Made by a program: the position numbers and the translations under genes. This document shows, piece after piece, positions 1 through 64,000 of a DNA stretch of 64,000 nt (the first letter of the stretch is position 1; the number at the start of each line of letters is the position of its first letter). Below the pieces are notes generated by a model that searched no databases, had not been told where the DNA came from, and saw nothing but the letters and a program-made list of their open reading frames with translations. Origin of the DNA: a virus; the IMG/VR virus record IMGVR_UViG_3300045988_127105, positions 1-64,000 of that record; one strand, written 5' to 3'.

Positions 1-44
1 CCTGCGAGGTCACTTTTAGACAATATTGCTTTTTATTTGATTGT

Positions 45-79
45 ATCGCTAACAGCTTCTTTACCAAGCTGTTAGCGAT
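45..79. repeat. Perfect 14-bp inverted repeat (hairpin), possible terminator or att-proximal site
   Basis: ATCGCTAACAGCTT (45-58) and AAGCTGTTAGCGAT (66-79) are exact reverse complements separated by a 7-nt loop. Confidence 0.7.
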
Positions 80-113
80 ATTATGCTTTGTGTAAGCTGC
101 TGCTAATAAACGA

Positions 114-235
114 GTTACACCGTAAACACGTACGTAAACAAGTTTATTTCGCAACGTTCGGGTACACCAGTGTTTATCAGCTTTCTCGCGAATTTGGACG
201 CTTTTTCGATTTGCAAGTTCTACCCTCGTTCTACC
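114..235 (+). promoter_or_regulatory. Short direct repeats upstream of int, candidate arm-type or regulatory sites
   Basis: CGTAAACA at 121-128 and 133-140 (12-bp period). GTTCTACC at 217-224 and 228-235 (11-bp period). TACACC at 116-121 and 163-168. Confidence 0.35.
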
Positions 236-312
236 GCCATCAAGAAGTGTATTACCAAATACGTGATTGTTTTCCCGAAACATTATAAACATTTTAAAAC
301 AATTTGTGTACT

Positions 313-1452
313 ATGGCAATTTTGAAATTTAACATTGTTTATGACAGAAAGCACGTTACAAAGAATGGAAAGCAAGGTTCTGTTGAAATTCGCTTTTGTA
401 TGAATCGCAAACAGAAGTATTTTTCTACTGGCATTAAAGTCTTTGCCAACGAATGGGACAATCAGGCATGCAAGGTTATTCGCCATCCTGACAAAAATGA
501 ATTTAACCAACGTCTCACGGCTATCCGAATCAAGGCTAACAAGATTGTGAACAAGGCCTATGACGATGAAGACAACTTCGACTTCAACTTACTCACTCGT
601 ATGTTCAAAGGTGAGCCTGCCAAGAAAATTGATTTCCCTACCTATTGTGAGCAGCGCACAGTAGCACGTCGTGTATCTGAAAGCACAAAGACTCGTTATC
701 GTGTCTTTACTCGCTTCTTGCACTCATGGGGTAAGATAATCTCTTTCTCGGACCTTACTGTTGCTAAGGTTCGTGCAATGGATGAATACTTGCATACTCG
801 AGAGATTGCACCTGCTACTATCTACAACTACCACAAGTATCTGAAACTTTTTATCAACGATGCAGTAATAGATAATCTTGTTCAAGAAAATCCGTATCGT
901 CGTCTTAGCTTCAAAATACCTCGTGGCGACAAGCAGTATGTCGATTGTCTCACTGTTGAGCAGTTCGAGGAAATCCGTTCCATTACCGTCTCCACTCCTC
1001 ACCTCGCTAAGGTTCGCGACCTCTTCCTGTTCCAGTGTTACACCGGACTCGCCTATTCCGACCTTATGGCGTTTGACTTCAACGAATGCGACCTCGTAGA
1101 CGGAAAGTATCTCTACCACGACCGTCGTGTCAAGAATAGTGTAGACTTTGTTCTCCAACTCCTTCCCCAGGCAGTGGAGATACTTGAAAAGTACAACTAC
1201 AAACTTCCTCAGATAAGCAACCAGAAGTACAACGACTATCTTAAGGTTATAGGCTTAATGATAGGTGTCAATAATCTTCATAGTCACATGGGAAGAGCCA
1301 CAGCTGCCACCATGTTCCTCTCCAAGGGTATGCCTATCAACATTGTCTCCAAAGTTCTCGGTCATACTAATCTCCGTCAGACCCAACGCTATGCACGCAC
1401 TCTTAGCCGAGATGTTCGTGCTGCCTTCGACGCTCTTGAGAACAAAATCTAA
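313..1452 (+). CDS. int: Tyrosine recombinase / phage integrase
   Basis: ORF 304-1452, first ATG at 313 (MAILKF). C-terminal catalytic signature HSHMGRATAAT ... LGHTNLRQTQRYA (HxxR ... H ... Y). The N-terminal region resembles the arm-binding plus SAM-like domains of Bacteroides-type integrases. Confidence 0.9.
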   Translation: MAILKFNIVYDRKHVTKNGKQGSVEIRFCMNRKQKYFSTGIKVFANEWDNQACKVIRHPDKNEFNQRLTAIRIKANKIVNKAYDDEDNFDFNLLTRMFKGEPAKKIDFPTYCEQRTVARRVSESTKTRYRVFTRFLHSWGKIISFSDLTVAKVRAMDEYLHTREIAPATIYNYHKYLKLFINDAVIDNLVQENPYRRLSFKIPRGDKQYVDCLTVEQFEEIRSITVSTPHLAKVRDLFLFQCYTGLAYSDLMAFDFNECDLVDGKYLYHDRRVKNSVDFVLQLLPQAVEILEKYNYKLPQISNQKYNDYLKVIGLMIGVNNLHSHMGRATAATMFLSKGMPINIVSKVLGHTNLRQTQRYARTLSRDVRAAFDALENKI

Positions 1453-1459
1453 TATAATT

Positions 1460-1497
1460 AGGTAGCGGCTTAATTGTCGCTACCTATTTTTATTTTT
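1460..1497 (+). terminator. Rho-independent terminator after int
   Basis: AGGTAGCG (1460-1467) pairs with CGCTACCT (1478-1485), followed by a T-rich run. Confidence 0.7.
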
Positions 1498-1498
1498 G
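1491..1498 (+). promoter_or_regulatory. Candidate Bacteroidota -7 promoter box for the lysis cassette
   Basis: TATTTTTG matches TAnnTTTG, about 25 nt upstream of the ATG at 1524. Confidence 0.35.
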
Positions 1499-1523
1499 CA
1501 AAAGACGAAATACCGAAAATCCT

Positions 1524-2027
1524 ATGCCTTTTAACATTAAATTTGCGAATAAAAGAATTATCATGATAGATACAAGGAGTGTTTTATACGCAATTACCGG
1601 GGCTTTCTTAGCCCTTCTCAGCCCAATTCGGGACTTCATGCTTGCCATGCTAATACTGTTTGTCGTTAATTTTTTCTTCGGATTGCTTGCAGACATAAAG
1701 TGTGGCGCGGATTGGTCTTGGCGCAAGGCAGGCATGTGTTTGGTCTATTGCTTCATCTTTTTTGCCACGGCTGCATCTATGTTTATCATCGGTCACTTCA
1801 TGCACTCAGAAGAGCAAGCCCTTGCTTGTGTCAAATACGTTTGCTTTATAGCCATTGGTGTTTTTGGTACTAACATTTTACGCAATGCGCGAAGCCTTTG
1901 CACACCTGGTTCCTCGTGGCACAAGCTTGTTTCCGTGTTGTATTACATTCTTACCATTAAGTTTGTTGAGAATTTTAAATTTTTCAAGAATTCCGAACCT
2001 GAACTTGAAAAGGAGGAGACAAAATGA
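1524..2027 (+). CDS. Holin-like membrane protein
   Basis: 167 aa with about four hydrophobic helices (FMLAMLILFVVNFFFGLLA, CLVYCFIFFATAASMFIIGHF, VCFIAIGVFGTNIL). The stop overlaps the endolysin start (ATGA at 2024-2027). An alternative start is at 1563. Confidence 0.55.
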   Translation: MPFNIKFANKRIIMIDTRSVLYAITGAFLALLSPIRDFMLAMLILFVVNFFFGLLADIKCGADWSWRKAGMCLVYCFIFFATAASMFIIGHFMHSEEQALACVKYVCFIAIGVFGTNILRNARSLCTPGSSWHKLVSVLYYILTIKFVENFKFFKNSEPELEKEETK

Positions 2028-2581
2028 ACATAACCAAACAGCAGCTCTTACAGATTGTCCCTGATGCCGGAAGTCGCATCAATAAGTATATCAACTACAT
2101 CAACGGCTATGCCGACACATTCCATATCGACACTCCTCTTCGTATGTGCCACTACCTCGCCCAGATTCTTCATGAGTCAGCAGAGTTCAAGTATACTGTA
2201 GAGCAAGGTCCTACTCATTACTTCGACAAGTACGATACAGGACGCCTTGCTAAGATGCTCGGCAATACACCCAAAAAGGATGGCGATGGCTATAAATATC
2301 GTGGTCGTGGCCTTATCCAGATTACAGGCCGTGCAAATTATTCCGCCTACAACAGCTCCAGTTACTGCAAAGGCGACGTTCTCCGTAATCCAGACCTCCT
2401 GGCAGAACCTCTTGGCGCTGTCAAATCTTCCATGTGGTTTTGGCTTACCCATAATCTCAACAAGTATGCCGACAAGGACGACCTCGTCAAGATAACGAAG
2501 ATTATCAACGGAGGCACCAACGGACTCGAACAACGACGTGCTTTCCTTGATAAGGCAAAGAGTGTCCTTCTTAAAAATTAA
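2024..2581 (+). CDS. Endolysin, GH19 chitinase-like lysozyme family
   Basis: HYLAQILHESAEF ... YKYRGRGLIQITGRANY matches the GH19 phage endolysin signature as I recall it. Confidence 0.8.
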   Translation: MNITKQQLLQIVPDAGSRINKYINYINGYADTFHIDTPLRMCHYLAQILHESAEFKYTVEQGPTHYFDKYDTGRLAKMLGNTPKKDGDGYKYRGRGLIQITGRANYSAYNSSSYCKGDVLRNPDLLAEPLGAVKSSMWFWLTHNLNKYADKDDLVKITKIINGGTNGLEQRRAFLDKAKSVLLKN

Positions 2582-2586
2582 AAGCT

Positions 2587-3030
2587 ATGAATATAAACGA
2601 TAACGGGCAGCGCGAATGGTTGCGCTCAATAATCAGCGACTTCTATTGGTTTGTAGTGATAATGACCATTATTGTCTCCTGCACCAGCTGCTCTACCTCT
2701 AAGCCTGTAGTCCTCGAACGCACCTATCACGACACGGTACATATCAACAACCTTCGCCTTGATAGCGTCTACATGCACGACTCTATCTATTTCGAGTCCA
2801 TTGTCAAAGGCGATACCATATACCGCACCAAGGAAATCACCCGTTGGCGCGACCGTGTCTCTATAAAGCACGATACAATCTACACTGTAAGAGAGAATAA
2901 GGCTGATATATCTGTTCCTGTCGAGCGTAAACTATCTTTATGGAAGCAGTTCGCCGTACCTCTAATTTCGATAGTCCTTATGATAACAAGTACAGTAAGC
3001 TTAATATGGCTTATACATCGTAGAAAATAA
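2587..3030 (+). CDS. Unimolecular-spanin-like lipoprotein with C-terminal TM anchor
   Basis: N-terminal signal ending in lipobox IVSC, a soluble middle, and a C-terminal helix FAVPLISIVLMITSTVSLIWLI. It lies directly after the endolysin. Confidence 0.5.
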   Translation: MNINDNGQREWLRSIISDFYWFVVIMTIIVSCTSCSTSKPVVLERTYHDTVHINNLRLDSVYMHDSIYFESIVKGDTIYRTKEITRWRDRVSIKHDTIYTVRENKADISVPVERKLSLWKQFAVPLISIVLMITSTVSLIWLIHRRK

Positions 3031-3033
3031 CCT

Positions 3034-3330
3034 ATGGGAGTCCTCTTAAAATCCATCCGCAAGATTCTCGTCGAACTTATCGACCGTATCGATAGTGGCG
3101 AATGTGCCACTACTGACGAGCAAGAACGCATGTTCCTCGACCTCTGCACGATGATTGCCGACAAGGACCGTCGTGTCTCCAAATACGAGGCTTGTCGTTA
3201 TCTCAATATGTCACGCGCCAAGTTCGACCGTTATGTTGCTGATGGGCGTCTTCCGCACGGACGGAAGACTGCCGGGTTTAAAGAACTTTCATGGAGTCTG
3301 TCTGAACTCGATTGTTGTAAGATCACATAA
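3034..3330 (+). CDS. Excisionase-like / MerR-type HTH DNA-binding protein
   Basis: SKYEACRYLNMSRAKFDRYVADGRLPHGRK resembles the HTH_17 excisionase-type motif. Confidence 0.5.
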   Translation: MGVLLKSIRKILVELIDRIDSGECATTDEQERMFLDLCTMIADKDRRVSKYEACRYLNMSRAKFDRYVADGRLPHGRKTAGFKELSWSLSELDCCKIT

Positions 3331-3372
3331 TATTATTGTTGTTATATAAGATTTTTTTCATATGTCTTTGAG

Positions 3373-3402
3373 CCGTTCTGTTGTGAAACAGGGCGGTTTT
3401 TT
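3373..3402 (+). terminator. Rho-independent terminator
   Basis: CCGTTCTG / CAGGGCGG stem (two G-U pairs) followed by TTTTTT. Confidence 0.6.
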
Positions 3403-3462
3403 GTTTCCGTGAGCATCGTTCTCCTCATTTGAGCATTGTTAGGCAACACCTTATATAATATG

Positions 3463-3470
3463 TAAATTTG
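3463..3470 (+). promoter_or_regulatory. Candidate -7 promoter box
   Basis: TAAATTTG matches TAnnTTTG, about 43 nt upstream of the ATG at 3513. Confidence 0.35.
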
Positions 3471-3512
3471 CGTCAAGTCCCGACATTGGGGCGAAATTTA
3501 AATCTTACTATT

Positions 3513-4457
3513 ATGTCTGAAACAAAAACTTACGTCTTCGGCAATGACGGACAGTGTGGTGGTGGCAGCATGATGAGCATGTTAGCTCCTCTTCTTCAAC
3601 AGCGAGGTCTCGACCCTAACCTTCTGTTGGCAATGAATCGTGGTGGAGGCTTCGGTAACGGCGAAGGCTCTTGGTTCATTTGGCTCTTGTTTATCCTCTG
3701 CTTCTGTGGCTGGGGTGGTAACGGATTCGGTTTCGGTGGCAACGGTCGTGGAAACATTGCCAACGAAATCAACAACGACTACGGACGCTCTCTTCTTATG
3801 GATGCCATCGGTGGCAACCGCAACGCTCTGTCTAATCTCGCTACTCAGCTCAACTGCACCGAAGGACAGATTCAGTCGGCTATTTCGGCTCTCACCTCAC
3901 AGGTCCAGTCTGTAGGCAACCAAGTGGGTATGTCGGGTATGCAGACTATCAACGCTCTACAGCAGGGCAATATGCAGATTGCTCAGCAGATTGCTAACTG
4001 TTGCTGCGAGAATCGTCTTGCCATCTGTCAGCAGACTAACGCTCTCCAGAGTTCTATCAACAACGTGGCTAACGGACAGGAGCGTGGCTTTGCGAGTGTC
4101 GCCTTCGAGACTCAGCGTCAGACTTGCGACTTGCACAACGCCATCAAGGATAGCACACAGACTCTCCTCGATGGTCAGAAGCAAGCCGAAATGCGCGAAA
4201 TGCAGAGCAAGCTTGATGCTCTTCGTGAGGAGAACAGCACCTACAAGTCGTCTGCCATGACTTCACAGATTGTCGGTCAGGCTCTCGCTCCCGTCAACGC
4301 GGTTCTTGCAGGCTTGCAGAAGGAAGTCAGCGCAATCAAGTGTGCTCAGCCTAACACCGTGACAGTCCCTTATCAGCCGTTTGTTACTGTTCCTAACTGT
4401 GTTGCTGCTCAGTACGGTCTTTATGCCAACGCCAATGCCAACGGCTTTTGGGGTTAA
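3513..4457 (+). CDS. Hypothetical Gly-rich membrane-anchored protein with Gln-rich coiled region
   Basis: ORF 3468-4457; the ATG at 3513 (MSETKTY) is the likely start. TM-like WFIWLLFILCFCGW is flanked by GGGFGNG / GNGFGFGGNG, followed by a long Q/N/S-rich helical region. Confidence 0.6.
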   Translation: MSETKTYVFGNDGQCGGGSMMSMLAPLLQQRGLDPNLLLAMNRGGGFGNGEGSWFIWLLFILCFCGWGGNGFGFGGNGRGNIANEINNDYGRSLLMDAIGGNRNALSNLATQLNCTEGQIQSAISALTSQVQSVGNQVGMSGMQTINALQQGNMQIAQQIANCCCENRLAICQQTNALQSSINNVANGQERGFASVAFETQRQTCDLHNAIKDSTQTLLDGQKQAEMREMQSKLDALREENSTYKSSAMTSQIVGQALAPVNAVLAGLQKEVSAIKCAQPNTVTVPYQPFVTVPNCVAAQYGLYANANANGFWG

Positions 4458-4476
4458 TGAGAAAGGAGGGTTCTAT

Positions 4477-4818
4477 ATGACACCTATTTGGAATTATCCC
4501 TTCTCATGGGTCAACCGCCGTGGTTCCGCTGCAGTAGCTTCCACTGCCGTAGCGGTCTCTGCTACAGCTGTCACGTTCTCCTTCCGCAACCATGCTTTTG
4601 CATCGGCCAACTATCGTGGAACGGTTTTCGTTAAGCTTGCTCAGGCTATTCCAACGGCAACCACCGGCACGCTCCCTATTCTCTTCGAGACTAATGGAGC
4701 CACCCAAGCCGTCACTAAGTACAACGGTGCTCCTCTTACCGTCGCCGACCTCCCTGGCACTGGCATCTACCAGTTCTGGTTCGAACGCGACACTAACACC
4801 CTTCAGCTCATGTCTTGA
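4477..4818 (+). CDS. Hypothetical protein
   Basis: ATG at 4477 is preceded by GAAAGGAGGG. 113 aa. Confidence 0.5.
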   Translation: MTPIWNYPFSWVNRRGSAAVASTAVAVSATAVTFSFRNHAFASANYRGTVFVKLAQAIPTATTGTLPILFETNGATQAVTKYNGAPLTVADLPGTGIYQFWFERDTNTLQLMS

Positions 4819-4857
4819 TGGGTATTGTCTAACCTATTCTAAAAGAAAGGATTTCTT

Positions 4858-5367
4858 ATGTTCAGCGGTTTGCGTACTAATAGTATTTTTTATGTGCTTG
4901 ACAAGAGCAACGAGCCTAAATTGCAGATTGGACAGGTTGTTTCCGTTTCCAATCCTCAGCCTAAGTTCCCCACTTATCAGCCCGGACAGTTCTCTCCTCA
5001 ACCGATGGAGTCTGTTGTTGATGTGCGTGTTAAGCTTACCGATGGCGAAATGGATTTCAAGCAACTGCCTTCCAACGGTCAGATTGCCAATTCTGGCTCG
5101 CTTGTTGTATCTGAGTCGCGCGAGGCTATGTCTGCCGAGGTTGAGGCCATGCTCCGCCAGTCTCGTCAGATTCTCGAAAGTGTTGACTATCATCGTTCTG
5201 TCGTCTCTTCTTGCGAGTCCATGCTTGCCCAGCTCAACCCTCAAATAGCCGAGAAGAAAGCACAGGAGCAGAAAATCTCACAACTCGAGACTAAGATGTC
5301 TGGCATCGAAGGTACTCTCTCCAATATCCAGGGCATGCTTGCACAGGCTCTCAAACCTAAGGCATAA
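4858..5367 (+). CDS. Hypothetical protein with C-terminal coiled coil
   Basis: 169-aa ORF in the same-strand block. The C-terminus is heptad-like (KKAQEQKISQLETKMSGIEGTLSNIQGML). Confidence 0.55.
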   Translation: MFSGLRTNSIFYVLDKSNEPKLQIGQVVSVSNPQPKFPTYQPGQFSPQPMESVVDVRVKLTDGEMDFKQLPSNGQIANSGSLVVSESREAMSAEVEAMLRQSRQILESVDYHRSVVSSCESMLAQLNPQIAEKKAQEQKISQLETKMSGIEGTLSNIQGMLAQALKPKA

Positions 5368-5406
5368 GGCATCCTTTCTCTTAGAAACTTAAAAAACATT
5401 ACGACT

Positions 5407-5676
5407 ATGAATTTTGTTGTTGAAATTACCGAGGATAAGTTCTCTGAACTCACCGAGAACGCCGAGAAAATGCTTCGCTATGGAGGCAAGGTCATGTCCT
5501 GTCTCGACTCTATCAAGCGTGAGCGATATGGCGAGCGCAGCCCTATGCCCGACTATCGCAGCTCCGACTATCACAACCGCGACCAATATCACCCCCGTCC
5601 CGATTATCGCGAACGTGAAGACTTCGCCGACAACCGCCGACAACGTGATCGTCGCGACTACGATAACGATTACTAA
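5407..5676 (+). CDS. Hypothetical protein with highly charged R/D/Y-rich tail
   Basis: 89 aa. The C-terminus reads DYRSSDYHNRDQYHPRPDYREREDFADNRRQRDRRDYDNDY. Confidence 0.45.
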   Translation: MNFVVEITEDKFSELTENAEKMLRYGGKVMSCLDSIKRERYGERSPMPDYRSSDYHNRDQYHPRPDYREREDFADNRRQRDRRDYDNDY

Positions 5677-6155
5677 TGTTTAACCCGAGGAGAGTCGGCA
5701 CAGCAGCTGTTACTCTCCTCATTATTTCATATCTTCAAATGAAACCTCGTCAATCTCTTTCTCAGTACGACTATCGTCCGCCCGAAATGCTCGCCTATTT
5801 GCGACATTACGGCTATCATTTCTCACGCCGTATGCACGACTTCGCTGTCTCTCGTATGCGTCGCGACAACAAGCCTATCACTCCTTGGACTAAGGAGAAG
5901 GTCGAGCAGGTTATCCACAAGTACGGCATAACTCTCGAAAACGCCATTGCCTACGACCATGTCTATGTCTTCAATATGGCTCTTGCCGATTTCTACGGCT
6001 CTTCCATCACCGACGAGCGTGCCCTTGCTCTCTTTGTCAAGGATTATGTCGATGATGAAGACCAGCCAGACGGTTTTATCTTCAATCGTTTCTATGCCGA
6101 TTGTGCCCTTGCCGGCACGCCTATCCCATGGGAAGATATTTTAGACCCCTCATAG
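5676..6155 (+). CDS. Hypothetical protein
   Basis: The start overlaps the previous stop (TAATG). An alternative start is at 5739 (MKPRQS). Confidence 0.5.
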   Translation: MFNPRRVGTAAVTLLIISYLQMKPRQSLSQYDYRPPEMLAYLRHYGYHFSRRMHDFAVSRMRRDNKPITPWTKEKVEQVIHKYGITLENAIAYDHVYVFNMALADFYGSSITDERALALFVKDYVDDEDQPDGFIFNRFYADCALAGTPIPWEDILDPS

Positions 6156-6158
6156 CCT

Positions 6159-6548
6159 ATGCGCTCGCAGCAAATTTACCTTCATTCCTACGATTGGACG
6201 GTGCAGATATTTTATAATGTCCCTCCTTCAAGGGTCGATACTATCCGCAGACATCTTCAAGCTCTCGCCTGTCACTCGCGTCCTCTTGAAGATGCCTGTA
6301 TTCTTGTCTCTCAATCTACCCCCGACACGGCTTTTACTTATACCAACATTTCCCTTCACCGCACCCTCATCGTTCTCTGTCCCTCTTCTTCTCCCTCTCA
6401 ATTTCTCAACACCCTCACCCACGAACTTCTCCACACCACAACTCACATATCCGATTACTACAACATTCCTCTCAACACCGAATCTCCCTGTTATCTCATT
6501 GGCTCTCTTGCCCAGGCTTCTTATTCTATAGCGCAATATTATTTGTAA
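6159..6548 (+). CDS. Small hypothetical protein with HExxH motif (possible minimal zincin)
   Basis: 129 aa. LNTLTHELLHTTTH contains HELLH. Confidence 0.4.
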   Translation: MRSQQIYLHSYDWTVQIFYNVPPSRVDTIRRHLQALACHSRPLEDACILVSQSTPDTAFTYTNISLHRTLIVLCPSSSPSQFLNTLTHELLHTTTHISDYYNIPLNTESPCYLIGSLAQASYSIAQYYL

Positions 6549-6599
6549 ACTGGTTTACGTCTTTTGATGATATTCCTTGGCTGTCTTACAGATATTTAG

Positions 6600-6607
6600 T
6601 ACTTTTG
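6600..6607 (+). promoter_or_regulatory. Candidate -7 promoter box for the lipoprotein genes
   Basis: TACTTTTG matches TAnnTTTG, 32 nt upstream of the ATG at 6639. Confidence 0.35.
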
Positions 6608-6638
6608 CAGCACGCAATAATAACTAATTTTAACAACA

Positions 6639-6857
6639 ATGAAAGTACTCTTTCTTTCCCTAATGTTCCTCGCTTGCGCTACAGGCGATGGTGTCTACAT
6701 TTGCACCGGGCCACAATCCAAGCGCTACCACAAATCCGCATCATGTAAAGGCTTGCGCAATTGCAGCCGAGAGATAAAACAAGTAACTCTCGAACAAGCT
6801 AAGAAGTTACACAAAACTCCATGTCATATTTGCTATAAACATGATCGTCAACAATGA
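6639..6857 (+). CDS. Small secreted / lipoprotein with Cys-His motif
   Basis: Signal MKVLFLSLMFLAC, then YHKSASCKGLRNC ... PCHICY. Confidence 0.55.
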   Translation: MKVLFLSLMFLACATGDGVYICTGPQSKRYHKSASCKGLRNCSREIKQVTLEQAKKLHKTPCHICYKHDRQQ

Positions 6858-7147
6858 GAATATTTAAAGATTTGATTCCGCTTCTTGTTTTGTTATGTGC
6901 AAGTTGCCTTATGTTATCATGTGGAGAATCCAAAGAAGAGCTCCGTCAACAAATAGCAGAGCGAGAGGCTGTTATAACACGACAACAACAGGAAATTTCA
7001 GACTTGGAAGATAAGCTTCAACAAATAAACGAATACGCATCTAACGCACAATCTTCAATAGATAATATGCGCGATTATGTTGACAGCTATGATTTAGATG
7101 ATGCAGAAAGTGAAATAGATAATATATACAATGAATCAGAATATTAA
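6854..7147 (+). CDS. Small lipoprotein with acidic coiled coil
   Basis: Signal with LMLSCGES lipobox, then a Q/E-rich helical region. The start overlaps the previous stop. Confidence 0.55.
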   Translation: MRIFKDLIPLLVLLCASCLMLSCGESKEELRQQIAEREAVITRQQQEISDLEDKLQQINEYASNAQSSIDNMRDYVDSYDLDDAESEIDNIYNESEY

Positions 7148-7424
7148 AGTTTCAAAATTATCACTATTAGCAATAGCAATAATTGCAAGTGTTTCATCGT
7201 GTTCAAAAACCCGGCTCTCGGATTATATCTATTGTGAGCGCAATCCTATAACACATCAGAATATAATTCATACTAATTCTTCTTGTTCAAAAATTCGTTA
7301 TGGATATAAGATTAAAATGACCTCGTACTACAAATATACAGAAGGTTATGATGTTTTTTGTCCTGAATGCTGCTATGAGCCTGATGTTATTAGAATAACT
7401 AAAGGCGAAAACTTACAAAAATAA
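7131..7424 (+). CDS. Small lipoprotein with Cys-His motif
   Basis: LLAIAIIASVSSCSK lipobox, then IHTNSSCSKI ... FCPECC, similar in pattern to the 6639 product. Confidence 0.5.
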   Translation: MNQNIKVSKLSLLAIAIIASVSSCSKTRLSDYIYCERNPITHQNIIHTNSSCSKIRYGYKIKMTSYYKYTEGYDVFCPECCYEPDVIRITKGENLQK

Positions 7425-7458
7425 GTACAATATATTTTAATTTATACTAATTTTTAAT

Positions 7459-7496
7459 ACGCAAACTTGGTCACTAAACTAAGTTTGCGTATTTTT
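7459..7496 (+). terminator. Rho-independent terminator with an overlapping TAnnTTTG box
   Basis: ACGCAAACTT (7459-7468) pairs with AAGTTTGCGT (7481-7490), then ATTTTTG. TATTTTTG at 7490-7497 could be the promoter for the 7530 gene. Confidence 0.65.
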
Positions 7497-7529
7497 GTAT
7501 CACAAAACCTCTTAAACCGTTTTCCTTGA

Positions 7530-8000
7530 ATGACAAAAAATAATTACGATATTACCCGTTTGCAGCGCGAGGCTCTTAGAAAAGCCTACTGTGATGTATG
7601 CAAGCACTCCCGTCCGTGGAGTCAGCAAGACGCATACGTCAAGACTGCCAAGCATCCGGCTCCTCGTTATTATATCACGGCTAAAGAGGCTTACGAGAAA
7701 CTTCGACGCATGGCCGTTGGCGACAACTCTATTGTCGATGCTTTGGGCGACTCAAAACGTCGACTCTACTATTCGCTGTTCGAGCGAATGAAAGAACTCT
7801 CGCAGCGAAAGGAGTATGTCAACAAGTCTCTTTGGTTTCTGTGCCCTATACTTGTCTCGCTTCCGGCTCCAGAGTTCTTCTTGTCGCCACGCACGGTTAA
7901 AGATATATTTGTTAAGTACAGGCTCTATGGAAAGGATTTCCGACATCGTGAAGTGTATGGCAGTGGACGTAAAAGCAAAGCTACTGTTAACGATACTTAG
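7530..8000 (+). CDS. Hypothetical protein
   Basis: 156-aa ORF. No motif recognised. Confidence 0.5.
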   Translation: MTKNNYDITRLQREALRKAYCDVCKHSRPWSQQDAYVKTAKHPAPRYYITAKEAYEKLRRMAVGDNSIVDALGDSKRRLYYSLFERMKELSQRKEYVNKSLWFLCPILVSLPAPEFFLSPRTVKDIFVKYRLYGKDFRHREVYGSGRKSKATVNDT

Positions 8001-8424
8001 TCTCTTCGGTTCGCTTCCTTATAGAGGTATGGGGGTTCTGGCTAACGATAGCCTGATCCCCCACCTCACTTACAGCTTCCAACACGCCAACATATGGCAC
8101 ATGCTTGCCAATTTGTTCGTTCTGTGGAGCATCAAGCAAAAGATGAATGTCGTGTCGGGCTTTTTGATTGCCGTAGCTGCGAGCTTCTTGCCTATGTCTA
8201 CAGACAGGTCTACTGTCGGAATGTCTGGCTTGCTTTTCGCCATGTTCGGCATCATGTGGGGCAAGCGAGGCGACTTCAAAGGATTTCTTAAGGCTGGTAT
8301 GCCCGTTATCCTTATAATGATGGTGATACCAGGCATCAATGGTCTGCTTCACCTTTACTGTTACTTGATTGGATACATTTTGTTTAAGTTGTTTTCATAT
8401 ACTAAGAAGGTTTTATTAGGTTAG
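7957..8424 (+). CDS. Rhomboid-family intramembrane serine protease (minimal six-TM core)
   Basis: FQHANIWHMLANLF (HxxxxHxxxN of TM2), VGMSGLLFAMFG (GxSG catalytic Ser), LLHLYCYLIGY (catalytic His helix). ORF 7816-8424; the start is taken at MAVDVKAK (7957), and 7927 is also possible. Confidence 0.65.
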   Translation: MAVDVKAKLLLTILSLFGSLPYRGMGVLANDSLIPHLTYSFQHANIWHMLANLFVLWSIKQKMNVVSGFLIAVAASFLPMSTDRSTVGMSGLLFAMFGIMWGKRGDFKGFLKAGMPVILIMMVIPGINGLLHLYCYLIGYILFKLFSYTKKVLLG

Positions 8425-8468
8425 TTAAGAAAGGGTTTAATACTTTTTTCATTGAAAATTATAAGTAG

Positions 8469-8504
8469 AAGAAGGCTGTCCGTGATGGATAGCCTTCTTT
8501 TTTT
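8469..8504. terminator. Bidirectional terminator between convergent operons
   Basis: AAGAAGGCT (8469-8477) pairs with AGCCTTCTT (8491-8499), followed by a T run. Confidence 0.75.
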
Positions 8505-11169
8505 ATCTCATCTTTTCCGTAAATAGTGGCTGAAAATCCACAACCGTTCCGGCAAACGCATCCGTAGCAAGCATATTGCTTAGCTTATACCTTAGGGTGT
8601 AGTATTTCCATGGCTTGCCGTGCAACGAATGTAGCTCACACCAGTTCCTACAATCGTTTGAGCCATATATACGTAGCGCTATCTTGCCGTTCGCCGTATC
8701 AAAGAGGTGCAATATCTGATGTATTGTCTTTAGCTGCAACGACGAACCTAACTTCAGAGGACGTGTCGTAAATGTTCCGCTATATAGTGTTGTGTCGTCA
8801 TTGATGTCTGGCTTCGATGTTAGTGATAGTACAGTCGCGTCATTGAGCTGTATGATGTTGTCGGGATAGTTATTCACCACAGCAATCACCTTTCCTGGCA
8901 ACGATGCCTTGGCGAAGGTTCCGTCATGTATCGAATATACATATTCATATTGCTCCTTGGGGTTGATGATATGCAGTAGCGAGTCACGGTAGTCGTACGC
9001 TATTAACGAATCTCTAAGGTACCCAAGGAAGTCTCCATTGCCTACTTCAAGAAATTGCGACGGGTTGCGTCCTCGTAATTTGTCCGACACACAAGTCACC
9101 TTTCCTCCCGACACAGCCATAAGACCCTTGGCCGAAGTAAAGAATACAACACTGCCCGTTGGCGTTATCGATGCAGCATTGTTGCACACCTCGCGCGATA
9201 TGGGGTAACTCGCTGCATACAATCCTTCCGAACTTACCGACATGCCATAAATGCCTTCCGTCGTGAAAACTAACAGAGGGTACTGGCCAAACTGTCCTTG
9301 TGATATTGGCTCTGTGTTGGCTACTATGCCGAGTATGTTGCCCGTGCCTACTGTGTTGTCTCCTGAGGCTTGGAAGACAAAGGGATTGTTCACTATTGAG
9401 GTGAATATCTGTGATGATAGAAACTCGTAGGCTGTTGGGTCTGGCGAAGGGCGGCTCACGTTCTCATTCGTAATCGTTGAATACAGAGGCAGTGTGCGGA
9501 ATGCGTAGGCTCCATTAAGGCGCTCATGACGCTGTAGGGGTATACGGAAGCTTGCTGCACTTTTTGAGTCGTATACTATTACCTCGGTAGCATTCGTATC
9601 GGGATAGTAGAACCATGAGTTGGCTACCTCTTTTAGTGTTTCTACCATGTCTGATACTACCCATGTATCCATTGTATCGCTGACGATATGCACAAAATAC
9701 TGCAACCTGCAATCTCGCTGCACTATGTCCGAGTTGGCGATGAACGACGAAAAGCCTTTGAATGGATAACGCTTTACCCCAAAGAGGTTTAGTCGTTTGT
9801 TGTACGTATACATACTCTCTGGTTTCATCGTTGTCCATCCGTAATAATCGTCTACTGACAGTTGCTCCTGTTGTAACAGTGCGCTCACTACTCCTTGCTT
9901 TATTGGCGCATCCTTCCATACTGTATTGTATATCTTATCTATCTTTACAGAGAATAGTTTAAAGAACTGTGTCTTTGCCAGCAACTCGTCTATTATCTCG
10001 TCCTCTGTCTTGAACTTTTTGGGCAATACAATATCTCTTGCCGGGAATGTCTTGAGGTCGAAAACTATCTTCTTTCTTGCATTACCTCTGAATACAGCCT
10101 CGTCATATCTCATTCCTAAGAAATCTACTACCTCTGTATTGTTTGTTTGTTCCGGATTCATGATGCTCCAATTGTCGTCTACATTAAAAGGTAGCACCTC
10201 GTCCGAAGCGAACACTACTATATCCTTCACTATGTCGCTCCACTCGTCTATGTCTTCTCCACCTACCTGATATTGCAGTTTTACGTACGAAGGACAATAG
10301 AGTAGTTTTAACGCCGAGCCTGTATCCTCCACTACCTCATGATTTTTCCATCCTACGGGCACAATGTAGTTGTTGCGTGTTATCGTAGGAAACACAGCCA
10401 CGGGTGCCGATATACGTGCATAGGTACCGTCGAAAAGGCGTAGCGCAAATCGCACAAAAAAGGGGAATGCAAATGCGTTTTTCTCCTTGACAAGGTTTAG
10501 TATCAGGGATACATGGCCAGATATGGCTGTCTGCAAGTCGTCCACACGGTCGTCCTTTGGTCTGAATGTTTCGTATCTGGTGCCTGCTTCTAATGCGTTG
10601 CTACCAAGATGACTGAATGATCCGTCGTCGTTGTAGTAAGCACCAACAGTCGGATGGTCTACCAGGTAGTCTATGTCGCACAATTGGCTCTTCTTGGTTA
10701 CAAGCGACTCGATGATAGGTGCTGAGGTTCGGAATTTTACCCTTGGCTTGGGCAACTCATTGCCAAGATATTTGTACGTTCCTCCTTTATATAATAGGTA
10801 TGCAAAGCCTTTGTCTGTGGCCACAATAAGCGTATTGCCTACCGACGATATATTGTTAAGGCTTTTACCTATTGGTATACTCGTCTGTTGTGTTTTGACT
10901 ATTGACGATTTTTCGAAGTCTACTTCTACAAACGTGATATTGCCCAACACCTTATCGTATAGAATGGCATTGCAGTAGTCGGGTCCTTTGTGTATGTAGA
11001 CCACTTGTTGGTTGATAACGGTACCTGAAAGAGGGGAAGGTAATTGTATAGGGTGCATTTCGCCTGACTTATACACCATTCCTACCAACTCTACAAGTTC
11101 CGTATCATCTGTCAACATTCCCGATAGCGATGTTGTTATTCCTTTTGAGTATGATAGTGATTTCTGCAT
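8503..11169 (-). CDS. Large hypothetical virion-associated protein
   Basis: 888-aa ORF directly downstream of terL in the same operon. No motif recognised. Confidence 0.55.
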   Translation of the reverse strand: MQKSLSYSKGITTSLSGMLTDDTELVELVGMVYKSGEMHPIQLPSPLSGTVINQQVVYIHKGPDYCNAILYDKVLGNITFVEVDFEKSSIVKTQQTSIPIGKSLNNISSVGNTLIVATDKGFAYLLYKGGTYKYLGNELPKPRVKFRTSAPIIESLVTKKSQLCDIDYLVDHPTVGAYYNDDGSFSHLGSNALEAGTRYETFRPKDDRVDDLQTAISGHVSLILNLVKEKNAFAFPFFVRFALRLFDGTYARISAPVAVFPTITRNNYIVPVGWKNHEVVEDTGSALKLLYCPSYVKLQYQVGGEDIDEWSDIVKDIVVFASDEVLPFNVDDNWSIMNPEQTNNTEVVDFLGMRYDEAVFRGNARKKIVFDLKTFPARDIVLPKKFKTEDEIIDELLAKTQFFKLFSVKIDKIYNTVWKDAPIKQGVVSALLQQEQLSVDDYYGWTTMKPESMYTYNKRLNLFGVKRYPFKGFSSFIANSDIVQRDCRLQYFVHIVSDTMDTWVVSDMVETLKEVANSWFYYPDTNATEVIVYDSKSAASFRIPLQRHERLNGAYAFRTLPLYSTITNENVSRPSPDPTAYEFLSSQIFTSIVNNPFVFQASGDNTVGTGNILGIVANTEPISQGQFGQYPLLVFTTEGIYGMSVSSEGLYAASYPISREVCNNAASITPTGSVVFFTSAKGLMAVSGGKVTCVSDKLRGRNPSQFLEVGNGDFLGYLRDSLIAYDYRDSLLHIINPKEQYEYVYSIHDGTFAKASLPGKVIAVVNNYPDNIIQLNDATVLSLTSKPDINDDTTLYSGTFTTRPLKLGSSLQLKTIHQILHLFDTANGKIALRIYGSNDCRNWCELHSLHGKPWKYYTLRYKLSNMLATDAFAGTVVDFQPLFTEKMR

Positions 11170-11181
11170 ATCTGTTTTCTT

Positions 11182-13320
11182 TTATATTGATGCCTCTGTC
11201 TTCACTCCGTCCGAATGTCCTCTTAGGCCTTCGTCTGTTCTCCACTTAGGCATTTCCATTTCATGTGTCGATACATATAGGGCTATGGCTGTTGACATCA
11301 GTACGTCGTCATGATTGCCCGAACCATCGATGTTTCCAAGCGAACCGTCTTCTTTTCTCTCGTAGATACGTAGCTCATGATACATTTCTGTGTCTGGCTC
11401 ATGCCAGAGTCCATCATCCACAAAAGCCTCAAGGTTATCTATCAGCCAGCCTTTCGTTATTTTATTGGTCTGGAATCCATACTTGGCAAGTACATTGCCC
11501 GTCGTGTCCTCAGGCGACGAGCGCCTCTGGTACAGGTTGGGATAGTAGTCCGCTATCTCATTGATTATAGAGCCAAAGTGGTCGCCCTCGGTGTTGTTGT
11601 TCTTCTCGCGGTCGGCCGTGTTGCTCTCTATCACAAGCAGCGCATCGTCGTAATAGTGAGCAAGAGCTGCTGCCTTCCACGCAAGTACGTCATGTCTGCA
11701 ATGCCCTCTGTATCGGGCTACCACACGTGGCTTATCCTTCATTGATGGCATCATGCCCATTCTGTCAAGCACGGTCATTACGGTATAGTCCGAAGTGGAC
11801 GACTTGCCTCCAATATCCACGCTCACCACATATCTGTCTGCTACATGCAATATCTTGTTGTTTGGCAAGCTCCATATCTTCAACTCGCCTTCTCTGTCTT
11901 CCCTTATCGTTATCTTTGCATTCTTTATAGCCTCCGTCGATTTCTCACCAGTGGTTACAATGTCTGCCATGTACTTAGGCTTCTTTACCTCGCCCTGCCT
12001 TAGGTCGTCTATTGAGTATGGGTTAAATACGAGTTTGCCCGAGTTTCTAAATGCCTCTTCCTCGTCGATAGGGGCCTCAGTCGCACAGAATGCGTGTGTC
12101 TTAAATTTGTTTCGGTAGTTTCTATACCAGTTGATTGCCTGGAAACAAGCTCCCTTTTCCCACATTCGCCAAAAGAATTTGCCTGTCTCTCTATATCCCT
12201 TGGGACAGGTTGAGCGGCCTTTGTTCTTTAGCAGCCACATAGCAAACTCCCTCTCGTCCTCCACTGGCTCCATGTCGTTCTCAATGATGAAGCAGGGTAT
12301 GAAGATGAATGCGTATGCGTCATTGTTCGATGGGTCCATTGCCAGTTGGCAACGGTCATAGAAGAAGCCCGAAGTTCCTCGTCCTGTTGACTCAAACACC
12401 TCTACGTTGTCTTCTTTGTTATGTATACCGCCTGAGATAGACGAGATTACACCCTCTGGGTCATGCTCTGGTGTCTTCTTCCAATATGCCACCTCCGAAT
12501 AGTGAGCACAGTGGAAGTTGTTACCACGCACGGCATCAAAGTTATCGAACGAGGCTACCGTCAGCGTCGAACGCCTCAACGCCTTGTTGCCATCAGTCAC
12601 AATAAAGTCGTCGGGTGAGTTCTCGTATGGCGATAGCCTCAACTGTGTTCCTGGGTGTCCTATCGTCCATCCTTTCTGTCTTTCCACCGCCTTTCGGTAC
12701 ATCGCCTTAATCTTCTTCGACGTTCCTTTCACCTGCGACAGAACAATAGCGTTCCAACCGTCATGCCGAAAGTCTTGAATCCACTTAATATACAGCTGCG
12801 TCAATGTCGAGCCACCCCATTGTCGTGCCTTCAGAATTACAACACGTATTGCCTTTTTCTTGTGTCTCAGCTCCTCAAACAGATTGATAAGTCTTCGCTG
12901 CGGATAGTTAAGCCTGAACGGTATCATTTCACCTGATACCTTGTCCTCAATCTTATCCGTCACGAGCAATGCAAACTCTGGGTCTTCTCTGAATCTCACC
13001 TTGAATATCTCAAAGGTCAGCAGCTTTCTTAGCTTCTGTGTGTCTTCCGAATCTTCGTCATACTCCTTGTGAAGCACTTGTATTAATACTTCTTTCATCG
13101 AGCCGAAATGCTGTAGGTTTTTATACAGCAGGGTTCTCATGCACTCCTTCGGTACATACATCTTCGGAATGATGAAGTCTGGAATCTCAAGACATACTCT
13201 GTTCTTAAAATCATAACAACCCACACCTGTCCACGGGTCATACTCACCGAAAATTTCATCATATCGTTTCTTATTTTCGGCAAGCAATTTATCTATGTCA
13301 AGGTCGGTTATTGTCGTCAT
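11182..13320 (-). CDS. terL: Terminase large subunit
   Basis: ATPase P-loop-like KARQWGGSTLTQ. C-terminal RNase-H-like nuclease pattern VVSVDIGGKSSTSDYTVMTVLDR ... GNHDDVLMSTAIALY. Confidence 0.8.
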   Translation of the reverse strand: MTTITDLDIDKLLAENKKRYDEIFGEYDPWTGVGCYDFKNRVCLEIPDFIIPKMYVPKECMRTLLYKNLQHFGSMKEVLIQVLHKEYDEDSEDTQKLRKLLTFEIFKVRFREDPEFALLVTDKIEDKVSGEMIPFRLNYPQRRLINLFEELRHKKKAIRVVILKARQWGGSTLTQLYIKWIQDFRHDGWNAIVLSQVKGTSKKIKAMYRKAVERQKGWTIGHPGTQLRLSPYENSPDDFIVTDGNKALRRSTLTVASFDNFDAVRGNNFHCAHYSEVAYWKKTPEHDPEGVISSISGGIHNKEDNVEVFESTGRGTSGFFYDRCQLAMDPSNNDAYAFIFIPCFIIENDMEPVEDEREFAMWLLKNKGRSTCPKGYRETGKFFWRMWEKGACFQAINWYRNYRNKFKTHAFCATEAPIDEEEAFRNSGKLVFNPYSIDDLRQGEVKKPKYMADIVTTGEKSTEAIKNAKITIREDREGELKIWSLPNNKILHVADRYVVSVDIGGKSSTSDYTVMTVLDRMGMMPSMKDKPRVVARYRGHCRHDVLAWKAAALAHYYDDALLVIESNTADREKNNNTEGDHFGSIINEIADYYPNLYQRRSSPEDTTGNVLAKYGFQTNKITKGWLIDNLEAFVDDGLWHEPDTEMYHELRIYERKEDGSLGNIDGSGNHDDVLMSTAIALYVSTHEMEMPKWRTDEGLRGHSDGVKTEASI

Positions 13321-13323
13321 GTC

Positions 13324-13695
13324 TTATAATCCTTCGTATTCTTTCAGTTCCTCATAGTCCGCATCCTCTATCTTCGGCACAGGCTCTGCCCCTATAGCCA
13401 ACGGATCATCTGTCTTTGTGGTCGATAACGCCACCAATTCCTGGAAGTCCTTGTTTATACCCACCGACACATCCACCTGCGACTGCTTCGGCACCACATG
13501 TTTCTGCATGTCATGATACAGCAGCAACCAAGCTTTCGGGTCATGATCCGCAAGCTCCTCAAACAGCTCCTCAAACTTTTCCTGATTCTTCGATAGCAAA
13601 TCACGGATAAATTCCTTCTGTGCCTTCTTTCCTTTCGGCAACAGCTTCTTCCTGTTCTCCGACAAAAGAGGTATGTCGTCCAATGTCTTCACCAT
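13324..13695 (-). CDS. Putative terminase small subunit
   Basis: 123 aa, immediately upstream of terL. KGKKAQKEF ... DPKAWLLLYHDMQKHVVPKQSQVDVS resembles small-terminase-like proteins of Bacteroidota phages, from memory. Confidence 0.4.
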   Translation of the reverse strand: MVKTLDDIPLLSENRKKLLPKGKKAQKEFIRDLLSKNQEKFEELFEELADHDPKAWLLLYHDMQKHVVPKQSQVDVSVGINKDFQELVALSTTKTDDPLAIGAEPVPKIEDADYEELKEYEGL

Positions 13696-13707
13696 ATATT
13701 TTCCTTT

Positions 13708-13726
13708 CCTTCGGTGTTACAACACC
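13708..13726 (+). repeat. Copy 1 of the GTGTTACAACAC motif (18-mer CCTTCGGTGTTACAACAC), intergenic
   Basis: 12-mer at 13714-13725. It lies between the stop at 13732 and the putative terS start at 13695. Confidence 0.9.
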
Positions 13727-13731
13727 TCACA

Positions 13732-14337
13732 TCAAAACGGATTCAAGTGTTTCCTAATCGTTCCCGGCAACACCCTACTGCTCAGTTCTTTTATCACCTT
13801 CTCTCCGTCCTCCAAGTTTTTCCCCCTGTCTATCGTTCTCTGGTCTCTCGATGTTAACGTGTTGGAGAGATATTCAAACAACGCCCCATCTACCAAATAC
13901 TTATGAATGGCTTGCACCAACGCATCATACACCGTCGCATCCCAATAATCCGGCATCACCAGTATTATCTCTTTCTCCTGCCATTCTTTCAGTTCGTTCA
14001 TTCTCGCTACTCCTTCTGGTTTAGCCACATAAGCCGACAGTATTCTTTCCACCGACGCTATATATTGGTCAAACCATCTGTAGAACATTGGTCTGTGCGT
14101 GTCCGCTTCCGATGTTGTCACCTCAGTCTCTTCCTGTGTCTTCCTCGTAGCCTTGTCTATCAATGATGTCACAGAGTCCACATCAAACAACAGTTGGTCT
14201 GCCTGTATGTAGATATGCTTTATGCTATGCCCGTATGCTCTCCTTGGTGGTTGTGGCTCAAGGGGGTTTGCTACTGGTATCCACCCTCTCTGTCTTGAAG
14301 CTACAAACGGATGCAATTCCGAAAAATCCTTTTTCAT
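13732..14337 (-). CDS. Hypothetical head / connector-module protein
   Basis: 201-aa ORF between portal and terminase genes. Confidence 0.5.
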   Translation of the reverse strand: MKKDFSELHPFVASRQRGWIPVANPLEPQPPRRAYGHSIKHIYIQADQLLFDVDSVTSLIDKATRKTQEETEVTTSEADTHRPMFYRWFDQYIASVERILSAYVAKPEGVARMNELKEWQEKEIILVMPDYWDATVYDALVQAIHKYLVDGALFEYLSNTLTSRDQRTIDRGKNLEDGEKVIKELSSRVLPGTIRKHLNPF

Positions 14338-14350
14338 GTCCTTTTTGTTT

Positions 14351-15139
14351 TTAGTAGTACTCCCTCGACACTATCACCGTAAACTCCACATACACATTGT
14401 CTGTATGTCGTGAGAATAGTCTTATCCTCGCTACTCCCGTGTTACGTGGCACAAGCTCAAATGTCATTGGTGCTCTGTAGCGCAGTATCTCCACTATGCT
14501 TGGGTCTTCCGAGCGTGCTTCAATGTCGTCTACTGCTCCTTCGTCAATACTGTACGACACCGTGGCATTCTCGTCCACGCGTATTATTATCTCGCCCTCC
14601 GCGTCTGTTCCGTCTACCTTTGCCGTTAGTGTTGTGGGATATTTTATTGTTGGTACTGCTGGAGCCGACAATACAAAGCAGCGTCTTATCGCAATCTCGT
14701 CCGCTGCTACTGCCGACTGATACGGTGCTGCCTGGTTTAGGTTGCCCAGTTTTACCCACCATTCGTAGCACATTGTGTCCTCTACAAACTTAGATACAAG
14801 TCTTGCCAACGTGTCTGTCAACGATCCGTTGTATCTTCGCGACACGTTTAGCGTAAACTCCACTATGTCGTTTGTCTTGTCGTTGTAGTATATGGCATTG
14901 TCGCCTATCGTCTGGGCTGTGGGCACATAGTAGTCTACAAAGATTATCTTTGCTTTTTCGAGTGCTGTTGTCAGGTCATGGTCCAATGTGCGCTCATGCA
15001 CCTCTTCGTCTCCTGCTATCTCGAAGTATGGCGTTTTCTGCCCTGGCTGTGCTGCCTCGTCTATCTTGCCTTTAAGATAGGTCGCTGCCTTTACAGCCTC
15101 GATTATCACGGATTTTATTATCTGAAATTTTATTATCAT
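14351..15139 (-). CDS. Hypothetical structural protein with Ig-like C-terminal region
   Basis: 262 aa. The C-terminus is beta-rich (TLTAKVDGTDAEGEIIIRVDENATVSYSI ... VYVEFTVIV). Confidence 0.5.
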   Translation of the reverse strand: MIIKFQIIKSVIIEAVKAATYLKGKIDEAAQPGQKTPYFEIAGDEEVHERTLDHDLTTALEKAKIIFVDYYVPTAQTIGDNAIYYNDKTNDIVEFTLNVSRRYNGSLTDTLARLVSKFVEDTMCYEWWVKLGNLNQAAPYQSAVAADEIAIRRCFVLSAPAVPTIKYPTTLTAKVDGTDAEGEIIIRVDENATVSYSIDEGAVDDIEARSEDPSIVEILRYRAPMTFELVPRNTGVARIRLFSRHTDNVYVEFTVIVSREYY

Positions 15140-15164
15140 GGTGACTTACTGTTTTTGTTTATAC

Positions 15165-15662
15165 CTATAGTTCAACCGAGCCCACACAGTCCGCGAGCGT
15201 CTTGTCCGCACTGCCTGGCGGTGTCTTCGTAAATATCAGTCGTGTGGCTGCAAGTAGCTGTGCCTGCACGTCCGTAGCATATTTTCCAGCAAGGTCTGGC
15301 AGTACCATCGCCAATACCGATTGCGTTACATAAGCAATGAGTAGCGACTTTACACTGTCTTGTGCTGCTCCTGATAGTGCATCGTTGCTTCGTGTAGTGT
15401 TCACAACGAACGCTATATATTCTGCTTTCTGTCCTCCTGCCTTCTTCCCAACTTCATACCCCGACAACACTGGCGATAGATTTGATGTCACAAGCTGCGC
15501 TCCGTCTATTATGCATTGTCGCATTACCGTGTCTTCCACACTTGATAGTGTTGACACCGAGAACAGCGTGTCGCCCTTCTGTGTGCTATGGTGTTTTCCT
15601 ATGATGGACAGTTGCCGTTTTACGGCTTCTTTCACATCTTCAATATATATGGCTATATCCAT
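15165..15662 (-). CDS. Hypothetical head-module protein
   Basis: 165-aa ORF directly downstream of the portal gene. Confidence 0.5.
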   Translation of the reverse strand: MDIAIYIEDVKEAVKRQLSIIGKHHSTQKGDTLFSVSTLSSVEDTVMRQCIIDGAQLVTSNLSPVLSGYEVGKKAGGQKAEYIAFVVNTTRSNDALSGAAQDSVKSLLIAYVTQSVLAMVLPDLAGKYATDVQAQLLAATRLIFTKTPPGSADKTLADCVGSVEL

Positions 15663-15678
15663 ATTTTACATTTTTATA

Positions 15679-17670
15679 TTATTGCATCAAGTATCCTTGC
15701 GCTTGTTCTACTGCCTGTTGGTTTGCCTCGGGCACTACTCCGTTCTGTGGCGCTTGCTGCCCCATTGCCTCTTGCTGCGCCCTTAGCTCTTCCATATTAC
15801 TCTGCACGTCCTGCAGCAGCTTGTCTGCAAACGGCTCATTCAGGTTCTGTAGATACTGTATGATGTTGATGGCTCCCTTGTCAAACAACATGTCAAGCTT
15901 GTCGTTTACGTTGTTCTGATAGGTGGCTGTAGCAGCAGCGTTCTTGATAGAAATCTTGAACATTATGTCTCTTGCGCCCAGTCTGTCATACTCTATCGGG
16001 TATGTGCTATCGCTATTGAAGATGGGTCGGCCGTCCTCATAGTATTGTTTTATCGTCATGCACTTCTTCTGTGCAATATTTTCAGTAAACGATTCCATGT
16101 CTTTCAGTATCGAGTAGAGCGAGGTTGAGGCATTCTGCGACTCTTGCGCATATCTCGAGGCCGATGTTCCAGCCGTTGGCGTCTTGCCTTGCAATGCGCC
16201 CGACACATTCGACACTTCGCGCATCAGGTTCAGCTCCATCTGCAACAGCTCGTTTGTTCCAAGATTCACGGCGTTCGACGTGATAATGTCTGGCCTTGAG
16301 TTTGGCAGCGTTGCCTTTGGCGTGTAGAATATCATTCCGTCATACTCCGTCGCTTGCTCGGCAAACTCGTCTGGTGTCATTCCGTCCAATACCTGTGTAG
16401 GGATAAGCCATACACCCTTGGCCGACGAGCGTATTGCCATGTCGTTCATTATTATCAAACGGTTTATGTATCTCTGCTGGTCTATCACGTTTGCCATGAA
16501 CGGATGTATTTCTCCGTTGATGTACGGATAGAGCTTTATCGTGAATGGATGCGACTTAAAGTCGTATGGCGTCTCTCCGCTGCATAGCACGGTTCCGTCT
16601 GGTGCCATAAACGTGTAGTACCAATACTTGTCTGCCACTTTCTTTGCCGTGATATAGGCTCTGTCTTCTGGCGGTACTCCCATCAGGTCATACTGCTCCT
16701 TTCTCTTCACGTTCTTCGCGTTTAGCTCCGCTATCAACACTTTGTCGTCACATTCTATGCGGAAGTAGGCATCACTTTCGTTTTTCGCTATCGGGTCGTA
16801 GCATTGGTATCTGTATTTCGTTTCCGTCGTCCACGCTTCTATTACTCTCACATATCGTCCGCGCTTCGACGGTATATCAAATGATATGTTCGACAGGTCG
16901 TTTGTGTCGTTGTGCATAGTTCCTTCCGTCTGACTGTCGTCTGGGTCTATGTCGAATATCCTGTTCAGGTCGTCTATACTAAGTCCATACTCGTCTTTCG
17001 CAAATTTCTTGTACAGGTCGTTTATAGATTCGTCATGCAGCACGCCTATCAGCGACAGGTCAAGGTGTCTTGGGTCCGAACCTCCCTCCCAAAACACATA
17101 GTTTGGCTCTATGTAGTCTGTCCACGAGTCTTCTATCTCCTGTGTTCTGTCTTCGTATGTCTCTCTACACACCATTACTCCTCCTACAAGGTAGTCTTCA
17201 AGCGCGTGTTTCAACAATATCTCCATCTGTGTGTTTTGCCAGTTGCATTGCATAGTTGCCGACATCATATCCGACAGGCTTTGCGACGATCGTGTTCTTG
17301 CAAAGCACACTGGCTCTGTACCTTGCTTTGCGTACATTCCCACAAGTGTGTTCAATATCGACACCATCACATTGTTCGACAACGGCACAGAGCCTTTCCT
17401 TTTCAGGTATTCTCTTTCCGTCATGTCATAGTAGTATCCGTTCTTGTACACTCTCACTGTGTCGCCCCATTGGTCGCCGTAGCAGTATCTCTTGGCTCTG
17501 TCTCTAACCATACGCACAGCCTCCAGGTTGTTCCATGCCTGCCAACATCGCTGCAGCAGCTCATAGTCCGTCTTCTTGCCCGACTGCCTTTCCTTACGTC
17601 TCCGTACGGTGTCAAACGTCTTGCCCGAAGTCGGCATTACACGTGATAAGGTGGGTATATTTTTCTGCAT
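15679..17670 (-). CDS. Portal protein (putative)
   Basis: 663 aa, first gene of the packaging operon. N-terminal RAKRYCYGDQWGD resembles the conserved portal N-terminal motif. The size is typical. Confidence 0.6.
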   Translation of the reverse strand: MQKNIPTLSRVMPTSGKTFDTVRRRKERQSGKKTDYELLQRCWQAWNNLEAVRMVRDRAKRYCYGDQWGDTVRVYKNGYYYDMTEREYLKRKGSVPLSNNVMVSILNTLVGMYAKQGTEPVCFARTRSSQSLSDMMSATMQCNWQNTQMEILLKHALEDYLVGGVMVCRETYEDRTQEIEDSWTDYIEPNYVFWEGGSDPRHLDLSLIGVLHDESINDLYKKFAKDEYGLSIDDLNRIFDIDPDDSQTEGTMHNDTNDLSNISFDIPSKRGRYVRVIEAWTTETKYRYQCYDPIAKNESDAYFRIECDDKVLIAELNAKNVKRKEQYDLMGVPPEDRAYITAKKVADKYWYYTFMAPDGTVLCSGETPYDFKSHPFTIKLYPYINGEIHPFMANVIDQQRYINRLIIMNDMAIRSSAKGVWLIPTQVLDGMTPDEFAEQATEYDGMIFYTPKATLPNSRPDIITSNAVNLGTNELLQMELNLMREVSNVSGALQGKTPTAGTSASRYAQESQNASTSLYSILKDMESFTENIAQKKCMTIKQYYEDGRPIFNSDSTYPIEYDRLGARDIMFKISIKNAAATATYQNNVNDKLDMLFDKGAINIIQYLQNLNEPFADKLLQDVQSNMEELRAQQEAMGQQAPQNGVVPEANQQAVEQAQGYLMQ

Positions 17671-17700
17671 ATTTCTATCTTATGTCATTGTCTATCAGCG

Positions 17701-17708
17701 CAAAAATA
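17701..17708 (-). promoter_or_regulatory. Candidate -7 promoter box for the portal operon
   Basis: Plus-strand CAAAAATA is TATTTTTG on the minus strand, about 31 nt upstream of the portal ATG. Confidence 0.35.
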
Positions 17709-17730
17709 CTCTAAATGACAGCATGAAATG

Positions 17731-17771
17731 CCGTGTTTCGTCTGTTCAAAAGTTGCAAGTACGAAACACGG
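17731..17771. repeat. 11-bp perfect inverted repeat in the divergent portal / scaffold intergenic region
   Basis: CCGTGTTTCGT (17731-17741) and ACGAAACACGG (17761-17771), 19-nt spacer. Confidence 0.7.
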
Positions 17772-17872
17772 AAAAACGGACGCAAAAAATCGGGATATTC
17801 GCAAGCGTAAACTAAAATATGTAGATACCCGGAAAAGGTAAAGGATAATACACCTTATTATATATAAAAAAT

Positions 17873-18634
17873 ATGGCAGAAGAAAATAATGAAATCAAGA
17901 CCGAAGCTCAGTCGCAAGCAGCGGCTACAGCTCCACCCGTGGACGACCGACCCAACCGCAAGGCTTTCTCCGAGCGTTTCGCCAAACGCCACAAGGACAT
18001 CGACTTTGAGGATAAGGAGGCTCGCTACGCTGCTATGAACGACGATGCCGACGCTCTCTCTCGCTACGAGGAGGACGGAAAGGCTCTCAGCGAAATGTTC
18101 GACAACAACCGTTGGGTTGCAGCTATGGCTATGGACCTTACAAAGAATCCCAACCTTAACCCTATCACATGGATAGCTTCTCATGGCATCGACATCGGCG
18201 CTGCTATGCAGGACGAGAAGATAGGCAAGGAGGTGGCTCAGCAGATTGCTGACTTCCAACAGAAGAAGGCTGACGAGGAAAACCACGAGAAGGAACTCGT
18301 CTCCAATCTACAGAAGTCGGCCGATGCTATGGACGAACTTGGTCTTGACGACGACGCTAAAGCCGACCTTTGGGAGAGTTTCTTCAAGGTTATCGGCGAC
18401 GCCGAGGATGGTATAGTCTCCACCGAGACGTGGCAGCTCTTCAAAAACGCGCAAAACTACGACGCTGATGTGGCTTCGGCTCGCGAGGAGGGTGCTATGC
18501 AAGGCCGTAACGAAAAGATTCAGAACAGGGTCAAGCGTTCCGAAAAGACCGAAATTCCGCCTTCTCTCAGTACTAACGGTGGCGTGTCGCCCACCAAAAA
18601 GAAGTCCAGTGGCTTCTGGGATGGTCTGGTTTAA
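17873..18634 (+). CDS. Scaffolding-like protein (putative)
   Basis: 253 aa, acidic, predicted helical, immediately upstream of the capsid-like gene. Confidence 0.45.
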   Translation: MAEENNEIKTEAQSQAAATAPPVDDRPNRKAFSERFAKRHKDIDFEDKEARYAAMNDDADALSRYEEDGKALSEMFDNNRWVAAMAMDLTKNPNLNPITWIASHGIDIGAAMQDEKIGKEVAQQIADFQQKKADEENHEKELVSNLQKSADAMDELGLDDDAKADLWESFFKVIGDAEDGIVSTETWQLFKNAQNYDADVASAREEGAMQGRNEKIQNRVKRSEKTEIPPSLSTNGGVSPTKKKSSGFWDGLV

Positions 18635-18681
18635 AATTAAAACACATTTTATTATTTATTAATTTCTAAAATATCAATTAA

Positions 18682-20367
18682 ATGAAACACTATCGGTTTA
18701 TTAATTTTATTAAAAGCGGACATTTCCTTACTTGGCTCTTACTCATGCTTCTCTCCGTTGTAACTGGTGGCTCGTCGCTCATGGCTGTTGGCGACAATGT
18801 TGCGCCTCAGATTGGCGACGAGGGTCCTGACCCGGCTTCCTCTGCTGAGGCTGCTGCCAACGAACCCGTTGAGCCTGGCAAGAGCGACCTCAACAGTCCC
18901 GGTGGCAAAAAGGACGGACAGGATTTGACTGGCTCTCAGGCTTCATCCACCCAGCTCAAAGAGGGTGACATGATTGACGATGAATGGGATAATAACATTG
19001 TCAAATTCTACCCATACAAGACTCCGCTTCTCAGTATCGCTCGACAGGTCGCTGGTAAGGTTCCTATCAAGAACTGGACTGCCAAACACATGCGCATCGG
19101 TGGCGAAACTCTCGATGGTAAGACTACTGCTCCAATCACTGGTGGCGACACCATCGAGCTTAACTCTACCAACTTCTCTGGTTCTCTCCGTCCGTTCTAC
19201 AAGTGCTCTACTGTCTACGTTCCCGACGTTGAGGGCTACAAGGAAGGTTCTACTACCGTGCGCGAGGGCGTTCTTCAGCTCTACGTTATCGAGTCCAACG
19301 GCAAGAAGGTCACTCTCCAGGCTACCAACGGCAAGGCTAAGGACAATGGCACTCCTGCCGACGACCTTGACAGCATGACCTGCCCCGACATTCCTTCGGG
19401 CTCTGTCTTCCTCGTTGGCTCAACTGCCGCAAGCGAGTCTCAGCTTATGGTTCCTCCTGAGAACATGCAGCCTCGCGAGAAGGAGGTTTGTGTGCAGAAG
19501 AAGCTGCTCAACATTCTCTTCACTACCGACTACGAGAAAGTACAGACCAAGGTGCCTATCACCGTCAAAGACCTCAAGGCTGACGCTATCATGAAGTACA
19601 ACCTCCGCGCCGAGCGTTCTTACTGGCTTGGTACTAAACGACGCTTCAAGGTGCTCACCGAGGATGGTGCTGTAGAGGACGTTTACATTGCTGAGGGCAT
19701 CTTGTCTCAGATTACCAATAAGTATGCTATTGGCGACGTTCATGAGTGGGCCGATTGGATTGCTCTCTCTAAGCTTCAGTTTACCGACTTTGCCGAGAAC
19801 AACCACGCTTACGTCTTCGCTGGCAAGAACTTCATCGAGCGCATGGAGAAGATGAAGATTGACAAGGATGGCAAGAACGACATCATCAATCACGACGAGT
19901 TCGACCTTACTTTCAAGCGCATCAAGGACACATTCGGTACTTTCGATGTTGTTTGGGATCAGACTCTCGACCTTATGCACATGGAGGACTTTGCCGTTAT
20001 CATCGACCTTAAGGCGAGTCGTCGCTACGTGCGTGTTGCCAACAAGGAGCGCACCAACGACATGTCTAAGGGTGCAGGTGCTATCCGCGACGCTAAGCGT
20101 TGGATTCACGAGGAGGCCGATTGTATCGCTCTCCGTGGCTACAACTCTATACTTGTTGGTCCTGAGGAAAAGATTTCTAAGCTTGGCGGGTCCACTCTTA
20201 CCACTATCATCTCTGTTCCCAAACTCCCCGAGACTCCGTCTAACGGCATGAAGGCTGCCCTTACCGAGGACTACGTCTCTGGCGATGTTCAGTACGACAA
20301 GGGTACCGTCTACTACTACAACGGCACCAAGTGGGAACTCTACAGTGGTCAGGACGTGGCTGCATAA
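18682..20367 (+). CDS. Major capsid protein (putative)
   Basis: 561-aa ORF after the scaffold-like gene and followed by a strong hairpin. The call rests on position and size. The N-terminal ~100 aa are low complexity, and an alternative start is at 18781. Confidence 0.5.
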   Translation: MKHYRFINFIKSGHFLTWLLLMLLSVVTGGSSLMAVGDNVAPQIGDEGPDPASSAEAAANEPVEPGKSDLNSPGGKKDGQDLTGSQASSTQLKEGDMIDDEWDNNIVKFYPYKTPLLSIARQVAGKVPIKNWTAKHMRIGGETLDGKTTAPITGGDTIELNSTNFSGSLRPFYKCSTVYVPDVEGYKEGSTTVREGVLQLYVIESNGKKVTLQATNGKAKDNGTPADDLDSMTCPDIPSGSVFLVGSTAASESQLMVPPENMQPREKEVCVQKKLLNILFTTDYEKVQTKVPITVKDLKADAIMKYNLRAERSYWLGTKRRFKVLTEDGAVEDVYIAEGILSQITNKYAIGDVHEWADWIALSKLQFTDFAENNHAYVFAGKNFIERMEKMKIDKDGKNDIINHDEFDLTFKRIKDTFGTFDVVWDQTLDLMHMEDFAVIIDLKASRRYVRVANKERTNDMSKGAGAIRDAKRWIHEEADCIALRGYNSILVGPEEKISKLGGSTLTTIISVPKLPETPSNGMKAALTEDYVSGDVQYDKGTVYYYNGTKWELYSGQDVAA

Positions 20368-20401
20368 AGTTTTTTATTTCCGTAATAAATTAGTTGTCCC
20401 G

Positions 20402-20454
20402 ATAAGTCCTCGCTGAGCAACGGCTTTGCTCGCTAATGTCTCAGCGAGGCTTAT
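20402..20454 (+). terminator. Long stem-loop after the capsid-like gene (terminator / attenuator)
   Basis: ATAAGTCCTCGCTGAG pairs with CTCAGCGAGGCTTAT (one bulge). Confidence 0.5.
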
Positions 20455-20473
20455 CTTTAAAATCAAAAACTCA

Positions 20474-20893
20474 ATGATTAAGATATATAGATTAAAACAG
20501 GCTCTCAACAATGGTCATCATGTTCTTGTTGGCGCAGGTGGCAACAAGGTTCACTACGAGTTCACAGGTGGCAACGTCATTGCTGGCACTTGTCCTGAAC
20601 TTTCTCTTAAAGGCAAGTACTTTCAAGACCTTCTTGAGAGCAGTAAGCTCTTCAAGTCCGGTACAGTGGTGTTGGTCCGCGAAATCGAAACCTCAGACGA
20701 CATCGACCCCGTCCCAGCTCCCGAGCCAACGCCCAAGAAGCAGGTGGATAGTGTCGATTCCGTCACAACCCCCGACGAGCTTCTTGTTTACGTCAACACT
20801 AACTACTCCAAGAATTTCACCAGTCCTGCCAAGGCTCTCGCTTTTGCAGCTAAGGAAGGCATCGTCTTCCCCAAACTATCCCTTGGCGAGTAG
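20474..20893 (+). CDS. Hypothetical structural-module protein
   Basis: ORF 20426-20893; the ATG at 20474 (MIKIYRLK) lies downstream of the hairpin. Confidence 0.5.
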   Translation: MIKIYRLKQALNNGHHVLVGAGGNKVHYEFTGGNVIAGTCPELSLKGKYFQDLLESSKLFKSGTVVLVREIETSDDIDPVPAPEPTPKKQVDSVDSVTTPDELLVYVNTNYSKNFTSPAKALAFAAKEGIVFPKLSLGE

Positions 20894-20911
20894 TTTCTTA
20901 AAGCATTAGTT

Positions 20912-21580
20912 ATGACTATCTCCGAAATCATCAACAAAGTAAAATGGTGTATCGACCACGAGACTCATGAGGATGCCAAGCTTGCCGACAATGGAGAGGA
21001 CTCCTACATGGATAATATCATACGTGCCAAAATCAACGACGCACGCCGATGGCTCGCCGTAGCCACCTCCCAATCCATCACCCTCTCCTCCTCTCCAAGC
21101 TCCTCTTCCTCCTCCAGTGTTACAACACTCACTATCACCCCATATGATGGCTTTTCCGACATCGCCACCATCACCATCCCCTTGTCTCTTTCCACCGTCA
21201 CCTTAACTCGCGTACGTCTCTCGTCATGGCACAAGGCTGCCATACCTATTCTCGACACCTCCGACGACGCCATGCTTATGTTCGACGACACTGCAAAGGG
21301 TACTGTCAACCGACCTCTCGCCACTGTCATGCAAGGCTCTCCCACGAGAATCCTTGTTCAGCCTTACACCTCTGCCGACACTGCCGAGATTGTCTATATC
21401 GGTATAGCTTCCGACATCGACACTTCTTCTGATGATACCACCGTAGATATTCCAACCATCCACGAGTCTGCCTTCATCTACTACATTGCCTACCTCTTGC
21501 TTACCGCCTACCAAGACCCACGTGCGCAAGCAATGTTCGCTATTGCAGTCCAGCTGACAGGCTCCAAACAGTCCGTATAG
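20912..21580 (+). CDS. Hypothetical connector-sized protein with poly-Ser tract
   Basis: 222 aa. Contains SSSPSSSSSSS. The C-terminus (FIYYIAYLLLTAYQDPRAQ) is reminiscent of head-tail adaptor proteins, weakly. Confidence 0.45.
   Translation: MTISEIINKVKWCIDHETHEDAKLADNGEDSYMDNIIRAKINDARRWLAVATSQSITLSSSPSSSSSSSVTTLTITPYDGFSDIATITIPLSLSTVTLTRVRLSSWHKAAIPILDTSDDAMLMFDDTAKGTVNRPLATVMQGSPTRILVQPYTSADTAEIVYIGIASDIDTSSDDTTVDIPTIHESAFIYYIAYLLLTAYQDPRAQAMFAIAVQLTGSKQSV
21117..21128 (+). repeat. Copy 2 of GTGTTACAACAC, inside a plus-strand gene
   Basis: Exact 12-mer, read as S-V-T-T-L in the 20912 ORF. Confidence 0.9.
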
Positions 21581-21582
21581 TT

Positions 21583-21861
21583 ATGTACACTCTCACTGCA
21601 TCATACTCTCCCGAAGAACTTGCCTGGATCACTCCCGAAGTTCAGTTTAACCGTGACATCTACCTCATCGTCACCCTCAAACGCCCCGGCAAACTCATCA
21701 TCCGGCAACGTGTCTCCGATGGTTCCAATCCGCGCGTGCCTATCCGACGTCACAAAGATATGACCTCCTTCAAGCTCCGCCTTACCATCCTCCCCGAAAC
21801 CGTCGGTCTACAAATTTTCACATCTACCGAACCAAACGAAATTAAATATGCCTACATTTAG
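21583..21861 (+). CDS. Hypothetical protein
   Basis: 92-aa ORF, tightly packed. Confidence 0.45.
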   Translation: MYTLTASYSPEELAWITPEVQFNRDIYLIVTLKRPGKLIIRQRVSDGSNPRVPIRRHKDMTSFKLRLTILPETVGLQIFTSTEPNEIKYAYI

Positions 21862-22063
21862 AGAAGACCCTAAAATCGGTTCTAAGGTCCCATTAATCAA
21901 AACTGCCGACCTTAACGACAAGTCGGTCACAGAGAAGAAGCTCGCCGACGGTGCTGTAACAAAAGATAAACTCTCTCATGAGGTTCTGAACGGGCTTCCG
22001 ATGGAGAGAATAACAGAAGAAGAAATTGAAATAATAGTAGGAGAGAAAGGAGACATAAAATGA
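21848..22063 (+). CDS. Small tail-fibre-associated protein
   Basis: DKSVTEKKLADGAVTKDKLS is a fibre-type repeat. The C-terminus reads ITEEEIEIIVG. Confidence 0.45.
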   Translation: MPTFREDPKIGSKVPLIKTADLNDKSVTEKKLADGAVTKDKLSHEVLNGLPMERITEEEIEIIVGEKGDIK

Positions 22064-22875
22064 ATAAGTTTGTAGATGATAAAGGACTTAAAAGATATAC
22101 TGACAATATGAAACTTCTTCTTAAGAAGAAAGTTTCTAAGAAAAGACCTTATGGTCAGATAGTTATTGGTAAGTCAATAAATCCAAAATCGTATGATTGG
22201 GGAACAATATATGCTTTTCGTGGACATCCATGTATAACAGTATGGAGTAATAATGCATTTGAGACATTTAATATAATTATTCGTGATACTACAGGTAAAG
22301 ATGTAAGTAATACATATCAATCATCAGGAACAGTACTTACTAACACAAAAGCTAAATATGTTCATTTAATACACTTAATTGGATATCCAAAAATTCCATG
22401 TGGTTTTAGCATGTTTAATCCATATACAAATGGAGATACTACTATACATTTACAAGAAATTAAGATTCCAGCGGATAACCTTACTGGTACTTCAAAAAAC
22501 TACAGTTGGGTTAATGGAAAACGTGTGACAAGTAAAAAAGGAACTTTTAAAATAGCTTGTGAAATTTTGAGATATAAATTTGACAAGACTAACAAGAATG
22601 CTGCTGTTAATATAGTAAAGGCTTATCAATCAAATACAAATGGTATTTTTGGAGTACCATATTGGAAGCATGGTGTATTTCGAGGTAAACCTTATAGAGA
22701 TAAATTTCCTAATAAAAAGAAAAAATATACAAGATTTACGAGAAAAACTTCTGGATTAGGTGGTGGTCTATGGCTTGTACGTTTTTATGATAGAAAAAGT
22801 AAGACATATATGAATGATGTAAAAGTATATGTAAGGAAAACTAAAGAAGGAAAGCTTATTTTCAAAAGGACATAA
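22060..22875 (+). CDS. Tail-fibre / receptor-binding paralogue (AT-rich, basic)
   Basis: The N-terminus MNKFVDDKGLKRY is shared with the next two genes. Visibly AT-richer than its flanks. Confidence 0.45.
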   Translation: MNKFVDDKGLKRYTDNMKLLLKKKVSKKRPYGQIVIGKSINPKSYDWGTIYAFRGHPCITVWSNNAFETFNIIIRDTTGKDVSNTYQSSGTVLTNTKAKYVHLIHLIGYPKIPCGFSMFNPYTNGDTTIHLQEIKIPADNLTGTSKNYSWVNGKRVTSKKGTFKIACEILRYKFDKTNKNAAVNIVKAYQSNTNGIFGVPYWKHGVFRGKPYRDKFPNKKKKYTRFTRKTSGLGGGLWLVRFYDRKSKTYMNDVKVYVRKTKEGKLIFKRT

Positions 22876-23059
22876 AAAATGGGTAGCGTTAGACAAAAAG
22901 GATACTACACCACAAGGCATGTACTTCATTAACCGTCTAACTTACCACCCATTGCAAAGATACTATATAATATTCAGTTTTGCAAGAGTTTGAGTAATAA
23001 AATAAAGATAAAATATAAAGTTTAACAAACATTAGTAATAAATTAACAAACAAACAATT

Positions 23060-23632
23060 ATGACAAAATTTATAGACAGTTTAGGACTAAAAAGATTAGT
23101 CACAAAGATTGCTGAAGCAGTTGGGAAGGGAACTTGGTTGCCAGTGAAGAAAGGAAAAGGAGAACGAGCTGTTGAAGAAGGAATAGGCACTGCTTTAGGT
23201 AGCTATTCTCATGCCGAAAATAATGCTACTGCTTCAGGAGATGGTTCACATGCAGAAGGTAATAAGACTACAGCATTAGGTGACTTCTCTCATACAGAAG
23301 GTGATTCTACAACTGCATCTGGTTTTGCTTCACATGCCCAAGGTTCTTCTAATTATGATGATCCATCATTTATGGATGTGGTTGGTGTTGGTAATGATAA
23401 CACTACCAAAAACGCTTCTGTAATATATGTAAAGCGTGATACAGAAGGTTACCCCGATCAAAGCGATCCTAAAAATGGCTATCAATATCTCATAGGTATT
23501 GGAGGTTATCAAGGTAGAAATATTGCAGAGGGCATGAAGAGTGTGCAAGAAGTGATAGCAGACCTTGAAAAAGGAGTGGCAGCAACAGAGACTATGACTG
23601 TTGAAGAGATTAGGGAAATAATGAGTGCATAG
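23060..23632 (+). CDS. Tail-fibre protein with YadA-head-like (Hep_Hag-type) repeats
   Basis: N-terminus MTKFIDSLGLKRL. Repeats SHAENNATASGDGSHAEGNKTTALGDFSHTEGDSTTASGFASHAQG. C-terminus MTVEEIREIMSA. Confidence 0.55.
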   Translation: MTKFIDSLGLKRLVTKIAEAVGKGTWLPVKKGKGERAVEEGIGTALGSYSHAENNATASGDGSHAEGNKTTALGDFSHTEGDSTTASGFASHAQGSSNYDDPSFMDVVGVGNDNTTKNASVIYVKRDTEGYPDQSDPKNGYQYLIGIGGYQGRNIAEGMKSVQEVIADLEKGVAATETMTVEEIREIMSA

Positions 23633-23683
23633 AAATAAACGAAAAGATAAATAGTAACATAAAATTTTTTTAAACAAATCGTT

Positions 23684-24556
23684 ATGACAAAGTATTTAGA
23701 CAAGGTAGGCCTTACAGAGTATACTAAACTGATGAAGGCTCATGTAGCAAAGAGTACATTGAAACTTGGTGAATCATCTGGTACGGCTTATGACGGAGCA
23801 AAGGGTAAGGCAAATGCCGACTTCATTAATGGAGTGAAAAACGGTAACCTCGCTCTTGTGTCACCAGAAATCAGAGGCAGATGGAATGTGTTCAACGCAG
23901 CTGGTACAGTAGTGGAATCAATGGGTTCACCATCAACCTCTCTGTCACTTGAAAACGGTTATCAAGCATCATGGACAGGCTCATTCTTATATCCAGCAGC
24001 AAAGGAAGGCCAGAAAGTTCCAACAAGTGTATCTGGTAATTGGACTGCACTTCCAGCAGCAAATACACCATCTGCAACATACAAAACCCCAGAGAAGGTA
24101 AAAACTGACACCACTATCTCGGCAACTATCGCAGCTGCCAAAACTGGTCTTATGGTTGTTGGTTCAGATGTAAAGCCTGCAAGTGGCAATGACACAAAGA
24201 CAGCATCTGCAAGCGTACACTTCTATCATCGCCGTTATTTTGGTTTGGCATCAACATCAAGTATAACAGCAGATGTTATAAAGGGTTTGAGTAAGACAGA
24301 TCTTAATAATTCACGCACAGCAAAGCTTGAAGGTATTTCGGCAACAGATGCTCAGTACTATGTAATAGCTTATCCAAAGATAATGGGTGAGTTGACCAAG
24401 ATAGTACAGAATGGAGCCACACCATTGCTGAATGGAGGTTTTGAAAAGAGTGAGGTAACAGTGACAAATGCAGCTGGTGCTTCAATAGTTTACTTGGTAT
24501 ACCGTACAGTAAACCCAGGAGCATTGAAGGATAACTCATTCCTGGATATAGCATAA
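23684..24556 (+). CDS. Tail-fibre paralogue
   Basis: The N-terminus MTKYLDKVGLTEY is shared with the 22060 and 23060 products. Confidence 0.45.
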   Translation: MTKYLDKVGLTEYTKLMKAHVAKSTLKLGESSGTAYDGAKGKANADFINGVKNGNLALVSPEIRGRWNVFNAAGTVVESMGSPSTSLSLENGYQASWTGSFLYPAAKEGQKVPTSVSGNWTALPAANTPSATYKTPEKVKTDTTISATIAAAKTGLMVVGSDVKPASGNDTKTASASVHFYHRRYFGLASTSSITADVIKGLSKTDLNNSRTAKLEGISATDAQYYVIAYPKIMGELTKIVQNGATPLLNGGFEKSEVTVTNAAGASIVYLVYRTVNPGALKDNSFLDIA

Positions 24557-24589
24557 ATAATTGTTTAACATTAAAAACATAAAAAAGAT

Positions 24590-25615
24590 ATGGCATTAAA
24601 ACAAGCAAATACGCTGGCTCCAAGTAATGTGTCAGCAACAGGTTTTGCCTTGGCAGACGCAAGACATATTGGAGGTCATAAAGTTGTAGCAAGTCTAACA
24701 GCTTTGTATGCATTACAGGATTGGCAGCTACTTAATCCTGGAGAAACAGACACAGCATTGGCATTAGGTCAGCAGTGGTATGTTAAGGGAATTGGTTTCT
24801 ATAGACTAACCAACTGGGCTAATCGTAAAACATCAAGTGGTTGGATAAAGGAAGTAGATCCAAATAACATTGACACTACACTATTTCAGATTGTTTCTGC
24901 TCTTCCTACAAGTGGCATTAATAAGAATCGTATATATCTTGTAGCTTCGGCAAACAGAGACCCTAATGGTAAAAATATATATGCCGAGTATATCTATACT
25001 GGTGATACCTCAGCCACCTATGACGCAACCAAGTGGGAGAAAATTGGTGAATATACACCAACCGTGGACTTATCTCCTTACATGAAGTTGGAGCAGAAGG
25101 GTGTGGCTAATGGTGTAGCTACCTTGGATGCAAAGGGTAAGGTTACTGATGGTCAGTTGTGGGATGCAACAAGCGAGAATCATGGCTTGATGTCAGAAAC
25201 AGATAAGAAAATTCTTGATACAATCAATGATGAACTATATGCGGGTAAATACTCTGATGTATGTAAGTTTGATGATATATTTACACCTATTATAGATGTG
25301 GAGATACTTCAGAATTCACTTGCTGAGTCTGTTGTAAACTATGATATTGTCTATCTTACAACTAAAAATATGTTTGTAGCAAGACATGAGGGTAAATATT
25401 ATAATAACTGGGCGCATAGAGCAGAAACCTTTGGTGACTCAAATACTCCAGTAGAAGGTAAATTGTATTTAAAGAAAGCAGGACAGATATCAGTGGCTGG
25501 TTCGATTGTATCACCTACTTTATATACAGGTGATAGTAAGGGTCTTTATCCTCTTGCTAATCAGAACGATATTCAAGTAATGTCTAATGAGGAGATTGAT
25601 GCTTTGTTTGCATAA
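24590..25615 (+). CDS. Tail-fibre protein
   Basis: KGVANGVATLDAKGKVTDGQL matches the widespread fibre motif GVAxLDxxGKV. C-terminus MSNEEIDALFA. Confidence 0.6.
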   Translation: MALKQANTLAPSNVSATGFALADARHIGGHKVVASLTALYALQDWQLLNPGETDTALALGQQWYVKGIGFYRLTNWANRKTSSGWIKEVDPNNIDTTLFQIVSALPTSGINKNRIYLVASANRDPNGKNIYAEYIYTGDTSATYDATKWEKIGEYTPTVDLSPYMKLEQKGVANGVATLDAKGKVTDGQLWDATSENHGLMSETDKKILDTINDELYAGKYSDVCKFDDIFTPIIDVEILQNSLAESVVNYDIVYLTTKNMFVARHEGKYYNNWAHRAETFGDSNTPVEGKLYLKKAGQISVAGSIVSPTLYTGDSKGLYPLANQNDIQVMSNEEIDALFA

Positions 25616-25637
25616 ACATAAGCTATAACAAGTAAGT

Positions 25638-25675
25638 AAAAAAGTGGTGAACTTTTAGAAGGTTCACCACTTTTT
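25638..25675. terminator. Bidirectional terminator between the fibre genes and the giant ORF
   Basis: AGTGGTGAAC (25642-25651) pairs with GTTCACCACT (25661-25670). An A run lies upstream and a T run downstream. Confidence 0.75.
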
Positions 25676-25682
25676 CTTTTCT

Positions 25683-28600
25683 TTATTCTATCCTATCCAA
25701 ATCTTCTACAGCCTCCTGCATTATCATCTCAATATTCTTATTCGCGAAGTCCACCTGCTTCTTATCATCGGCCCACTTCTTTCTCATCGTGTTCCAGTGT
25801 CTCATTCGCTTTTCCGCATTCTTGATGATATTCACCTTTCTTTGCTCAGGCGAACCTTCGAACTTTTCCAATGCAGCAGCATTTTCAATCCTCTTCATCG
25901 TAGGCACGTTCTTCGAGTTCAGCTTGTCGTTATTGGCGATAGTCTGTTCCATTTCCTCCTTGTAGTTATACCATTTGGCTTTGGTTCTCGCCATGCTCGA
26001 CTGTTCTCTTGGAGTATAGAAGAGTGAGCGCAAGAATGGCACGTCGCCCACTTCTATCTCGTCTGTCTTGCCAGTCGTTGCCTTTGCGACCAAGCCTGCA
26101 GTGCGTTGAGTAAATGTGCCCATACCACCACTCCACGAACCGAAGAAATGATTGAGCATCGACGGGTCTGTTGCCCAGTCAAGAACCTCGTTGCCCTTCA
26201 TTTCCGGATTGCCAGGAGCTATATTGTTGGTCTTGGCGTTCACCCACTTGTTCAAGTCCACAAGTCTTGCCGGAACATTATTATAGGCGTTCTGCCATGC
26301 CGGGTTAAGCTCTGTCTTATCGCCCGTTCGTCTTATTGGCGCACCCTTCCAGTCGTTGTTAAGCCACCATTCAATGAACGGAACTATAGCAGTAGGAGCA
26401 ATACCTTCTGTAGTCATGCCAACTCCATTTTCCAAGCTCTTTTCATAGTTCGGATTATTCAAGAAGTCCATTACTGGGAATAGCTGCGACATACAGCCCA
26501 CGGCATCCATCGCCATGTTTCTCTGGCTCTTCACGTTCTTGGCAAATGTCTGTCCGGCTGCCAAGTCACCAAGACTATAGAACGCTCTCAATTCAATGGC
26601 CAACGGCACAGTCACAAATTTGTTATTGCCCACATATATACACAGGTTGTTTCGTCTGATATAGTCAGGCAACTCGCCGTACGGATCCTTCACGTTACCT
26701 CTGTCCTTATCGTCCTCATTCTGTATAATAGCATTGTTGACAGCAGCCATAATCAACGCTAAGGCAAACGGTGCAGATGTCATAGCAACAGTAGTACCCA
26801 CAGGCGCACGCTTGATATTCTTGAACAACAGGTTCGTGCTCTGAATGCCAGCATTAAAGAACATCGAGTAGTTTCTTAGGTAGCCAGCCACAAAACCGTA
26901 TGTGTTTCGCCTTGCCTTCTGCCAATCACCCATTTCTCCGTTCTTGAAGCTCTTTATAGCATCACCCGAACCATGACGGTTGAAGTTTGTCGATACCTCC
27001 TTTGCGTCATACGCGCTTCTTGCTGCCGAACGTCCCAAGTCTCTTGATGTGCAATATGTGGCAAATCGTGCCATGTTCTCAGCCACCTCGTTCAGATTCT
27101 CCACGTTCTCGCCTAATTTCTTAAGCACTTCCACAGCATTAACCATAACCTTCTTCGCGCCCTTTGCCGATTCCTTCTCCACGATACTCTTGTAGCTCTT
27201 CTCCATATCGTGCATCGAGAACAACTGTACAAAGCCTGTCTCGCCACCGTTCTCCATGAACTCCTTGAAGTATCGCTCCATCTTCGAGTTGCCAAGCGTG
27301 CCCTCTCTGTATCGGGCATACAGTCCGAAGCCTACACCATTCTTGAAGTCTTTCATCTTCATGCTCTTTAAGCTTCCTGCACCCTCATTGTAGAACATAT
27401 TCAGCGGATTAAGCTCACCATAATAGCGTGACCACTTTGCAAGATATCTTCCACCTTCCTTTGCAGCAACATGCGAAGATGCAAATTCCATGTCTCTCAC
27501 GATGTTTCTCATCACAAACTCTGGGCTCCACGATGTTGAGGCCATAGCCATCCATCGTGTCACAGCCTGCAACGACCTGACGCTTGCCTTGCCGTTCTCC
27601 AGCATTCCGTTCAAAGCCTGTGCTGCTCTCGGATTGCCAAGCACCACAAATCTGTGTGTTCTTCCGGCTATCTTCACGTCCACAAAGTGTTGGCTCTTGT
27701 CCTTCGCTCTTTGGAACTTGAAGCCTATGTCCGTTCCATTGCTCAGACTCTTTGCCTCACCCTTAGCTTGCTTGGTCCTCATGTCCGTTTCAAAGGCATC
27801 CACAATGCTCGCAACATCATCTGCGCTTGCTCCTTCAGGAATCTGCGGATAAGCCTCCTCCCAAATGTCGTTGCCGTTCAAGTCCGTGCCAGTTTTCTCA
27901 ACCCACACCTTTGTCTCCTTCACAAGGTTCTGCTCTCCGCTGTTTCTCACGAATCGCGCAAAGGCTAACTTAATAGAGTTCTGACCTCCGTTTCTTATCG
28001 CACGGTTGCCCATCAAACCTATCTGTGCCAATATCTCCACATTGCTCAGACTCTTTCGTCCCTTGGCGTTCATCAGCGTCGTGCCAATATAATTGCTCGG
28101 GTCGCCCATTTCTGTCACATATCCGTATACGTCCTCAGCGGTTGCCTCGTCAAACTTTCTCAACGGTACATACCAGTCAAACATATTCAACACTCCGTCG
28201 TGTGTCTCCTTGGTGATAATGTTATTCTCGTAGTCCGAATTTACCGAATAGTCTGTAGCTGCCTTCACCTTCTTCCAGAAGTCGGCAACTGAGCCTTTCT
28301 TCATGCTTTCCATGCTCGCCTCCTGGCTCACAACCTCGTCAATAGCTCCGGCATCATCATAAGGCGATTTCATATCGTCAATGCCCTGCAATCCGTGCAT
28401 ACCCGAATAGTCATGCTCTTCTGCCTTAAAGTCCTTATCCAAGTTCTGTACTATCCACTCGTCCATCTGACGGTAGTACTCCTTCAAGTCTATCTGTCCC
28501 GAGTCAAGCTTCTTTCTAAGGTCGCTTCTCTCGTCCTTCCAAGCAGTCTCCAAAGCATCAACACTATCGGATTCTTCACTTTTCACTTTTCCCTTTTCAC

Positions 28601-31600
28601 TCCTTATCCAGTCTCTCACGAACAGCACACGGTTTCTCTCCAATCCATGTTTTCTAATCATATACAGGTTGAAGTTCCTTATTCTGTCCTCCACCTTCTT
28701 GCCATCGAAGCTATCCAAAACGCTCGACATAGCCTTGCTAAGCGGGTCCATATAGCGTATTTCGAAGAGCTTTGATTTGTCGCTCATCATGCCCTCCGTG
28801 ATATTCTGCATCAGATATGGGTTCATCGAACTATTCACATCTTCAATCTTCCTGATAGACGGATCAATAGCCTCCATCAGTTTCTTCAACGAGAGCATAT
28901 TATCCATGAAAGCCTCCGTAGCCATATAGCTATGACGGTCCAGGGCATGATGGTATCTATCCAAAGCGGTAGCAGCACTTGGAGCCGTGCGGTAGTGTAT
29001 CTCTCCGTCCGTTGCCTCCAGCCATTCCTCGCGACTCATACCCTCGAAGTCATGGCTCTTGCCGTCGTTGTCATACAGCTCGCCGCCCTCAATCTTCGTG
29101 TACTCCGTCTTCTCATGCTCTATCTTCCACCTCACAGCCTCAGCTCTCATCTTCCACAGCGGACTGTCTCCATGCTTCTGCACATTCTTCGCCAACCAAA
29201 GCATATACTTCACGGCCTTTACGTTAGGCGAAACTCTGTAGCCTATCTCATGCAGGGCATCTGTCACCTTATTCTTAATGTAGTTCCAGAATCCCGGCTC
29301 ACCCTTTCCGTCCTCTGCGCTCTTGGCGATAAACTCCTCAATAGCGTCATAGAATCCAAGGTGATTCATGTTCATCTTTTCCTTCACATAAGCTCTCAGC
29401 TCGGCATTGATAGGATTATCCAAGTCCATCCAAAGACCACGCATGTAGTCATTGAATTTATCTCCAAGCAATCCTCTCATGCCCTTGTGTCCTACGGTCT
29501 CGTGCCATACGGTTTTCTCCGCGGTATACGAGTCATGGATATTCGGCATATACAGATGCACCTCGCCCGTCTTCTCGTCATACCAGCCAGTCACCTGCTT
29601 GCCATTCTCTATGTCCTTGCGCACCTTCGGGTTCTCAATCTCCTCAACCGAGTTCACCATCTTCACCTTGCCTCCAGTTCTCTTCGCAACCTTCTCCACG
29701 GTCTTGATGATACGCTCGCTCACAGCATTCGAAGTCCCCGAAGTCTTCTCAGGTGTTACAACACCATCGCCTTCTTTTCTAAAGAAAGTCTCCCCATCTG
29801 TTAAATTTTTACTCTCATCAAGCAATTTTTTGCCCGAATCGTAGGATTTCTCAACTCCTTGCAGTAACTTTGCGGTTGAAATATAACCGTTGGTTGTACT
29901 GTTCAAAGGGAGACTGTCGGATTCGTTCGCTTTCTCGGAACCTTCCGACGTTATATTTTTAGAGTTGCTTGGTGTCATGTCCAAAGGGGAACTGTCGGGT
30001 AACACCGCTGTGCCAGGAGTGTCAGGCAGCTCTATTTTTGTTACCTCATAGCTATGAGGTTTATTTTCTTCCCCACCTCTGAACTCTTGCATAGTAGTCT
30101 TCACACGGTATATCTTACCGTCCATCTCTACTGCGCCATAAAGTCTATGTACAAGGATATTGTTTCCATATCCAAGCTCGGCTTTTCTTTTTCCGGTTTC
30201 GTCCTTTACGTTATAATCCGCGTGAATCTCAGCCTCGATGCTCTCATGAATAACATCTGTAAGCTTTGGAAGGACGGAAAGATGAATATCAAGATTCTCA
30301 CTTTTACGAACAGCACTTTCTGAAAGATATTTTTCAACAGCCCTTTTGCTGATAATATAAGGTGTACCATCGCGCATAGTAGGCATTTCTGTCTTTCCCA
30401 TTGTTACAAGGTTTTCTCTTGCCCATTCTCTGGCATTTTTCAAAGAAGTTTCAATATTGTTACCAAAGGGAGACTTCTCAACCTCTACCACCTTCACCTT
30501 CTCCTTATTCAGATTAGGCATAACGATTCCTTTCTCCTCCACAGCTCTGTCTCTCACAGCATCAAAGTGTTCCTTGCTGTCTGAGAAGGTATCACCAAGC
30601 TCCATGCGGTAATGCACCTTGCTTTCTTCCTTTACCTTTACGCCAAGCTCCGAAAGTCTGTCAAGTACATCCTTTAGCTTTTCTTCCTTTACCTCGGCAA
30701 GCATCGTGTTTCCTCTTGTCTCAAAGTTACCGCCATCTACCATTTTCAGCAGCTCCTTATCAAGGAAATACTTGCCTCCTTTCTTGTTGCTCTTCGGGAC
30801 ACGAATAGTATAGTTTCGTGCCATTTTCATATAGTCGAAGCCTTGCTCTATCTTCACGTCTCCGTCCGAAGAAGTCACCTCTGTTATACCACCCTTGTTC
30901 GATGGCAATTCAAATTTTTCAGCTACGCTATTTATAGGCTTCTCGTTGGCAAGACCATTCGGCTCAAAATTCCCAGGCATCAAAATGCCTGTCTTCACAT
31001 CGCCTGTGTCTGTTGTGTACTTCACCAACTGACCGCCCAAGCCTTGCTCCTTAGTGTCAATCAAAGCTTGCAGCAAGTTTCCGGTAATGATATATCCGTC
31101 CTTACGGCTCTCGTTACTTGTCAGCTTGTCCCAGTTGGAGGTATCCATACTCAGCACGCGCAGATGATTGTCACCCATCGCGGATGCCTGTCTTGTCAGT
31201 CTGTCAATTATGCCTATAACGTCTGCCTTGTCGCTTCCTAATCCTGCCTTTCCATTTATGGGGAATGTTATCTTTCTTCGTCCGTCCAAGGTAGCGAACG
31301 ATACGGTAGAGGCATTTGGCGAGAAGTTGTCGGTTATCTTTATGTCTATCAGTCTGCCATAGCTATTGCCGAATCCGCTCAACTCAGCAGGATTGTTCAT
31401 GTCTGTTGGCAGTACAAATGCGTCTTCCGTGTTGAAGGTTTCAAGAATACGGTAGAACATTTCAGCCTTAGCCTTCAAGTTCTTCACCACCTCTTCGCCC
31501 TTTTCATTCTCTACTTTGTAGATGTTATCTTGTTGGTAAATGGCCATTTGGGCAATCTGCTCGTCTGTCATGCCCGAGTTCTTCTGATTTCGCAACGCAT

Positions 31601-34600
31601 CCTTTAGATGCTTTTCACGGGCTTTGGCAGCTGCCTTCCTGGCACGCTCTTCTATCTTTGCCCCTTCTTCTTTTGCCTTGTTGATGAAGTAATCTTCTAT
31701 TGCCTTTTTCTTTTCTTTCTTGTACTCGTCCCAACTCTTGCCGCCCGTGAGTCCGTCCTGAGCTTTCTTTACTTCCTCAGCTTTCATAGGCTTTTTCAGC
31801 ACAGCCATATTCACCTTCTCTACATAAGTATTGTCGGCAAAAGCATTGTCACCTCCTGGCTCTGAGCCTTCCTTCCAAACGCCCTTGTTTATGGTCTTTG
31901 CTTTCAGTGGCAACTCGGTTATCTCCAAGTCGTTTTCGCCCATTTCGTTCAGACGTTGTATCTCGGCTGCATAAAGGTCGCCTATCTCTTGCAACATCTT
32001 CTCTTGCTCTTTCACTTTCAGCAAAGCCATACGGCCAAGCAACTTGCTCGCGTCGCCTCCTGCCTCACTACTCATGCCGTCAGAAGAAGAAACCAACTTT
32101 TGTGGGTCTACTGCCGACAAGTCTGCTCCATAAGACTTCTCCCATCCGAATGGGTCTGCCATACGTGCATACAAGTCAAGGTGCTCTGCCATGTATTCCT
32201 TCACTACCTTGTCGCCGTACTTATTGGTAATGTCGGCTACTTCCATTTCATTGAACTTGCTCTTCTGTGAAGAAGTGGTGTTTGCGTCCAATGATTTCAG
32301 CTTTGCCTTGAACATCATCAACAGTCGCTGCTCTGCCGGGATAAGCGACACAACGTATTCGTATGCGCCTCTTGCCACCTGTCCCGTTCTGTCTATACGT
32401 CCACGCATCTGCACCTCATCGTTCACGTCAAGCTGCTGCTGGGCAACAATCATCACTCGTTTTCTCTGGTCGGCATATTTGCTTGAAGCATGGAGTGATA
32501 TACCAGTTGCCGCACTCTTGTTCAAGATTAGCGCGTCTATCTGCCCGTCGTTAAACTCTCTCGCAAGTTTCTTCTTGTCTGTGTCCGCACGCTTCACCTT
32601 CGTTACCGTGCCGTTCTCGTTATACGCAAACTCTGTCTGCCTGCCAGTCAACTCGCCTACCTTATATCCTGCCTTCGTCAATTCGTTCTTGATAACGTCG
32701 ATAGGAGAGAGGGATAGTCCGGTACTTGTCTTTCTTATCTTTTCTTCAAGCGCATGGTATGCTTCAACGGCATCTGCGCCTAAGTCTGATAGGTTTATGT
32801 ATCCGCTTTCGCTTTCGTCTTTAGCGTTCTTGCTTGTATAGCGAAGCGTACCTTCAAGTCCTTTCTTTAGTGATGTGCCCAAGTCGGGAGCGTCCATTTC
32901 TTCGCCAAGCGCAAGGTTACCCGTCTGCGACTCGTTGGTATTGTTCAATGCTATCACAGGCTTCATGCCTTGCTTCAAGTAGTCAATAGCTCTTTCTGCT
33001 GCCGACTTTGCTTTAAGCGAGAGAAGCACTTGCTGCACAGTATTGAATGCCTTGCTTGCAAACGGTTGGTTCTTTATTCCCAAGGCTTCTGTGCCACGCT
33101 TTATGCCCATCGACGACTGCACCTCTGCAAGTTCTTCATTACGTCTGTCTACGTATGCGCTTACATAGGTTCTTTGGAAGTTGATGATGTCGTTGAACAG
33201 ACCGATGATGCTGTCATACTGCTCGCGCTGTTCGGCAACAACTTCGGGGTCGTCAATGGCTTTCCAGTCAATAGTCACGCCTGTCATGTCTCGCTCGCGA
33301 CGTATCATCTGTCCGCATTGTGTCAGCGCCTGACTCATGATTTCCTGTAGTGTGGCTCCTCCACGCTTCACGGCGTCTATCAAGTCGGATGCTTTTAGTC
33401 CTCCCTGGTTCATTGCTGTTCTTAGCGCATAGATTGGCATGTTGTCGGGACGCTTTGCGAATGTTGCAGAGAAGAATGTTACGTTCTTTGCCTTCTGAAT
33501 GATGTGCTGGAAGTAGTTGCCTTGACCGCTGTCACCTCCTGCGGTATGGCTCTCATCCAATATCAGATAGCCGTTCTTCATGAGCTTTTCTATAGCGTCA
33601 CGTCGGGCTTGTCCGCTGATTGCTGCTGCACCAAACTTTTTGCCTTTGGCTAATTTTCTTTCCTTACGATTGCCATTCTCGTCAAACTCATATACGCCGT
33701 TGCTTACTTGGCTGTATGTCGTCAGAACGTAATCATACTCCTTTGGTAGTTCTCCGTTCTTTTCTATATAGTCAAGCACTCTCTTTACTTCACTCTTTGA
33801 AGGCAAGGCAAATACTACGTTTCCGTCAGCGTCTGTAATGGCAGCTTCTTTTGCGCTTCCAAATACAAACGGTCTCAATTCTTTGCTACCTATGTCTACC
33901 AAGTCACGATATACGTCACTCAGCAATCCTGCTGTCTTTGTGAAGTATACTGGCACTTGTCCTTGTTTCTTGGCGTATCTGATAAGCGATGCTGCCTGTC
34001 TACCCTTGCCAATACCTGTCATATCACCGATGATAAAGGCATTGCCTTTCTTTGCCTGTTGCAAAGCGAGAGCTACTGAGTCTACTTGCTCTGCTGCAAG
34101 ATGTGCGTATAGGTCTGCTTTATCGTTGTAGCCCAGTTCGTCTACCAAGAATTGGTCTGCATCACCCAGTTTTTCGAGGTTCTTATTAACTGCGTCTTGT
34201 TGGTCGGCTGGCATAACGGCTTTAAGAGTGAAAGGGTTTTCACTTCTTGGCGTATAAGCAACCTTTTCGGCACTTAGTCCACGTACGGGTCTGTCCACCC
34301 GCTCCAGTTGTCCCCGTGGTCTCCCTCCGTTCCCGGCATCGGTAGTTTCATCAGCATTTGGCTGAGTGTTAGGTCGTCCATTTCCTCCTGGTTCATTTCC
34401 TCGCTGCTTGTTGGTTCCAGTGGTTGGTTCCTTGCTTGGAGTAGGCTCTGCCCCTGCTCCGTTTGCTCCAGTAGCTCCATCAGGAAGTCCTCCATTTTCT
34501 CCTGGCTTGGTTCCTCCTTCTGTCCCCAATACATTGTCGGAAACTGGTTCGGCAGTCTTGTCATGTACTCCTCCAGTACGAACTGAAGGCTTTTGTTCGC

Positions 34601-37600
34601 CTCCTCCGTTTCCTCCTGCTCGTACTCCCTCTTCATTAACGTCAGCAACGCTTGGTCTATTAGGTTTTGCGTTAGCGTCTTCTCCTCCTTCTCCGACGGG
34701 AGAATCCATCCTTCCACTTCGTAGTATATCATCGTTTATTCTTTTATAAAGTTCGTCATAACTCTTCACGGCTTCCGCTCTTGCCTTGTCCTTCACTGGC
34801 GGATAGGCATTCTCGTCAAAGCGTCGTCCGTTTATTAATATAATGCGTGTCGGGTATGTTGTGCCCTGCTTTGCGTACAGGCTTCCATCCACGTTTATCA
34901 CGTCCTCCACATTATAGTGGCTGTAGAGAAAACCAAGCAGAGCCTTATCCTTCGGATTCAGACTTCCGTTCTTGGCGTATTCCGTCTTGCCGCCGATGAT
35001 GATGGCTGCACGACCGTTGTCTTTCATGCTCTCCAAGGCATTGATAGCCATCTGTCCCTCCAAAGAAGAAATCTTGTAGCCGTCATATTCCTTAGTGGTA
35101 GCACTTCCAAATGGTGGGTTTGTCACAACCACGTCCACGTCCTTGTCCGCGAACGGCTGTGTTCCGTCTTGGCTTGTTATGTTCTTGAAGCCTTGTCTCT
35201 GCAAGTTTGCAAGTCGCTGTGCGTCGATGTCGTTCACATGTACAGCATCCTTTGGCAAGCCGATTGTCAGCATTCCGTTTCCGGCACTTGGCTCCAATGC
35301 GCTCTTTACTTCAATTCCTGCCTTCACGTACATGTCTGCAAGGAATGCGTAAGGCGCAGGTGTGGAATACTGCTGCTTCATCACTCTCTCTGAGTCACGC
35401 TGATTAAGGCTCGGCTGATTCTCGTAGAGTTTCTTTATACGTTTGAACTTCTCGGTATTATTGGTTGACTCCGAAGAAGCGATACCTCTCGCTCTATGTA
35501 CGATGGCTGTCTCTGCAAGTTCCTGCAAGTCCGTGTCCTTCACGTCTTTCAGTCCGCATTTTTCTGCCATCTTTCTCAGCTCCACAATGCCGTTAAACTT
35601 ATGACCGAAACCAAGCTGAATGTTAACTTTATCAACAAATCTTTTCTCGCGTAACTTTCTATCCTCTGCTTCCTTGGAGTCGCCCACAAGCTCCTCCTTG
35701 TGCTTAGGCGAACTCTTCTCGTAGTAGTCTGCCCATTCTTTCAAACTCATGCGCTGCTCGCCGTCGCGATAGCGAATGTTCATCATCTGCTCGTAGATGG
35801 CATCCACATCTTCCTTCTTGAACACCTGGGCTGCTGGAGCAAACTCCTTGCGCATTTCTTTCACCACGTCTTCAAGATTGTGCATACCTCTCTTTATTCT
35901 TAGGTAAGCGTTCTCTGCCATTGCGCTCACAAGCTTAGGCAACACTTCAAGCTGTCTTGCATTAAGCCCAATGAACGATGCCGACAAATCCTCTCTGCCT
36001 GCTTTCAGCAAGTCGTTCCAAAGGTCGTTAACCTTCTTGTTCGACGCTTCCACAGCTGCATCGTCTGCCTTTTGCTGAGGCTTCTTCACTTCGCCCATAG
36101 CTTCTGCTGCAGCCTCTTTCTCTTTAGCAAACTTCTCGGCAGCGTTCTTTAGTCCCTCAATAGGGCTTGCTGAGGCTTCCACCTTAGGAGTTTCGGTAGT
36201 TTCTGTTTTATTATCCGCTTGCTTAGTGGCGTTTTTCATCTTCGCATCCTTCACCTTTTCATAGATGCTCTCATAAACGGCACGATGCAAATCATCCGTC
36301 ACCTCGCCATTCAGATAATCCACCGCCATATCCTTAGCAATGTCGTCCACATCGCTACTCCTAATCTCGCCCTCAGTCAAAGGATGGTCTTTCTTGTAGT
36401 TCTCCGCAGCCTTACCAATCGGATCAAACGCTTTCTCTTCTTTCTTAGGAAGAATGGCAAGCGGTTCCTCACCCTTCGGCGCTGTAGCGTCTTTTATATC
36501 GCCCTTCGGTGTTACAACACCCTCAACCTTACTATCGGATTCTTCACTCTTCACTTTTCCCTTTTCACTTCCCCTCGGGTCCACTCCCTTAGCCCAGTCT
36601 GCCAGCACCTTGTCTGCCACTTCCTCAGCCGTAGTAAAGTGAATGCCAAGCACATCTGCAACGCCCTTCCAATACTTTGTCAGAGCCACCTTTACTTTTT
36701 CCAGGAATCCTTGTGCCTTCGCGCTCTCAGTCACGCTCTTGCCTTCCTCCGCAGCAAGCTTTCTCACCACGTCCTCAAGCTTCTTCGTTCCCTCGCGTCC
36801 CGAGTAGGTTGTTATCATTTCCTCATACAAGGCGTCGCCTTCCAGTTCGGGGTACAACTTCTGCACCTCTTCCTTCAGACCCTCCACCTTGTCGAAGAGC
36901 TTCTTCACATTCTCCCACTCCTTGGGGTTCACCTTACGCAGCATGTCACACCACAAGTGCGCATACTCATGCAATGGTGTCTCCGGCTTCATCTTCTTCG
37001 TGTCGAGATAAATCTTCTCTCCGTCAGTAAAGCCATACACCTCACCTTTCGCAGTACGGAACTCCTTCACGCTGTTGTCTATCTGCAAGCCTCTCTTCAA
37101 CGCCTCGTTTATCTGGTCCGACTTCTTCACGCCCTTTTCGGGTGCGCCAATCTTGAAGCCTGCCTTCTCAAACTCTATGCGCTGTCTTGGTGTCAGCACG
37201 TTCTCGGGTATCTCAACCTTAGCGTCGCCCACAAACTCCTTGGCTCTCTGTGCAACCTCAGCGTCCGACAACACTCTCACGGGCTTGCACCAACGAGAGA
37301 GAATAACCTTTCTTGCACGACCAGTCTGCTTGTACACCTCGCCACTTACAACACCACTCTTCCAGTCTACCTCACCTACAGCGTCCTTGGCTCTTTCTGC
37401 CTTGTACCCGCTGCTCAGTTCGCTCACCGGAACCTCGCATTCCACGACAACGATGTTCGGGCGAATCCAAGCCGACTTGAACTGGTCGTTCAACGGCGAG
37501 CGTGAAGTATGCCAATACGGATTGTATGCAGCAGGAATGTCCGTAGCCTTCTTGCCAGTCGCATCCTTGCCGCCCTTGTCGAGCTTGAACTTCCATTTCA

Positions 37601-40600
37601 GTTCGCCCGTCTTCTTGTCTACCTTCTGTTCTTTGGTCTTCGAGTCAATATCGGGAATAGCCAAGTCTGGGTTCTCGTCTGCACGTATCCACACGCCAAG
37701 CTCGTTAGCCTCCACACGCTTGCCGTTCACGGCTGCTGCCATTGGAGGATAGAGCTTACCGTCTATCACCTGCATCGCACGATACACCTTTACGGTCTCG
37801 CCATTCTCAAGCTCCTCAAGTGTAGCCTCGTCAGTCTCCTTGTGGTACTTCAAGTCCGAATCGGTCTCCTCGCTCTCACGGATCACCTCCTCAGCTTCCT
37901 TCTCGTCCGTCACCACCTCAATACCAGTCTTCTTGGTTATCTCCGTAGCGATCCGCTTGATAGCCTTGTCTACTTCTCGCTGACCTTTTCTTGCTTGAAC
38001 GTCTCTATCAGGGCTTCCTCCATTGTCATTCCCGGGTTTGCCTTCCTTATCTCCCTCCAATGGGCCACCGTTTTCTTCGGTAGATACATCATCGATATTC
38101 TTCCGCTCGAGTGTCTTATCTCCACTCTTTGCAAGTCCTTCTTTTCTTCTTCTGTCATTTTCTCGTTCTTTTAATGATTTTTCTGATATGTTTAATAGAG
38201 TAGGATTATCTGTAATTTCAGACATTGCATCCTTGCCGTGTTCTTGTGCGTATGTTACAAGATGTGCTAAAGCTTCGTCGGCAAGCATATAAAGCGCATC
38301 TGTATCATCCATTTCCGAAGCTCGTTCTGTATACTCTTTCATATTTGACAGAACTTCAACAACTCGTTCAAGTTCCTCTCGTGTAAGAGTATTCATATCT
38401 GTTATCGAATATACAAGAGCCTCGACCCTTGAAGGGTCTACTTCATTGTCCGCATGAACCGACTCATGCTCAAATGTCTCACGCAATTCTTCAGAGCCAG
38501 TACTGCCTTCAAGGTATATATGAATCTTACCATCTTCGTAATATCCTGGATAATGAGCACCCTCTGGCATATTTTCGATAATGGTCTTATCATTTTCTGT
38601 TTTCGCCGCATCCGCCAAGTCCTGCTTCGTCCTCAACACAACAGGCTCGTCATACCCATTACTCTTGGCAAACTCTTTCACATACTCTCCCATTTGGTCG
38701 AGTATACGCTCACGTTCTTCACCCTTGGCTTCCTTAAGCTGCTCTACGGCTTTGTTGTAGTCTGCTTCGCTTGTGATGACGTTTCCTCCTGGTGCTTGCG
38801 GTTCAGTTCCCTCAGAGCTGCCAGCATCGCCATTTCCTTCTTTGCTTGAATGTCTTGTTTCATAGTTCTTCCAGTTTCTAAGTTTCAAAAATTCCTTTAT
38901 AAACTCTTCATTCGTAGGTCTCTCGCCGAACATTTCCGTCTGGTTGGCGTCAGCATAAGGAGCGGCATTTCTGTTATACGCCATCATCAGCTCACGGAAG
39001 TCCTCAACCTTACCCTCCAGAGCAAGAGCAATAGCCTGAGATATAGGGTCAAATCTGTCCGCAGCGTTCTCGCCAAACATAGCAGGAGTGCGCAAGTATG
39101 CATCCACACCGCTTCCGCCTTGACGAGCTTCGTACAGCAACTGCACTGCCTGGTCTATCTCCTTCATCAGAGCATAGTCGCCAAGTTTCATATTGTCCGT
39201 CACGGCACGGATGCCGTTCAGAGCCTTGGTTTTCAGCATAGCGTCAGCGCCCATCATGCGGATAGTGTTCTCCGAGAACACACTGCCCAATAGCAGGTTC
39301 TTCACGAAGTCCTTGCCTGCTGCCGAAAGCTTGTCCTCGCCCTCACGCAATCCCGCTATCTCGTTCAGACCAATCACGCCCTTATCAATTAAACGCTTTA
39401 GCAACGAGTTTATTGCAGTAGGATTGTTAAAGAATGCGTCAAGACTGCCACTGCCCTCTATCTCGGCTATAATGGCACCTACCTCGTCAGTACTTAACAC
39501 CTTGGCATTCTTTACCGACTGCTCTGTATTGCCAATACTCTTGGTCTCTTGCCTGTTGAAAAGGTCAAATGTCTTACTTGTAAGCGGCATCTTTTTGTCG
39601 GGTACAAAATATACTGTACCCTTAAAGCCTGCCTCTTCTATTTGCTTTGGAGTCCAGCCGAAGCCTTCTGCGTTTTCACTTAGGCTCTCATAATACTTGC
39701 CGTCAGTACCATAGCGTTCCGCAAGTTGTTTACCCATTGTCGTGCCATTTCCGCTTAACAGAATACCATCCTGCACAACTGGCACATTCTTTAGTGCTTG
39801 TCCGCCAAAGTCTCTGCCAATTTTCTCTGTAAACAGACGCGACTCCTTGTCTTTGTAAGAACGTGAGTTTGAGGAAGACCCGTCTTCATTAACTGGGAAC
39901 CCCTCGTTCTGCTTAAAGTCATTAAACGGATCGTGCGAAGGTGTAAGTCCTGAAACCTCGCCATAAAAGTATTGACCTGTTATCTTAGTTCCGTCAGGAA
40001 GAGTGATAGAACCACGTCGTCCGGGAATCTTCTTTGATTTCTCGAACTTCTCTCGCACAGCAACACTCACTTCACCTACCGAACCTACACTACCTTCTTC
40101 ACCTACACTACCTACCTTCTCCATTCCAGCCTTAACCTTATTCGCGGTCATTACCTTCTTGATATTGGTATATAGCTCCAGCTCTGCTTTGGCGGCATCA
40201 ACCGCCTTCGTCTTCTGAGCCTCAGCTTCCTTGGCGTCGTTCAAATCTCCCGTGTAGTCCACCTTTATTTTTTCGGCTTCCTTCAGCATCTTCTCGGCTC
40301 TCTTTATCTGTCCGTCTACAGCAGTTTCTGCGTTCTCGCCAAACTGCGAAGACATCCACTCCGCTCCCTGTTCAGGTGTCATTTGCGAATAGTCAGCAGT
40401 CTCACGGCCTTTCGTGTCCTTCATCATCGGCACAGGTGACCCATCGGCAAATGTTAAAGTTTCGTTACTTCCATTGCCATTATCGGATGGATTCTTTTTT
40501 TCTCCTTCCCCTATAGGCTTTACATCTTCAACTCCAGGCGCCGACGCGCCCTCCTTCGGTGTTACAACACTCTCAGTCTTAGTATCGGATTTTTCACTTT

Positions 40601-43600
40601 TCTCTTTTACCTTTTCACTCTCAGCGTAAGCCACCGAGTTCATAACCTCCAACATCTCCTGATAGTTCTTGGCATAGTCCTCCGTCTTTTCCACATGGTC
40701 AAGCTGCACGTCCTTCTTGCTTACGAAGTCCATTTCCTTTGTATTCGGGTCAAGCACGCTAAGCATGTCGCCAACGTTTTCTCTCGCTCTACCTTCACTA
40801 TCAAACGCAACATCGCCAGCTCCAACAATCAGCAGTCTGCCATTGTTGTCCTTCACAAACAACATCTGGCCGCCCTCTTGCTTCTCGCCGTTCAGCTCGC
40901 CCTTGTAGCTCCATTGCTCCACATGTTTCTGCACGGTCTCAGCAATCTTCTGTTCAGTTCCGCGATACATGCCCACAGCCTTAGCCTTGGCGTTGATATA
41001 GTCGGCAAAAGGTGCAAGCTGTTCCTGCGTCAGTCCCGAGTTTATCAGCTCCATGTATATCTGAGGTTCCGAAAGACCCTCCTTTGTCAGTCTCTCATAC
41101 TCCTGCTTCAACACATCGTTGCTTTCCAAGGCTGCATTAAACGCCTTCTCTGCATTCTTCATGTTGTTCAGCACCTCATCCACAGCCTCGTTGTTAGGAT
41201 TCTCCGTGCCAAGGTTATTCTCCTCAACCACGTCCTTGCCCTCTGTCTGCGACTGGTCGGGATGCAACGTTCCTTCCGGGAACTGTTCTCCCTCATAAGC
41301 CTTTCTCAGAGCCACACAAGCGTTCTGTTCCTCCTCGCTACGCTTCAACGGGTCTTTGTCCATAGCTGCCTTCAACTGTTCAGCAGTAAAGCCAAACGTC
41401 TCAGCTACAGTCTCCAATGTTTCTTGTGCCGTTTTTTCGTCCTTTATCTGAGCTGCACCATAGGCATTACTCAAACGTTGGTTTTCGCGTCTCAGTCTGA
41501 GTGAGTAAACTACAGAGTCTCGTTCGTCTTCAGTTTTGACGATATGTTCTGACAATAGCTCTCCATATTTACTATACTCGCTTATAGTGCCTCCTCCATA
41601 ACCAATATACTCCATCATAGGACGTGACGAAGGAACCGTTCCCATAACCAAAGCAGAGAACTTAGCCTTTGTGTCCCAAGGTATTGTATTGTCTGCCATT
41701 ATCTCATCATAGGCAGTCTTCACAAATTCAGCGTCCGTATCCTTATACGACTCCTCGCCCTTTCCTCTGGCTGTTGTCTTCTTGGTTCGCAATGCCCAAT
41801 GAGTAAATCCTTCCGGTCTTAACGGCATGTCTTCTATAAGCCTTTCGTACATTTTTCGTAACGGTGCCTTGTTACTTCCGAACAACTGTTCTTTCTCCTC
41901 ATTGGTGAATGTATATCCACCAAATGATGCTCGCTGACCGTCAGACACCATAAGGTTGGCAAGGTTTCTCTTCACCATGTCAAGATAGCTTTCCTTTTTG
42001 CCATCCTTCGTATAACGATTAGGCAGTCTTGCGTGTGTCAGCTTCAAGGCTACAACGTTGGCACAAGCCTCAAGTGTGCCTTCAACGCTCCAGAAGTCGG
42101 TATCATGTCCCTCTATCATCTTGGCGACATTACCACCGACGTGCATACCCCAACCTTCCATCGCTATTTGAAACACCTTGGCTGGAATACGCTTCACGCC
42201 ACTCACATTATAGATTCCTGCACCTACAGCACCACCAATGCCACCCATAGTAGCCCAGCTTGCGCCCTCAGAAAGACCGCCCATAGTCATAAGCTTCACG
42301 GTATTGCCTATCGAAGTGTCGTCGCCAGTAGAGTAGTTCTGCACGGCTGCATTCGTCGAACCGTACAGCACACCCGTCACGCCTTGACTCACAGCACCCG
42401 CTGTAGCCATTCTGACGATACGACCGCGCAATGACGTGTTCGCTATTCTTGCAGCCTGGGCTACTCCGTTACCCATAACCTTGCCTGCCACGGCTGCACC
42501 AGCCTTTCCTAATGCACCAAACACAGGAGCGTCTGCAGCAAAGCTCAATGTTCCGCGTGCCACTCTCGCACCCATACCCGGTTTAACATAAGGATTTTCC
42601 CCGTTGTCGGTCATAGCCATTCCTTGCTGAGCATACTGTCTCTGCTTCTTCGACATCATACCCATCGACAAGATAGTGCCTATCATCGAGTCGTTGACAC
42701 CACGGATGATATATTCTGCCGTACTCTTAGGCATATTACGGCTCAATTCGCTCTTCTCAAACTCCTCAGCTATCTTTGCTTGCAAGCCAGGAGCTATATA
42801 ATTCTTTACATAATCCTCTGGGTCGATACCTAACGAAGCTGCCTTTTCTGCTATTTCCTTCTGCATCTTCGGGTCGGAGAACAACCCAGCCATGTCTTTC
42901 TCGGCATTCTTGCTGAGCTGATTCATTAGCTTGTCAGGATCAAGGGCTTCATTGTAAGCCTTACCTGCTGCCATATATGCAAATGGAGAGGCCTTGCTCA
43001 AAGCATCTTCTGCTGCAACACCTTTAACTGTCGCATCCTTAAACATCTTTTGGATACTATTGTTTATATATCCGCCAAGCTGTTTGTCAACAAGCTGTCT
43101 GCTGCTTTCTTCCAACTCATCCTCCAACTGTCCGCGTGTCTTAACAATATTGTTGTTCACGTCCTCGTTCCCAAGGTCAAAGGCAGGAGCATTACGTCTG
43201 TCTCGCTCACGGTTTGTAAATTGTCTTCCTGCCTGCTCCACATTCTGCCCCACGATATGCTGTCTCTCCCTTGTCTGCTTCACCATCTGTTTCACAGCAC
43301 CCGGCTTTGTGTAGCTCACGGGAGCCTGTAATCTCTGTACGGCATTCGCATTCTTCAATCCGCGCACAAGCTCGCTATCATTCTCCATCGGCGCTGAAGC
43401 GCTCTCATATGCCGTAGTGTTTCCATGTGTTACAACACCACCGCCCCACTTCTCTTTCGCCACGCTCTGTTGTGCTCTGCCTAATGCGGTCTTTGGTTGC
43501 TGCTGAGGCTTTGTCGCTCTTGGCTTCTGCAACTTGCGCATAAACTCCTCATACGAACCACCCAAGTCAGCACCATTCTTTGTGAACAGGTCGTACACAG

Positions 43601-43724
43601 CCTTTCTGTTGGCATAATTGCTGTTACCAGTAAACTTCTTTTCGAATGTATTATAGTCCTGGCTATAGCCGTTGTCAGCCATAAGCTTGTACATCCTCTG
43701 CAACTTACTTCTATCTATTGCCAT
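25683..43724 (-). CDS. Giant polyvalent protein (6,013 aa): zincin x3, N6-adenine-type MTase, SNF2-like helicase, ParB-like (tentative), membrane-active termini
   Basis: Uninterrupted 18,042-nt ORF. Motifs read from the translation: EPSAGNG and VVTNPPFG; IIGDMTGIGKGR, LILDESH, QMRGRIDRTGQ; HESVH, HEYAH, HETVGH; Gly/Ala-rich hydrophobic N-terminal stretch; C-terminal hydrophobic helix. Confidence 0.9.
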   Translation of the reverse strand: MAIDRSKLQRMYKLMADNGYSQDYNTFEKKFTGNSNYANRKAVYDLFTKNGADLGGSYEEFMRKLQKPRATKPQQQPKTALGRAQQSVAKEKWGGGVVTHGNTTAYESASAPMENDSELVRGLKNANAVQRLQAPVSYTKPGAVKQMVKQTRERQHIVGQNVEQAGRQFTNRERDRRNAPAFDLGNEDVNNNIVKTRGQLEDELEESSRQLVDKQLGGYINNSIQKMFKDATVKGVAAEDALSKASPFAYMAAGKAYNEALDPDKLMNQLSKNAEKDMAGLFSDPKMQKEIAEKAASLGIDPEDYVKNYIAPGLQAKIAEEFEKSELSRNMPKSTAEYIIRGVNDSMIGTILSMGMMSKKQRQYAQQGMAMTDNGENPYVKPGMGARVARGTLSFAADAPVFGALGKAGAAVAGKVMGNGVAQAARIANTSLRGRIVRMATAGAVSQGVTGVLYGSTNAAVQNYSTGDDTSIGNTVKLMTMGGLSEGASWATMGGIGGAVGAGIYNVSGVKRIPAKVFQIAMEGWGMHVGGNVAKMIEGHDTDFWSVEGTLEACANVVALKLTHARLPNRYTKDGKKESYLDMVKRNLANLMVSDGQRASFGGYTFTNEEKEQLFGSNKAPLRKMYERLIEDMPLRPEGFTHWALRTKKTTARGKGEESYKDTDAEFVKTAYDEIMADNTIPWDTKAKFSALVMGTVPSSRPMMEYIGYGGGTISEYSKYGELLSEHIVKTEDERDSVVYSLRLRRENQRLSNAYGAAQIKDEKTAQETLETVAETFGFTAEQLKAAMDKDPLKRSEEEQNACVALRKAYEGEQFPEGTLHPDQSQTEGKDVVEENNLGTENPNNEAVDEVLNNMKNAEKAFNAALESNDVLKQEYERLTKEGLSEPQIYMELINSGLTQEQLAPFADYINAKAKAVGMYRGTEQKIAETVQKHVEQWSYKGELNGEKQEGGQMLFVKDNNGRLLIVGAGDVAFDSEGRARENVGDMLSVLDPNTKEMDFVSKKDVQLDHVEKTEDYAKNYQEMLEVMNSVAYAESEKVKEKSEKSDTKTESVVTPKEGASAPGVEDVKPIGEGEKKNPSDNGNGSNETLTFADGSPVPMMKDTKGRETADYSQMTPEQGAEWMSSQFGENAETAVDGQIKRAEKMLKEAEKIKVDYTGDLNDAKEAEAQKTKAVDAAKAELELYTNIKKVMTANKVKAGMEKVGSVGEEGSVGSVGEVSVAVREKFEKSKKIPGRRGSITLPDGTKITGQYFYGEVSGLTPSHDPFNDFKQNEGFPVNEDGSSSNSRSYKDKESRLFTEKIGRDFGGQALKNVPVVQDGILLSGNGTTMGKQLAERYGTDGKYYESLSENAEGFGWTPKQIEEAGFKGTVYFVPDKKMPLTSKTFDLFNRQETKSIGNTEQSVKNAKVLSTDEVGAIIAEIEGSGSLDAFFNNPTAINSLLKRLIDKGVIGLNEIAGLREGEDKLSAAGKDFVKNLLLGSVFSENTIRMMGADAMLKTKALNGIRAVTDNMKLGDYALMKEIDQAVQLLYEARQGGSGVDAYLRTPAMFGENAADRFDPISQAIALALEGKVEDFRELMMAYNRNAAPYADANQTEMFGERPTNEEFIKEFLKLRNWKNYETRHSSKEGNGDAGSSEGTEPQAPGGNVITSEADYNKAVEQLKEAKGEERERILDQMGEYVKEFAKSNGYDEPVVLRTKQDLADAAKTENDKTIIENMPEGAHYPGYYEDGKIHIYLEGSTGSEELRETFEHESVHADNEVDPSRVEALVYSITDMNTLTREELERVVEVLSNMKEYTERASEMDDTDALYMLADEALAHLVTYAQEHGKDAMSEITDNPTLLNISEKSLKERENDRRRKEGLAKSGDKTLERKNIDDVSTEENGGPLEGDKEGKPGNDNGGSPDRDVQARKGQREVDKAIKRIATEITKKTGIEVVTDEKEAEEVIRESEETDSDLKYHKETDEATLEELENGETVKVYRAMQVIDGKLYPPMAAAVNGKRVEANELGVWIRADENPDLAIPDIDSKTKEQKVDKKTGELKWKFKLDKGGKDATGKKATDIPAAYNPYWHTSRSPLNDQFKSAWIRPNIVVVECEVPVSELSSGYKAERAKDAVGEVDWKSGVVSGEVYKQTGRARKVILSRWCKPVRVLSDAEVAQRAKEFVGDAKVEIPENVLTPRQRIEFEKAGFKIGAPEKGVKKSDQINEALKRGLQIDNSVKEFRTAKGEVYGFTDGEKIYLDTKKMKPETPLHEYAHLWCDMLRKVNPKEWENVKKLFDKVEGLKEEVQKLYPELEGDALYEEMITTYSGREGTKKLEDVVRKLAAEEGKSVTESAKAQGFLEKVKVALTKYWKGVADVLGIHFTTAEEVADKVLADWAKGVDPRGSEKGKVKSEESDSKVEGVVTPKGDIKDATAPKGEEPLAILPKKEEKAFDPIGKAAENYKKDHPLTEGEIRSSDVDDIAKDMAVDYLNGEVTDDLHRAVYESIYEKVKDAKMKNATKQADNKTETTETPKVEASASPIEGLKNAAEKFAKEKEAAAEAMGEVKKPQQKADDAAVEASNKKVNDLWNDLLKAGREDLSASFIGLNARQLEVLPKLVSAMAENAYLRIKRGMHNLEDVVKEMRKEFAPAAQVFKKEDVDAIYEQMMNIRYRDGEQRMSLKEWADYYEKSSPKHKEELVGDSKEAEDRKLREKRFVDKVNIQLGFGHKFNGIVELRKMAEKCGLKDVKDTDLQELAETAIVHRARGIASSESTNNTEKFKRIKKLYENQPSLNQRDSERVMKQQYSTPAPYAFLADMYVKAGIEVKSALEPSAGNGMLTIGLPKDAVHVNDIDAQRLANLQRQGFKNITSQDGTQPFADKDVDVVVTNPPFGSATTKEYDGYKISSLEGQMAINALESMKDNGRAAIIIGGKTEYAKNGSLNPKDKALLGFLYSHYNVEDVINVDGSLYAKQGTTYPTRIILINGRRFDENAYPPVKDKARAEAVKSYDELYKRINDDILRSGRMDSPVGEGGEDANAKPNRPSVADVNEEGVRAGGNGGGEQKPSVRTGGVHDKTAEPVSDNVLGTEGGTKPGENGGLPDGATGANGAGAEPTPSKEPTTGTNKQRGNEPGGNGRPNTQPNADETTDAGNGGRPRGQLERVDRPVRGLSAEKVAYTPRSENPFTLKAVMPADQQDAVNKNLEKLGDADQFLVDELGYNDKADLYAHLAAEQVDSVALALQQAKKGNAFIIGDMTGIGKGRQAASLIRYAKKQGQVPVYFTKTAGLLSDVYRDLVDIGSKELRPFVFGSAKEAAITDADGNVVFALPSKSEVKRVLDYIEKNGELPKEYDYVLTTYSQVSNGVYEFDENGNRKERKLAKGKKFGAAAISGQARRDAIEKLMKNGYLILDESHTAGGDSGQGNYFQHIIQKAKNVTFFSATFAKRPDNMPIYALRTAMNQGGLKASDLIDAVKRGGATLQEIMSQALTQCGQMIRRERDMTGVTIDWKAIDDPEVVAEQREQYDSIIGLFNDIINFQRTYVSAYVDRRNEELAEVQSSMGIKRGTEALGIKNQPFASKAFNTVQQVLLSLKAKSAAERAIDYLKQGMKPVIALNNTNESQTGNLALGEEMDAPDLGTSLKKGLEGTLRYTSKNAKDESESGYINLSDLGADAVEAYHALEEKIRKTSTGLSLSPIDVIKNELTKAGYKVGELTGRQTEFAYNENGTVTKVKRADTDKKKLAREFNDGQIDALILNKSAATGISLHASSKYADQRKRVMIVAQQQLDVNDEVQMRGRIDRTGQVARGAYEYVVSLIPAEQRLLMMFKAKLKSLDANTTSSQKSKFNEMEVADITNKYGDKVVKEYMAEHLDLYARMADPFGWEKSYGADLSAVDPQKLVSSSDGMSSEAGGDASKLLGRMALLKVKEQEKMLQEIGDLYAAEIQRLNEMGENDLEITELPLKAKTINKGVWKEGSEPGGDNAFADNTYVEKVNMAVLKKPMKAEEVKKAQDGLTGGKSWDEYKKEKKKAIEDYFINKAKEEGAKIEERARKAAAKAREKHLKDALRNQKNSGMTDEQIAQMAIYQQDNIYKVENEKGEEVVKNLKAKAEMFYRILETFNTEDAFVLPTDMNNPAELSGFGNSYGRLIDIKITDNFSPNASTVSFATLDGRRKITFPINGKAGLGSDKADVIGIIDRLTRQASAMGDNHLRVLSMDTSNWDKLTSNESRKDGYIITGNLLQALIDTKEQGLGGQLVKYTTDTGDVKTGILMPGNFEPNGLANEKPINSVAEKFELPSNKGGITEVTSSDGDVKIEQGFDYMKMARNYTIRVPKSNKKGGKYFLDKELLKMVDGGNFETRGNTMLAEVKEEKLKDVLDRLSELGVKVKEESKVHYRMELGDTFSDSKEHFDAVRDRAVEEKGIVMPNLNKEKVKVVEVEKSPFGNNIETSLKNAREWARENLVTMGKTEMPTMRDGTPYIISKRAVEKYLSESAVRKSENLDIHLSVLPKLTDVIHESIEAEIHADYNVKDETGKRKAELGYGNNILVHRLYGAVEMDGKIYRVKTTMQEFRGGEENKPHSYEVTKIELPDTPGTAVLPDSSPLDMTPSNSKNITSEGSEKANESDSLPLNSTTNGYISTAKLLQGVEKSYDSGKKLLDESKNLTDGETFFRKEGDGVVTPEKTSGTSNAVSERIIKTVEKVAKRTGGKVKMVNSVEEIENPKVRKDIENGKQVTGWYDEKTGEVHLYMPNIHDSYTAEKTVWHETVGHKGMRGLLGDKFNDYMRGLWMDLDNPINAELRAYVKEKMNMNHLGFYDAIEEFIAKSAEDGKGEPGFWNYIKNKVTDALHEIGYRVSPNVKAVKYMLWLAKNVQKHGDSPLWKMRAEAVRWKIEHEKTEYTKIEGGELYDNDGKSHDFEGMSREEWLEATDGEIHYRTAPSAATALDRYHHALDRHSYMATEAFMDNMLSLKKLMEAIDPSIRKIEDVNSSMNPYLMQNITEGMMSDKSKLFEIRYMDPLSKAMSSVLDSFDGKKVEDRIRNFNLYMIRKHGLERNRVLFVRDWIRSEKGKVKSEESDSVDALETAWKDERSDLRKKLDSGQIDLKEYYRQMDEWIVQNLDKDFKAEEHDYSGMHGLQGIDDMKSPYDDAGAIDEVVSQEASMESMKKGSVADFWKKVKAATDYSVNSDYENNIITKETHDGVLNMFDWYVPLRKFDEATAEDVYGYVTEMGDPSNYIGTTLMNAKGRKSLSNVEILAQIGLMGNRAIRNGGQNSIKLAFARFVRNSGEQNLVKETKVWVEKTGTDLNGNDIWEEAYPQIPEGASADDVASIVDAFETDMRTKQAKGEAKSLSNGTDIGFKFQRAKDKSQHFVDVKIAGRTHRFVVLGNPRAAQALNGMLENGKASVRSLQAVTRWMAMASTSWSPEFVMRNIVRDMEFASSHVAAKEGGRYLAKWSRYYGELNPLNMFYNEGAGSLKSMKMKDFKNGVGFGLYARYREGTLGNSKMERYFKEFMENGGETGFVQLFSMHDMEKSYKSIVEKESAKGAKKVMVNAVEVLKKLGENVENLNEVAENMARFATYCTSRDLGRSAARSAYDAKEVSTNFNRHGSGDAIKSFKNGEMGDWQKARRNTYGFVAGYLRNYSMFFNAGIQSTNLLFKNIKRAPVGTTVAMTSAPFALALIMAAVNNAIIQNEDDKDRGNVKDPYGELPDYIRRNNLCIYVGNNKFVTVPLAIELRAFYSLGDLAAGQTFAKNVKSQRNMAMDAVGCMSQLFPVMDFLNNPNYEKSLENGVGMTTEGIAPTAIVPFIEWWLNNDWKGAPIRRTGDKTELNPAWQNAYNNVPARLVDLNKWVNAKTNNIAPGNPEMKGNEVLDWATDPSMLNHFFGSWSGGMGTFTQRTAGLVAKATTGKTDEIEVGDVPFLRSLFYTPREQSSMARTKAKWYNYKEEMEQTIANNDKLNSKNVPTMKRIENAAALEKFEGSPEQRKVNIIKNAEKRMRHWNTMRKKWADDKKQVDFANKNIEMIMQEAVEDLDRIE
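26725..26820 (-). other. Hydrophobic helix in the C-terminal region of the giant protein
   Basis: APVGTTVAMTSAPFALALIMAAVNNAII. Confidence 0.5.
28563..28601 (-). repeat. Intragenic linker repeat, copy A (encodes SEKGKVKSEESDS)
   Basis: 39 nt, 38/39 identical to 36531-36569. Confidence 0.9.
29487..29504 (-). other. HExxGH zincin-type motif (third metallopeptidase-like module)
   Basis: VHLYMPNIHDSYTAEKTVWHETVGHKGMRGLLG. The first His is aa 4741. Confidence 0.55.
29753..29764 (+). repeat. Copy 3 of GTGTTACAACAC (giant ORF aa 4654-4657, GVVT)
   Basis: Exact 12-mer in the context GGTGTTACAACACC. Confidence 0.9.
32350..34100 (-). other. SF2 / SNF2-like helicase module of the giant protein
   Basis: Motif I GDMTGIGKGR (about 34001-34040), motif II LILDESH (DESH at 33546-33557), motif VI QMRGRIDRTGQ (32380-32412). 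Confidence 0.75.
34820..35375 (-). other. N6-adenine-type DNA methyltransferase module of the giant protein
   Basis: SAM-binding LEPSAGNG (about 35275-35295) and catalytic DVVVTNPPFG (NPPF at 35109-35120). Confidence 0.8.
36503..36569 (-). repeat. Intragenic linker repeat, copy B, including copy 4 of GTGTTACAACAC (aa 2402-2405)
   Basis: CCTTCGGTGTTACAACACC (36503-36521) plus the 39-nt block 36531-36569. Encodes SEKGKVKSEESDSKVEGVVTPKG. Confidence 0.9.
36957..36971 (-). other. HExxH zincin-type motif (second module)
   Basis: EKIYLDTKKMKPETPLHEYAHLW. The first His is aa 2252. Confidence 0.55.
38454..38468 (-). other. HExxH zincin-type motif (first module)
   Basis: KIHIYLEGSTGSEELRETFEHESVHAD. 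The first His is aa 1753. Confidence 0.55.
39721..39960 (-). other. ParB / DdrB-like stretch (tentative)
   Basis: GLTPSHDPFN ... VPVVQDGILLSGNGTTMGKQLA resembles the ParB-superfamily core strand-helix, from memory only. Confidence 0.3.
40553..40619 (-). repeat. Intragenic linker repeat, copy C, including copy 5 of GTGTTACAACAC (aa 1052-1055)
   Basis: 59/67 nt identical to 36503-36569 by hand alignment. Encodes SEKVKEKSEKSDTKTESVVTPKEG. Confidence 0.85.
42190..42600 (-). other. Gly/Ala-rich hydrophobic region near the N-terminus of the giant protein
   Basis: GMGARVARGTLSFAADAPVFGALGKAGAAVAGKVMG ... GGIGGAVGAGIY. Confidence 0.5.
43427..43438 (+). repeat. Copy 6 of GTGTTACAACAC (giant ORF aa 96-99, GVVT)
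   Basis: Exact 12-mer. Confidence 0.9.
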
Positions 43725-43736
43725 ATATTTTTCAAA

Positions 43737-44939
43737 TTAAAGTTTAAAACCCGATGCCCAACCTCTTTTCTTCGGCTTGGCGTTATTCTTTCGTGAGGCT
43801 CTTGCCTTGTTCTGCTGCTGAGCCGCCTGACTCGTCATAGAAGGGCCTTTCTTTCGTTGTGTCGTTGTAACCTCCTCGCCTTTAGAATTGTAGGCCTTCG
43901 TGCTAACCGAAGTACTTGACTCACCATGCGGCAACGCTCCATACTCACGATAATATTCTTGCTCCCACATCGTCTGGTTTGGTTGATAACGCATTTTGCC
44001 GCTTTTGTCCACAAACCAATACTTGCCGCCCGATGTCTTGCCTCCTCTGCCAGAACCGCTCTTTGCTGCTCGTTTTGCAGATATGGCAATGCGTCTGTCT
44101 GTCTGACCGTTCTTAATTTTGTCCTGCTCCTTCTTATACGCAAACTTATCATCGGCAAGCTTGGCGTTATGTTCATCCTTTCCTTTCTGATGCCCAAATC
44201 TGTCCTCAGCCAATTTTTGTGCCTTTTCACGTATGCCAAGAGCAAGGTTTTTATAAGCTCTGTCTGCATCTGCTGCATCCATCTTTATCTGCAAGTTGGC
44301 ATTCTTATACGCAGCGTCAGCCTCAGCAGCAGCCTTTCTCGCACGTTCTGCCTTTCTCTTGTCAAGGTCTGCTTGCATCTCGGCAGTCGGACTATTAAAC
44401 TTCTGTAGCGCAGCGCCCTTGGAGGTATTATAGATATTCCCCATGTGTCGTATTGCATCAGCTAAAGTGGCTATGCGCATATTGTTTCTCGTCATGCGCT
44501 CGTCATAATCATCATCACTCTCGCCTTCACGCCTTCCTGGTCGCTTCTTCGACAATCCGCCAAGCCACTTAAAGAAACCACCATCCCTTTGACTATCGTC
44601 CTTCTCAAACACAGCAGTAACACCCTTATCACCACCAACAGCACCCAAATCAACACCACCCAAAGGCTTAGAGTTAAGAGCGTAAGAGGATGGCATACTT
44701 CCCTCTAACTCCCTCGGATTTGACGTCTGCCACGGTTGTTGAGCATTGCTGCCCTCATTCACTGGCTTACCGTAAGGTGACCATCCTACATTTACAGGCA
44801 TATTCTCAAACGTAGTAGGTCGTTTACCGCTAAACACATTAGCCGGTTGCTGAGGCTGTGCCAAAACACCAGGAGCCACAACACCAGGCTGTGTTACAAC
44901 ACCCTCCCTCTTCTCCTTATCGTCCAATACTGTGTTCAT
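43737..44939 (-). CDS. Hypothetical basic / coiled-coil protein (candidate internal virion protein)
   Basis: 400-aa ORF ending 12 nt upstream of the giant ORF start. The N-terminus carries EGVVTQPGVV. Confidence 0.6.
   Translation of the reverse strand: MNTVLDDKEKREGVVTQPGVVAPGVLAQPQQPANVFSGKRPTTFENMPVNVGWSPYGKPVNEGSNAQQPWQTSNPRELEGSMPSSYALNSKPLGGVDLGAVGGDKGVTAVFEKDDSQRDGGFFKWLGGLSKKRPGRREGESDDDYDERMTRNNMRIATLADAIRHMGNIYNTSKGAALQKFNSPTAEMQADLDKRKAERARKAAAEADAAYKNANLQIKMDAADADRAYKNLALGIREKAQKLAEDRFGHQKGKDEHNAKLADDKFAYKKEQDKIKNGQTDRRIAISAKRAAKSGSGRGGKTSGGKYWFVDKSGKMRYQPNQTMWEQEYYREYGALPHGESSTSVSTKAYNSKGEEVTTTQRKKGPSMTSQAAQQQNKARASRKNNAKPKKRGWASGFKL
44891..44902 (+). repeat. Copy 7 of GTGTTACAACAC (aa 13-16 of the 400-aa protein, GVVT)
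   Basis: Exact 12-mer. Confidence 0.9.
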
Positions 44940-45720
44940 AATCCTCCACGTTTTTCTTCAACAAGTCAAACGCCTGACCAAGGGTATTGACAAACTTCTC
45001 TGCCTTTTCCCTACGCTTGTACTGAAATTCTATCTCCTTGTTCAGTACAGCAATCACCTCGCACTTCTCTGACATGCGCTTAGCGTTCTTCTTTATCCTC
45101 TCTATCACCTTGTCCTTATACGCCAAAGCCTTCTCGTCCGACTTCAAGCAACGCTCAAATCTGTCACGCTCAGCACACACATCCTTGAAGAGAGCGTTCA
45201 AGTTCTCCAGCTCGGCCTTCAACGACTCAACCTCAGACGCAGGCTTGTTCTTCTTTGACTTTTCGACCTTCTCTTCAGTAACAGGATTGATAATATCTTT
45301 TTTAACTTTATGCCAAAACGACTCTTCATGGCTCTTTTGTGCAACGTTTGCCTTGTCAATCTTAGCGTTGATGGCATCTTCAACGGCCTGCATAGCCGTC
45401 TTTGCTGTCTCCTTGCGATACAATTCACCATATGTCATAGCACGCCCCCACGGTTCCAAAGAAAGAATAATTACTTCAGAAAATCCTCCAATGGACCGCA
45501 AAGTCTCTTCTTGCAGCTCCATAAGCTCCTTAAATTCCTTTGTCTCAGCAAGCTTCTTGCGCTCATACTCTCGGTTTGCAACCTCGTCGTCCAAAGCTCC
45601 CTTGAACTCCTTTGCCGCATTGACAAGCTCCTCAAAGCCATCCATATTGGCGTTGTTCTTCACCGTATTATTCACGTTCTTAACGTTCTTTCTGTTCTTA
45701 AATCTCTTCATATTGAGCAA
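44917..45720 (-). CDS. Hypothetical coiled-coil protein
   Basis: 267 aa, K/E-rich and heptad-like throughout. Confidence 0.55.
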   Translation of the reverse strand: MLNMKRFKNRKNVKNVNNTVKNNANMDGFEELVNAAKEFKGALDDEVANREYERKKLAETKEFKELMELQEETLRSIGGFSEVIILSLEPWGRAMTYGELYRKETAKTAMQAVEDAINAKIDKANVAQKSHEESFWHKVKKDIINPVTEEKVEKSKKNKPASEVESLKAELENLNALFKDVCAERDRFERCLKSDEKALAYKDKVIERIKKNAKRMSEKCEVIAVLNKEIEFQYKRREKAEKFVNTLGQAFDLLKKNVEDYEHSIGR

Positions 45721-45750
45721 TAATTTTAATTTGAAAAAAAATATATATGA

Positions 45751-46443
45751 TTAAACTCCCGTCACATTCTTCAACAACTTATCGCCAAAGTAGTCACTCG
45801 CTGTCTTTTCTCCAGCAACACCAGATGCACCTGTATCAGCTTTACCCGGACCATCCAACGCCGATGCTGCACTCATCATAGCATTACTCATATTCTGAGC
45901 TGCTTCAGCCGTATTCGCTGCCTGCTGATTGTAAATATTCTCTCTCTGCTTAGAAAGACTCTGCTCGTTCCTCATGTGCTGATCAGAAACACTCGCCTTT
46001 CTCGCCGTGTCATTGGCGCCAATATTCGCAATAGTATTACCCATCGTCCTATTTGCTGCCTCCTTTGCCATAGCTGTACTCGCGGCTGTTCCGCCACCAA
46101 CTGCTGCAGCTCCATCCGCCTTACGAATGTAATTGTCCTGAACCTCCTGAGCCCTACGCATCAAGTTCTGACCAGCCTTTGTATCCAAGTAGTCCGTATT
46201 ATACTCCTTGTCATACCAAGCCTTCTCCGCATTCGTGCGATATTTCTGCTCGGCCAATGCTCTCTTGGCTGCCTTACGCGACTTAAGACCTCCAAACAAC
46301 GAACTACCTACACTCAAACCTAAACTGGCTGCACCAAGCAAACCTATCATCGGATTATTCGCACCCGACAACTCACTAAAGCCTAATGGCAACCTAAAGT
46401 ATCTGCTAATGTCTGTCATATCTATATCTTTTTTAATAACCAT
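45751..46443 (-). CDS. Hypothetical protein with Gly-rich hydrophobic N-terminal segment
   Basis: ORF 45751-46491. The first 16 codons overlap the tandem-repeat array, so a start at 46443 or 46419 is more likely. Contains IGLLGAASLGLSVGSSLFGGL. Confidence 0.5.
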   Translation of the reverse strand: MVIKKDIDMTDISRYFRLPLGFSELSGANNPMIGLLGAASLGLSVGSSLFGGLKSRKAAKRALAEQKYRTNAEKAWYDKEYNTDYLDTKAGQNLMRRAQEVQDNYIRKADGAAAVGGGTAASTAMAKEAANRTMGNTIANIGANDTARKASVSDQHMRNEQSLSKQRENIYNQQAANTAEAAQNMSNAMMSAASALDGPGKADTGASGVAGEKTASDYFGDKLLKNVTGV

Positions 46444-46463
46444 AACTAACATTCTTTCTCTCC

Positions 46464-46680
46464 AGTACCTTTTTCTTGGGGAATATAACATTGACCCCCT
46501 TTCCGGTAGTACCTTTTCCAGGAAATATACTAACGACCTCCTTTCTGTGGAGTACCTTTTCTGGGGAAAATGATGATGACCTCCTTTGAGAACAGTACCT
46601 TTTTATACCTATGCTTTTATCTACTATAATTCGCAGCCAGTACCTAAGCCCCCACCCCCTTTGGGTCGTTCATCATCCAC
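46464..46680. repeat. Tandem direct repeats, 43-45 bp period, four clear copies plus a degenerate fifth
   Basis: AGTACCTTTT at 46464, 46508, 46551 and 46594, and AGTACCT at 46639. Each unit also carries GACC(T/C)CCTTT. Confidence 0.8.
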
Positions 46681-47524
46681 CTATGCCTCATCGCTTCCTT
46701 ATCCTCGCCATCATGCTCTAACCTCTCCAACACGCCAACGCTCCAATCTATCCTCCCATATCACCCACCATGCCACATACCACTCATGCCACTATCGCCA
46801 CCCCTCCACATCATCAAGAGCAATCATCTTTCCCTCGTTCTCTCTACCATGCGCCTACCAAAGCCACTTTGTAACCTCCTAACTCACTATCTATCAGCCA
46901 TTTACTCTTTTAACTTCTGACCCCGCAAGGGTCATGTGTCAAGTAACACAACATTTGGAAGTCGAAAAAGGCAAGGACAGAAAGCCAAAGAGCGCATCCA
47001 AGAACCATAAAGCCATTACAACAAGCCAAAAGCCACAAAAAGAAGCCATAAAAGGTCCTTAGTTTGCGTCAAATTTATGGAGAATAACAACATCTTTTTC
47101 CGTTTTTCGTCATGTCACAATTTTTTACTTTCCCTCACAAACCCATTTGTCGAGGCTTTTACCTAAAAATCCGACTTTTTAAACAGTACAAGCGGTCTAA
47201 CCCCCGTAATTTTTGAGACCGAGAGTTGATTTAGTTCCGAGACAGAACAATTAAAAGGCATATAAATGTACGCACGAAAAACCGCTTTTGTAACAAAAAA
47301 GTCAAAAGAAGACAAAACAAAGAGTTGCAAAGGTCAGTAAAAACGGCTTGCAAGTCGGAAAATCATGAAAAAACCACAAAACACGCCTTATACGCTCAAT
47401 AATGCGCACATAGCACCTCACCGCATAAACACAAAAAGCCACTCCTGTGAGGATAGAGTGACTTATATATATAATATAGGATAAAAGGTGTTTATCTGTA
47501 TTGGATAAAGGGAGAACAATGGGG

Positions 47525-47559
47525 AGATAAGGGGGCTGCCGCCCCCAAGGGCTTACGCC
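47525..47559 (+). repeat. Hairpin element family 1, copy 1
   Basis: AGATAAGG, then GGGGGC-TGCC-GCCCCC, then AAGGGCTTACGCC. It abuts the 3' end of the repressor gene. Confidence 0.6.
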
Positions 47560-47574
47560 CTCCCTCCGCTGAGG

Positions 47575-47895
47575 CTACCGCCTTGGATGCGTGCTTGATA
47601 ACTCGTCTACTATTGTCCAAAACTCCTCGAAGCTATCGGCAGTGTAGTGCACACCATCGCAGCGGACGAAAGCAGCGAAATCTATATCCTTATTTTGAGA
47701 TTGTACGCACACCTCCTCGGGAGAAGCAAATAGTTGCCACATCGGTACACTTAATACGCTCGCCCATTTTTCGAGGGTTGGGTATGAAGGTTTGTTAATC
47801 TGCAAATACAGCGCTGTATAGCTAATATTAAGCATCGCAGCGAACTCCTTAAGCGAAATATGTCGCTCATTAAGTATTTCTTTAATACGTGTCAT
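47575..47895 (-). CDS. XRE-family HTH repressor (CI/Cro-like)
   Basis: ISLKEFAAMLNISYTALYLQINKPSYPTLEKWASVLSVPMWQLF is a classic HTH_3 pattern. It is divergent from the early operon. Confidence 0.8.
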   Translation of the reverse strand: MTRIKEILNERHISLKEFAAMLNISYTALYLQINKPSYPTLEKWASVLSVPMWQLFASPEEVCVQSQNKDIDFAAFVRCDGVHYTADSFEEFWTIVDELSSTHPRR

Positions 47896-47904
47896 ATCTG
47901 TTAA

Positions 47905-48026
47905 TAAGTATTTACTTGTGCAAATATACTCATTTTCTTGTTAACATTAAGCATATACTTAGTTAATACGTGTTAATATTAAGTATTTTATTAACGAAAA
48001 ACTTGCACGACATTAAGTATTTACTT
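47905..48026. promoter_or_regulatory. Four operator-like repeats in the divergent switch region
   Basis: TAAGTATTTACTT at 47905-47917 and 48014-48026. Variants TAAGCATATACTT at 47948-47960 and TAAGTATTT at 47980-47988. Each is preceded by (G)TTAA(Y)AT. Confidence 0.55.
47921..47928 (-). promoter_or_regulatory. Candidate -7 box for the repressor gene
   Basis: Plus-strand CAAATATA is TATATTTG on the minus strand. Confidence 0.4.
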
Positions 48027-48033
48027 AACTTTG
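48026..48033 (+). promoter_or_regulatory. Candidate -7 box for the early operon
   Basis: TAACTTTG matches TAnnTTTG and overlaps the fourth operator copy. Confidence 0.4.
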
Positions 48034-48091
48034 CAAGCGTAATCAAGAGATTACTTCAACATTAGTATTAACAATTAAAACATACACGATT

Positions 48092-48280
48092 ATGACTACA
48101 CGAAAAAACAAGTACTGCTACGGTTGGAACATCAGAACCAATTACGGCTACGGATGGGAAGTAGAAGCAACATACGACAAGAAAGAAACATCCTATGCAC
48201 AAGTTAAGAAAGATGCACAAGAATACCGCATTGCTGGCGCACGTGTCAGAATATCTAACACAAGATGGCTCAACAACTAA
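48092..48280 (+). CDS. Small hypothetical early protein
   Basis: 62 aa, preceded by TTAAAACATACA. Confidence 0.5.
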   Translation: MTTRKNKYCYGWNIRTNYGYGWEVEATYDKKETSYAQVKKDAQEYRIAGARVRISNTRWLNN

Positions 48281-48284
48281 CAGA

Positions 48285-48320
48285 AGATAAGGAGGGGCGT
48301 TGCCCCTCCAAGGCTTCGCC
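48285..48320 (+). repeat. Hairpin element family 1, copy 2
   Basis: AGATAAGG, then GGAGGGGC-GTT-GCCCCTCC, then AAGGCTTCGCC. Confidence 0.65.
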
Positions 48321-48350
48321 AAACATTAATAACAATAAAACATACACATT

Positions 48351-48533
48351 ATGAGAAAGTATATAGTTATCGACATTTGTAAGCAGTCGGGCAAGTACAA
48401 ATTGCAAATAGTTGCACAGTATACCGACAGAGAAAAAGCACGAAACGACGCACAGCAGCGCAACGAGAGCAATACAAATAGAAATCATTATTACAAGGTT
48501 TACATAATATCACATCCTTTATTATCATGTTAG
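48351..48533 (+). CDS. Small hypothetical early protein
   Basis: 60 aa, preceded by ATAAAACATACA. Confidence 0.45.
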   Translation: MRKYIVIDICKQSGKYKLQIVAQYTDREKARNDAQQRNESNTNRNHYYKVYIISHPLLSC

Positions 48534-48757
48534 CTATGAAGAAGTATACAACAAAACAGCTCAAAGAGCTTGTCAAGACAGGTGCAGCAATAGACGTTAC
48601 GGACGCTATCAGCACAACAGCTATCCCAGAGTGGTACGAAAAAATAGGCTACTCAAAAGGCATTAACGGTCTCAATGGTCTACTAATGAAGGGCAAGAGT
48701 GGTAAGCTATACGCAATTACATCAAGGTCTACAGCAATAAGCCTCTTCACTTGTTGA
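48527..48757 (+). CDS. Small hypothetical early protein
   Basis: 76-aa ORF. An alternative start is at 48536. Confidence 0.45.
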   Translation: MLAMKKYTTKQLKELVKTGAAIDVTDAISTTAIPEWYEKIGYSKGINGLNGLLMKGKSGKLYAITSRSTAISLFTC

Positions 48758-48766
48758 AGAAATTCA

Positions 48767-48811
48767 TCCGTGAGCGATAAGGCGCACATCACGTTCGAGA
48801 CGTGACACGGA
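48767..48811 (+). repeat. Hairpin element family 2, divergent copy
   Basis: Outer stem TCCGTG / CACGGA. Inner hairpin TCACGT-TCGAG-ACGTGA. Confidence 0.5.
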
Positions 48812-48844
48812 GCTAATAATATAATAATTTAAAACTATAGAATT

Positions 48845-49168
48845 ATGGAATATTTAAAGACACAGGAGTACAACACACGTATTGACGTGTATTTCGACGG
48901 AGAGAAGTACGTTTTTGTCAACGCTTTTCACGGTCTTGTAGCTATAGCAAGACGGCAAGGGCTTGTTGATTTCACGCAAGACGGATATATGGCTCACGTC
49001 AAATTCATAGTAGAAAAGGCTTCCACAATCACGAAGAATGCAATCACCCGTCTTATTCACAAGCAGGAAAGCAAATTTGTTTCCGCAGTTGTTGATATTG
49101 AATGGATTGAGACCACACAAGAAAACCTCCCTTACTTTGTCAGCGTAAATCTTGAAAAACGAGGTTAG
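48845..49168 (+). CDS. Hypothetical early protein
   Basis: 107-aa ORF. Confidence 0.5.
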   Translation: MEYLKTQEYNTRIDVYFDGEKYVFVNAFHGLVAIARRQGLVDFTQDGYMAHVKFIVEKASTITKNAITRLIHKQESKFVSAVVDIEWIETTQENLPYFVSVNLEKRG

Positions 49169-49183
49169 CTAACTACTTGTAAA

Positions 49184-49227
49184 GCCGTGACCGATTGAAA
49201 GGCAAGCGGAGCGAGACCGCACACGGC
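49184..49227 (+). repeat. Hairpin element family 2, copy
   Basis: Outer stem GCCGTG / CACGGC. Inner GCGG-AGCGAGA-CCGC. Confidence 0.6.
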
Positions 49228-49250
49228 ACTAACTTTTAAAACATACAGAT

Positions 49251-49340
49251 ATGATAGAACTTATAATTGTAGTTATGGTTGCCTCCTATGTAGCGGGTAT
49301 ATATGTAGGTAGACATTGGAGAGAGTTTACACAGGAATAA
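49251..49340 (+). CDS. 29-aa hydrophobic micro-protein (below the ORF-track cutoff)
   Basis: MIELIIVVMVASYVAGIYVGRHWREFTQE. It is preceded by the same TTAAAACATACA leader as its neighbours. Confidence 0.35.
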   Translation: MIELIIVVMVASYVAGIYVGRHWREFTQE

Positions 49341-49346
49341 ATCGGA

Positions 49347-49380
49347 AGATAAGGGAGGCACAGCCTCCCAATGCTTCGCC
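49347..49380 (+). repeat. Hairpin element family 1, copy 3
   Basis: AGATAAGG, then GGGAGGC-ACA-GCCTCCC, then AATGCTTCGCC. Confidence 0.65.
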
Positions 49381-49393
49381 TAACTTAAATCTC

Positions 49394-49585
49394 ATGGCAC
49401 AGAAGACAAGAGTAGTTAATCTTACACCGATAGACGCTATACTTTTGCGCAATGTCTTTAATTGCTATATCGACAACAAGCGCAAGCAGCTACAGCGTAA
49501 GAACCTCGCACCGATAACACGAAGGTTTATCGATGACGATATTGAATGTATAACAGAACTCATGACAAAAATCTTTAACAAATGA
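49394..49585 (+). CDS. Small hypothetical early protein
   Basis: ORF 49316-49585. The ATG at 49394 (MAQKTRVV) lies downstream of the hairpin element. Confidence 0.45.
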   Translation: MAQKTRVVNLTPIDAILLRNVFNCYIDNKRKQLQRKNLAPITRRFIDDDIECITELMTKIFNK

Positions 49586-49806
49586 ACAAATTATTAGTAT
49601 TAGCACTGATAGCAAGCACATCGCTTGCAATCGTAACAACAAAGAAAGCGACAGATGAAGAGTACGACAAACAGCAAATAAAGGAGGACGTACGACAGCT
49701 AATGAACGACATCGACCAGTACGGAGACATCGACACGTATACAGGTTCAGACCACTTCGAACGTCTGTACGAATGGTCGCACAATCTTAAAAACAAAGAA
49801 CAATGA
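49582..49806 (+). CDS. Small secreted or membrane-anchored protein
   Basis: N-terminus MNKLLVLALIASTSLAIVTT. ATGA overlap with the previous gene. Confidence 0.5.
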   Translation: MNKLLVLALIASTSLAIVTTKKATDEEYDKQQIKEDVRQLMNDIDQYGDIDTYTGSDHFERLYEWSHNLKNKEQ

Positions 49807-50042
49807 TTGAAGAAGTAAAAATCAATGGCACACCCTTTTTTGTGGGTTTGGCAGATGTGTACGGTGGAAAGATGTGGTTCATCTGCAAATGGTATCTTGA
49901 CAACGAACCATCCACTCGTAGATTCTGGACTAAGAAGGAACTCGAAAACCACTTGCGTAAAATCGAGAATAAAATCATCAAGCGTGAGCTACTCACAATG
50001 TTACACAAGATACACGGCAGAGCAGTCTGTTACGCACGTTAG
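49803..50042 (+). CDS. Small hypothetical early protein
   Basis: 79 aa. The start overlaps the previous stop. Confidence 0.5.
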   Translation: MIEEVKINGTPFFVGLADVYGGKMWFICKWYLDNEPSTRRFWTKKELENHLRKIENKIIKRELLTMLHKIHGRAVCYAR

Positions 50043-50048
50043 CAACTA

Positions 50049-50092
50049 TCCGTTGGGGATAGAAACCATTTCGGAGCGACACCGACAACGGA
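50049..50092 (+). repeat. Hairpin element family 2, copy
   Basis: Outer stem TCCGTTG / CAACGGA. Inner TCGG-AGCGACA-CCGA. Confidence 0.6.
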
Positions 50093-50114
50093 ACGAACTT
50101 AAAACATATAAAAT

Positions 50115-50462
50115 ATGAAGACAAACATTATTCCATGTCCTATCAATGAGAAGGACTTATGTAGCGACACCCTATTTGACGGTCTATTTGATAATAGTCA
50201 GTATGTGGAGCGAGGAAACAGATATGTCGGTTTTATCTGCGACCAAGTCGCCAAGGTTGAGTATAACAACAACTTCGTTCACATGTCATTCGAAAACTCT
50301 CTACACGATAGAGAGGCAAAGCAAATCGAAGAGTGGGCACGTGAGATAGAAGACAGCTACAACGAAAATCTGATAGACGAAGATGTTCGGTTAAATGTAC
50401 GCTTTAAAGTCTTTGCGAAGTCTTGCGATACATACTTCGAATATATCATCAACGAGAAGTAA
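50115..50462 (+). CDS. Hypothetical early protein
   Basis: 115 aa, preceded by TTAAAACATATA. Confidence 0.5.
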   Translation: MKTNIIPCPINEKDLCSDTLFDGLFDNSQYVERGNRYVGFICDQVAKVEYNNNFVHMSFENSLHDREAKQIEEWAREIEDSYNENLIDEDVRLNVRFKVFAKSCDTYFEYIINEK

Positions 50463-50552
50463 CCCCACAGGCTGAATGTGGTTCAAGCCACTCCACTTCG
50501 ATGCAAGGTCGGAGCAGCCACCAATATTAATAACAATTTAAATCATACTATT

Positions 50553-50741
50553 ATGGCAAAGTACAAAGTATTGGTTATTGAAACCTTAAGCAAAGAGGTT
50601 GTTATCGAGGCTAATAGCGCAAAAGAGGCAAAGGCTATCGCTAACGATATACGCAGCAAAGGAGAGCTAATCCTTACGGCTGATGATTTTGATAACTTCT
50701 CAATCCATTGTTGGGAAACTTGTAAACTTAACGAAAAATAG
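50553..50741 (+). CDS. Small hypothetical early protein
   Basis: ORF 50478-50741; the ATG at 50553 (MAKYKVLV) is the likely start. Confidence 0.45.
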   Translation: MAKYKVLVIETLSKEVVIEANSAKEAKAIANDIRSKGELILTADDFDNFSIHCWETCKLNEK

Positions 50742-50748
50742 AAGCACT

Positions 50749-51120
50749 ATGACATTACAGGAATATCTTGAAACCAAGTTGGGTGAAATGGCAAGCCAAG
50801 ACCCAAACTTCCGTGAGCGTTACGAGGATAAGAAGAAGTCTATGAAAGATTGCCTCCTTTATGTCACACAACAGGCACGCAAACAAGCAATACGTGGTTG
50901 TGCAGCCATATCCGACGAAGACGTGCTACAGATGGCAGTCCACTATTATCAGGAGAAGGACGTAGAGCCAACCAAAGAAACGGCACAGGCTAAGGTTGTG
51001 GCAGCAGCACCCAAGGACAACAAGCCCAAAACAGCTGTTCTCATACCGAAGCCACAGCCAAAGAAAAAGGCTAAGAAAGTAGACAACTCATTACAACTTG
51101 ATTTATTTGGAGAATTTTAA
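50749..51120 (+). CDS. PcfK-like protein (family of anti-CRISPR AcrIIA9, as I recall)
   Basis: ATG at 50749 (MTLQEYLETK). KDCLLYVTQQARKQA ... ISDEDVLQMAVHYYQEKD, then a basic K/P-rich tail. It is followed by a PcfJ-like gene, the usual pairing. Confidence 0.5.
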   Translation: MTLQEYLETKLGEMASQDPNFRERYEDKKKSMKDCLLYVTQQARKQAIRGCAAISDEDVLQMAVHYYQEKDVEPTKETAQAKVVAAAPKDNKPKTAVLIPKPQPKKKAKKVDNSLQLDLFGEF

Positions 51121-51121
51121 T

Positions 51122-52318
51122 ATGAAACCACGCAACAAGATAGAACAAGAGGTCGTTAACCTCTCACACAAGTTAGGCGAGATAGGCAAACGTGACAACG
51201 CTCGCCTAATCCGCAACACATACGGCTCTTGCAAGTACGAGGATATGTACAACCGATGCTATGCCGTTATCAACCAGTCTTACAAAGGTTGGCAAGTGCT
51301 CAGATATTTCCGTATCGACCGTCACGGCAAGCGTGATATTTCTTATAGCACATGGGAGGTGTTCCAACTTTGGAACAAGGTAGGCGAAAAGCAGATACTT
51401 ATAGCACGTCAGAGAGCGTTCCATTATTACGTAGACGCTTTCCTCCTTTCCTCCCCAATGGAGATACGTCAGAACCCCAAATACTGCGCATCGTGGCTGC
51501 ACTTCACCGACGTAGGCTTTTCTTACATGTACGACAAGTCCGTTGATAGCACATACAAGTATTGCGACAACCTTATACCTACCAATGAGCGCAAGCAATG
51601 GTATCGTTTCCTGTCCGTAGACAAGTTTGCCGAGACAATCCTTAAGCAGCGTCACGAACTCGCCGAGTACATGCTTACTAACAACATACTTGACAAGGAA
51701 TACATGAAAGCCATACGCATTATGTTCCGCCACAACTATGTGCCAATGAACGAAGGGCACACGGCATACAATCTCTACTTCGACATGCTACAAAACATGA
51801 AGTATATAGGTTGCGACCTCTCCAACCCTCATTTCGTGTGTCCCGACAATCTCATGCACACGCACGACTGGGCATTGCACGCTCGTCAGGCTCTTGAAGC
51901 CAAGCGCAAGACCAAAGCCGAGCACGAAGAGGAGATACAGCGCATCAAGCGTGCTATGGATAAGAACGAGAAGTACATCAAGGCTCGTAGCTGCTTCTTC
52001 GACATGACCATCAGCGACAGCCTAATCTCGTGTCATGTCCTACAGTCGGTAGACGAGTTCTACGAGGAAGGCACAGCGATGCACCATTGTGTATACGCAA
52101 ACAAGTATTACGAAAAGCAGAACTCGCTTATTCTTTCCGCTCGCATCGACAACAAGCGTATCGAGACCGTCGAGGTAGACTTGCAGCAGATGAAGGTAGT
52201 TCAGTGCTACGGTGCTTGCGACAAGTTCACGCTCTATCACGACCGCATTGTCAATCTCGTCAACAACAACATGGCTACAATAAAACAATGTATGACATCT
52301 AAACAAATAGCGATATGA
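51122..52318 (+). CDS. PcfJ-like protein
   Basis: 398 aa. C-terminal EFYEEGTAMHHCVYANKYYEK resembles the PcfJ signature (EG..M.HCV), from memory. Confidence 0.5.
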   Translation: MKPRNKIEQEVVNLSHKLGEIGKRDNARLIRNTYGSCKYEDMYNRCYAVINQSYKGWQVLRYFRIDRHGKRDISYSTWEVFQLWNKVGEKQILIARQRAFHYYVDAFLLSSPMEIRQNPKYCASWLHFTDVGFSYMYDKSVDSTYKYCDNLIPTNERKQWYRFLSVDKFAETILKQRHELAEYMLTNNILDKEYMKAIRIMFRHNYVPMNEGHTAYNLYFDMLQNMKYIGCDLSNPHFVCPDNLMHTHDWALHARQALEAKRKTKAEHEEEIQRIKRAMDKNEKYIKARSCFFDMTISDSLISCHVLQSVDEFYEEGTAMHHCVYANKYYEKQNSLILSARIDNKRIETVEVDLQQMKVVQCYGACDKFTLYHDRIVNLVNNNMATIKQCMTSKQIAI

Positions 52319-52345
52319 CATGAAACAAGATTAGATAATTTTTAT

Positions 52346-52353
52346 TAACTTTG
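52346..52353 (+). promoter_or_regulatory. Candidate -7 promoter box
   Basis: TAACTTTG, identical to the early-promoter box at 48026. Confidence 0.35.
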
Positions 52354-52397
52354 CAGAAACCTAATCAGCCCTCGACATCACGGCTAAGTCAGTATTT

Positions 52398-52667
52398 ATG
52401 AAACTATCATCACACACAGGCGAAATCCTCAATCGACGCACGGTCTACTACGTCACTGTATACGGAAAAGAGCACAACATCCCCTGCTTCCTTAGCGGAC
52501 CATTATCATTCGTCGCCAACCGTTCCGATGCAGCTCTGTTTGACACAAAAGAAGAAGCCGAAGATTTGATAACGCAAGCCGAAGCCAACGGCTTGTGTGC
52601 CATTTTGGGAGGCGTGTTGAAGGTATCATCCGGTGTCCAGTATCTCACTTGTCAGTGGAAGTTCTAA
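52398..52667 (+). CDS. Hypothetical protein
   Basis: 89-aa ORF. Confidence 0.45.
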   Translation: MKLSSHTGEILNRRTVYYVTVYGKEHNIPCFLSGPLSFVANRSDAALFDTKEEAEDLITQAEANGLCAILGGVLKVSSGVQYLTCQWKF

Positions 52668-52677
52668 AACACAAAAA

Positions 52678-52699
52678 AGCCTCGACCTAAGCCGAGGCT
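52678..52699. terminator. Short hairpin, possible terminator
   Basis: AGCCTCG / CGAGGCT stem with an A run upstream. Confidence 0.4.
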
Positions 52700-52968
52700 A
52701 CGCAAGACTTTTACGTCTCGAATCTACGATAGTAGAAATTTGTACTTCAAGTACGTTTAAATCCACAATCCTTTTGGGATTGACCGTCAACGGAAGAGTG
52801 ATTTTTATTACAATTCCATAAAGGTACGATTAAAAGTCCTCCGAAGACAGCACAAAGATAATACTTTGCATACATTAACAACTTTAACACACCGTAAGAC
52901 TATGAAGAAACAAGATTGGTTACTTGTAATAATCATCATACTCTCTATATTTATATCATGCTGACGTT

Positions 52969-53664
52969 ATGAAATCAATAATAGTAATATACGACGACCT
53001 CCTCGAACTCGACCGCACGGAAGTAGCCTATCAAGGTGAGACGCAGCTCAAATCAATCGTCAAGTCGCTCATGGCGGACTATCCCGAGAGCGAGAAGGCA
53101 GAAGTCTACAACAAGATTACACAATCTCTTGTCTATGCTTACAGACGTGACAGCAAAGGCAATGTCTACGAGATAGAGCGATACGTCCGCAAGCGAGCCG
53201 TTAGCCACGCCCCTCGCAACACCGTCAAGCTATACACGCAGCGCATGACGTTTTGGATGGAGCCAGCTGTCTACGAGCGACTTGATGCGCTAAGAGGAAA
53301 GCGAGCTAAGTATGTTCGTGATGCAGTAGTCGAGAAGTTGGAGCGTGAAGGCAATCCACTTCCTCCCGACCCATGTCCCAAGGCAGAAGGCCACCCCGAC
53401 CGACGATACCACCGAATGTTCAAGAACTTGCCTCAAAGCATACGCACATACGATGCACGTACCGCCTACCGCTCACCGTTCACCATCACCAAGACCCCCG
53501 AAAATCTATGGCGAGTCTCCTATGGCGAATACTCCACCCTACAAGGCGCACCTTCTACCGAGAACAAAGACCTTCTCTCGGCTCTTGAATGGCTCGATAT
53601 GTGGATTAAGAAATACGGCAACAAGTGGATCGTCGGCAAAGTGATAAAGGATGAGGAGAAATAA
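52969..53664 (+). CDS. Hypothetical protein with central ribbon-helix-helix-like segment
   Basis: MTFWMEPAVYERLDALRGKRAKYVRDAVVEKLERE fits a strand-helix-helix (CopG/Arc-like) pattern. Confidence 0.45.
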   Translation: MKSIIVIYDDLLELDRTEVAYQGETQLKSIVKSLMADYPESEKAEVYNKITQSLVYAYRRDSKGNVYEIERYVRKRAVSHAPRNTVKLYTQRMTFWMEPAVYERLDALRGKRAKYVRDAVVEKLEREGNPLPPDPCPKAEGHPDRRYHRMFKNLPQSIRTYDARTAYRSPFTITKTPENLWRVSYGEYSTLQGAPSTENKDLLSALEWLDMWIKKYGNKWIVGKVIKDEEK

Positions 53665-53682
53665 TCTCCTTATCCTTTTTTT
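53647..53682 (+). terminator. Rho-independent terminator overlapping the gene end
   Basis: AAGGATGAGGAG pairs with CTCCTTATCCTT (one mismatch), followed by TTTTT. Confidence 0.65.
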
Positions 53683-53786
53683 AATATATATCAAGAAAAA
53701 CGTGCATTTGTTTACAAAATCTTTCTAAAAACTTTCATTTTGTTATTATTTTCGCTATATTTACGTTTTTCTAAAACAATAAGGTT

Positions 53787-54254
53787 ATGAAAGAGTTACC
53801 CAAACACACAACAGCAGAGGTGAGCGTAATACTCAACCGCTCAATTTTCTTCTTCTATTCTAAGGCTCTTCGATACGTGCCTGTTTCCCTCATGCTCTGT
53901 CATTGGTATGGAGTATACAGTTTTCACAACAATCCACGTGAGATACTCATCGACATTCGGGAGAACGAGGAGTGTATCGCCTATCTCTACTTCATGGTCT
54001 ACATCTTCCCCGTTGTCTTCATGCTCCCTGCAAGTCACTTTTTCAAGCTATGTTGGATATGGCGCATACCGTTCGTCTACATCATTGGCACAAATGCCAT
54101 ACGGCTCTATTACGGCTCATGGCTCATAACCAAAGAAATGTACGATGCCGACTTCATCCTTATCCTCATGACCTTGGCTCTGTATGTCTGTGCCATCGTA
54201 CAGGTGACATGCCGCATCTTCCGACACAGAACGTCTAACACTAAAACCAAATAA
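53787..54254 (+). CDS. Multi-pass membrane protein, hypothetical
   Basis: 155 aa with four or five hydrophobic helices. Confidence 0.5.
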   Translation: MKELPKHTTAEVSVILNRSIFFFYSKALRYVPVSLMLCHWYGVYSFHNNPREILIDIRENEECIAYLYFMVYIFPVVFMLPASHFFKLCWIWRIPFVYIIGTNAIRLYYGSWLITKEMYDADFILILMTLALYVCAIVQVTCRIFRHRTSNTKTK

Positions 54255-54259
54255 TAACT

Positions 54260-54724
54260 ATGAATGTACGCAACTTACTTGCTGACGCTTTCGATAGCGC
54301 AGCTTCACGCATCCGCAACAACTCTTGCGGAATGACAGACCAGGAGATGGAGTCTGCTCTTCACAAAATGCTCTATCTGCTCGACTCCGACCACCATTTC
54401 AACGAAGACAACGCACGTGCTGCCATCGCACGTATGTACTACTTCTGTGACGACACGCACAAATGCTATGCTCCGTTCTTTGCATACGAGGAGATAAAGG
54501 CAGCTTACGACAAGATTCAACCGACCATGCCCGACGATTACAACTTTTGGGACTTTTGTGTTACCGTCAACCTCATGTACTCAAACCACATCGAAACACT
54601 CCGCTCATGGTTTCGTGACCGCAGCCGACTGCTACAAAAGTCTTGCGAACTCGCACGCAGCTTTCTCCTTGACGAGGATACCGACCACCCATCTGATAAA
54701 ATTTGGTGGTATGTAAATTCTTAA
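54260..54724 (+). CDS. Hypothetical protein
   Basis: 154-aa ORF. Confidence 0.5.
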   Translation: MNVRNLLADAFDSAASRIRNNSCGMTDQEMESALHKMLYLLDSDHHFNEDNARAAIARMYYFCDDTHKCYAPFFAYEEIKAAYDKIQPTMPDDYNFWDFCVTVNLMYSNHIETLRSWFRDRSRLLQKSCELARSFLLDEDTDHPSDKIWWYVNS

Positions 54725-54727
54725 TCG

Positions 54728-54768
54728 AAAAGCGGATGAATAGGTTTCCCCTGTCCATCCGCTTTTTT
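54728..54768. terminator. Bidirectional terminator between convergent blocks
   Basis: AGCGGATG (54731-54738) pairs with CATCCGCT (54756-54763). An A run lies upstream and TTTTTT downstream. Confidence 0.8.
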
Positions 54769-54773
54769 CTGTA

Positions 54774-55505
54774 TCAAGCCTCCATATACTTCTCCACAAT
54801 GTCCGTGTTCAAGTCAGCTGCATATTTACAAGCCTCCTCGTACATTTCTATGTCTGCCAACTTCCTACATATTATGTCGCCAGCCAACACACAGTTGCTG
54901 TCCTTGTTGCAGTCTATGTTTCCGCCACCGCACCTCATTATCGGTGCTACAGCCTTATCCCAGTTCGCCTTTACAGCAGCAAACGAACTCTCTGCCTTGA
55001 ACATTTCCGTCAAGTCAACGCCAATGTTTTTCGAACCGTCACGCAAGAACTTCCCGAACGTGTTCTCCGCAATGTCGTTCAGCGTAGATGCAGTCAGAAG
55101 ATAAGATTTCAGTGTGTGCTCCTCTATCTTCTCTCCCATAAGCAGTGCGTCATAGCTCCACCTCAATTTTTGCACGTCCACCTTCATTTTGTCCGCAACA
55201 GCGTCTGACACATCAAGCCACATCTGGTACTTGTCCCACAGCTTCATCTTCATCTTGCTGTTCCAACTTTCGTATGCGCCCAGAGCAGCGTTCGCATCCT
55301 TCTTCACCTCGAACTTCCAAAATCTGCTTTCCTTCAGCAACGGCATTGCGTCTACCATCGCACTCTGTGCCAAGTTATATACCGAGCCTATTATTATGTA
55401 GTACATTGAACAACGCTCGTCAATGTCTTTAAGTACTCTTCGAGCAACATCAGGATGCACTGCCAACATATTTCTACCTATTCTTGCCATACTTCTTATA
55501 ATCAT
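54774..55505 (-). CDS. Hypothetical protein
   Basis: 243-aa ORF. An alternative start is at 55490. Confidence 0.5.
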   Translation of the reverse strand: MIIRSMARIGRNMLAVHPDVARRVLKDIDERCSMYYIIIGSVYNLAQSAMVDAMPLLKESRFWKFEVKKDANAALGAYESWNSKMKMKLWDKYQMWLDVSDAVADKMKVDVQKLRWSYDALLMGEKIEEHTLKSYLLTASTLNDIAENTFGKFLRDGSKNIGVDLTEMFKAESSFAAVKANWDKAVAPIMRCGGGNIDCNKDSNCVLAGDIICRKLADIEMYEEACKYAADLNTDIVEKYMEA

Positions 55506-55827
55506 TACATTTCTTTCTCAAAAACGACTCTATATTTTGTTTCTCCTCCATGAGTCGCTTCTTGCTTTCAAAGCTCAAAAGACTTGGTACTGTTGCGTGT
55601 ACCCTACCAGTATATTTATTACGTACAAATATGTGAGTAAATACTTTACAATCGTGTTTGTTGGGCAATGGGATAATGCCGAACAGCTTTCTTTGTGAAC
55701 AAAGATATATATATCCCATTAGGAAGACCTCCGCTACCTCCTCTCCGCAAATCTTCATTTCTTTTTCTGCTTCCAATATCATGTTGTCAACAGAAACCTT
55801 GGTGCCGTAGATAATTCTTTTCTTCAT
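55474..55827 (-). CDS. Hypothetical protein
   Basis: 117-aa ORF. Confidence 0.45.
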   Translation of the reverse strand: MKKRIIYGTKVSVDNMILEAEKEMKICGEEVAEVFLMGYIYLCSQRKLFGIIPLPNKHDCKVFTHIFVRNKYTGRVHATVPSLLSFESKKRLMEEKQNIESFLRKKCNDYKKYGKNR

Positions 55828-55851
55828 AGTGTGTTTGTTTAATGCTGCAAC

Positions 55852-56058
55852 TTAATCCCACGGTGTTTTGATTCTGCGTCGCTTTATATCTTTATCCGCC
55901 CACCACACAAACAAACGGGCAGCAATATAGATAACAACAATAAAGAGAATCGGCATGAGTACTACCCACCACGACCAGTTAATCACTCCGCAGATTTTCA
56001 ACACGATAAAGGCAAGCTGCAATGTTGCCATGAAAAAATCTAAAATGTTAATCTTCAT
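55852..56058 (-). CDS. Small two-TM membrane protein
   Basis: LQLAFIVLKICGVINWSWWVVLMPILFIVVIYIAARLFVWW. Confidence 0.5.
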   Translation of the reverse strand: MKINILDFFMATLQLAFIVLKICGVINWSWWVVLMPILFIVVIYIAARLFVWWADKDIKRRRIKTPWD

Positions 56059-56063
56059 ATTAT

Positions 56064-56324
56064 TTAAATTTTATAAATTTGTGGTGGTATAAAACCACCT
56101 TTATTTTTATTCAAAAATTCATCGAAGGGCTTCTTCTTTTTCCCTCTTGGAACGCTCAGAAAAACCATATCGAAGGACGGTTTGCTATATTCTCTATAAA
56201 CATATTTATATCGATTATTATAACGGTCACTAATTTTCGTCAGTTTTATGTTATTCTTCTTGCAAGAAGGATATTCAACTGGAACTTCCTTCTTAGCCTT
56301 TTTCTTTGCAATACGTATTTTCAT
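56064..56324 (-). CDS. Small basic hypothetical protein
   Basis: ORF 56064-56384; the ATG at 56324 (MKIRIAKKKAKK) is the likely start. Confidence 0.4.
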   Translation of the reverse strand: MKIRIAKKKAKKEVPVEYPSCKKNNIKLTKISDRYNNRYKYVYREYSKPSFDMVFLSVPRGKKKKPFDEFLNKNKGGFIPPQIYKI

Positions 56325-56470
56325 GCCGCCTCCATTCTTTAATTTTAAACCTTGAGCAGCGGAAGTAAGTCCTATAAGGGACAAACTCCCCCTTGCTCTT
56401 TTCCTCTTCCATGCGTCTTTTATAGAACATGGTCAGCTCACGACTCGCTTTCCGGTCTAACAGATTGCCG

Positions 56471-56881
56471 TTATAGACTCTCCATCTTACTGGATATAGA
56501 AAAATCTGCCTTCCCATTACTGTTTCCTTCCTTACCGCTTTGCTTGGCGAACACTTGTTGTATAAATTGTTCCAACTCCCTGTTGTGTCGTGCAATTCTT
56601 CTTTCCATTCGTTTTACTTTAATAGCATTCAAGAGGGACTGTGTATACTTCGGCAAACGACGCATAGCCTCATCAAGCCGCATGTCATAGCTTTTTAACC
56701 AGTATAAGACACGACGGTGTTTCACTTTTGTACCCTTTGAGGCATACATCCAACCTGCAAGAAAGACCCATCGTCTAAACCAATAAGGATAACGTTTGCG
56801 TCTTTTACCTCTACATTCCAGACTATAAAGCTCATAGAAGTCACTCGCCTTAATTATCTTCTTTGCTAATCTTGCTTTCAT
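56471..56881 (-). CDS. Basic hypothetical protein
   Basis: 136 aa, N-terminus MKARLAKKIIK. The 3' part overlaps another open frame (56293-56595), so the true end is uncertain. Confidence 0.4.
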   Translation of the reverse strand: MKARLAKKIIKASDFYELYSLECRGKRRKRYPYWFRRWVFLAGWMYASKGTKVKHRRVLYWLKSYDMRLDEAMRRLPKYTQSLLNAIKVKRMERRIARHNRELEQFIQQVFAKQSGKEGNSNGKADFSISSKMESL

Positions 56882-57278
56882 CTTCTTTTCCTTCTTTTGC
56901 TTTATTGTCGAACATGTTTCCGATAATTTTCCAAAACCGCAATCGGTCTCTTACATTCTGAGGAACGACATCTGCCCCCATGTATGGCTTTATACCACTA
57001 AGCTTAAATGCTCCATGCTTGAAAACGACAGTAACATGAAATTCGTAAGCAATACATTTGTGACAAATATAAAGGAGAATGTCCCCCTCGTATATTTCCT
57101 TGTCGTCATTATCTTTCAGTCCAGTATATTGCCCGACCGTCTCTGGGTCAACCTCATACCCAACAACCATTGTACGAGGTTCTAAGCCCGTAGTTGTCAC
57201 TTTTTTGTTGTGAACCAAGTCACCATATCGCCAAGCGTCTGTGAAGACGTCTTTGCCACGAAATTTGATTGTTCTCAT
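56850..57278 (-). CDS. YopX-family protein
   Basis: IKFRGKD ... VDPETVGQYTGLKDNDDKEIYEGDILL matches the YopX signature. Confidence 0.7.
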   Translation of the reverse strand: MRTIKFRGKDVFTDAWRYGDLVHNKKVTTTGLEPRTMVVGYEVDPETVGQYTGLKDNDDKEIYEGDILLYICHKCIAYEFHVTVVFKHGAFKLSGIKPYMGADVVPQNVRDRLRFWKIIGNMFDNKAKEGKEDESKISKEDN

Positions 57279-57283
57279 AATCT

Positions 57284-57613
57284 CTATAAATCCGTTATGT
57301 TGTTATTGTTTTCGTCTGAAGCTATTACTTCTGGTTCAAGACTCAATGTTACCTTAACAGGTTCGTCTTCCCAAGACAAGTTACTAACGTTCCGAGGAAC
57401 GACAAACCTGATTCTCTCATATTCTCTTACGGTCAATTCGTCATTGCAGCAATAAATGCCGTTCTTGGATTTACACCAGAATCCATACCACTCGTCACGA
57501 AACGGCTTATCCGGAAACAGCACGAGCGTATTGTCTCTATCGCAAGCGAGCCATAAATACTTTTTGCTTTCTTTCATAGATCTATTCACTTTTAAGTTCC
57601 ACAGGTTCATCAT
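57284..57613 (-). CDS. Hypothetical protein
   Basis: 109-aa ORF. Confidence 0.45.
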   Translation of the reverse strand: MMNLWNLKVNRSMKESKKYLWLACDRDNTLVLFPDKPFRDEWYGFWCKSKNGIYCCNDELTVREYERIRFVVPRNVSNLSWEDEPVKVTLSLEPEVIASDENNNNITDL

Positions 57614-57791
57614 TCCAGTTAAGCTCTCGTCCGATAAGCTTCTTTATGCTGCCATTAGGAAGAAGGAAACCATAGGCTCCGTTTCTATCTTGTGGCAACC
57701 AATAGTTGTGCTCAACACAATCACCAGCCCACATATCAGGCTTACAGTTGAATATCCATTCACCAATATAATCTTTTGCTACCCATACCAT
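57582..57791 (-). CDS. Hypothetical protein
   Basis: 69-aa ORF. Confidence 0.4.
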   Translation of the reverse strand: MVWVAKDYIGEWIFNCKPDMWAGDCVEHNYWLPQDRNGAYGFLLPNGSIKKLIGRELNWNDEPVELKSE

Positions 57792-57793
57792 GA

Positions 57794-58183
57794 TTATTCC
57801 TCCTTAATACCAAAGGGTGTACCATCAGCAAATGTATATTTTTCTAAAATGGTGTCAAACGCCCAATATACATTCACGGCGAAATAACAGCGATCCTCCT
57901 CAATCTTACAAATAAAAGAATAAACGTCGTCTGTTTTATATTTTACCCACCCGAACGGCTCATGCTTTTTCATTTCCTGCCAGCATTCTTCTGCATTAGC
58001 AAATGAGCGGTACTTGGGTTCTGGCTTGATGCGGTATTCATGAGATTTTATATCAAATGTTGGAGTGGCGGTTTCTATCCATTCTCCAGGATTATATTTT
58101 GAATTACTTCTAATCTCTATTGTCTTGCCTTCTGCAAATGCCTGTATAATAGGCAGCAGTTCTTTCGCTTGTTTTCTGTCCAT
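57794..58183 (-). CDS. Hypothetical protein
   Basis: 129-aa ORF. Confidence 0.5.
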   Translation of the reverse strand: MDRKQAKELLPIIQAFAEGKTIEIRSNSKYNPGEWIETATPTFDIKSHEYRIKPEPKYRSFANAEECWQEMKKHEPFGWVKYKTDDVYSFICKIEEDRCYFAVNVYWAFDTILEKYTFADGTPFGIKEE

Positions 58184-58395
58184 TATTTATCCTCCAATTC
58201 TTTAAGAAAAACATACACATCTGTAAATGTAAAGTTTTTCAGTTCTTTATATCTATTTACTATATCTTCTACAAGATACCATTTGTTTTTAATGATAACT
58301 TTCTCACCTATACGAGGAATATTATTGTAAGGGCATGTTTCATATTGCAATATGGAGTTTTCCTCATCCTCTTTTTTATAAAAAAATACATTCAT
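58183..58395 (-). CDS. Hypothetical protein
   Basis: 70 aa. The stop overlaps the next start. Confidence 0.45.
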   Translation of the reverse strand: MNVFFYKKEDEENSILQYETCPYNNIPRIGEKVIIKNKWYLVEDIVNRYKELKNFTFTDVYVFLKELEDK

Positions 58396-58426
58396 AACAA
58401 TCCCTCCATGTCAATTATATTCTCCA

Positions 58427-58834
58427 TCATTTTTCATCCTCCAAAAAATCAATGTTAAGTTTATACTTCTCTTTTACTTTATTGAATTTGTCCAAGAGGA
58501 AAGGATTTTGCAAGATTGCGTCCTTTACTTTCTGAACTGTTCCATTTTCAACTAATACGATAGTCTTACTACCTGGGCGTTCATCATCTGGAGAATAAGG
58601 GACACCGAAACCAATATAAAGAATACCATTTGTTATATAACGGAAAAAAGTTCCTGTAGCTTCATTTAAAAACTCGTCAGTTATGATTCTGTCTATCTTT
58701 TCAAAATCCTTATACTCTTTTCGTGTAAGATGAAAGTTGATTCCCAAAGGATAATGCCCAACACAGCCATCAGTACCGAAGTATATTATGCGGTTTGGCT
58801 GCTTATTATGTTCTACTGGTTCAGATGTTGACAT
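58427..58834 (-). CDS. Hypothetical protein
   Basis: 135-aa ORF. Confidence 0.5.
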   Translation of the reverse strand: MSTSEPVEHNKQPNRIIYFGTDGCVGHYPLGINFHLTRKEYKDFEKIDRIITDEFLNEATGTFFRYITNGILYIGFGVPYSPDDERPGSKTIVLVENGTVQKVKDAILQNPFLLDKFNKVKEKYKLNIDFLEDEK

Positions 58835-58836
58835 AG

Positions 58837-59013
58837 TTACAAATTTTCGATTTTTTCTATAAGTTGTTTACGTGAAAGTCCACTATAGTAATATTCACCA
58901 TGTACTGTTAGGACGGAACTATTTCCACCGCACCAATCATGGATTTCCTTGATGTCTGATACTGGAATACTAACAGTATCGCGTGTATCAGAAATTACTT
59001 CTATAAACTTCAT
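58837..59013 (-). CDS. 58-aa hypothetical protein (below the ORF-track cutoff)
   Basis: MKFIEVISDTRDTVSIPVSDIKEIHDWCGG ... IEKIENL. The stop is 2 nt before the next gene start. Confidence 0.4.
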   Translation of the reverse strand: MKFIEVISDTRDTVSIPVSDIKEIHDWCGGNSSVLTVHGEYYYSGLSRKQLIEKIENL

Positions 59014-59036
59014 TGTTCTTCTTCCTTTCTTGGTTT

Positions 59037-59168
59037 TTAATTTTCACAACGGCATGTTGCTTCTCCGAAATTGATATTGGCAGGGAAAAAGTGATAATAA
59101 CTACAATATCCACCAAATAGGTCCGCATAAGGACAGCACGGACAATCCCCTTGTATTACATTCTTCAT
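59037..59168 (-). CDS. 43-aa Cys-rich micro-protein (below the ORF-track cutoff)
   Basis: MKNVIQGDCPCCPYADLFGGYCSYYHFFPANINFGEATCRCEN. Confidence 0.3.
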   Translation of the reverse strand: MKNVIQGDCPCCPYADLFGGYCSYYHFFPANINFGEATCRCEN

Positions 59169-59214
59169 CTTTGTTTATTTATCTCTCCCTGCTGTCACCA
59201 GGGAGAGGAGTTTT

Positions 59215-59535
59215 TTATTCTTTAAATCCGTAAAACTTTAACTCGTTATACAGAGCTTGTATGTCTCGTTTAACAAGTTCTAATATGTCTTCTTTTTGTC
59301 TTATCTTCTCTCTTATAATAAATTCAACATCTCCTTCCCCTATAAAAAAGTATTTTCTTTTCATTGAGGAAAGGTTTAAACTATCGACATTATGAGTAAA
59401 ACAGTTAATAGCAAGAATATAATTTCTGTCCTCTGGATGTATCATTATGTACTTCCATCTACACAATTCTCCGTCTACTATTTCTGTTATTTCACAATTT
59501 GCTGTGAGTTGTAATATGTCTTTGAATCGTTCCAT
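59215..59535 (-). CDS. Hypothetical protein
   Basis: 106-aa ORF. Confidence 0.45.
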   Translation of the reverse strand: MERFKDILQLTANCEITEIVDGELCRWKYIMIHPEDRNYILAINCFTHNVDSLNLSSMKRKYFFIGEGDVEFIIREKIRQKEDILELVKRDIQALYNELKFYGFKE

Positions 59536-59554
59536 AAATTTATTTATTTTATTC

Positions 59555-60043
59555 TTACTCAGTTACCAATTCCCAGTCTTCTGCAAACACATCGCTTGAC
59601 GATGGCACCCATGAGTCAGCACGTCCATCGGGGTTTATGATAAGCATCTGATTGGTGTAGTCGATATGTGGTTCTTTGCGAGCCATAATGATGTCCTTGG
59701 CAGACTGAGGAAGCGACTGCATGTTAGGAATGATGTCACCAGTGATATGAGAAGGAACCTGCTTCACAATAAACAATCCCTTACCATTCCATCCCTTGCG
59801 TCTTACAGCAAGACCAGCCTTCAGTAAGTTAATAGCACCACCGAAGTTAACAGAACCTACTTCACGATAGGCTTCCTCAAACACACTCTTAGGAGACCAA
59901 GACTTATATCCGTCTTTGTACTCTACTAAGTAGCCATCTTCCTCAACGGTTGCTGGCTTCAGTTCTCTACCAAGCACTTTCTGTGCTTCTGTCATAGTCA
60001 TAGGCTCTGCCATAATGACCTTCATACCAATAAACTTTTTCAT
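59555..60043 (-). CDS. DUF2829-domain protein (Tad2 / AcrIIA7 family)
   Basis: ATG at 60043 (MKKFIGMK). The C-terminal half FGGAINLLKAGLAVRRKGWNGKGLFIV ... INPDGRADSWVPSSSDVFAEDWELV matches the DUF2829 pattern. The N-terminal half (EDGYLVEYKDGYKSWSPKSVFEEAY) is a module commonly fused to it. Confidence 0.7.
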   Translation of the reverse strand: MKKFIGMKVIMAEPMTMTEAQKVLGRELKPATVEEDGYLVEYKDGYKSWSPKSVFEEAYREVGSVNFGGAINLLKAGLAVRRKGWNGKGLFIVKQVPSHITGDIIPNMQSLPQSAKDIIMARKEPHIDYTNQMLIINPDGRADSWVPSSSDVFAEDWELVTE

Positions 60044-60054
60044 ATTATTTATAT

Positions 60055-60717
60055 TTAATCCCATAAGGGAATGGTTAGTTCGAACTCGTAGACGAAGACG
60101 TAGGGGTTGCGCTTCCATGTGCCTTTTCCTGCGATCTTGTCAATGAGCAGGGAGTATGGTTTTTTGGCTGTCCCATAGGTGGCAGATTCATCTGTGATGC
60201 TGTAAAAATGCGCCTTGTTTATTCTGCTCTCAAAATCCACGATACCCTCAGCCAAACAATCCTCTTCGCTGATGTCTTGCAGACGCTCGATACGAATGTT
60301 GGTGATGCGGATGCGGTTCGGCATGAGGTCTGCCTTAACGAACATTTTGTTTTTGCAACCTTTCTCGAATTTAATACACTCTAATGGCATCCCATGAATG
60401 CCACAAAGTCGATAGAACTCATCATTGTCTGCAAGGTCTATGTATCTTTGCGCAATAGCTACATTTTCTCCAACCTTGTATAGTGAATGTTCCAAGGCGT
60501 AATCAAGCATTTCTTTCAGTTCTTCACCCTCTGCTTTATAAAGTCGGTCTTTACAAGATTCCTTTCAATCAGCAATAGATTCTTTTGTCCAACCTTCGTA
60601 CGTATTCAAACGCTCGAAAAGCATTGTAGGATTCAGAATACGCCTTGTCTGCGTCTTGCGACCTTCAAGTACGGCTTGGGTGAGTCCGTACCTGTTGTTG
60701 AACATGATTTTCTTCAT
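60055..60717 (-). pseudogene. ASCH-domain gene interrupted by one in-frame TGA (60565-60567)
   Basis: The N-terminal piece MKKIMFNNRYGLTQAVLEGRKTQTRRI ... ESIAD stops at TGA. The same frame continues KESCKDRLY ... into ORF 60055-60510 (IERLQDISEEDCLAEGI). Confidence 0.55.
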
Positions 60718-60749
60718 AATTACATTCCGTTAATATGAATTACTTTTTC

Positions 60750-60935
60750 TCACTTGTGATACTCGTTCTTAATTGGTTCAACCTTGAATCTTTTATAGGA
60801 TTTACTTCCCATAAGCTCATTATCATTGCCGAGGCCGAGATAATCCTCGACAATTTCTTTGACTTCATCTTGTGTGTAATCATCACCTTCTTCAAGAGTG
60901 ATTGTTACCTTGAATGAATATTGTTTCTCCCTCAT
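60750..60935 (-). CDS. Hypothetical protein
   Basis: 61-aa ORF. Confidence 0.4.
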   Translation of the reverse strand: MREKQYSFKVTITLEEGDDYTQDEVKEIVEDYLGLGNDNELMGSKSYKRFKVEPIKNEYHK

Positions 60936-60964
60936 TCTCTAATACTTTTAGTGCTTTGTTTAAA

Positions 60965-61354
60965 TTATACTTTAAGTTCCGCGTCCAAGCCCAGTGCCCA
61001 AAGTATATGCTGTAGCTCGTGGACGTTATTTGCAACATTAAGTTTTACATAAAGTCCATCAGTAGTGCGTTTTAAGAAAACTCTTATACCATTTTCATAT
61101 CCAAACTCTACTGACAAATACATGTATTTACTAATCATCATAAAGTACCATCCTTCTGTTCTCTTCTTCCAACCGTTCTTTTCGAGGATTTCGGGAGTAA
61201 GAGGAATAGGCTCTAACAGGACATGTTCTACACATATTTGGTCTTTCCCATCAGCAAAACATACTAAGCCATCAGCATGTGTTGCCAGTATTGTAATAAT
61301 ATCCTTTCCGTACCTTACAAGGTCTCCTATCCTCAAGTCTTCTGCTTTAATCAT
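60965..61354 (-). CDS. Hypothetical protein
   Basis: 129-aa ORF. Confidence 0.5.
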   Translation of the reverse strand: MIKAEDLRIGDLVRYGKDIITILATHADGLVCFADGKDQICVEHVLLEPIPLTPEILEKNGWKKRTEGWYFMMISKYMYLSVEFGYENGIRVFLKRTTDGLYVKLNVANNVHELQHILWALGLDAELKV

Positions 61355-61553
61355 TTGTCACCTCCTTTCCCATTTCCTCAAGCTTTTGTTCGTAAATTTG
61401 GATTATTACGTTTTGCTTGTCGATAGTCTTTACGGCATCTTCAAAATGCTCGAGGAGACGGTTGTAAGCACTCAGTCGGCCAACTTTAAAGAACGCATAG
61501 AAGAGAGCTATGGTGATAGAGAGGCTGGCGATGATTTTTAATATTTCTATCAT
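61347..61553 (-). CDS. Small membrane-anchored protein
   Basis: N-terminus MIEILKIIASLSITIALFYAFF. Confidence 0.45.
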   Translation of the reverse strand: MIEILKIIASLSITIALFYAFFKVGRLSAYNRLLEHFEDAVKTIDKQNVIIQIYEQKLEEMGKEVTND

Positions 61554-61562
61554 AAGCTTAAC

Positions 61563-61814
61563 TTAGAATTTTTCTCTGATTTTCTGATATTGTTTAACGA
61601 ATTTCTTTTCCGTAACCCACTCGCTGTATCGTGTGCGATAGTAAGTCTTGGGTTTGCCTGATACCAAGCCGTTCTTGTCGCGAGGGGTATTGACGCTCTT
61701 GTATATCTTCGGAACGATGTCGGTGGACTGGTATGCCGTAATGTATTCGTCCTCGAAGGCTATGTGTGCGGTCTCACGGAACTTGACGTTTTCGAGAGAG
61801 AAGGGGCAGCTCAT
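61563..61814 (-). CDS. Hypothetical protein
   Basis: ORF 61563-61907. The ATG at 61814 gives an ATGA overlap with the upstream stop. Confidence 0.45.
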   Translation of the reverse strand: MSCPFSLENVKFRETAHIAFEDEYITAYQSTDIVPKIYKSVNTPRDKNGLVSGKPKTYYRTRYSEWVTEKKFVKQYQKIREKF

Positions 61815-62533
61815 TCGCTGCCTCCTTCCGTGTATGGGTCTGTTGTGCCAAGCAGGTGTTCGTTTGCCTCGTAGGGGATGCAGTAACGATAATGGGTGTT
61901 TATACAAACATAAGGATAGTATTTATCATCCTCATTATAATGTGAGAAAAAGTTAGCGTACCATAAATCTCCTTCTTCGTCCCTCACAAGCACCTTGTCA
62001 AACGGCTTGTACGGACATTCGGGCTTTACAGGCTCTACTTGCAGAGTGTCGGGATTGTAATTGCCACCAAAGAACTTTTCCATGTCGGAGATAAATTTGT
62101 CACGTTGTTCGTCACTTGCCTTGACAAAGTCATCTGTAGAAAGGACCCTTTTGTCTCTTTTTGCAAATCCCCCTTTTTTTAATTGAAAGACAGAAGCTTT
62201 GAAAGAGGTGTAAGAATCGTCAGTCCATTCTTCGACAAGAACTCCACAACCATTGAATGAATGTATAGCCACGTCCCCTCGCTTGAAGAACTTGCTCCAG
62301 TCGCGCATTTCTGAGGAGGGAAAGAGGATGCATTCTGCAGAGTGGTATTGTTCATAAAGTCGACCATCTGAAGTAAATGTACCAGTGCTATCAATACCAA
62401 TAGTTATATTTATTGGATATGTATAATTACTGTTCACTTTCAAAAGTTCTATCTCGCCATATATCGGTGAGTACAGCTTCATCCCCTTCGGGCAGTCCTT
62501 CAATATCTCTGCTATATTAATCTTGTTTTCCAT
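61811..62533 (-). CDS. Hypothetical protein
   Basis: 240-aa ORF. Confidence 0.55.
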   Translation of the reverse strand: MENKINIAEILKDCPKGMKLYSPIYGEIELLKVNSNYTYPINITIGIDSTGTFTSDGRLYEQYHSAECILFPSSEMRDWSKFFKRGDVAIHSFNGCGVLVEEWTDDSYTSFKASVFQLKKGGFAKRDKRVLSTDDFVKASDEQRDKFISDMEKFFGGNYNPDTLQVEPVKPECPYKPFDKVLVRDEEGDLWYANFFSHYNEDDKYYPYVCINTHYRYCIPYEANEHLLGTTDPYTEGGSE

Positions 62534-62569
62534 TGTTGTAATTTTTATTGTAAAACATTTCCGTAAATT

Positions 62570-62818
62570 CTATTTTCCCGTTGGTATTTCTTCGTCAGTT
62601 CCATGCGTGATCGAATCATATTGTCTGCAAATCTGCTTGTACACCAGCTTGCGCCATTCGTCAGCAGACTTGCCGTTTAGACTGTCAGCATACTCTTTGA
62701 TAATAGTCAGAGCCTGATATGCGCCAAAGTAAGCACTATTTAAATTGCTCTGATGTATCTCTTTTTCTGTCACTCCACCAAGAAGGTGTATGAGCCATGT
62801 CTTGATTTTCTTCTTCAT
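62570..62818 (-). CDS. Hypothetical protein
   Basis: 82-aa ORF. Confidence 0.45.
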   Translation of the reverse strand: MKKKIKTWLIHLLGGVTEKEIHQSNLNSAYFGAYQALTIIKEYADSLNGKSADEWRKLVYKQICRQYDSITHGTDEEIPTGK

Positions 62819-63063
62819 AGTTGTATGTTTCCCCTTATGAAAGGTTGTGAGGATTGAGTCCTTAGAAGATGGACTTTGACTAACTTGTGTACAGCACGTG
62901 GCTGCGCCTTGTTAAAATCATTAACTATACGACGTTCAAGTTCTGTGTGCCATACAGGTTTATCTGTGCCAGGAAGAGTGTTTTCGGCACGGACTCGCTG
63001 ACCGTTGTCAAAAGTGAGGATAGCTGTGCGCTGCTCACGAGGTACAAATGGATTGTGTTTCAT
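62815..63063 (-). CDS. Hypothetical protein
   Basis: 82 aa. Overlaps the next start by 4 nt. Confidence 0.45.
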   Translation of the reverse strand: MKHNPFVPREQRTAILTFDNGQRVRAENTLPGTDKPVWHTELERRIVNDFNKAQPRAVHKLVKVHLLRTQSSQPFIRGNIQL

Positions 63064-63176
63064 TTCGCACTCCTTTCTGAAGATTGTATCGTTTTGTTAT
63101 TTTTTACTTTGATGTTTATAGGAGTATCTTCTTTGAAGTATTCCCATGATAATCTTCCTTCATTACTCTGTCGTTT

Positions 63177-63824
63177 TTATCGTTTCTTTACATTCTCATA
63201 CAGCTCCACGATTTCCTCGTCTGTCAGCTCACCTTCCTTGTCCAGTCCATACAGAAAGAATTTCTCCTTTGATATGGACGTCACACCTGCCTGTGCTGCA
63301 AACACCGATATACCTCTTAGTGTGCCCGTCTTGCGGAATATGTCCACTATCTTTCGCACGTAGGCGATGAAGTTTTGTGTCTGCTTGTCGTAGACAATTC
63401 TGCAATCTTTCGTCGGCTCATCTTTGTCTGACGGTTCTTCTGCACTGCTGTCAAACAGTTCCTCTATAGCGCCGATATTCAACCCAGCCTTGCGCAATTG
63501 GTTGCCGTACGCCTTTAAGCTGCCGCACAGTTGCTTCACTACCTCCACCGTATAGCGTGCGCCCTTCAGTTTCTCATACTCTTGGTTGAGATTGTCGTAC
63601 TGTTTTTTCAGGTGCTTGTATTCGCCCTCAATGGCGCTTTGCTTGTTCTTCGCCTCCATACGCTCAAGCATATTGCGATAGAGCACGTCCTTCTGCTCTA
63701 CGAGCATGTTCAGACGTTCGTTCTCCTTTTTTAGCTCATCGCGCTCTGCCACCACCTTGTCGTAGTTGCGCAGTATTATACGTGCCTGGTCTATAGGCGA
63801 GAGGTCTTTGTTCATTGTTGCCAT
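63177..63824 (-). CDS. Hypothetical protein with N-terminal coiled coil
   Basis: 215-aa ORF. ERDELKKENERLNMLVEQKD ... is heptad-like. Confidence 0.55.
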   Translation of the reverse strand: MATMNKDLSPIDQARIILRNYDKVVAERDELKKENERLNMLVEQKDVLYRNMLERMEAKNKQSAIEGEYKHLKKQYDNLNQEYEKLKGARYTVEVVKQLCGSLKAYGNQLRKAGLNIGAIEELFDSSAEEPSDKDEPTKDCRIVYDKQTQNFIAYVRKIVDIFRKTGTLRGISVFAAQAGVTSISKEKFFLYGLDKEGELTDEEIVELYENVKKR

Positions 63825-63837
63825 AATTGTAATAGTT

Positions 63838-64000
63838 TTATTGCTTATTGTTATTCGATTCTACTATGCAACTCAGCTGTTCCACCTGTTGCTGCAACTT
63901 AAACATCTCCTTGCTCGCATGGTCTCTCTCCATTCTTGCCTCTGCTACAAGTACCGAACCTACAGCCACACTCGCTATCAGCACCACTGCTACGCATACC
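63838..64000 (-). CDS. 3' part of a gene truncated by the window edge
   Basis: The open frame reads ... VAVVLIASVAVGSVLVAEARMERDHASKEMFKLQQQVEQLSCIVESNNNKQ, with its stop at 63838-63840. Confidence 0.3.
   Translation of the reverse strand, partial: VCVAVVLIASVAVGSVLVAEARMERDHASKEMFKLQQQVEQLSCIVESNNNKQ

Follow-up and report, generated by a model that had tools for sequence, protein, structure and literature searches.

A strand-locked 12-nucleotide word in the virion-gene half of a temperate Prevotella phage, a candidate recognition site for a DNA enzyme

A temperate phage of Prevotella carries the 12-nucleotide word GTGTTACAACAC seven times in the 64-kb window (the window being the whole stretch of DNA analysed here), and all seven copies lie on the plus strand. 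The exact matches start at positions 13714, 21117, 29753, 36509, 40559, 43427 and 44891. The behaviour of this 12-mer in related phages is consistent with a recognition or nick site of a sequence-specific DNA enzyme that is also a recombination hot spot, an explanation that we put forward tentatively, as our preferred one among several. A sequence-only reading of the same DNA had reported the count, all seven coordinates and the single orientation, which were correct on recheck, and had proposed a comparison with shuffled controls. Dinucleotide shuffles of the window gave an expectation of 0.01 copies, and the level of seven copies was reached by none of 100 shuffles.

The 12-mer consists of 5-bp inverted arms around a 2-bp core, and the sense strand of the giant gene that holds four of the copies reads it as GTGTTGTAACAC. 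In the window we found neither 1-mismatch versions of the 12-mer nor GTGTTNNAACAC with any other central dinucleotide. Three copies have the 18-mer CCTTCGGTGTTACAACAC in common (starting at 13708, 36503 and 40553), which reproduces an earlier observation, but only the 12 bases and a purine at position -1 are fixed across all copies. The fold of the 12-mer reaches only -0.9 kcal/mol, not better than that of shuffled sequences, and -1.6 to -3.7 kcal/mol with its flanks. A hairpin was rejected on this marginal fold, suggesting that for the 12-mer it is sequence that counts rather than structure. No Rfam families or tRNAs were found in the window. The copies and the genes around them are as follows.

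Copy 1, 13714..13725, plus strand: intergenic, between the stop of a 201-aa gene (13732-14337, minus strand) and the terS-like gene
Copy 2, 21117..21128, plus strand: Ser-rich linker of the plus-strand SU10-type adaptor gene (20912-21580), read as SVTT
Copy 3, 29753..29764, plus strand: giant ORF aa 4654-4657, GVVT, linker after LPD3
Copy 4, 36509..36520, plus strand: giant ORF aa 2402-2405, GVVT, linker before the methyltransferase-helicase module
Copy 5, 40559..40570, plus strand: giant ORF aa 1052-1055, SVVT, linker before the ParB-like module
Copy 6, 43427..43438, plus strand: giant ORF aa 96-99, GVVT
Copy 7, 44891..44902, plus strand: 400-aa protein aa 13-16, GVVT
Doubtful relative of the motif, 9868..9879, minus strand: CTGTTACAACAG on the minus strand, CTGTTGTAACAG on the plus strand
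TerL-like gene, 11182-13320, minus strand: C-terminus matches a PHROG terminase family
terS-like gene, 13324-13695, minus strand: 123 aa, directly downstream of copy 1, assigned by position only
Giant polyvalent protein gene, 25683..43724, minus strand: 6013 aa, with copies 3-6 in inter-domain linkers
400-aa protein gene, 43737..44939, minus strand: just upstream of the giant ORF, contains copy 7

The window copies are confined to gene spacers and to flexible or disordered linkers of virion genes. Copy 1 stands exactly 18 nt upstream of the terS-like ATG at 13695, as had been described, and the frames given earlier (GVVT, SVVT, GVVT and GVVT in the giant ORF, GVVT in the 400-aa protein, SVTT in the plus-strand gene) were also as stated. 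Copy 2 is antisense relative to the form in the giant gene, and copy 6 sits inside a 10-aa insertion relative to homologues without the motif. The 400-aa protein gene belongs to the same operon as a T7 gp14-like gene. Domain positions confirmed that the giant-ORF copies fall between modules and that the methyltransferase and helicase lie between aa 2402 and aa 4654: the methyltransferase (MTS, aa 2813-2917), a Sno/SNF2-type helicase (aa 3208-3936, AAA_34/ResIII/Helicase_C_4) and LPD3 (aa 4428-4552) are all found there. The copies at aa 1052 and aa 2402 enclose a ddrB-ParB-like domain (aa 1309-1363), and LPD38 follows aa 4654. With its methyltransferase, SNF2/Sno helicase, LPD3, LPD38 and ParB-like modules the giant protein resembles P1 DarB and other large polyvalent proteins, but this likeness concerns the gene that hosts four copies and not the 12-mer; to our knowledge, no nucleotide punctuation of this sort has been described for large polyvalent proteins. 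The site at 9868..9879 has the 10-base core in reverse orientation, and its outer bases are exchanged. Its place is within an 888-aa gene, across the terminase genes from the seven copies, and other type A genomes have it at the orthologous position; its resemblance to the 12-mer may be a chance match.

We then asked whether the constraint acts on the nucleotides or on the peptide. The sequence-only reading had listed among its candidate roles a protease or targeting site in the polyvalent protein, with nucleotide identity maintained by gene conversion; under such a protein-level motif the identity could also have been left by recent duplication. Five window copies are indeed read as (G/S)VVT in disordered linkers, two of them in a paralogous linker of ~25 aa, and polyvalent proteins are thought to be processed. 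However, five of the eight VVT tripeptides in the window are encoded as GTT-GTA-ACA, a choice with a chance of 0.022 per tripeptide, and the probability that identical synonymous codons arose by chance is P ~ 3e-7. Relatives without the 12-mer also lack GVVT at the corresponding positions, and where GVVT occurs by chance in relatives it uses other codons. Three loci are unreadable as GVVT, and in some relatives the sole copies are non-coding or antisense, so that none reads GVVT. Copy 6 is exact although its flanks are only ~86% identical, and in relative L252 a synonymous GGT>GGA change in copy 7 breaks the 12-mer. The earlier reading had held that a purely protein-level motif would keep GVVT with scrambled codons and lose the intergenic copy; we saw the opposite, since relatives do not keep GVVT without the 12-mer and the intergenic copy is kept. 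Because of the codon statistics, the joint loss of peptide and 12-mer and the antisense and non-coding copies, the 12-mer is a nucleic-acid signal and not a peptide, as that reading had supposed.

One caveat applies to the constancy of the frame. Because one of the other minus-strand frames contains TAA and another reads Cys-Cys-Asn, VVT would be nearly the sole minus-strand frame that a gene could tolerate, and that the copies are always read in the same frame has to be judged accordingly. We also considered whether the copies are remnants of one segmental duplication, an outcome named earlier as fatal to a functional motif. This was rejected: the copies at 36509 and 40559 share the ~25-aa paralogous linker, three copies share 18-24 nt, and the other flanks are unrelated, with no extended similarity beyond the first pair. 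The peptide site with gene conversion thus found no backing in the flanks either, and these data suggest that the protein-level reading, to which we give next to no probability, is effectively refuted.

The distribution of the 12-mer was analyzed in relatives. In 19 related sequences we found 75 copies in 11 flank contexts (~10 loci), and mixed orientation was seen in no genome among the relatives examined. All 75 copies lie within the ~31-kb virion-gene half, in spacers or disordered linkers, while the early region of the window and of the relatives, and the remaining ~10 kb of the genome, have none. Of the three copies in L127, one is non-coding and two are antisense, within genes that belong to the opposite transcription unit; the ortholog of copy 2 in this genome is antisense in a 220-aa adaptor gene. 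Antisense copies thus occur in adaptor and tail genes. Because L127 holds two antisense copies and one non-coding copy, it is the DNA strand that orientation tracks, and not transcription or translation. If copies spread within transcription units with their orientation preserved, the genome-wide co-orientation is statistically weaker, at P ~ 0.06 from the two lineages on this conservative estimate.

Copy 1 is conserved at its site in relatives with 92-100% portal identity, with a 1-nt variant in two genomes, whereas in relatives at 63% portal identity the spacer before the terS-like gene is missing altogether. Relatives at 92% portal identity also have the exact 12-mer at loci that are new. 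Other close relatives are without it and carry a different element instead, and because some close relatives hold 0-3 copies, the 12-mer is dispensable. Beyond the clade, megablast of the structural region against GenBank phages gave no match; protein comparison brought up distant Bacteroides phages only, with 34-38% portal identity, and a 14-mer scan of IMG/VR returned single, chance-level matches only. The 18-mer is restricted to this phage clade, as is the 26-mer of the sister element, and a widespread mobile element was rejected for both because of this restriction.

The sister (type B) phages, which have no 12-mer, carry tandem CTRRGCC units, 18-42 on one strand against 0-1 on the other. 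These units occupy the spacer upstream of terS, the same giant-ORF linkers, the homologue of the 400-aa protein and most late-region spacers; none was found in 13 kb of early region, and the early module (PcfK/PcfJ and neighbours) is common to both lineages. The units are degenerate and tandem with a spacing of 9-10 bp, the arrays form C-rich islands in a C-poor strand, and they stand on both sides of terS and run antisense throughout the terminase unit of the sister lineage. In this layout the CTRRGCC array resembles an array for cooperative protein binding more closely than it resembles nick sites. A search for analogous elements in the few-copy lineage and in relatives at a greater distance found none.

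The strand data bear on a transcription element read in one direction, such as an ops- or nut-like antitermination site, a Rho-loading site or a stoperator-type repressor roadblock. Of the seven window copies, six stand on the sense strand of long operons, the ops element is likewise 12 nt long with a small dyad, and the CTRRGCC arrays are C-rich in a C-poor strand. We nevertheless regard this reading as very unlikely, because copies are antisense in adaptor and tail genes, arrays are antisense throughout the sister terminase unit, the hairpin is marginal at -0.9 kcal/mol, and operon starts are without any copy. The HTH repressor (47575-47895) is, moreover, only 35-79% identical among genomes with the same exact 12-mer. 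The stoperators of mycobacteriophage L5 were reportedly described by Brown et al. in 1997 as asymmetric 13-bp repressor sites, about 24-30 per genome. The 12-mer is like them in that both are asymmetric sites of 12-13 bp, belong to temperate phages and are repeated many times, frequently in short gaps between genes; unlike them it ignores gene direction, whereas stoperators are oriented by transcription and read by the immunity repressor. A stoperator or repressor site was rejected because orientation is independent of gene direction and there is no co-variation with the repressor.

A uniform orientation along the DNA would also be expected of a polar translocase signal, either Chi-like sites that would restrain a host exonuclease coming in from the end that the pac cut leaves unpackaged, or loading and orientation signals for a translocase such as the injected helicase module. 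Like Chi (RecBCD/AddAB) and KOPS/SRS (FtsK/SpoIIIE), the 12-mer is orientation-dependent and over-represented, with a direction that matters along the DNA and not along the genes. Its copies stand on one side of the terminase, beginning right beside the terminase genes, its reading strand is G- and T-rich, and lineages with different tail genes, and probably different hosts, have different elements. However, Chi and KOPS words are 5-8 nt long, host-defined and genome-wide, whereas the 12-mer has 12 fixed bases and keeps to ~31 kb of the phage. The same 12-mer occurs in few-copy lineages with different tail genes, the phage has its own RecT recombination module, and 9.6 kb of host flank contained 0 copies, a small sample and a weak test of a host word. 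We consider a polar signal quite improbable.

Next, we examined which protein could read the 12-mer. Between the two lineages the TerS-like protein keeps 89% identity and shows only scattered, conservative substitutions, although the spacer elements are unrelated. Neither the TerS-like protein nor the repressor nor the giant-ORF modules, including the ParB-like one, tracks motif type. Pfam and PHROG scans of ~50 ORFs gave no nuclease or nickase candidates. A 165-aa protein (15165-15662) is the most bimodal and the best separator of the lineages; its homologues are uncharacterised Prevotella-phage proteins only, and its structure model (pLDDT 76.6) matched nothing in the PDB at E <= 0.001. For TerL and the 888-aa protein, no sequence relatives were found in the PDB.

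These comparisons weigh on packaging, which the sequence-only reading had suggested from the copy next to terS. The terS-proximal copy would be pac or part of it, and the protein that reads it, for packaging or for organising the DNA, would use the other copies as secondary sites, their co-orientation keeping the packaging series unidirectional along the concatemer. The terS-adjacent position is conserved: the spacer upstream of the terS-like gene always has one copy, and the sister phages have their own element in that spacer. In the window the remaining copies are all on one side of the terS spacer, and the sister element is phased at 9-10 bp, as cooperative binding arrays typically are, and recalls the phased repeats of SPP1 pac boxes. 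As in the small-terminase repeats of SPP1, P22 and P1, one copy is directly upstream of the terS-like gene, but only this copy, one of the seven, lies where pac would be expected, and the others are dispersed; we know of no pac phage with seven dispersed pac sites. The sister arrays flank terS on both sides, the assignment of terS is by position only, and a TerS-like protein 89% identical across lineages with sequence-unrelated elements shows no co-variation with either of them. Packaging as the role of the 12-mer is therefore unlikely in our estimate; recognition by TerS found no support, although another protein may read the site.

The copies were also compared with the junctions of the giant ORF, which is highly mosaic among relatives. 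Copies coincide with the borders of its homology blocks, and megablast HSP ends cluster at 36467-36531, around copy 4. In contig 079676 the downstream flank of copy 3 is homologous and the upstream flank unrelated. Homology switches exactly at the 12-mer there, and a helicase-then-methylase module of another kind occupies the cassette that two copies enclose. Together with a 30-nt indel that adjoins the spacer copy at its 3' edge, this makes two junctions, of a module or an indel, that coincide exactly with an edge of the 12-mer. On the other hand, many recurrent mosaic junctions lie away from the copies, and linkers are natural junctions in any case. The earlier proposal of recombination junctions for module shuffling therefore stood in part, for the block borders, the two edge-exact junctions and the swapped cassette, and did not hold for the many junctions elsewhere. 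A crossover site of a site-specific recombinase was rejected. Such sites have inverted arms of ~7-13 bp around an asymmetric core and a dedicated recombinase; the arms here are only 5 bp with a 2-bp core, no precise deletion between two copies, such as a resolvase-type system should leave behind, was seen, and the only recombinase found was a tyrosine integrase at 313-1452.

The junctions could instead reflect passive punctuation, with the 12-mer and CTRRGCC as boundary words for in-frame swaps mediated by RecT or microhomology and with no cutting enzyme. The phage encodes RecT, an AAA_23 ATPase and NinG, the single frame of all giant-ORF copies means that exchange between any two would be in frame, and the 18-24 nt patch common to three copies suggests that short patches spread by copy-paste. 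Boundary or linker sequences in modular evolution and the PeSL cassettes of T4-type phages are similar, being short conserved words that border exchangeable modules and coincide with mosaic junctions; those elements, however, are intergenic with promoters or terminators, whereas the copies here, with only 12 bases in common, are in frame inside a 6013-aa ORF and others are antisense. Twelve bases are far under the requirement of an annealing protein, spacer and antisense copies have no role in in-frame shuffling, and exchange between direct copies in one genome would delete essential genes. With many junctions away from the copies, and with the exactness of 12 bases and one orientation across opposed transcription units left unexplained, we find passive punctuation rather doubtful.

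We return to the strand-specific nick site, which has precedents in phages. In tf and Rembedalsseter, a 9-mer (5'-TACTRTGMC-3' in tf, PMC3517423; WACTRTGAC in Rembedalsseter, PMC11780129) occurs 13-14 times on one strand only, across two convergent transcription units, with an uneven spread, 88% in coding DNA, and variant motifs in relatives; single substitutions abolish nicking (PMC3517423, PMC11780129). The 12-mer shares with the nick motifs of T5/BF23, phiKMV-like and tf/LUZ24-like phages that short exact words occur far above chance, all on one strand despite opposed transcription units, unevenly spread and mostly within coding DNA, and that they are kept in diverged relatives, have variants in sister groups and are dispensable. 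Enrichment, a single strand regardless of gene direction and conservation beyond flank identity, by which nick motifs are judged, were thus all found for the 12-mer. It differs in its length (12 nt), its 5+5 dyad symmetry and its confinement to spacers and disordered linkers, in a temperate phage of a Prevotella host, and any nicking at it is putative. The sister lineage, moreover, has tandem degenerate units and not a point variant of the same word, and some copies of the 12-mer are exact module-exchange junctions.

As a nick site, the 12-mer would be a cis-acting, strand-specific DNA recognition site. Selection would keep several exact, co-oriented copies across the virion-gene half, and copies would survive only where 12 fixed bases are tolerated, that is, in intergenic spacers and disordered protein linkers; the four copies between modules of the giant protein would be there because survival is limited to such tolerant spots. 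The likeliest reader would be a sequence-specific enzyme that cuts one strand, as at the nick sites of T5, phiKMV and tf. A replication fork that reaches a one-strand break would convert it into a double-strand end; because of this conversion the sites would be recombination hot spots too, and module-exchange junctions would accumulate there. The comparisons of window and relatives show nucleotide constraint, a strand lock, regional restriction, permissive positions, an analogous sister element and some motif-exact junctions, all of which we saw; that a protein reads the 12-mer, that this reading yields a nick and that the nick drives recombination, we infer. Counted against the nick reading were the degenerate tandem units of the sister element, a ParB-like module without co-variation, the many off-motif junctions, the scans of ~50 ORFs that gave no nuclease or nickase, the 165-aa protein without an informative fold match, the statistically weaker co-orientation if copies spread within transcription units, and the close relatives with only 0-3 copies.

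A wider version of this idea is that the clade uses interchangeable, strand-locked element families (the 12-mer and CTRRGCC) as punctuation marked or cut by an enzyme, which would allow in-frame exchange of effector modules between co-infecting phages. We think it improbable. Under it, words would be inserted wherever they are tolerated, including in frame between the modules of an injected anti-defence protein of 6000 aa.

Prevotella is a dominant genus of the human gut. Should the copies prove to be sites of nicking or cleavage, one-strand nick motifs would no longer be confined to T5-like phages and Pseudomonas podophages but would occur in temperate Prevotella phages as well. If true, this would also offer a functional clue that is absent from the older systems, namely that the sites coincide with the places where a giant polyvalent protein exchanges its anti-defence modules. 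Sister lineages have unrelated elements at matching positions, and this provides a natural handle for finding the reader protein. Even without a mechanism, the 12-mer is useful as a lineage-typing marker and as a flag for the permissive linkers of the 6013-aa protein.

The 12-mer GTGTTACAACAC occurred seven times in the window, starting at 13714, 21117, 29753, 36509, 40559, 43427 and 44891 and lying on the plus strand every time, as the sequence-only reading had noted. Shuffles that kept the dinucleotides gave a mean of 0.01 matches, and none of 100 reached seven. A scan of the window with up to two mismatches found zero one-mismatch copies and zero GTGTTNNAACAC with a different centre. When the seven copies were aligned with 50-nt flanks, the invariant part was the 12 bases only; a longer CCTTCGGTGTTACAACAC was common to the copies at 13708, 36503 and 40553. 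We conclude that the feature, which had not been described before, is real, strongly non-random and constrained at the DNA level. The reading frames first proposed for the copies were all correct on translation:

Giant ORF (25683-43724, minus strand, 6013 aa): copies at aa 96, 1052, 2402 and 4654, read (G/S)VVT
400-aa protein encoded just upstream of the giant ORF: copy at aa 13-16, read GVVT
Adaptor gene, plus strand: one copy, read SVTT
Intergenic spacer: one copy, upstream of the terS-like gene (minus strand, terS by position only) and 18 nt from its ATG at 13695

That copies share the VVT frame is mostly a matter of necessity and does not count as independent evidence, because the minus strand reads GTGTTGTAACAC, of which one other frame has TAA and another gives Cys-Cys-Asn. 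At 9868-9879, within an 888-aa gene beyond the terminase genes, the plus strand reads CTGTTGTAACAG and the minus strand CTGTTACAACAG, which is the 10-base core in reversed orientation with the outer bases swapped; this site was conserved in other genomes carrying the 12-mer.

The window covers the greater part of a temperate podovirus-like phage genome of about 75 kb, in which the giant ORF encodes a large polyvalent protein. The annotated features are as follows:

In the window: P22-type portal and SU10-type adaptor
In the window: terminase-like large subunit
In the window: T7 gp14-like internal protein, tyrosine integrase and PcfK/PcfJ
In the window: HTH repressor
5676-6155 and 54260-54724: two DUF7841 paralogues
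7816-8424: rhomboid-domain protein, adjoining the virion genes
59555-60118, minus strand: Tad2-like (anti-Thoeris) protein
Giant ORF domains: ddrB-ParB-like, aa 1309-1363; methyltransferase, aa 2813-2917; Sno/SNF2-type helicase, aa 3208-3936; LPD3, aa 4428-4552; LPD38

Relatives occur in Leyella (Prevotella) stercorea and uncultured Prevotella, and the closest GenBank phages are Bacteroides phages with a portal identity of only 34-38%. Both the integrated and the circular form were seen (L299-L302, L304 and L305, positions 1-10000; L303 and L306-L308, positions 1-10000). When integrated, the phage adjoins an LptD_2 gene of a Bacteroidales host, downstream of SusC/SusD and QueF. In the circular form the integrase is joined to an early region with an HTH gene, RecT, NinG and a 682-aa AAA_23/SMC_N ATPase; some genomes also have a metallo-beta-lactamase-fold protein there. 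The gp14-like gene, which starts at 46491, is directly preceded on the minus strand by a tandem array of three to four units, each about 43 nt long (AAAGGTACT...AAAGGAGGTC...TTCCCC; 46464-46587); it ends at the start codon and may be an operator or activator array for the late operon. The 1 kb from the repressor gene to the late operon (46573-47575) has no ORFs and no Rfam match, and its minus strand is strongly C-depleted at about 46700-46900; in the sister lineage its place is taken by a different stretch, conserved and likewise free of ORFs. Some otherwise near-identical relatives carry extra NUMOD4/HNH_3 endonuclease genes that the window lacks, probably for homing endonucleases (L299 14159-15088; L308 14159-15088 and 3077-3661). 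Four putative tail genes at 22060-25615 (271, 190, 290 and 341 aa) were found only in the lineage with many 12-mer copies and are replaced by unrelated genes in both other lineages, suggesting a difference in host range.

The claim of constraint at the nucleotide level held up. Under the codon usage of the window, the probability that VVT is encoded GTT GTA ACA is 0.022, yet this was observed in five of the eight VVT tripeptides. In IMG/VR relatives the 12-mer was either exact or absent. The peptide was lost with it: no (G/S)VVT stood at the homologous linker positions of genomes without the 12-mer, three of which have a chance GVVT elsewhere in other codons. At aa 96, genomes with the motif have ten residues (GVVTHGNTTA) inserted that some relatives lack, and the 12 bases persist in flanks of only about 86% identity. 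A lineage with portals 92-93% identical (L127, L142, L179) has three copies, none read as GVVT:

terS spacer: one copy
Adaptor and 454-aa genes of the opposite transcription unit: two copies, antisense

Had the signal been one of protein only, the peptide would be kept in scrambled codons and the intergenic copy lost; we found the opposite, and a DNA-level signal is therefore supported. A protease site at (G/S)VVT is effectively refuted, with hardly any chance left to it. Simple duplication was excluded, in that paralogous linkers surround just the copies at 36509 and 40559, all other flanks being unrelated. These linkers of about 25 aa (SEKxKxKSExSDxKxE[GS]VVTPK; 40480-40640 and 36440-36600) each bear the motif.

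We then counted the 12-mer across the family, with fetched loci merged by contig. The total was 75 copies from 19 sequences; these represent 11 flank contexts at about 10 loci, and none of the 19 sequences had mixed orientation. Beyond the 12 bases, conservation was limited to a purine at -1 and a weak tendency to GAGR...CGRAGG in a purine-rich background. All copies lay within the virion-gene part, roughly 31 kb long, in spacers or low-complexity linkers; the early region (window and relatives), the final 10 kb or so of the genome and 9.6 kb of host flank yielded no exact copy. Because close relatives have anywhere from 0 to 7 copies, the 12-mer is dispensable, with fast turnover.

Close relatives without the 12-mer (portal 85-97% identical) instead carry tandem CTRRGCC units spaced 9-10 bp apart, often as a cassette of about 50 nt, which we call type B:

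Type B carriers, for example: L269/L220/L125 (085924); L216/L126 (068999); L234/L137 (097625); L267 (Leyella stercorea)

Each genome has 18-42 units on one strand and 0-1 on the other. Type B sits in the same spacer upstream of the terS-like gene, in the same giant-ORF linkers (reading ASLGLSKP), in the homologue of the 400-aa protein and in nearly all other late-region spacers, and several of these positions have a closed frame or genes of the opposite direction. There was none in 13 kb of early region; a type B 26-mer was found in this clade only, and relatives with 63% portal identity had neither the spacer nor such an element. Comparison of the window (about 7800-25650) with contigs 068999, 085924, 097625 and 139547 showed an inversion between the lineages, relative to the giant gene, of about 17.8 kb that runs from the rhomboid-like gene to the last tail gene and takes in terminase, portal and capsid; despite this, the elements of each lineage are all on one strand. 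Two unrelated short elements have thus independently colonised the same permissive late-region positions, each strand-locked. To our mind nothing points more strongly to a DNA transaction that has a direction along the genome. Should copies spread inside transcription units in an orientation-preserving way, the weight of genome-wide co-orientation drops to roughly P = 0.06.

The proposal that the copies mark recombination junctions was borne out in part. The giant ORF is extremely mosaic, with block borders near aa 100, 1050-1200, 2400 and 4500-4650, at or near its four copies. When the flanks of all copies were compared between genomes, two events had their switch precisely at an edge of the motif: at the aa 4654 copy of contig 079676 the downstream flank is homologous and the upstream one unrelated, and the copy in the terS spacer has a 30-nt indel directly against its 3' edge. 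In 079676, moreover, the copies of aa 2402 type and aa 4654 type enclose 5.7 kb that encode a different module, which stands in for the methyltransferase-helicase-LPD3 segment of the window:

L213 14165-19864 (079676): helicase (ResIII/DEAD/SNF2), then methyltransferase, domain order reversed relative to the window

By a rough estimate, about 10 distinct junction events fall within 300 nt of copies, and exact-edge events number 2 against roughly 0.2 expected. However, many recurrent junctions lie away from copies (e.g. 30006, 39488, 40092, 41486, 43203, 44250), and linkers are natural junctions regardless of their content.

The anatomy of the 12-mer matches point by point the nick-associated motifs of phages tf and Rembedalsseter. 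There, a 9-mer is found 13-14 times against 0.7 expected, and on one strand only, despite two convergent transcription units in the genome. Its copies are scattered unevenly, 88% of them in coding DNA; relatives that share little similarity at the nucleotide level still keep the motif, and sister phages have variant words (PMC3517423; PMC11780129). Nicking is abolished by single substitutions, and nickless T5 mutants are viable (PMC3517423; PMC11780129). Because of this match, the reading we tentatively consider most likely is that a sequence-specific DNA enzyme recognises or nicks the 12-mer. Such a site would then also act as a recombination hot spot, which would explain why junctions fall at the motif. 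Type B, with its phased and degenerate units, looks more like a binding array than like a set of nick sites, and this keeps alive both a packaging or protein-binding role, in itself rather improbable, and the doubtful but possible view that the elements are passive boundary sequences. A polar word like Chi or KOPS fits less well and is unlikely; a signal acting on transcription also fits less well and is more unlikely still. The search for a protein that reads the word gave no candidate. Between lineages the TerS-like protein keeps 89% identity, its changes being scattered and conservative, and the repressor is only 35-79% identical among genomes sharing the 12-mer. The ParB-like and other giant-ORF modules did not track element type, the early module is common to both lineages, and no nuclease was recognised among about 50 ORFs. 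The best lineage separator was a 165-aa protein, whose fair model (pLDDT 76.6) had no meaningful PDB match. Hairpin potential of the 12-mer is negligible.

Taken together, the initial observation was confirmed and its interpretation supported in part only. By its anatomy, the 12-mer most resembles the known but unexplained one-strand phage motifs, to which it would add three new traits: copies that stand in frame between the modules of a giant polyvalent protein, an unrelated replacement element in a sister lineage, and exact module junctions.

Follow-up and report, generated by a model that had tools for sequence, protein, structure and literature searches.

The window, a 64,000-nucleotide stretch of viral DNA, encodes on its minus strand a protein of 6,013 aa that is a very large but recognisable "polyvalent/DarB-like" podovirus virion protein and not a new kind of system. 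It is probably a phage-type polyvalent protein that a temperate short-tailed phage of Bacteroidales uses as its large internal ("ejection") protein; packaging, injection and processing are deduced from the homologues. It is most likely packed in the capsid and injected with the DNA, as judged from the homologues phi24B gp47 and JC1 gp69, to which direct evidence of presence in the virion is confined. Its description as a polyvalent multi-enzyme protein, made initially from the open reading frames, was borne out by profile searches: LPD38, LPD3, AAA_34 plus Helicase_C_4, and MTS all reached the Pfam thresholds.

The giant gene and its genomic setting

The following features define the locus (positions are those of the window):

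15679..17670, minus strand, P22-type portal gene (PF16510, E 3e-25; phrog_156, E 7e-58)
25639..25675, no strand assigned, hairpin (17-bp stem, with a run of A and a run of T at its flanks) that separates the giant gene from a convergent plus-strand gene
25683..43724, minus strand, whole giant gene, encoding the polyvalent protein; uninterrupted ORF, collinear with the independently assembled relative P0167
43737..45720, minus strand, two genes from the ORF list, for proteins of 267 aa (coiled-coil) and 400 aa (low-complexity)
45751..46491, minus strand, gene for a 246-aa protein with one TM segment, a T7 gp14-like internal virion protein candidate

The segment 25683..43724 is a single ORF with an ATG start and one terminal stop, and the predicted mass of its product is 668 kDa. 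Its 18,042 nt make up 28.2% of the window, and the absence of any internal stop over 6,013 aa confirmed that one uninterrupted minus-strand ORF fills about 28% of this DNA. An assembly or annotation artefact, in which the ORF would be chimeric or sequencing errors would have fused separate genes, is highly improbable: the window is indeed a single sequence and the databases list many shorter relatives (1,000–2,400 aa), but some 6,000 sense codons without a stop are impossible by chance, and P0167 (5,726 aa), which comes from another assembly, is collinear at 94–96% identity apart from one clean indel, lacking exactly the LPD3 cassette at aa 4379–4664. Moreover, cultured and fully sequenced phages carry versions of 5,391 and 5,553 aa, more than 10 family members exceed 5,500 aa, and a "short" relative of 1,041 aa is itself a gene-call artefact, its frame being open for >13 kb.

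The source of the giant gene is a temperate podovirus of gut Bacteroidales. Profile matches identified an integrase, a P22-type portal, an SU10-type adaptor and a terminase-like ORF of 712 aa, and the giant gene thus sits among the virion genes of a phage with a portal-terminase packaging system. The nearest genome match of the window was Leyella (Prevotella), while no near-identical DNA was present in the phage records. The podovirus type, indicated by the P22 portal and the SU10 adaptor, also explains why no tape-measure, tube or sheath gene had been recognised at first reading. Beyond the giant gene comes a 7.8-kb plus-strand block, and the first minus-strand gene to follow is that of the portal; the hairpin at 25639..25675 is likely a bidirectional terminator.

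Three genes upstream of the giant gene had been described as small and internal-protein-like. At 246, 267 and 400 aa they are not very small, and of their products only that of 246 aa matched an internal virion protein, weakly and under the Pfam cut-off (PF24072, T7_gp14, E 1.6e-4). It was homologous to the proteins in the same position in three cultured Bacteroides phages, namely BF1-TP2 gp70, BKO1-TP3 gp57 and BS-TP4 gp1, with phmmer E-values between 5e-21 and 2e-8. The 267-aa and 400-aa genes abut the giant gene in the same orientation; they matched no family, and no homologue of either was detected among the genes that occupy this place in other phages.

Constant ends and variable middle

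The protein can be divided into the following blocks:

43500..43724, minus strand, aa 1–75, N-terminal tandem motif domain (Y-D/K-L-x3-G-Y ... D-Y-x-T-F, twice)
40575..43427, minus strand, aa ~100–1050, constant N-module, including a Gly/Ala-rich amphipathic region at aa 380–560
38775..40427, minus strand, aa ~1100–1650, DdrB-ParB-like block, divergent allele (Pfam match aa 1309–1363)
38145..38627, minus strand, aa 1700–1860, metallopeptidase-like block M1 (HESVH 1753)
37140..37877, minus strand, aa 1950–2195, block D, conserved cassette (YxxMQ..DGKLYPPMAA; AYNPY.HTS..NDQF; LSRW)
36525..37082, minus strand, aa 2215–2400, metallopeptidase-like block M2 (TPxHEYxHLW 2252)
34755..35417, minus strand, aa ~2770–2990, N6-adenine methyltransferase (MTase) with gamma-class order (TP 2785, EPSAGNG 2811, NPPF 2869)
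34275..34712, minus strand, aa ~3005–3150, Gly/Pro/Asn/Glu-rich low-complexity linker, defined by composition
31917..34103, minus strand, aa 3208–3936, Strawberry-notch-type SF2 (SWI2/SNF2-clade) helicase (motif I 3237, DESH 3390, motif VI 3772)
29733..30590, minus strand, aa 4379–4664, LPD3 cassette (Pfam LPD3 at aa 4428–4552 with E 1.5e-8 and 35 bits, the cut-off being 27)
25686..29732, minus strand, aa 4665–6013, constant C-module, comprising M3, a long helical region, a hydrophobic helix at 5644–5662 and LPD38 at 5680–5898

The tandem motif domain begins many of the giants and occurs also in short proteins; its alignment with the N-terminus of BKO1-TP3 gp55 gave an hhalign E of 2e-4. The first 30 residues of DarB (N30) are a capsid-targeting signal in P1 (PMC9024508), and by analogy aa 1–75 are a candidate signal of the same kind. 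The N-module belongs to no Pfam or PHROG family but is present in 58 of the 86 relatives. A phmmer search of 1.84e9 representative proteins returned 133 matches to it, mostly 4,000–6,440 aa long, while tblastn gave no match in 50,697 phage records. The Gly/Ala-rich stretch noted near the N-terminus is real, with 37% G+A at aa 401–500.

The DdrB-ParB-like block had been proposed tentatively from the stretch VPVVQDGILLSGNGTTMG, which was located at aa 1314. The results on this proposal were mixed: relatives with a homologous block carry a precomputed PF18763 assignment, while the score of the block itself (E 7e-4 to 2e-3, 18.6–20.3 bits) stayed below the cut-off of 27.6. Residues that are conserved in the relatives are replaced here (GNGR by GNGT and NDRDY by NSRSY), therefore the allele may be inactive. 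Within the AlphaFold2 model of aa 1201–2400, residues 1220–1390 reached a pLDDT of 72–92, and Foldseek found no PDB match for them.

The preliminary description had listed three zincin-type HExxH motifs. All were found where they had been placed (HESVH at aa 1753, HEYAH at aa 2252 and HETVGH at aa 4741), albeit the third has the form HExxxH, a spacing unorthodox for zinc binding. Two HExxH motifs against 0.08 expected gave a shuffle P of 0.003, decreasing to 0.0004 when HExxxH was counted too, and a strand-turn-strand precedes each of the three motifs. The motif of M1 was kept in five of five homologues found, all of them close relatives, and its strand-turn-strand plus HE region aligned with that of M3 (hhalign E 1e-5). 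In M2 the H, E and H were present in 31 of 31 distinct sequences, and together with a Glu about 48 aa downstream they were invariant in a 10-sequence alignment (A5) with identities down to 32%. M3 had the HExxxH form in every homologue examined and likewise an invariant downstream Glu. None of the three blocks gave a significant match to MPTase-PolyVal, MuF_C, any peptidase model, PDB profiles or, by Foldseek, a known fold; the best Pfam score of M1 was DUF6782 at E 0.09, and profiles of M2 and M3 yielded noise against PDB sequences and Pfam (SprT-like for two of 10 members, E 0.09; Peptidase_M76 for one of 10, E 0.21). As a whole, the AlphaFold2 model of aa 1201–2400, which spans the ParB-like and two zincin-like blocks, was poor (pLDDT 52.7) and had no significant PDB match in Foldseek. 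The three motifs are non-random and conserved, and it is on their conservation that the putative zincin assignment rests, without a profile or fold tie to a known zincin family.

Block D, situated between M1 and M2, has 55 distinct homologous segments, varies in position among the relatives and matched nothing in Pfam. An R-S-E type ADP-ribosyltransferase (YR, HTS, ECE) was considered for it and rejected: neither the Arg nor the second Glu is conserved, and in the relatives P0061 and P0063 the block adjoins ART-PolyVal and is distinct from it.

The N6-adenine MTase is followed directly by the SF2 helicase on the one polypeptide, and the catalytic motifs of both are intact (motif I, NPPF and TP in the MTase; Walker A, DESH and motif VI in the helicase). 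The motifs named at first reading were all in place, with VVTNPPFG at aa 2866, GIGKGR at 3237, LILDESH at 3387 and QMRGRIDRTGQ at 3772, and the MTase layout matches that described for polyvalent MTases (PMC5512222). The MTS model (aa 2813–2917) just passed its cut-off (E 1.4e-5, 25.2 bits against 23), while N6_Mtase stayed below its own (E 1.6e-3), so that the MTase identification stands with borderline profile support. The Gly/Pro/Asn/Glu-rich linker of about 150 aa at ~3005–3150 is also real. The helicase received strong support from AAA_34 (E 4e-16) and Helicase_C_4 (E 7e-26), both over cut-off, and ResIII and DEAD matched too; these models specify the Strawberry-notch type, and the "SNF2-like" label given earlier needs correction, SNF2-rel_dom (E 0.08) not being significant. 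Of the three enzymatic assignments made initially, profiles therefore support the MTase (borderline) and the helicase, and not the zincins. The tblastn search of aa 2700–3950 against the 50,697 phage records (E up to 1e-3) retrieved four of them: BS-TP4 (43% identity to its gp3), two from Acinetobacter phages (27% identity, to a protein named "N-6 DNA Methylase") and one from a Ruegeria phage, where the match was short. Neither P1 DarB nor the Bcep22-type proteins were matched, so the anti-restriction role is assigned by analogy.

The C-terminal region, estimated previously at about 1,300 aa with a hydrophobic helix, corresponds to the C-module of about 1,350 aa with one strong helix (aa 5644–5662). 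It is common to some 47 of the 86 relatives and to all three giants of the cultured Bacteroides phages. LPD38 (PF18857) was detected at aa 5680–5898 with E 6e-28 and 95–98 bits, and the last ~550 aa were homologous to gp51 of Stx phage P27 and ORF75 of Ralstonia phage RPZH3 (BLASTP, aa 5344–5927). The AlphaFold2 model of the module (pLDDT 72, pTM 0.67) had 74 Foldseek matches in BFVD at E <1e-3, to C-terminal parts of phage polyvalent giants; over alignments of about 1,000–1,200 columns the TM score reached 0.57 when normalised to the query and 0.71 when normalised to the target. Both the homology and the shared fold reach well beyond the 189 positions of the LPD38 Pfam model, and this fold of about 1,000 aa recurs at the C-termini of many phage giants with LT_GEWL, RelA/SpoT or MTase domains. 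We propose the C-module as the ejection and packaging core. The best PDB match of its model, the PhiM1 ejectosome chain 8vb2_A, was not significant (E 0.34, TM 0.09), which leaves a conduit role without structural support. The large protein had no Pfam match, and its C-module no significant PDB fold match, to the T7 ejectosome proteins gp15/gp16; phmmer searches of both protein halves against PDB sequences returned nothing, and NCBIfam gave nothing useful.

Between a constant N-module and the constant C-module of about 1,350 aa, the relatives carry variable cassettes, which besides those named above include InPase, MuF_C, LPD5, LPD1, LPD14, PBECR2, LPD13, Kinase-PolyVal and PBECR3. The block junctions bear DNA repeats of 67 and 34 nt; these underlie the short conserved junction linker SEKGKVKSEESDS..VVTPK. 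The VVTP linker was considered as a general junction motif and discarded: P0168 was the only other protein with this linker ahead of the C-module, and the linker thus is specific to the clade of the present protein. A mainly structural ejectosome protein, whose enzyme-like cassettes are decayed or non-catalytic spacers providing length or bulk (spanning the Bacteroidales envelope and capsule, or filling the capsid), would agree with the loss of conserved residues in the DdrB-ParB allele, with metallopeptidase-like blocks that match no family model, with a borderline MTS score and with the non-enzymatic N- and C-modules being the most conserved parts. This explanation is nevertheless improbable: the catalytic motifs of the MTase and the helicase are intact, the HExx(x)H motifs do not vary even among divergent homologues, nor does the downstream Glu, and the relatives swap in clearly enzymatic domains (kinase, InPase, PBECR nucleases), which argues for selection on activity and not on length.

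The placement of this protein at the extreme end of its class in size requires a qualification. It does exceed the "longest known phage protein" quoted in 2021 (5,007 aa), but the cultured Bacteroides versions reach 5,391–5,553 aa and the metagenomic relatives 6,440 aa, so it is large but not unique. The "short" stand-alone C-module proteins on long contigs proved to be gene-call artefacts, such as L007, whose frame is open for >13 kb.

Relation to other podovirus giants and to P1 DarB

The closest cultured counterparts are found in temperate Bacteroides phages: BS-TP4 gp3 (5,391 aa), BKO1-TP3 gp55 (5,553 aa, annotated as "DarB-like antirestriction") and BF1-TP2 gp68 (3,633 aa). Their portals are related to that of the window (34–38% identity), a gp14-like homologue precedes the giant gene, the C-module is 26–27% identical to the present one and HExxxH is kept; BS-TP4 gp3 shares the MTase-helicase block as well (40% identity). 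In contrast, their N-terminal 2,300–4,300 aa are unrelated by BLAST, except for the ~90-aa motif domain in BKO1-TP3, and the giant and portal genes, set apart by a plus-strand block in the window, are immediate neighbours in BS-TP4 and BKO1-TP3, with the giant gene upstream. The terms "DarB", "polyvalent" and "giant" are absent from the paper on these phages (PMC12694917), and "polyvalent protein" was likewise absent from the 15 top-ranked papers on such proteins in Bacteroides gut phages.

The "DarB-like" giants of the Bcep22-like (Lessievirus)/Ralstonia podoviruses, such as JC1 gp69 (4,515 aa) and Bcep22 gp75, also come from temperate short-tailed phages, in which a single gene of about 22% of the genome stands at the end of the virion module. 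JC1 gp69 has the same order of MTase, SF2 helicase, LPD3 and LPD38, but it starts with a lytic transglycosylase, which was not found in the present protein. The latter is about 1,500 aa longer, with some 2,700 aa of other N-terminal content (N-module, DdrB-ParB, two metallopeptidase-like blocks and block D), its MTase-helicase is of the Strawberry-notch type and not similar by tblastn, and its host belongs to a different phylum, the Bacteroidota. The giants of the Stx-converting Sepvirinae, phi24B gp47 and P27 gp51 (~2,800 aa; LPD5, LPD1, MuF-C, LPD38), are likewise podovirus proteins; among the large genes of the late operon theirs comes last, with small membrane or internal proteins before it, and the LPD38 region of the P27 type is homologous to the present one (25% identity over ~580 aa). 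They differ in being half the size, in having no MTase-helicase pair and other effector domains, and in metallopeptidase motifs of the canonical HExxH form.

For two of these proteins, both of which share the C-module, the location is established by mass spectrometry: 51 unique peptides of JC1 gp69 were recovered from CsCl-purified virions, and the virions of phi24B contain abundant gp47, which cryo-EM does not show and which a preprint put forward as an ejection protein. Iyer et al. (2017, PMC5512222) list LPD38 and DdrB-ParB as confined to polyvalent proteins of the phage type, a class that they judge likely to be capsid-packaged. Both facts weigh against a protein that is made but not packaged and works as an intracellular multi-enzyme anti-defence, DNA-modification or superinfection-exclusion factor in the infected or lysogenic cell, standing among structural genes by chance. 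An MTase and a helicase could indeed work on replicating phage DNA, and the 7.8-kb opposite-strand block does part the giant gene from the portal gene. However, the giant gene is co-oriented with and abuts the genes of the group with the gp14-like protein, a position kept in the three cultured relatives, and in BS-TP4 and BKO1-TP3 it directly precedes the portal gene; we consider a non-packaged factor unlikely.

P1 DarB (2,255 aa), cited in the preliminary description as the characterised case, is the archetype of the MTase-helicase pair (Iyer et al., 2017, PMC5512222). This anti-restriction protein joins an N6-adenine MTase to an SF2 helicase; it is carried in the virion, is believed to accompany the DNA into the cell, and is encoded beside the portal gene. 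The logic is the same, and DarB holds as an analogue, although no homology of the MTase-helicase pair is detectable. P1 is a myovirus, its DarB has neither the LPD38 C-module nor the other cassettes, and it depends on the separate proteins DarA, Hdf, DdrA, DdrB and Ulx, while the giant protein has a DdrB-ParB-like domain in cis.

Possible mode of action and implications

By comparison with the homologues, the ejection protein would be loaded into the procapsid, its N-terminal ~75 aa perhaps targeting it there like the first 30 residues of P1 DarB. During infection the protein, unfolded at least in part, would exit by way of the portal and the short tail before or with the DNA, and the C-module might help the upstream gp14-like membrane protein to build or extend a trans-envelope conduit. 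From what is known of the domains, the MTase-helicase pair may act on the incoming DNA and blunt restriction by the DarB logic, and the metallopeptidase-like blocks may either cut the polyprotein into working units, a role proposed for the zincin-like metallopeptidase as a hub domain (Iyer et al., 2017, PMC5512222), or be directed at targets in the host. The variable middle would be a cargo bay re-assorted between strains by recombination.

A wider reading is put forward tentatively, at somewhat less than even probability: a widespread lineage of podoviruses of gut Bacteroidales may have turned the ejection protein into a delivery chassis, with fixed ends for packaging and ejection and an anti-defence cargo bay between them, where recombination swaps cassettes even between near-identical strains and the junction linkers serve as recombination handles and/or protease sites. 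If so, the N- and C-module folds of about 1,000 aa, which have no solved homologue, would be new parts of the structures by which podoviruses deliver their genomes.

The general idea is already established by Iyer et al. (2017), the virion proteomics of Bcep22 and JC1 and the phi24B preprint; the contribution of the window therefore lies in scale, in a new host lineage and in a clearer view of the cassette architecture, and not in any new principle. The investment of a quarter of the phage coding capacity in one protein implies strong selection on what is delivered at DNA entry. If the present reading is right, the family would offer a natural inventory of the anti-defence cargo of Bacteroidales phages that are abundant in the human gut, and might serve as a scaffold for protein delivery.

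The giant ORF and its recognizable domains

The giant gene (25683..43724, minus strand) was the sole ORF above 1,000 aa in the window, occupying 28.2% of it, and its call and translation from an ATG start to one terminal stop confirmed the uninterrupted 18-kb frame of 6,013 aa (predicted 668 kDa, pI 5.6) reported in the preliminary description, with all quoted motifs at their positions; an ORF of artefactual origin is considered very improbable. The composition also agreed, with a Gly/Ala-rich stretch (37% G+A in aa 401-500), a G/P/N/E-rich linker (aa ~3005-3150) and one strong hydrophobic helix (aa 5644-5662). By size the protein had been placed at the extreme end of its class. It is indeed near the top of the range, but such a size is not unique to it, since longer metagenomic relatives (6,017-6,440 aa, among 1.84 billion representative proteins) and large cultured-phage versions exist: the 5,007-aa Pavtok gp27, named the longest known phage protein in a 2021 paper, is exceeded by gp3 of BS-TP4 (5,391 aa) and gp55 of BKO1-TP3 (5,553 aa), both from cultured phages.

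Pfam matches of the giant protein
aa 1309-1363: ddrB-ParB, E 7e-4, below cut-off (20.3 bits, cut-off 27.6)
aa 2813-2917: MTS, E 1.4e-5 (25.2 bits, cut-off 23)
MTase region: N6_Mtase, E 1.6e-3, below cut-off
aa 3208-3504: AAA_34, E 4e-16, above cut-off
aa 3687-3936: Helicase_C_4, E 7e-26, above cut-off
aa 4428-4552: LPD3, E 1.5e-8, above cut-off
aa 5680-5898: LPD38, E 6e-28, above cut-off

The helicase, initially taken as SNF2-like, is of the Strawberry-notch type judging from its AAA_34 and Helicase_C_4 matches, a type with 'a few instances' among polyvalent proteins according to Iyer et al. (2017; PMC5512222). In the methyltransferase (MTase), TP motif, motif I and NPPF follow one another as described in the same work for polyvalent-protein adenine MTases. 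The proposed ParB/DdrB-like stretch remained below the Pfam cut-off, but it is homologous to Pfam-annotated blocks in the relatives; in the giant protein and five close relatives, GNGR is changed to GNGT and NDRDY to NSRSY. That the protein is chiefly structural and its enzymes have decayed is regarded as improbable. The PHROGs search produced a strong match (804 bits) to phrog_14770, an unknown-function family with a 3,427-position profile, and a further one to phrog_616; NCBIfam and direct PDB-sequence searches added nothing.

Three HExxH zincin-type motifs had been proposed, of which two, M1 (HESVH, aa 1753) and M2 (HEYAH, aa 2252), have this form, while the third, M3 (HETVGH, aa 4741), is HExxxH. 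Two HExxH motifs against 0.08 expected correspond to a shuffle P of 0.003, decreasing to 0.0004 when HExxxH is counted too. A 'G-x-Y ... G-x-I-x-(I/L)-Y' strand pair lies ahead of each motif, and each is conserved: M1 in the giant protein and all five close relatives aligned with it (6/6), M2 in 31 distinct sequences and M3 in 44. M2 and M3 share an invariant Glu about 50 residues downstream of the motif, and a downstream Glu of the same kind is found in gluzincins. M1 is related to M3 (hhalign, E 1e-5). The HExxxH form is also present in proteins of cultured Bacteroides phages, and the Stx and Ralstonia phage proteins carry canonical HExxH in a similar strand-then-motif context; a HEXXXH clade of polyvalent-protein metallopeptidases was explicitly described by Iyer et al. 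(2017; PMC5512222). Despite the conserved motifs, none of the three blocks significantly matched Pfam peptidase models, PDB profiles or structures searched by Foldseek, and their assignment as zincin-type metallopeptidases is therefore plausible from sequence but unproven.

Constant ends and a variable middle

BLAST of the giant protein against 86 metagenomic relatives showed two constant terminal modules enclosing a variable middle.

Blocks of the giant protein and number of relatives sharing them (of 86)
N-module, constant, aa ~100-1050: 58
DdrB-ParB block, middle: about 38
M1, middle: 6-9
Block D, middle, 37140-37877 (aa 1950-2195): about 20
M2, middle: 39
MTase-helicase, middle: 3-5
LPD3, middle: 9-16
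C-module, constant, aa ~4650-6013: about 47

Between the same ends, the relatives have alternative cassettes, including InPase, MuF_C, LPD5, LPD1, LPD14, PBECR2, LPD13, Kinase-PolyVal and PBECR3. The 5,726-aa relative P0167 is collinear at 94-96% identity and is without exactly aa 4379-4664, the LPD3 cassette; in P0175, block D and the MTase-helicase block appear in changed order. Block D (~240 aa; motifs DGKLYPPMAA, AYNPY.HTS..NDQF and LSRW) is strongly conserved, matched no Pfam family and is placed differently among the at least 55 distinct relatives that contain it. Its identification as ART-PolyVal was rejected, the latter being distinct. Many of the 'short' database relatives are probably shortened gene calls, as exemplified by the GCA_002440225.1 locus (DJSH01000055.1, 1-13126): the annotated protein has 1,041 aa, but its frame stays open over more than 13 kb, as far as the edge of the locus. 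There are 96 N in this sequence, and the short call is suspected to begin after that gap.

No family annotation covers the N-module, and tblastn found no match to it in 50,697 phage records; among the 1.84 billion representative proteins it has 133 relatives, most of 4,000-6,440 aa. It is preceded by a tandem motif domain (first ~75 aa, 43500-43724), which also starts BKO1-TP3 gp55 and other giants and occurs alone as proteins of 56-250 aa; its function as a capsid-targeting signal is speculative. The C-module was modeled from 30 sequences (aa 4700-5899; pLDDT 72, pTM 0.67). Foldseek found no solved structural relative of this model, and it matched the C-terminal parts of many phage giants bearing LT_GEWL, RelA/SpoT or MTase domains; TM reached 0.57 (query-normalised) or 0.71 (target-normalised) over ~1,000-1,200 alignment columns, so that the conserved unit is about five times the length of the Pfam LPD38 model.

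Linker repeats were found inside the gene. Three copies of a 67-nt direct repeat encode the linker peptide SEKGKVKSEESDS..VVTPK: the reference copy at 36503-36569 is 88% identical to that at 40553-40619 and 72% to that at 28535-28601; one copy sits at the N-module end and another at that of the M2 block. A 34-nt repeat encoding GVVTP (82% identical copies, 29738-29771 and 43412-43445) links aa 94-105 with aa 4652-4662 at the C-module start. Overall, 4/5 repeat copies lie at mosaic-block boundaries, and 'VVTP', for which 0.04 occurrences are expected, is present three times, always at a major junction. As a general junction motif in more distant relatives VVTP was rejected. That the repeats act as recombination handles or cleavage sites is speculative.

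The phage and the neighboring genes

The window represents a temperate, short-tailed phage.

Features around the giant gene
304-1452: tyrosine integrase with Bacteroidota-type arm-binding domain
15679-17670: P22-type portal
20912-21580: SU10-type adaptor
23060-23632, plus strand: YadA-head-like repeat
24590-25615, plus strand: weak minor-tail match
25639-25675: hairpin with a 17-bp stem and A and T runs on either side, separating the giant gene from its convergent downstream neighbor
51098-52318: PcfJ-like protein (PF14284, E 2e-31), early or regulatory part of the phage
712-aa ORF: terminase-like C-terminus

The podovirus-type portal and adaptor explain why no tape-measure, tube or sheath gene had been recognized. 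No tRNA genes were found in the window. Conjugative plasmids are the more familiar setting of the PcfJ family. The portal shares 34-38% identity with the portals of the cultured temperate Bacteroides phages BS-TP4, BKO1-TP3 and BF1-TP2. The species-representative genome collection contained a single match, on a contig of Leyella (Prevotella) stercorea that is 68% identical along the N-module. In the segment 22000-26000, which holds the two plus-strand features, GC falls to 0.34-0.39 from about 0.47 in the surroundings, and the GC and AT skews are inverted. The segment has the appearance of a receptor-binding or tail-fibre cassette that was exchanged and inserted between the giant and portal genes.

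Three co-oriented minus-strand genes precede the giant gene, as described, with products of 246, 267 and 400 aa rather than uniformly small internal proteins: only the 246-aa product resembled the T7 gp14 internal virion protein family, weakly and below the Pfam cut-off (E 1.6e-4). Its homologues occupy the same position in 3/3 cultured Bacteroides phages. The 267-aa ORF (44917-45720) is listed with a TTG start and a 23-nt overlap with the end of the next gene; the ATG four codons in (MKRFKNRK...) is the more likely start. In BS-TP4 (26961-34898 and 35987-37477), a second very large gene, gp14 (2,645 aa), is a diversity-generating retroelement target according to its authors (PMC12694917), with a reverse transcriptase nearby.

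Comparison with known systems and proposed role

Polyvalent proteins were defined by Iyer et al. (2017; PMC5512222), who took P1 DarB as the namesake of the MTase-helicase pair and listed LPD38 and DdrB-ParB as specific to the phage type. The DarB logic invoked previously holds for the MTase-then-helicase architecture and not for homology: the region had no tblastn match to P1 DarB or Bcep22-type proteins in the phage records and its helicase is of the Strawberry-notch type, so 'DarB-like' describes a probable working mode and not family membership. P1 darB adjoins the portal gene; the first 30 residues of DarB direct proteins to the capsid (PMC9024508). A 'massive DarB-like protein' is encoded by Bcep22-like podoviruses. 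One such protein, JC1 gp69 (4,515 aa), whose gene takes up 22% of the genome and whose domains run LT, MTase, helicase, LPD3, LPD38, was detected in purified virions. The Stx phage protein phi24B gp47 (2,811 aa; LPD5, LPD1, MuF-C, LPD38) occurs abundantly in virions, is not seen in the cryo-EM map and was put forward as an ejection protein. The equivalent proteins of P27 (Stx phage) and RPZH3 (Ralstonia phage) are homologous to the C-terminal ~550 aa of the giant protein; in both phages, the late operon ends with this gene, behind genes for small virion or membrane proteins.

The observations made here are the ORF, its domain set, the podovirus context, and the constant ends with a variable middle. 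The original reading as a polyvalent protein that is packaged and injected was essentially right, and we consider it likely; an unpackaged intracellular factor appears rather unlikely. By analogy with the homologues, the protein would be packaged into the capsid and then ejected with the DNA, with the C-module as a putative ejection core, perhaps together with the N-module and the gp14-like neighbor. From what is known of such domains, the MTase-helicase pair may shield the DNA from restriction as it enters, and processing of the polyprotein or attack on host proteins may fall to the metallopeptidase-like blocks. The class itself is already established, and the giant protein is a large addition to it, not a new principle; it comes from a little-studied host lineage and displays its cassette architecture with unusual clarity.
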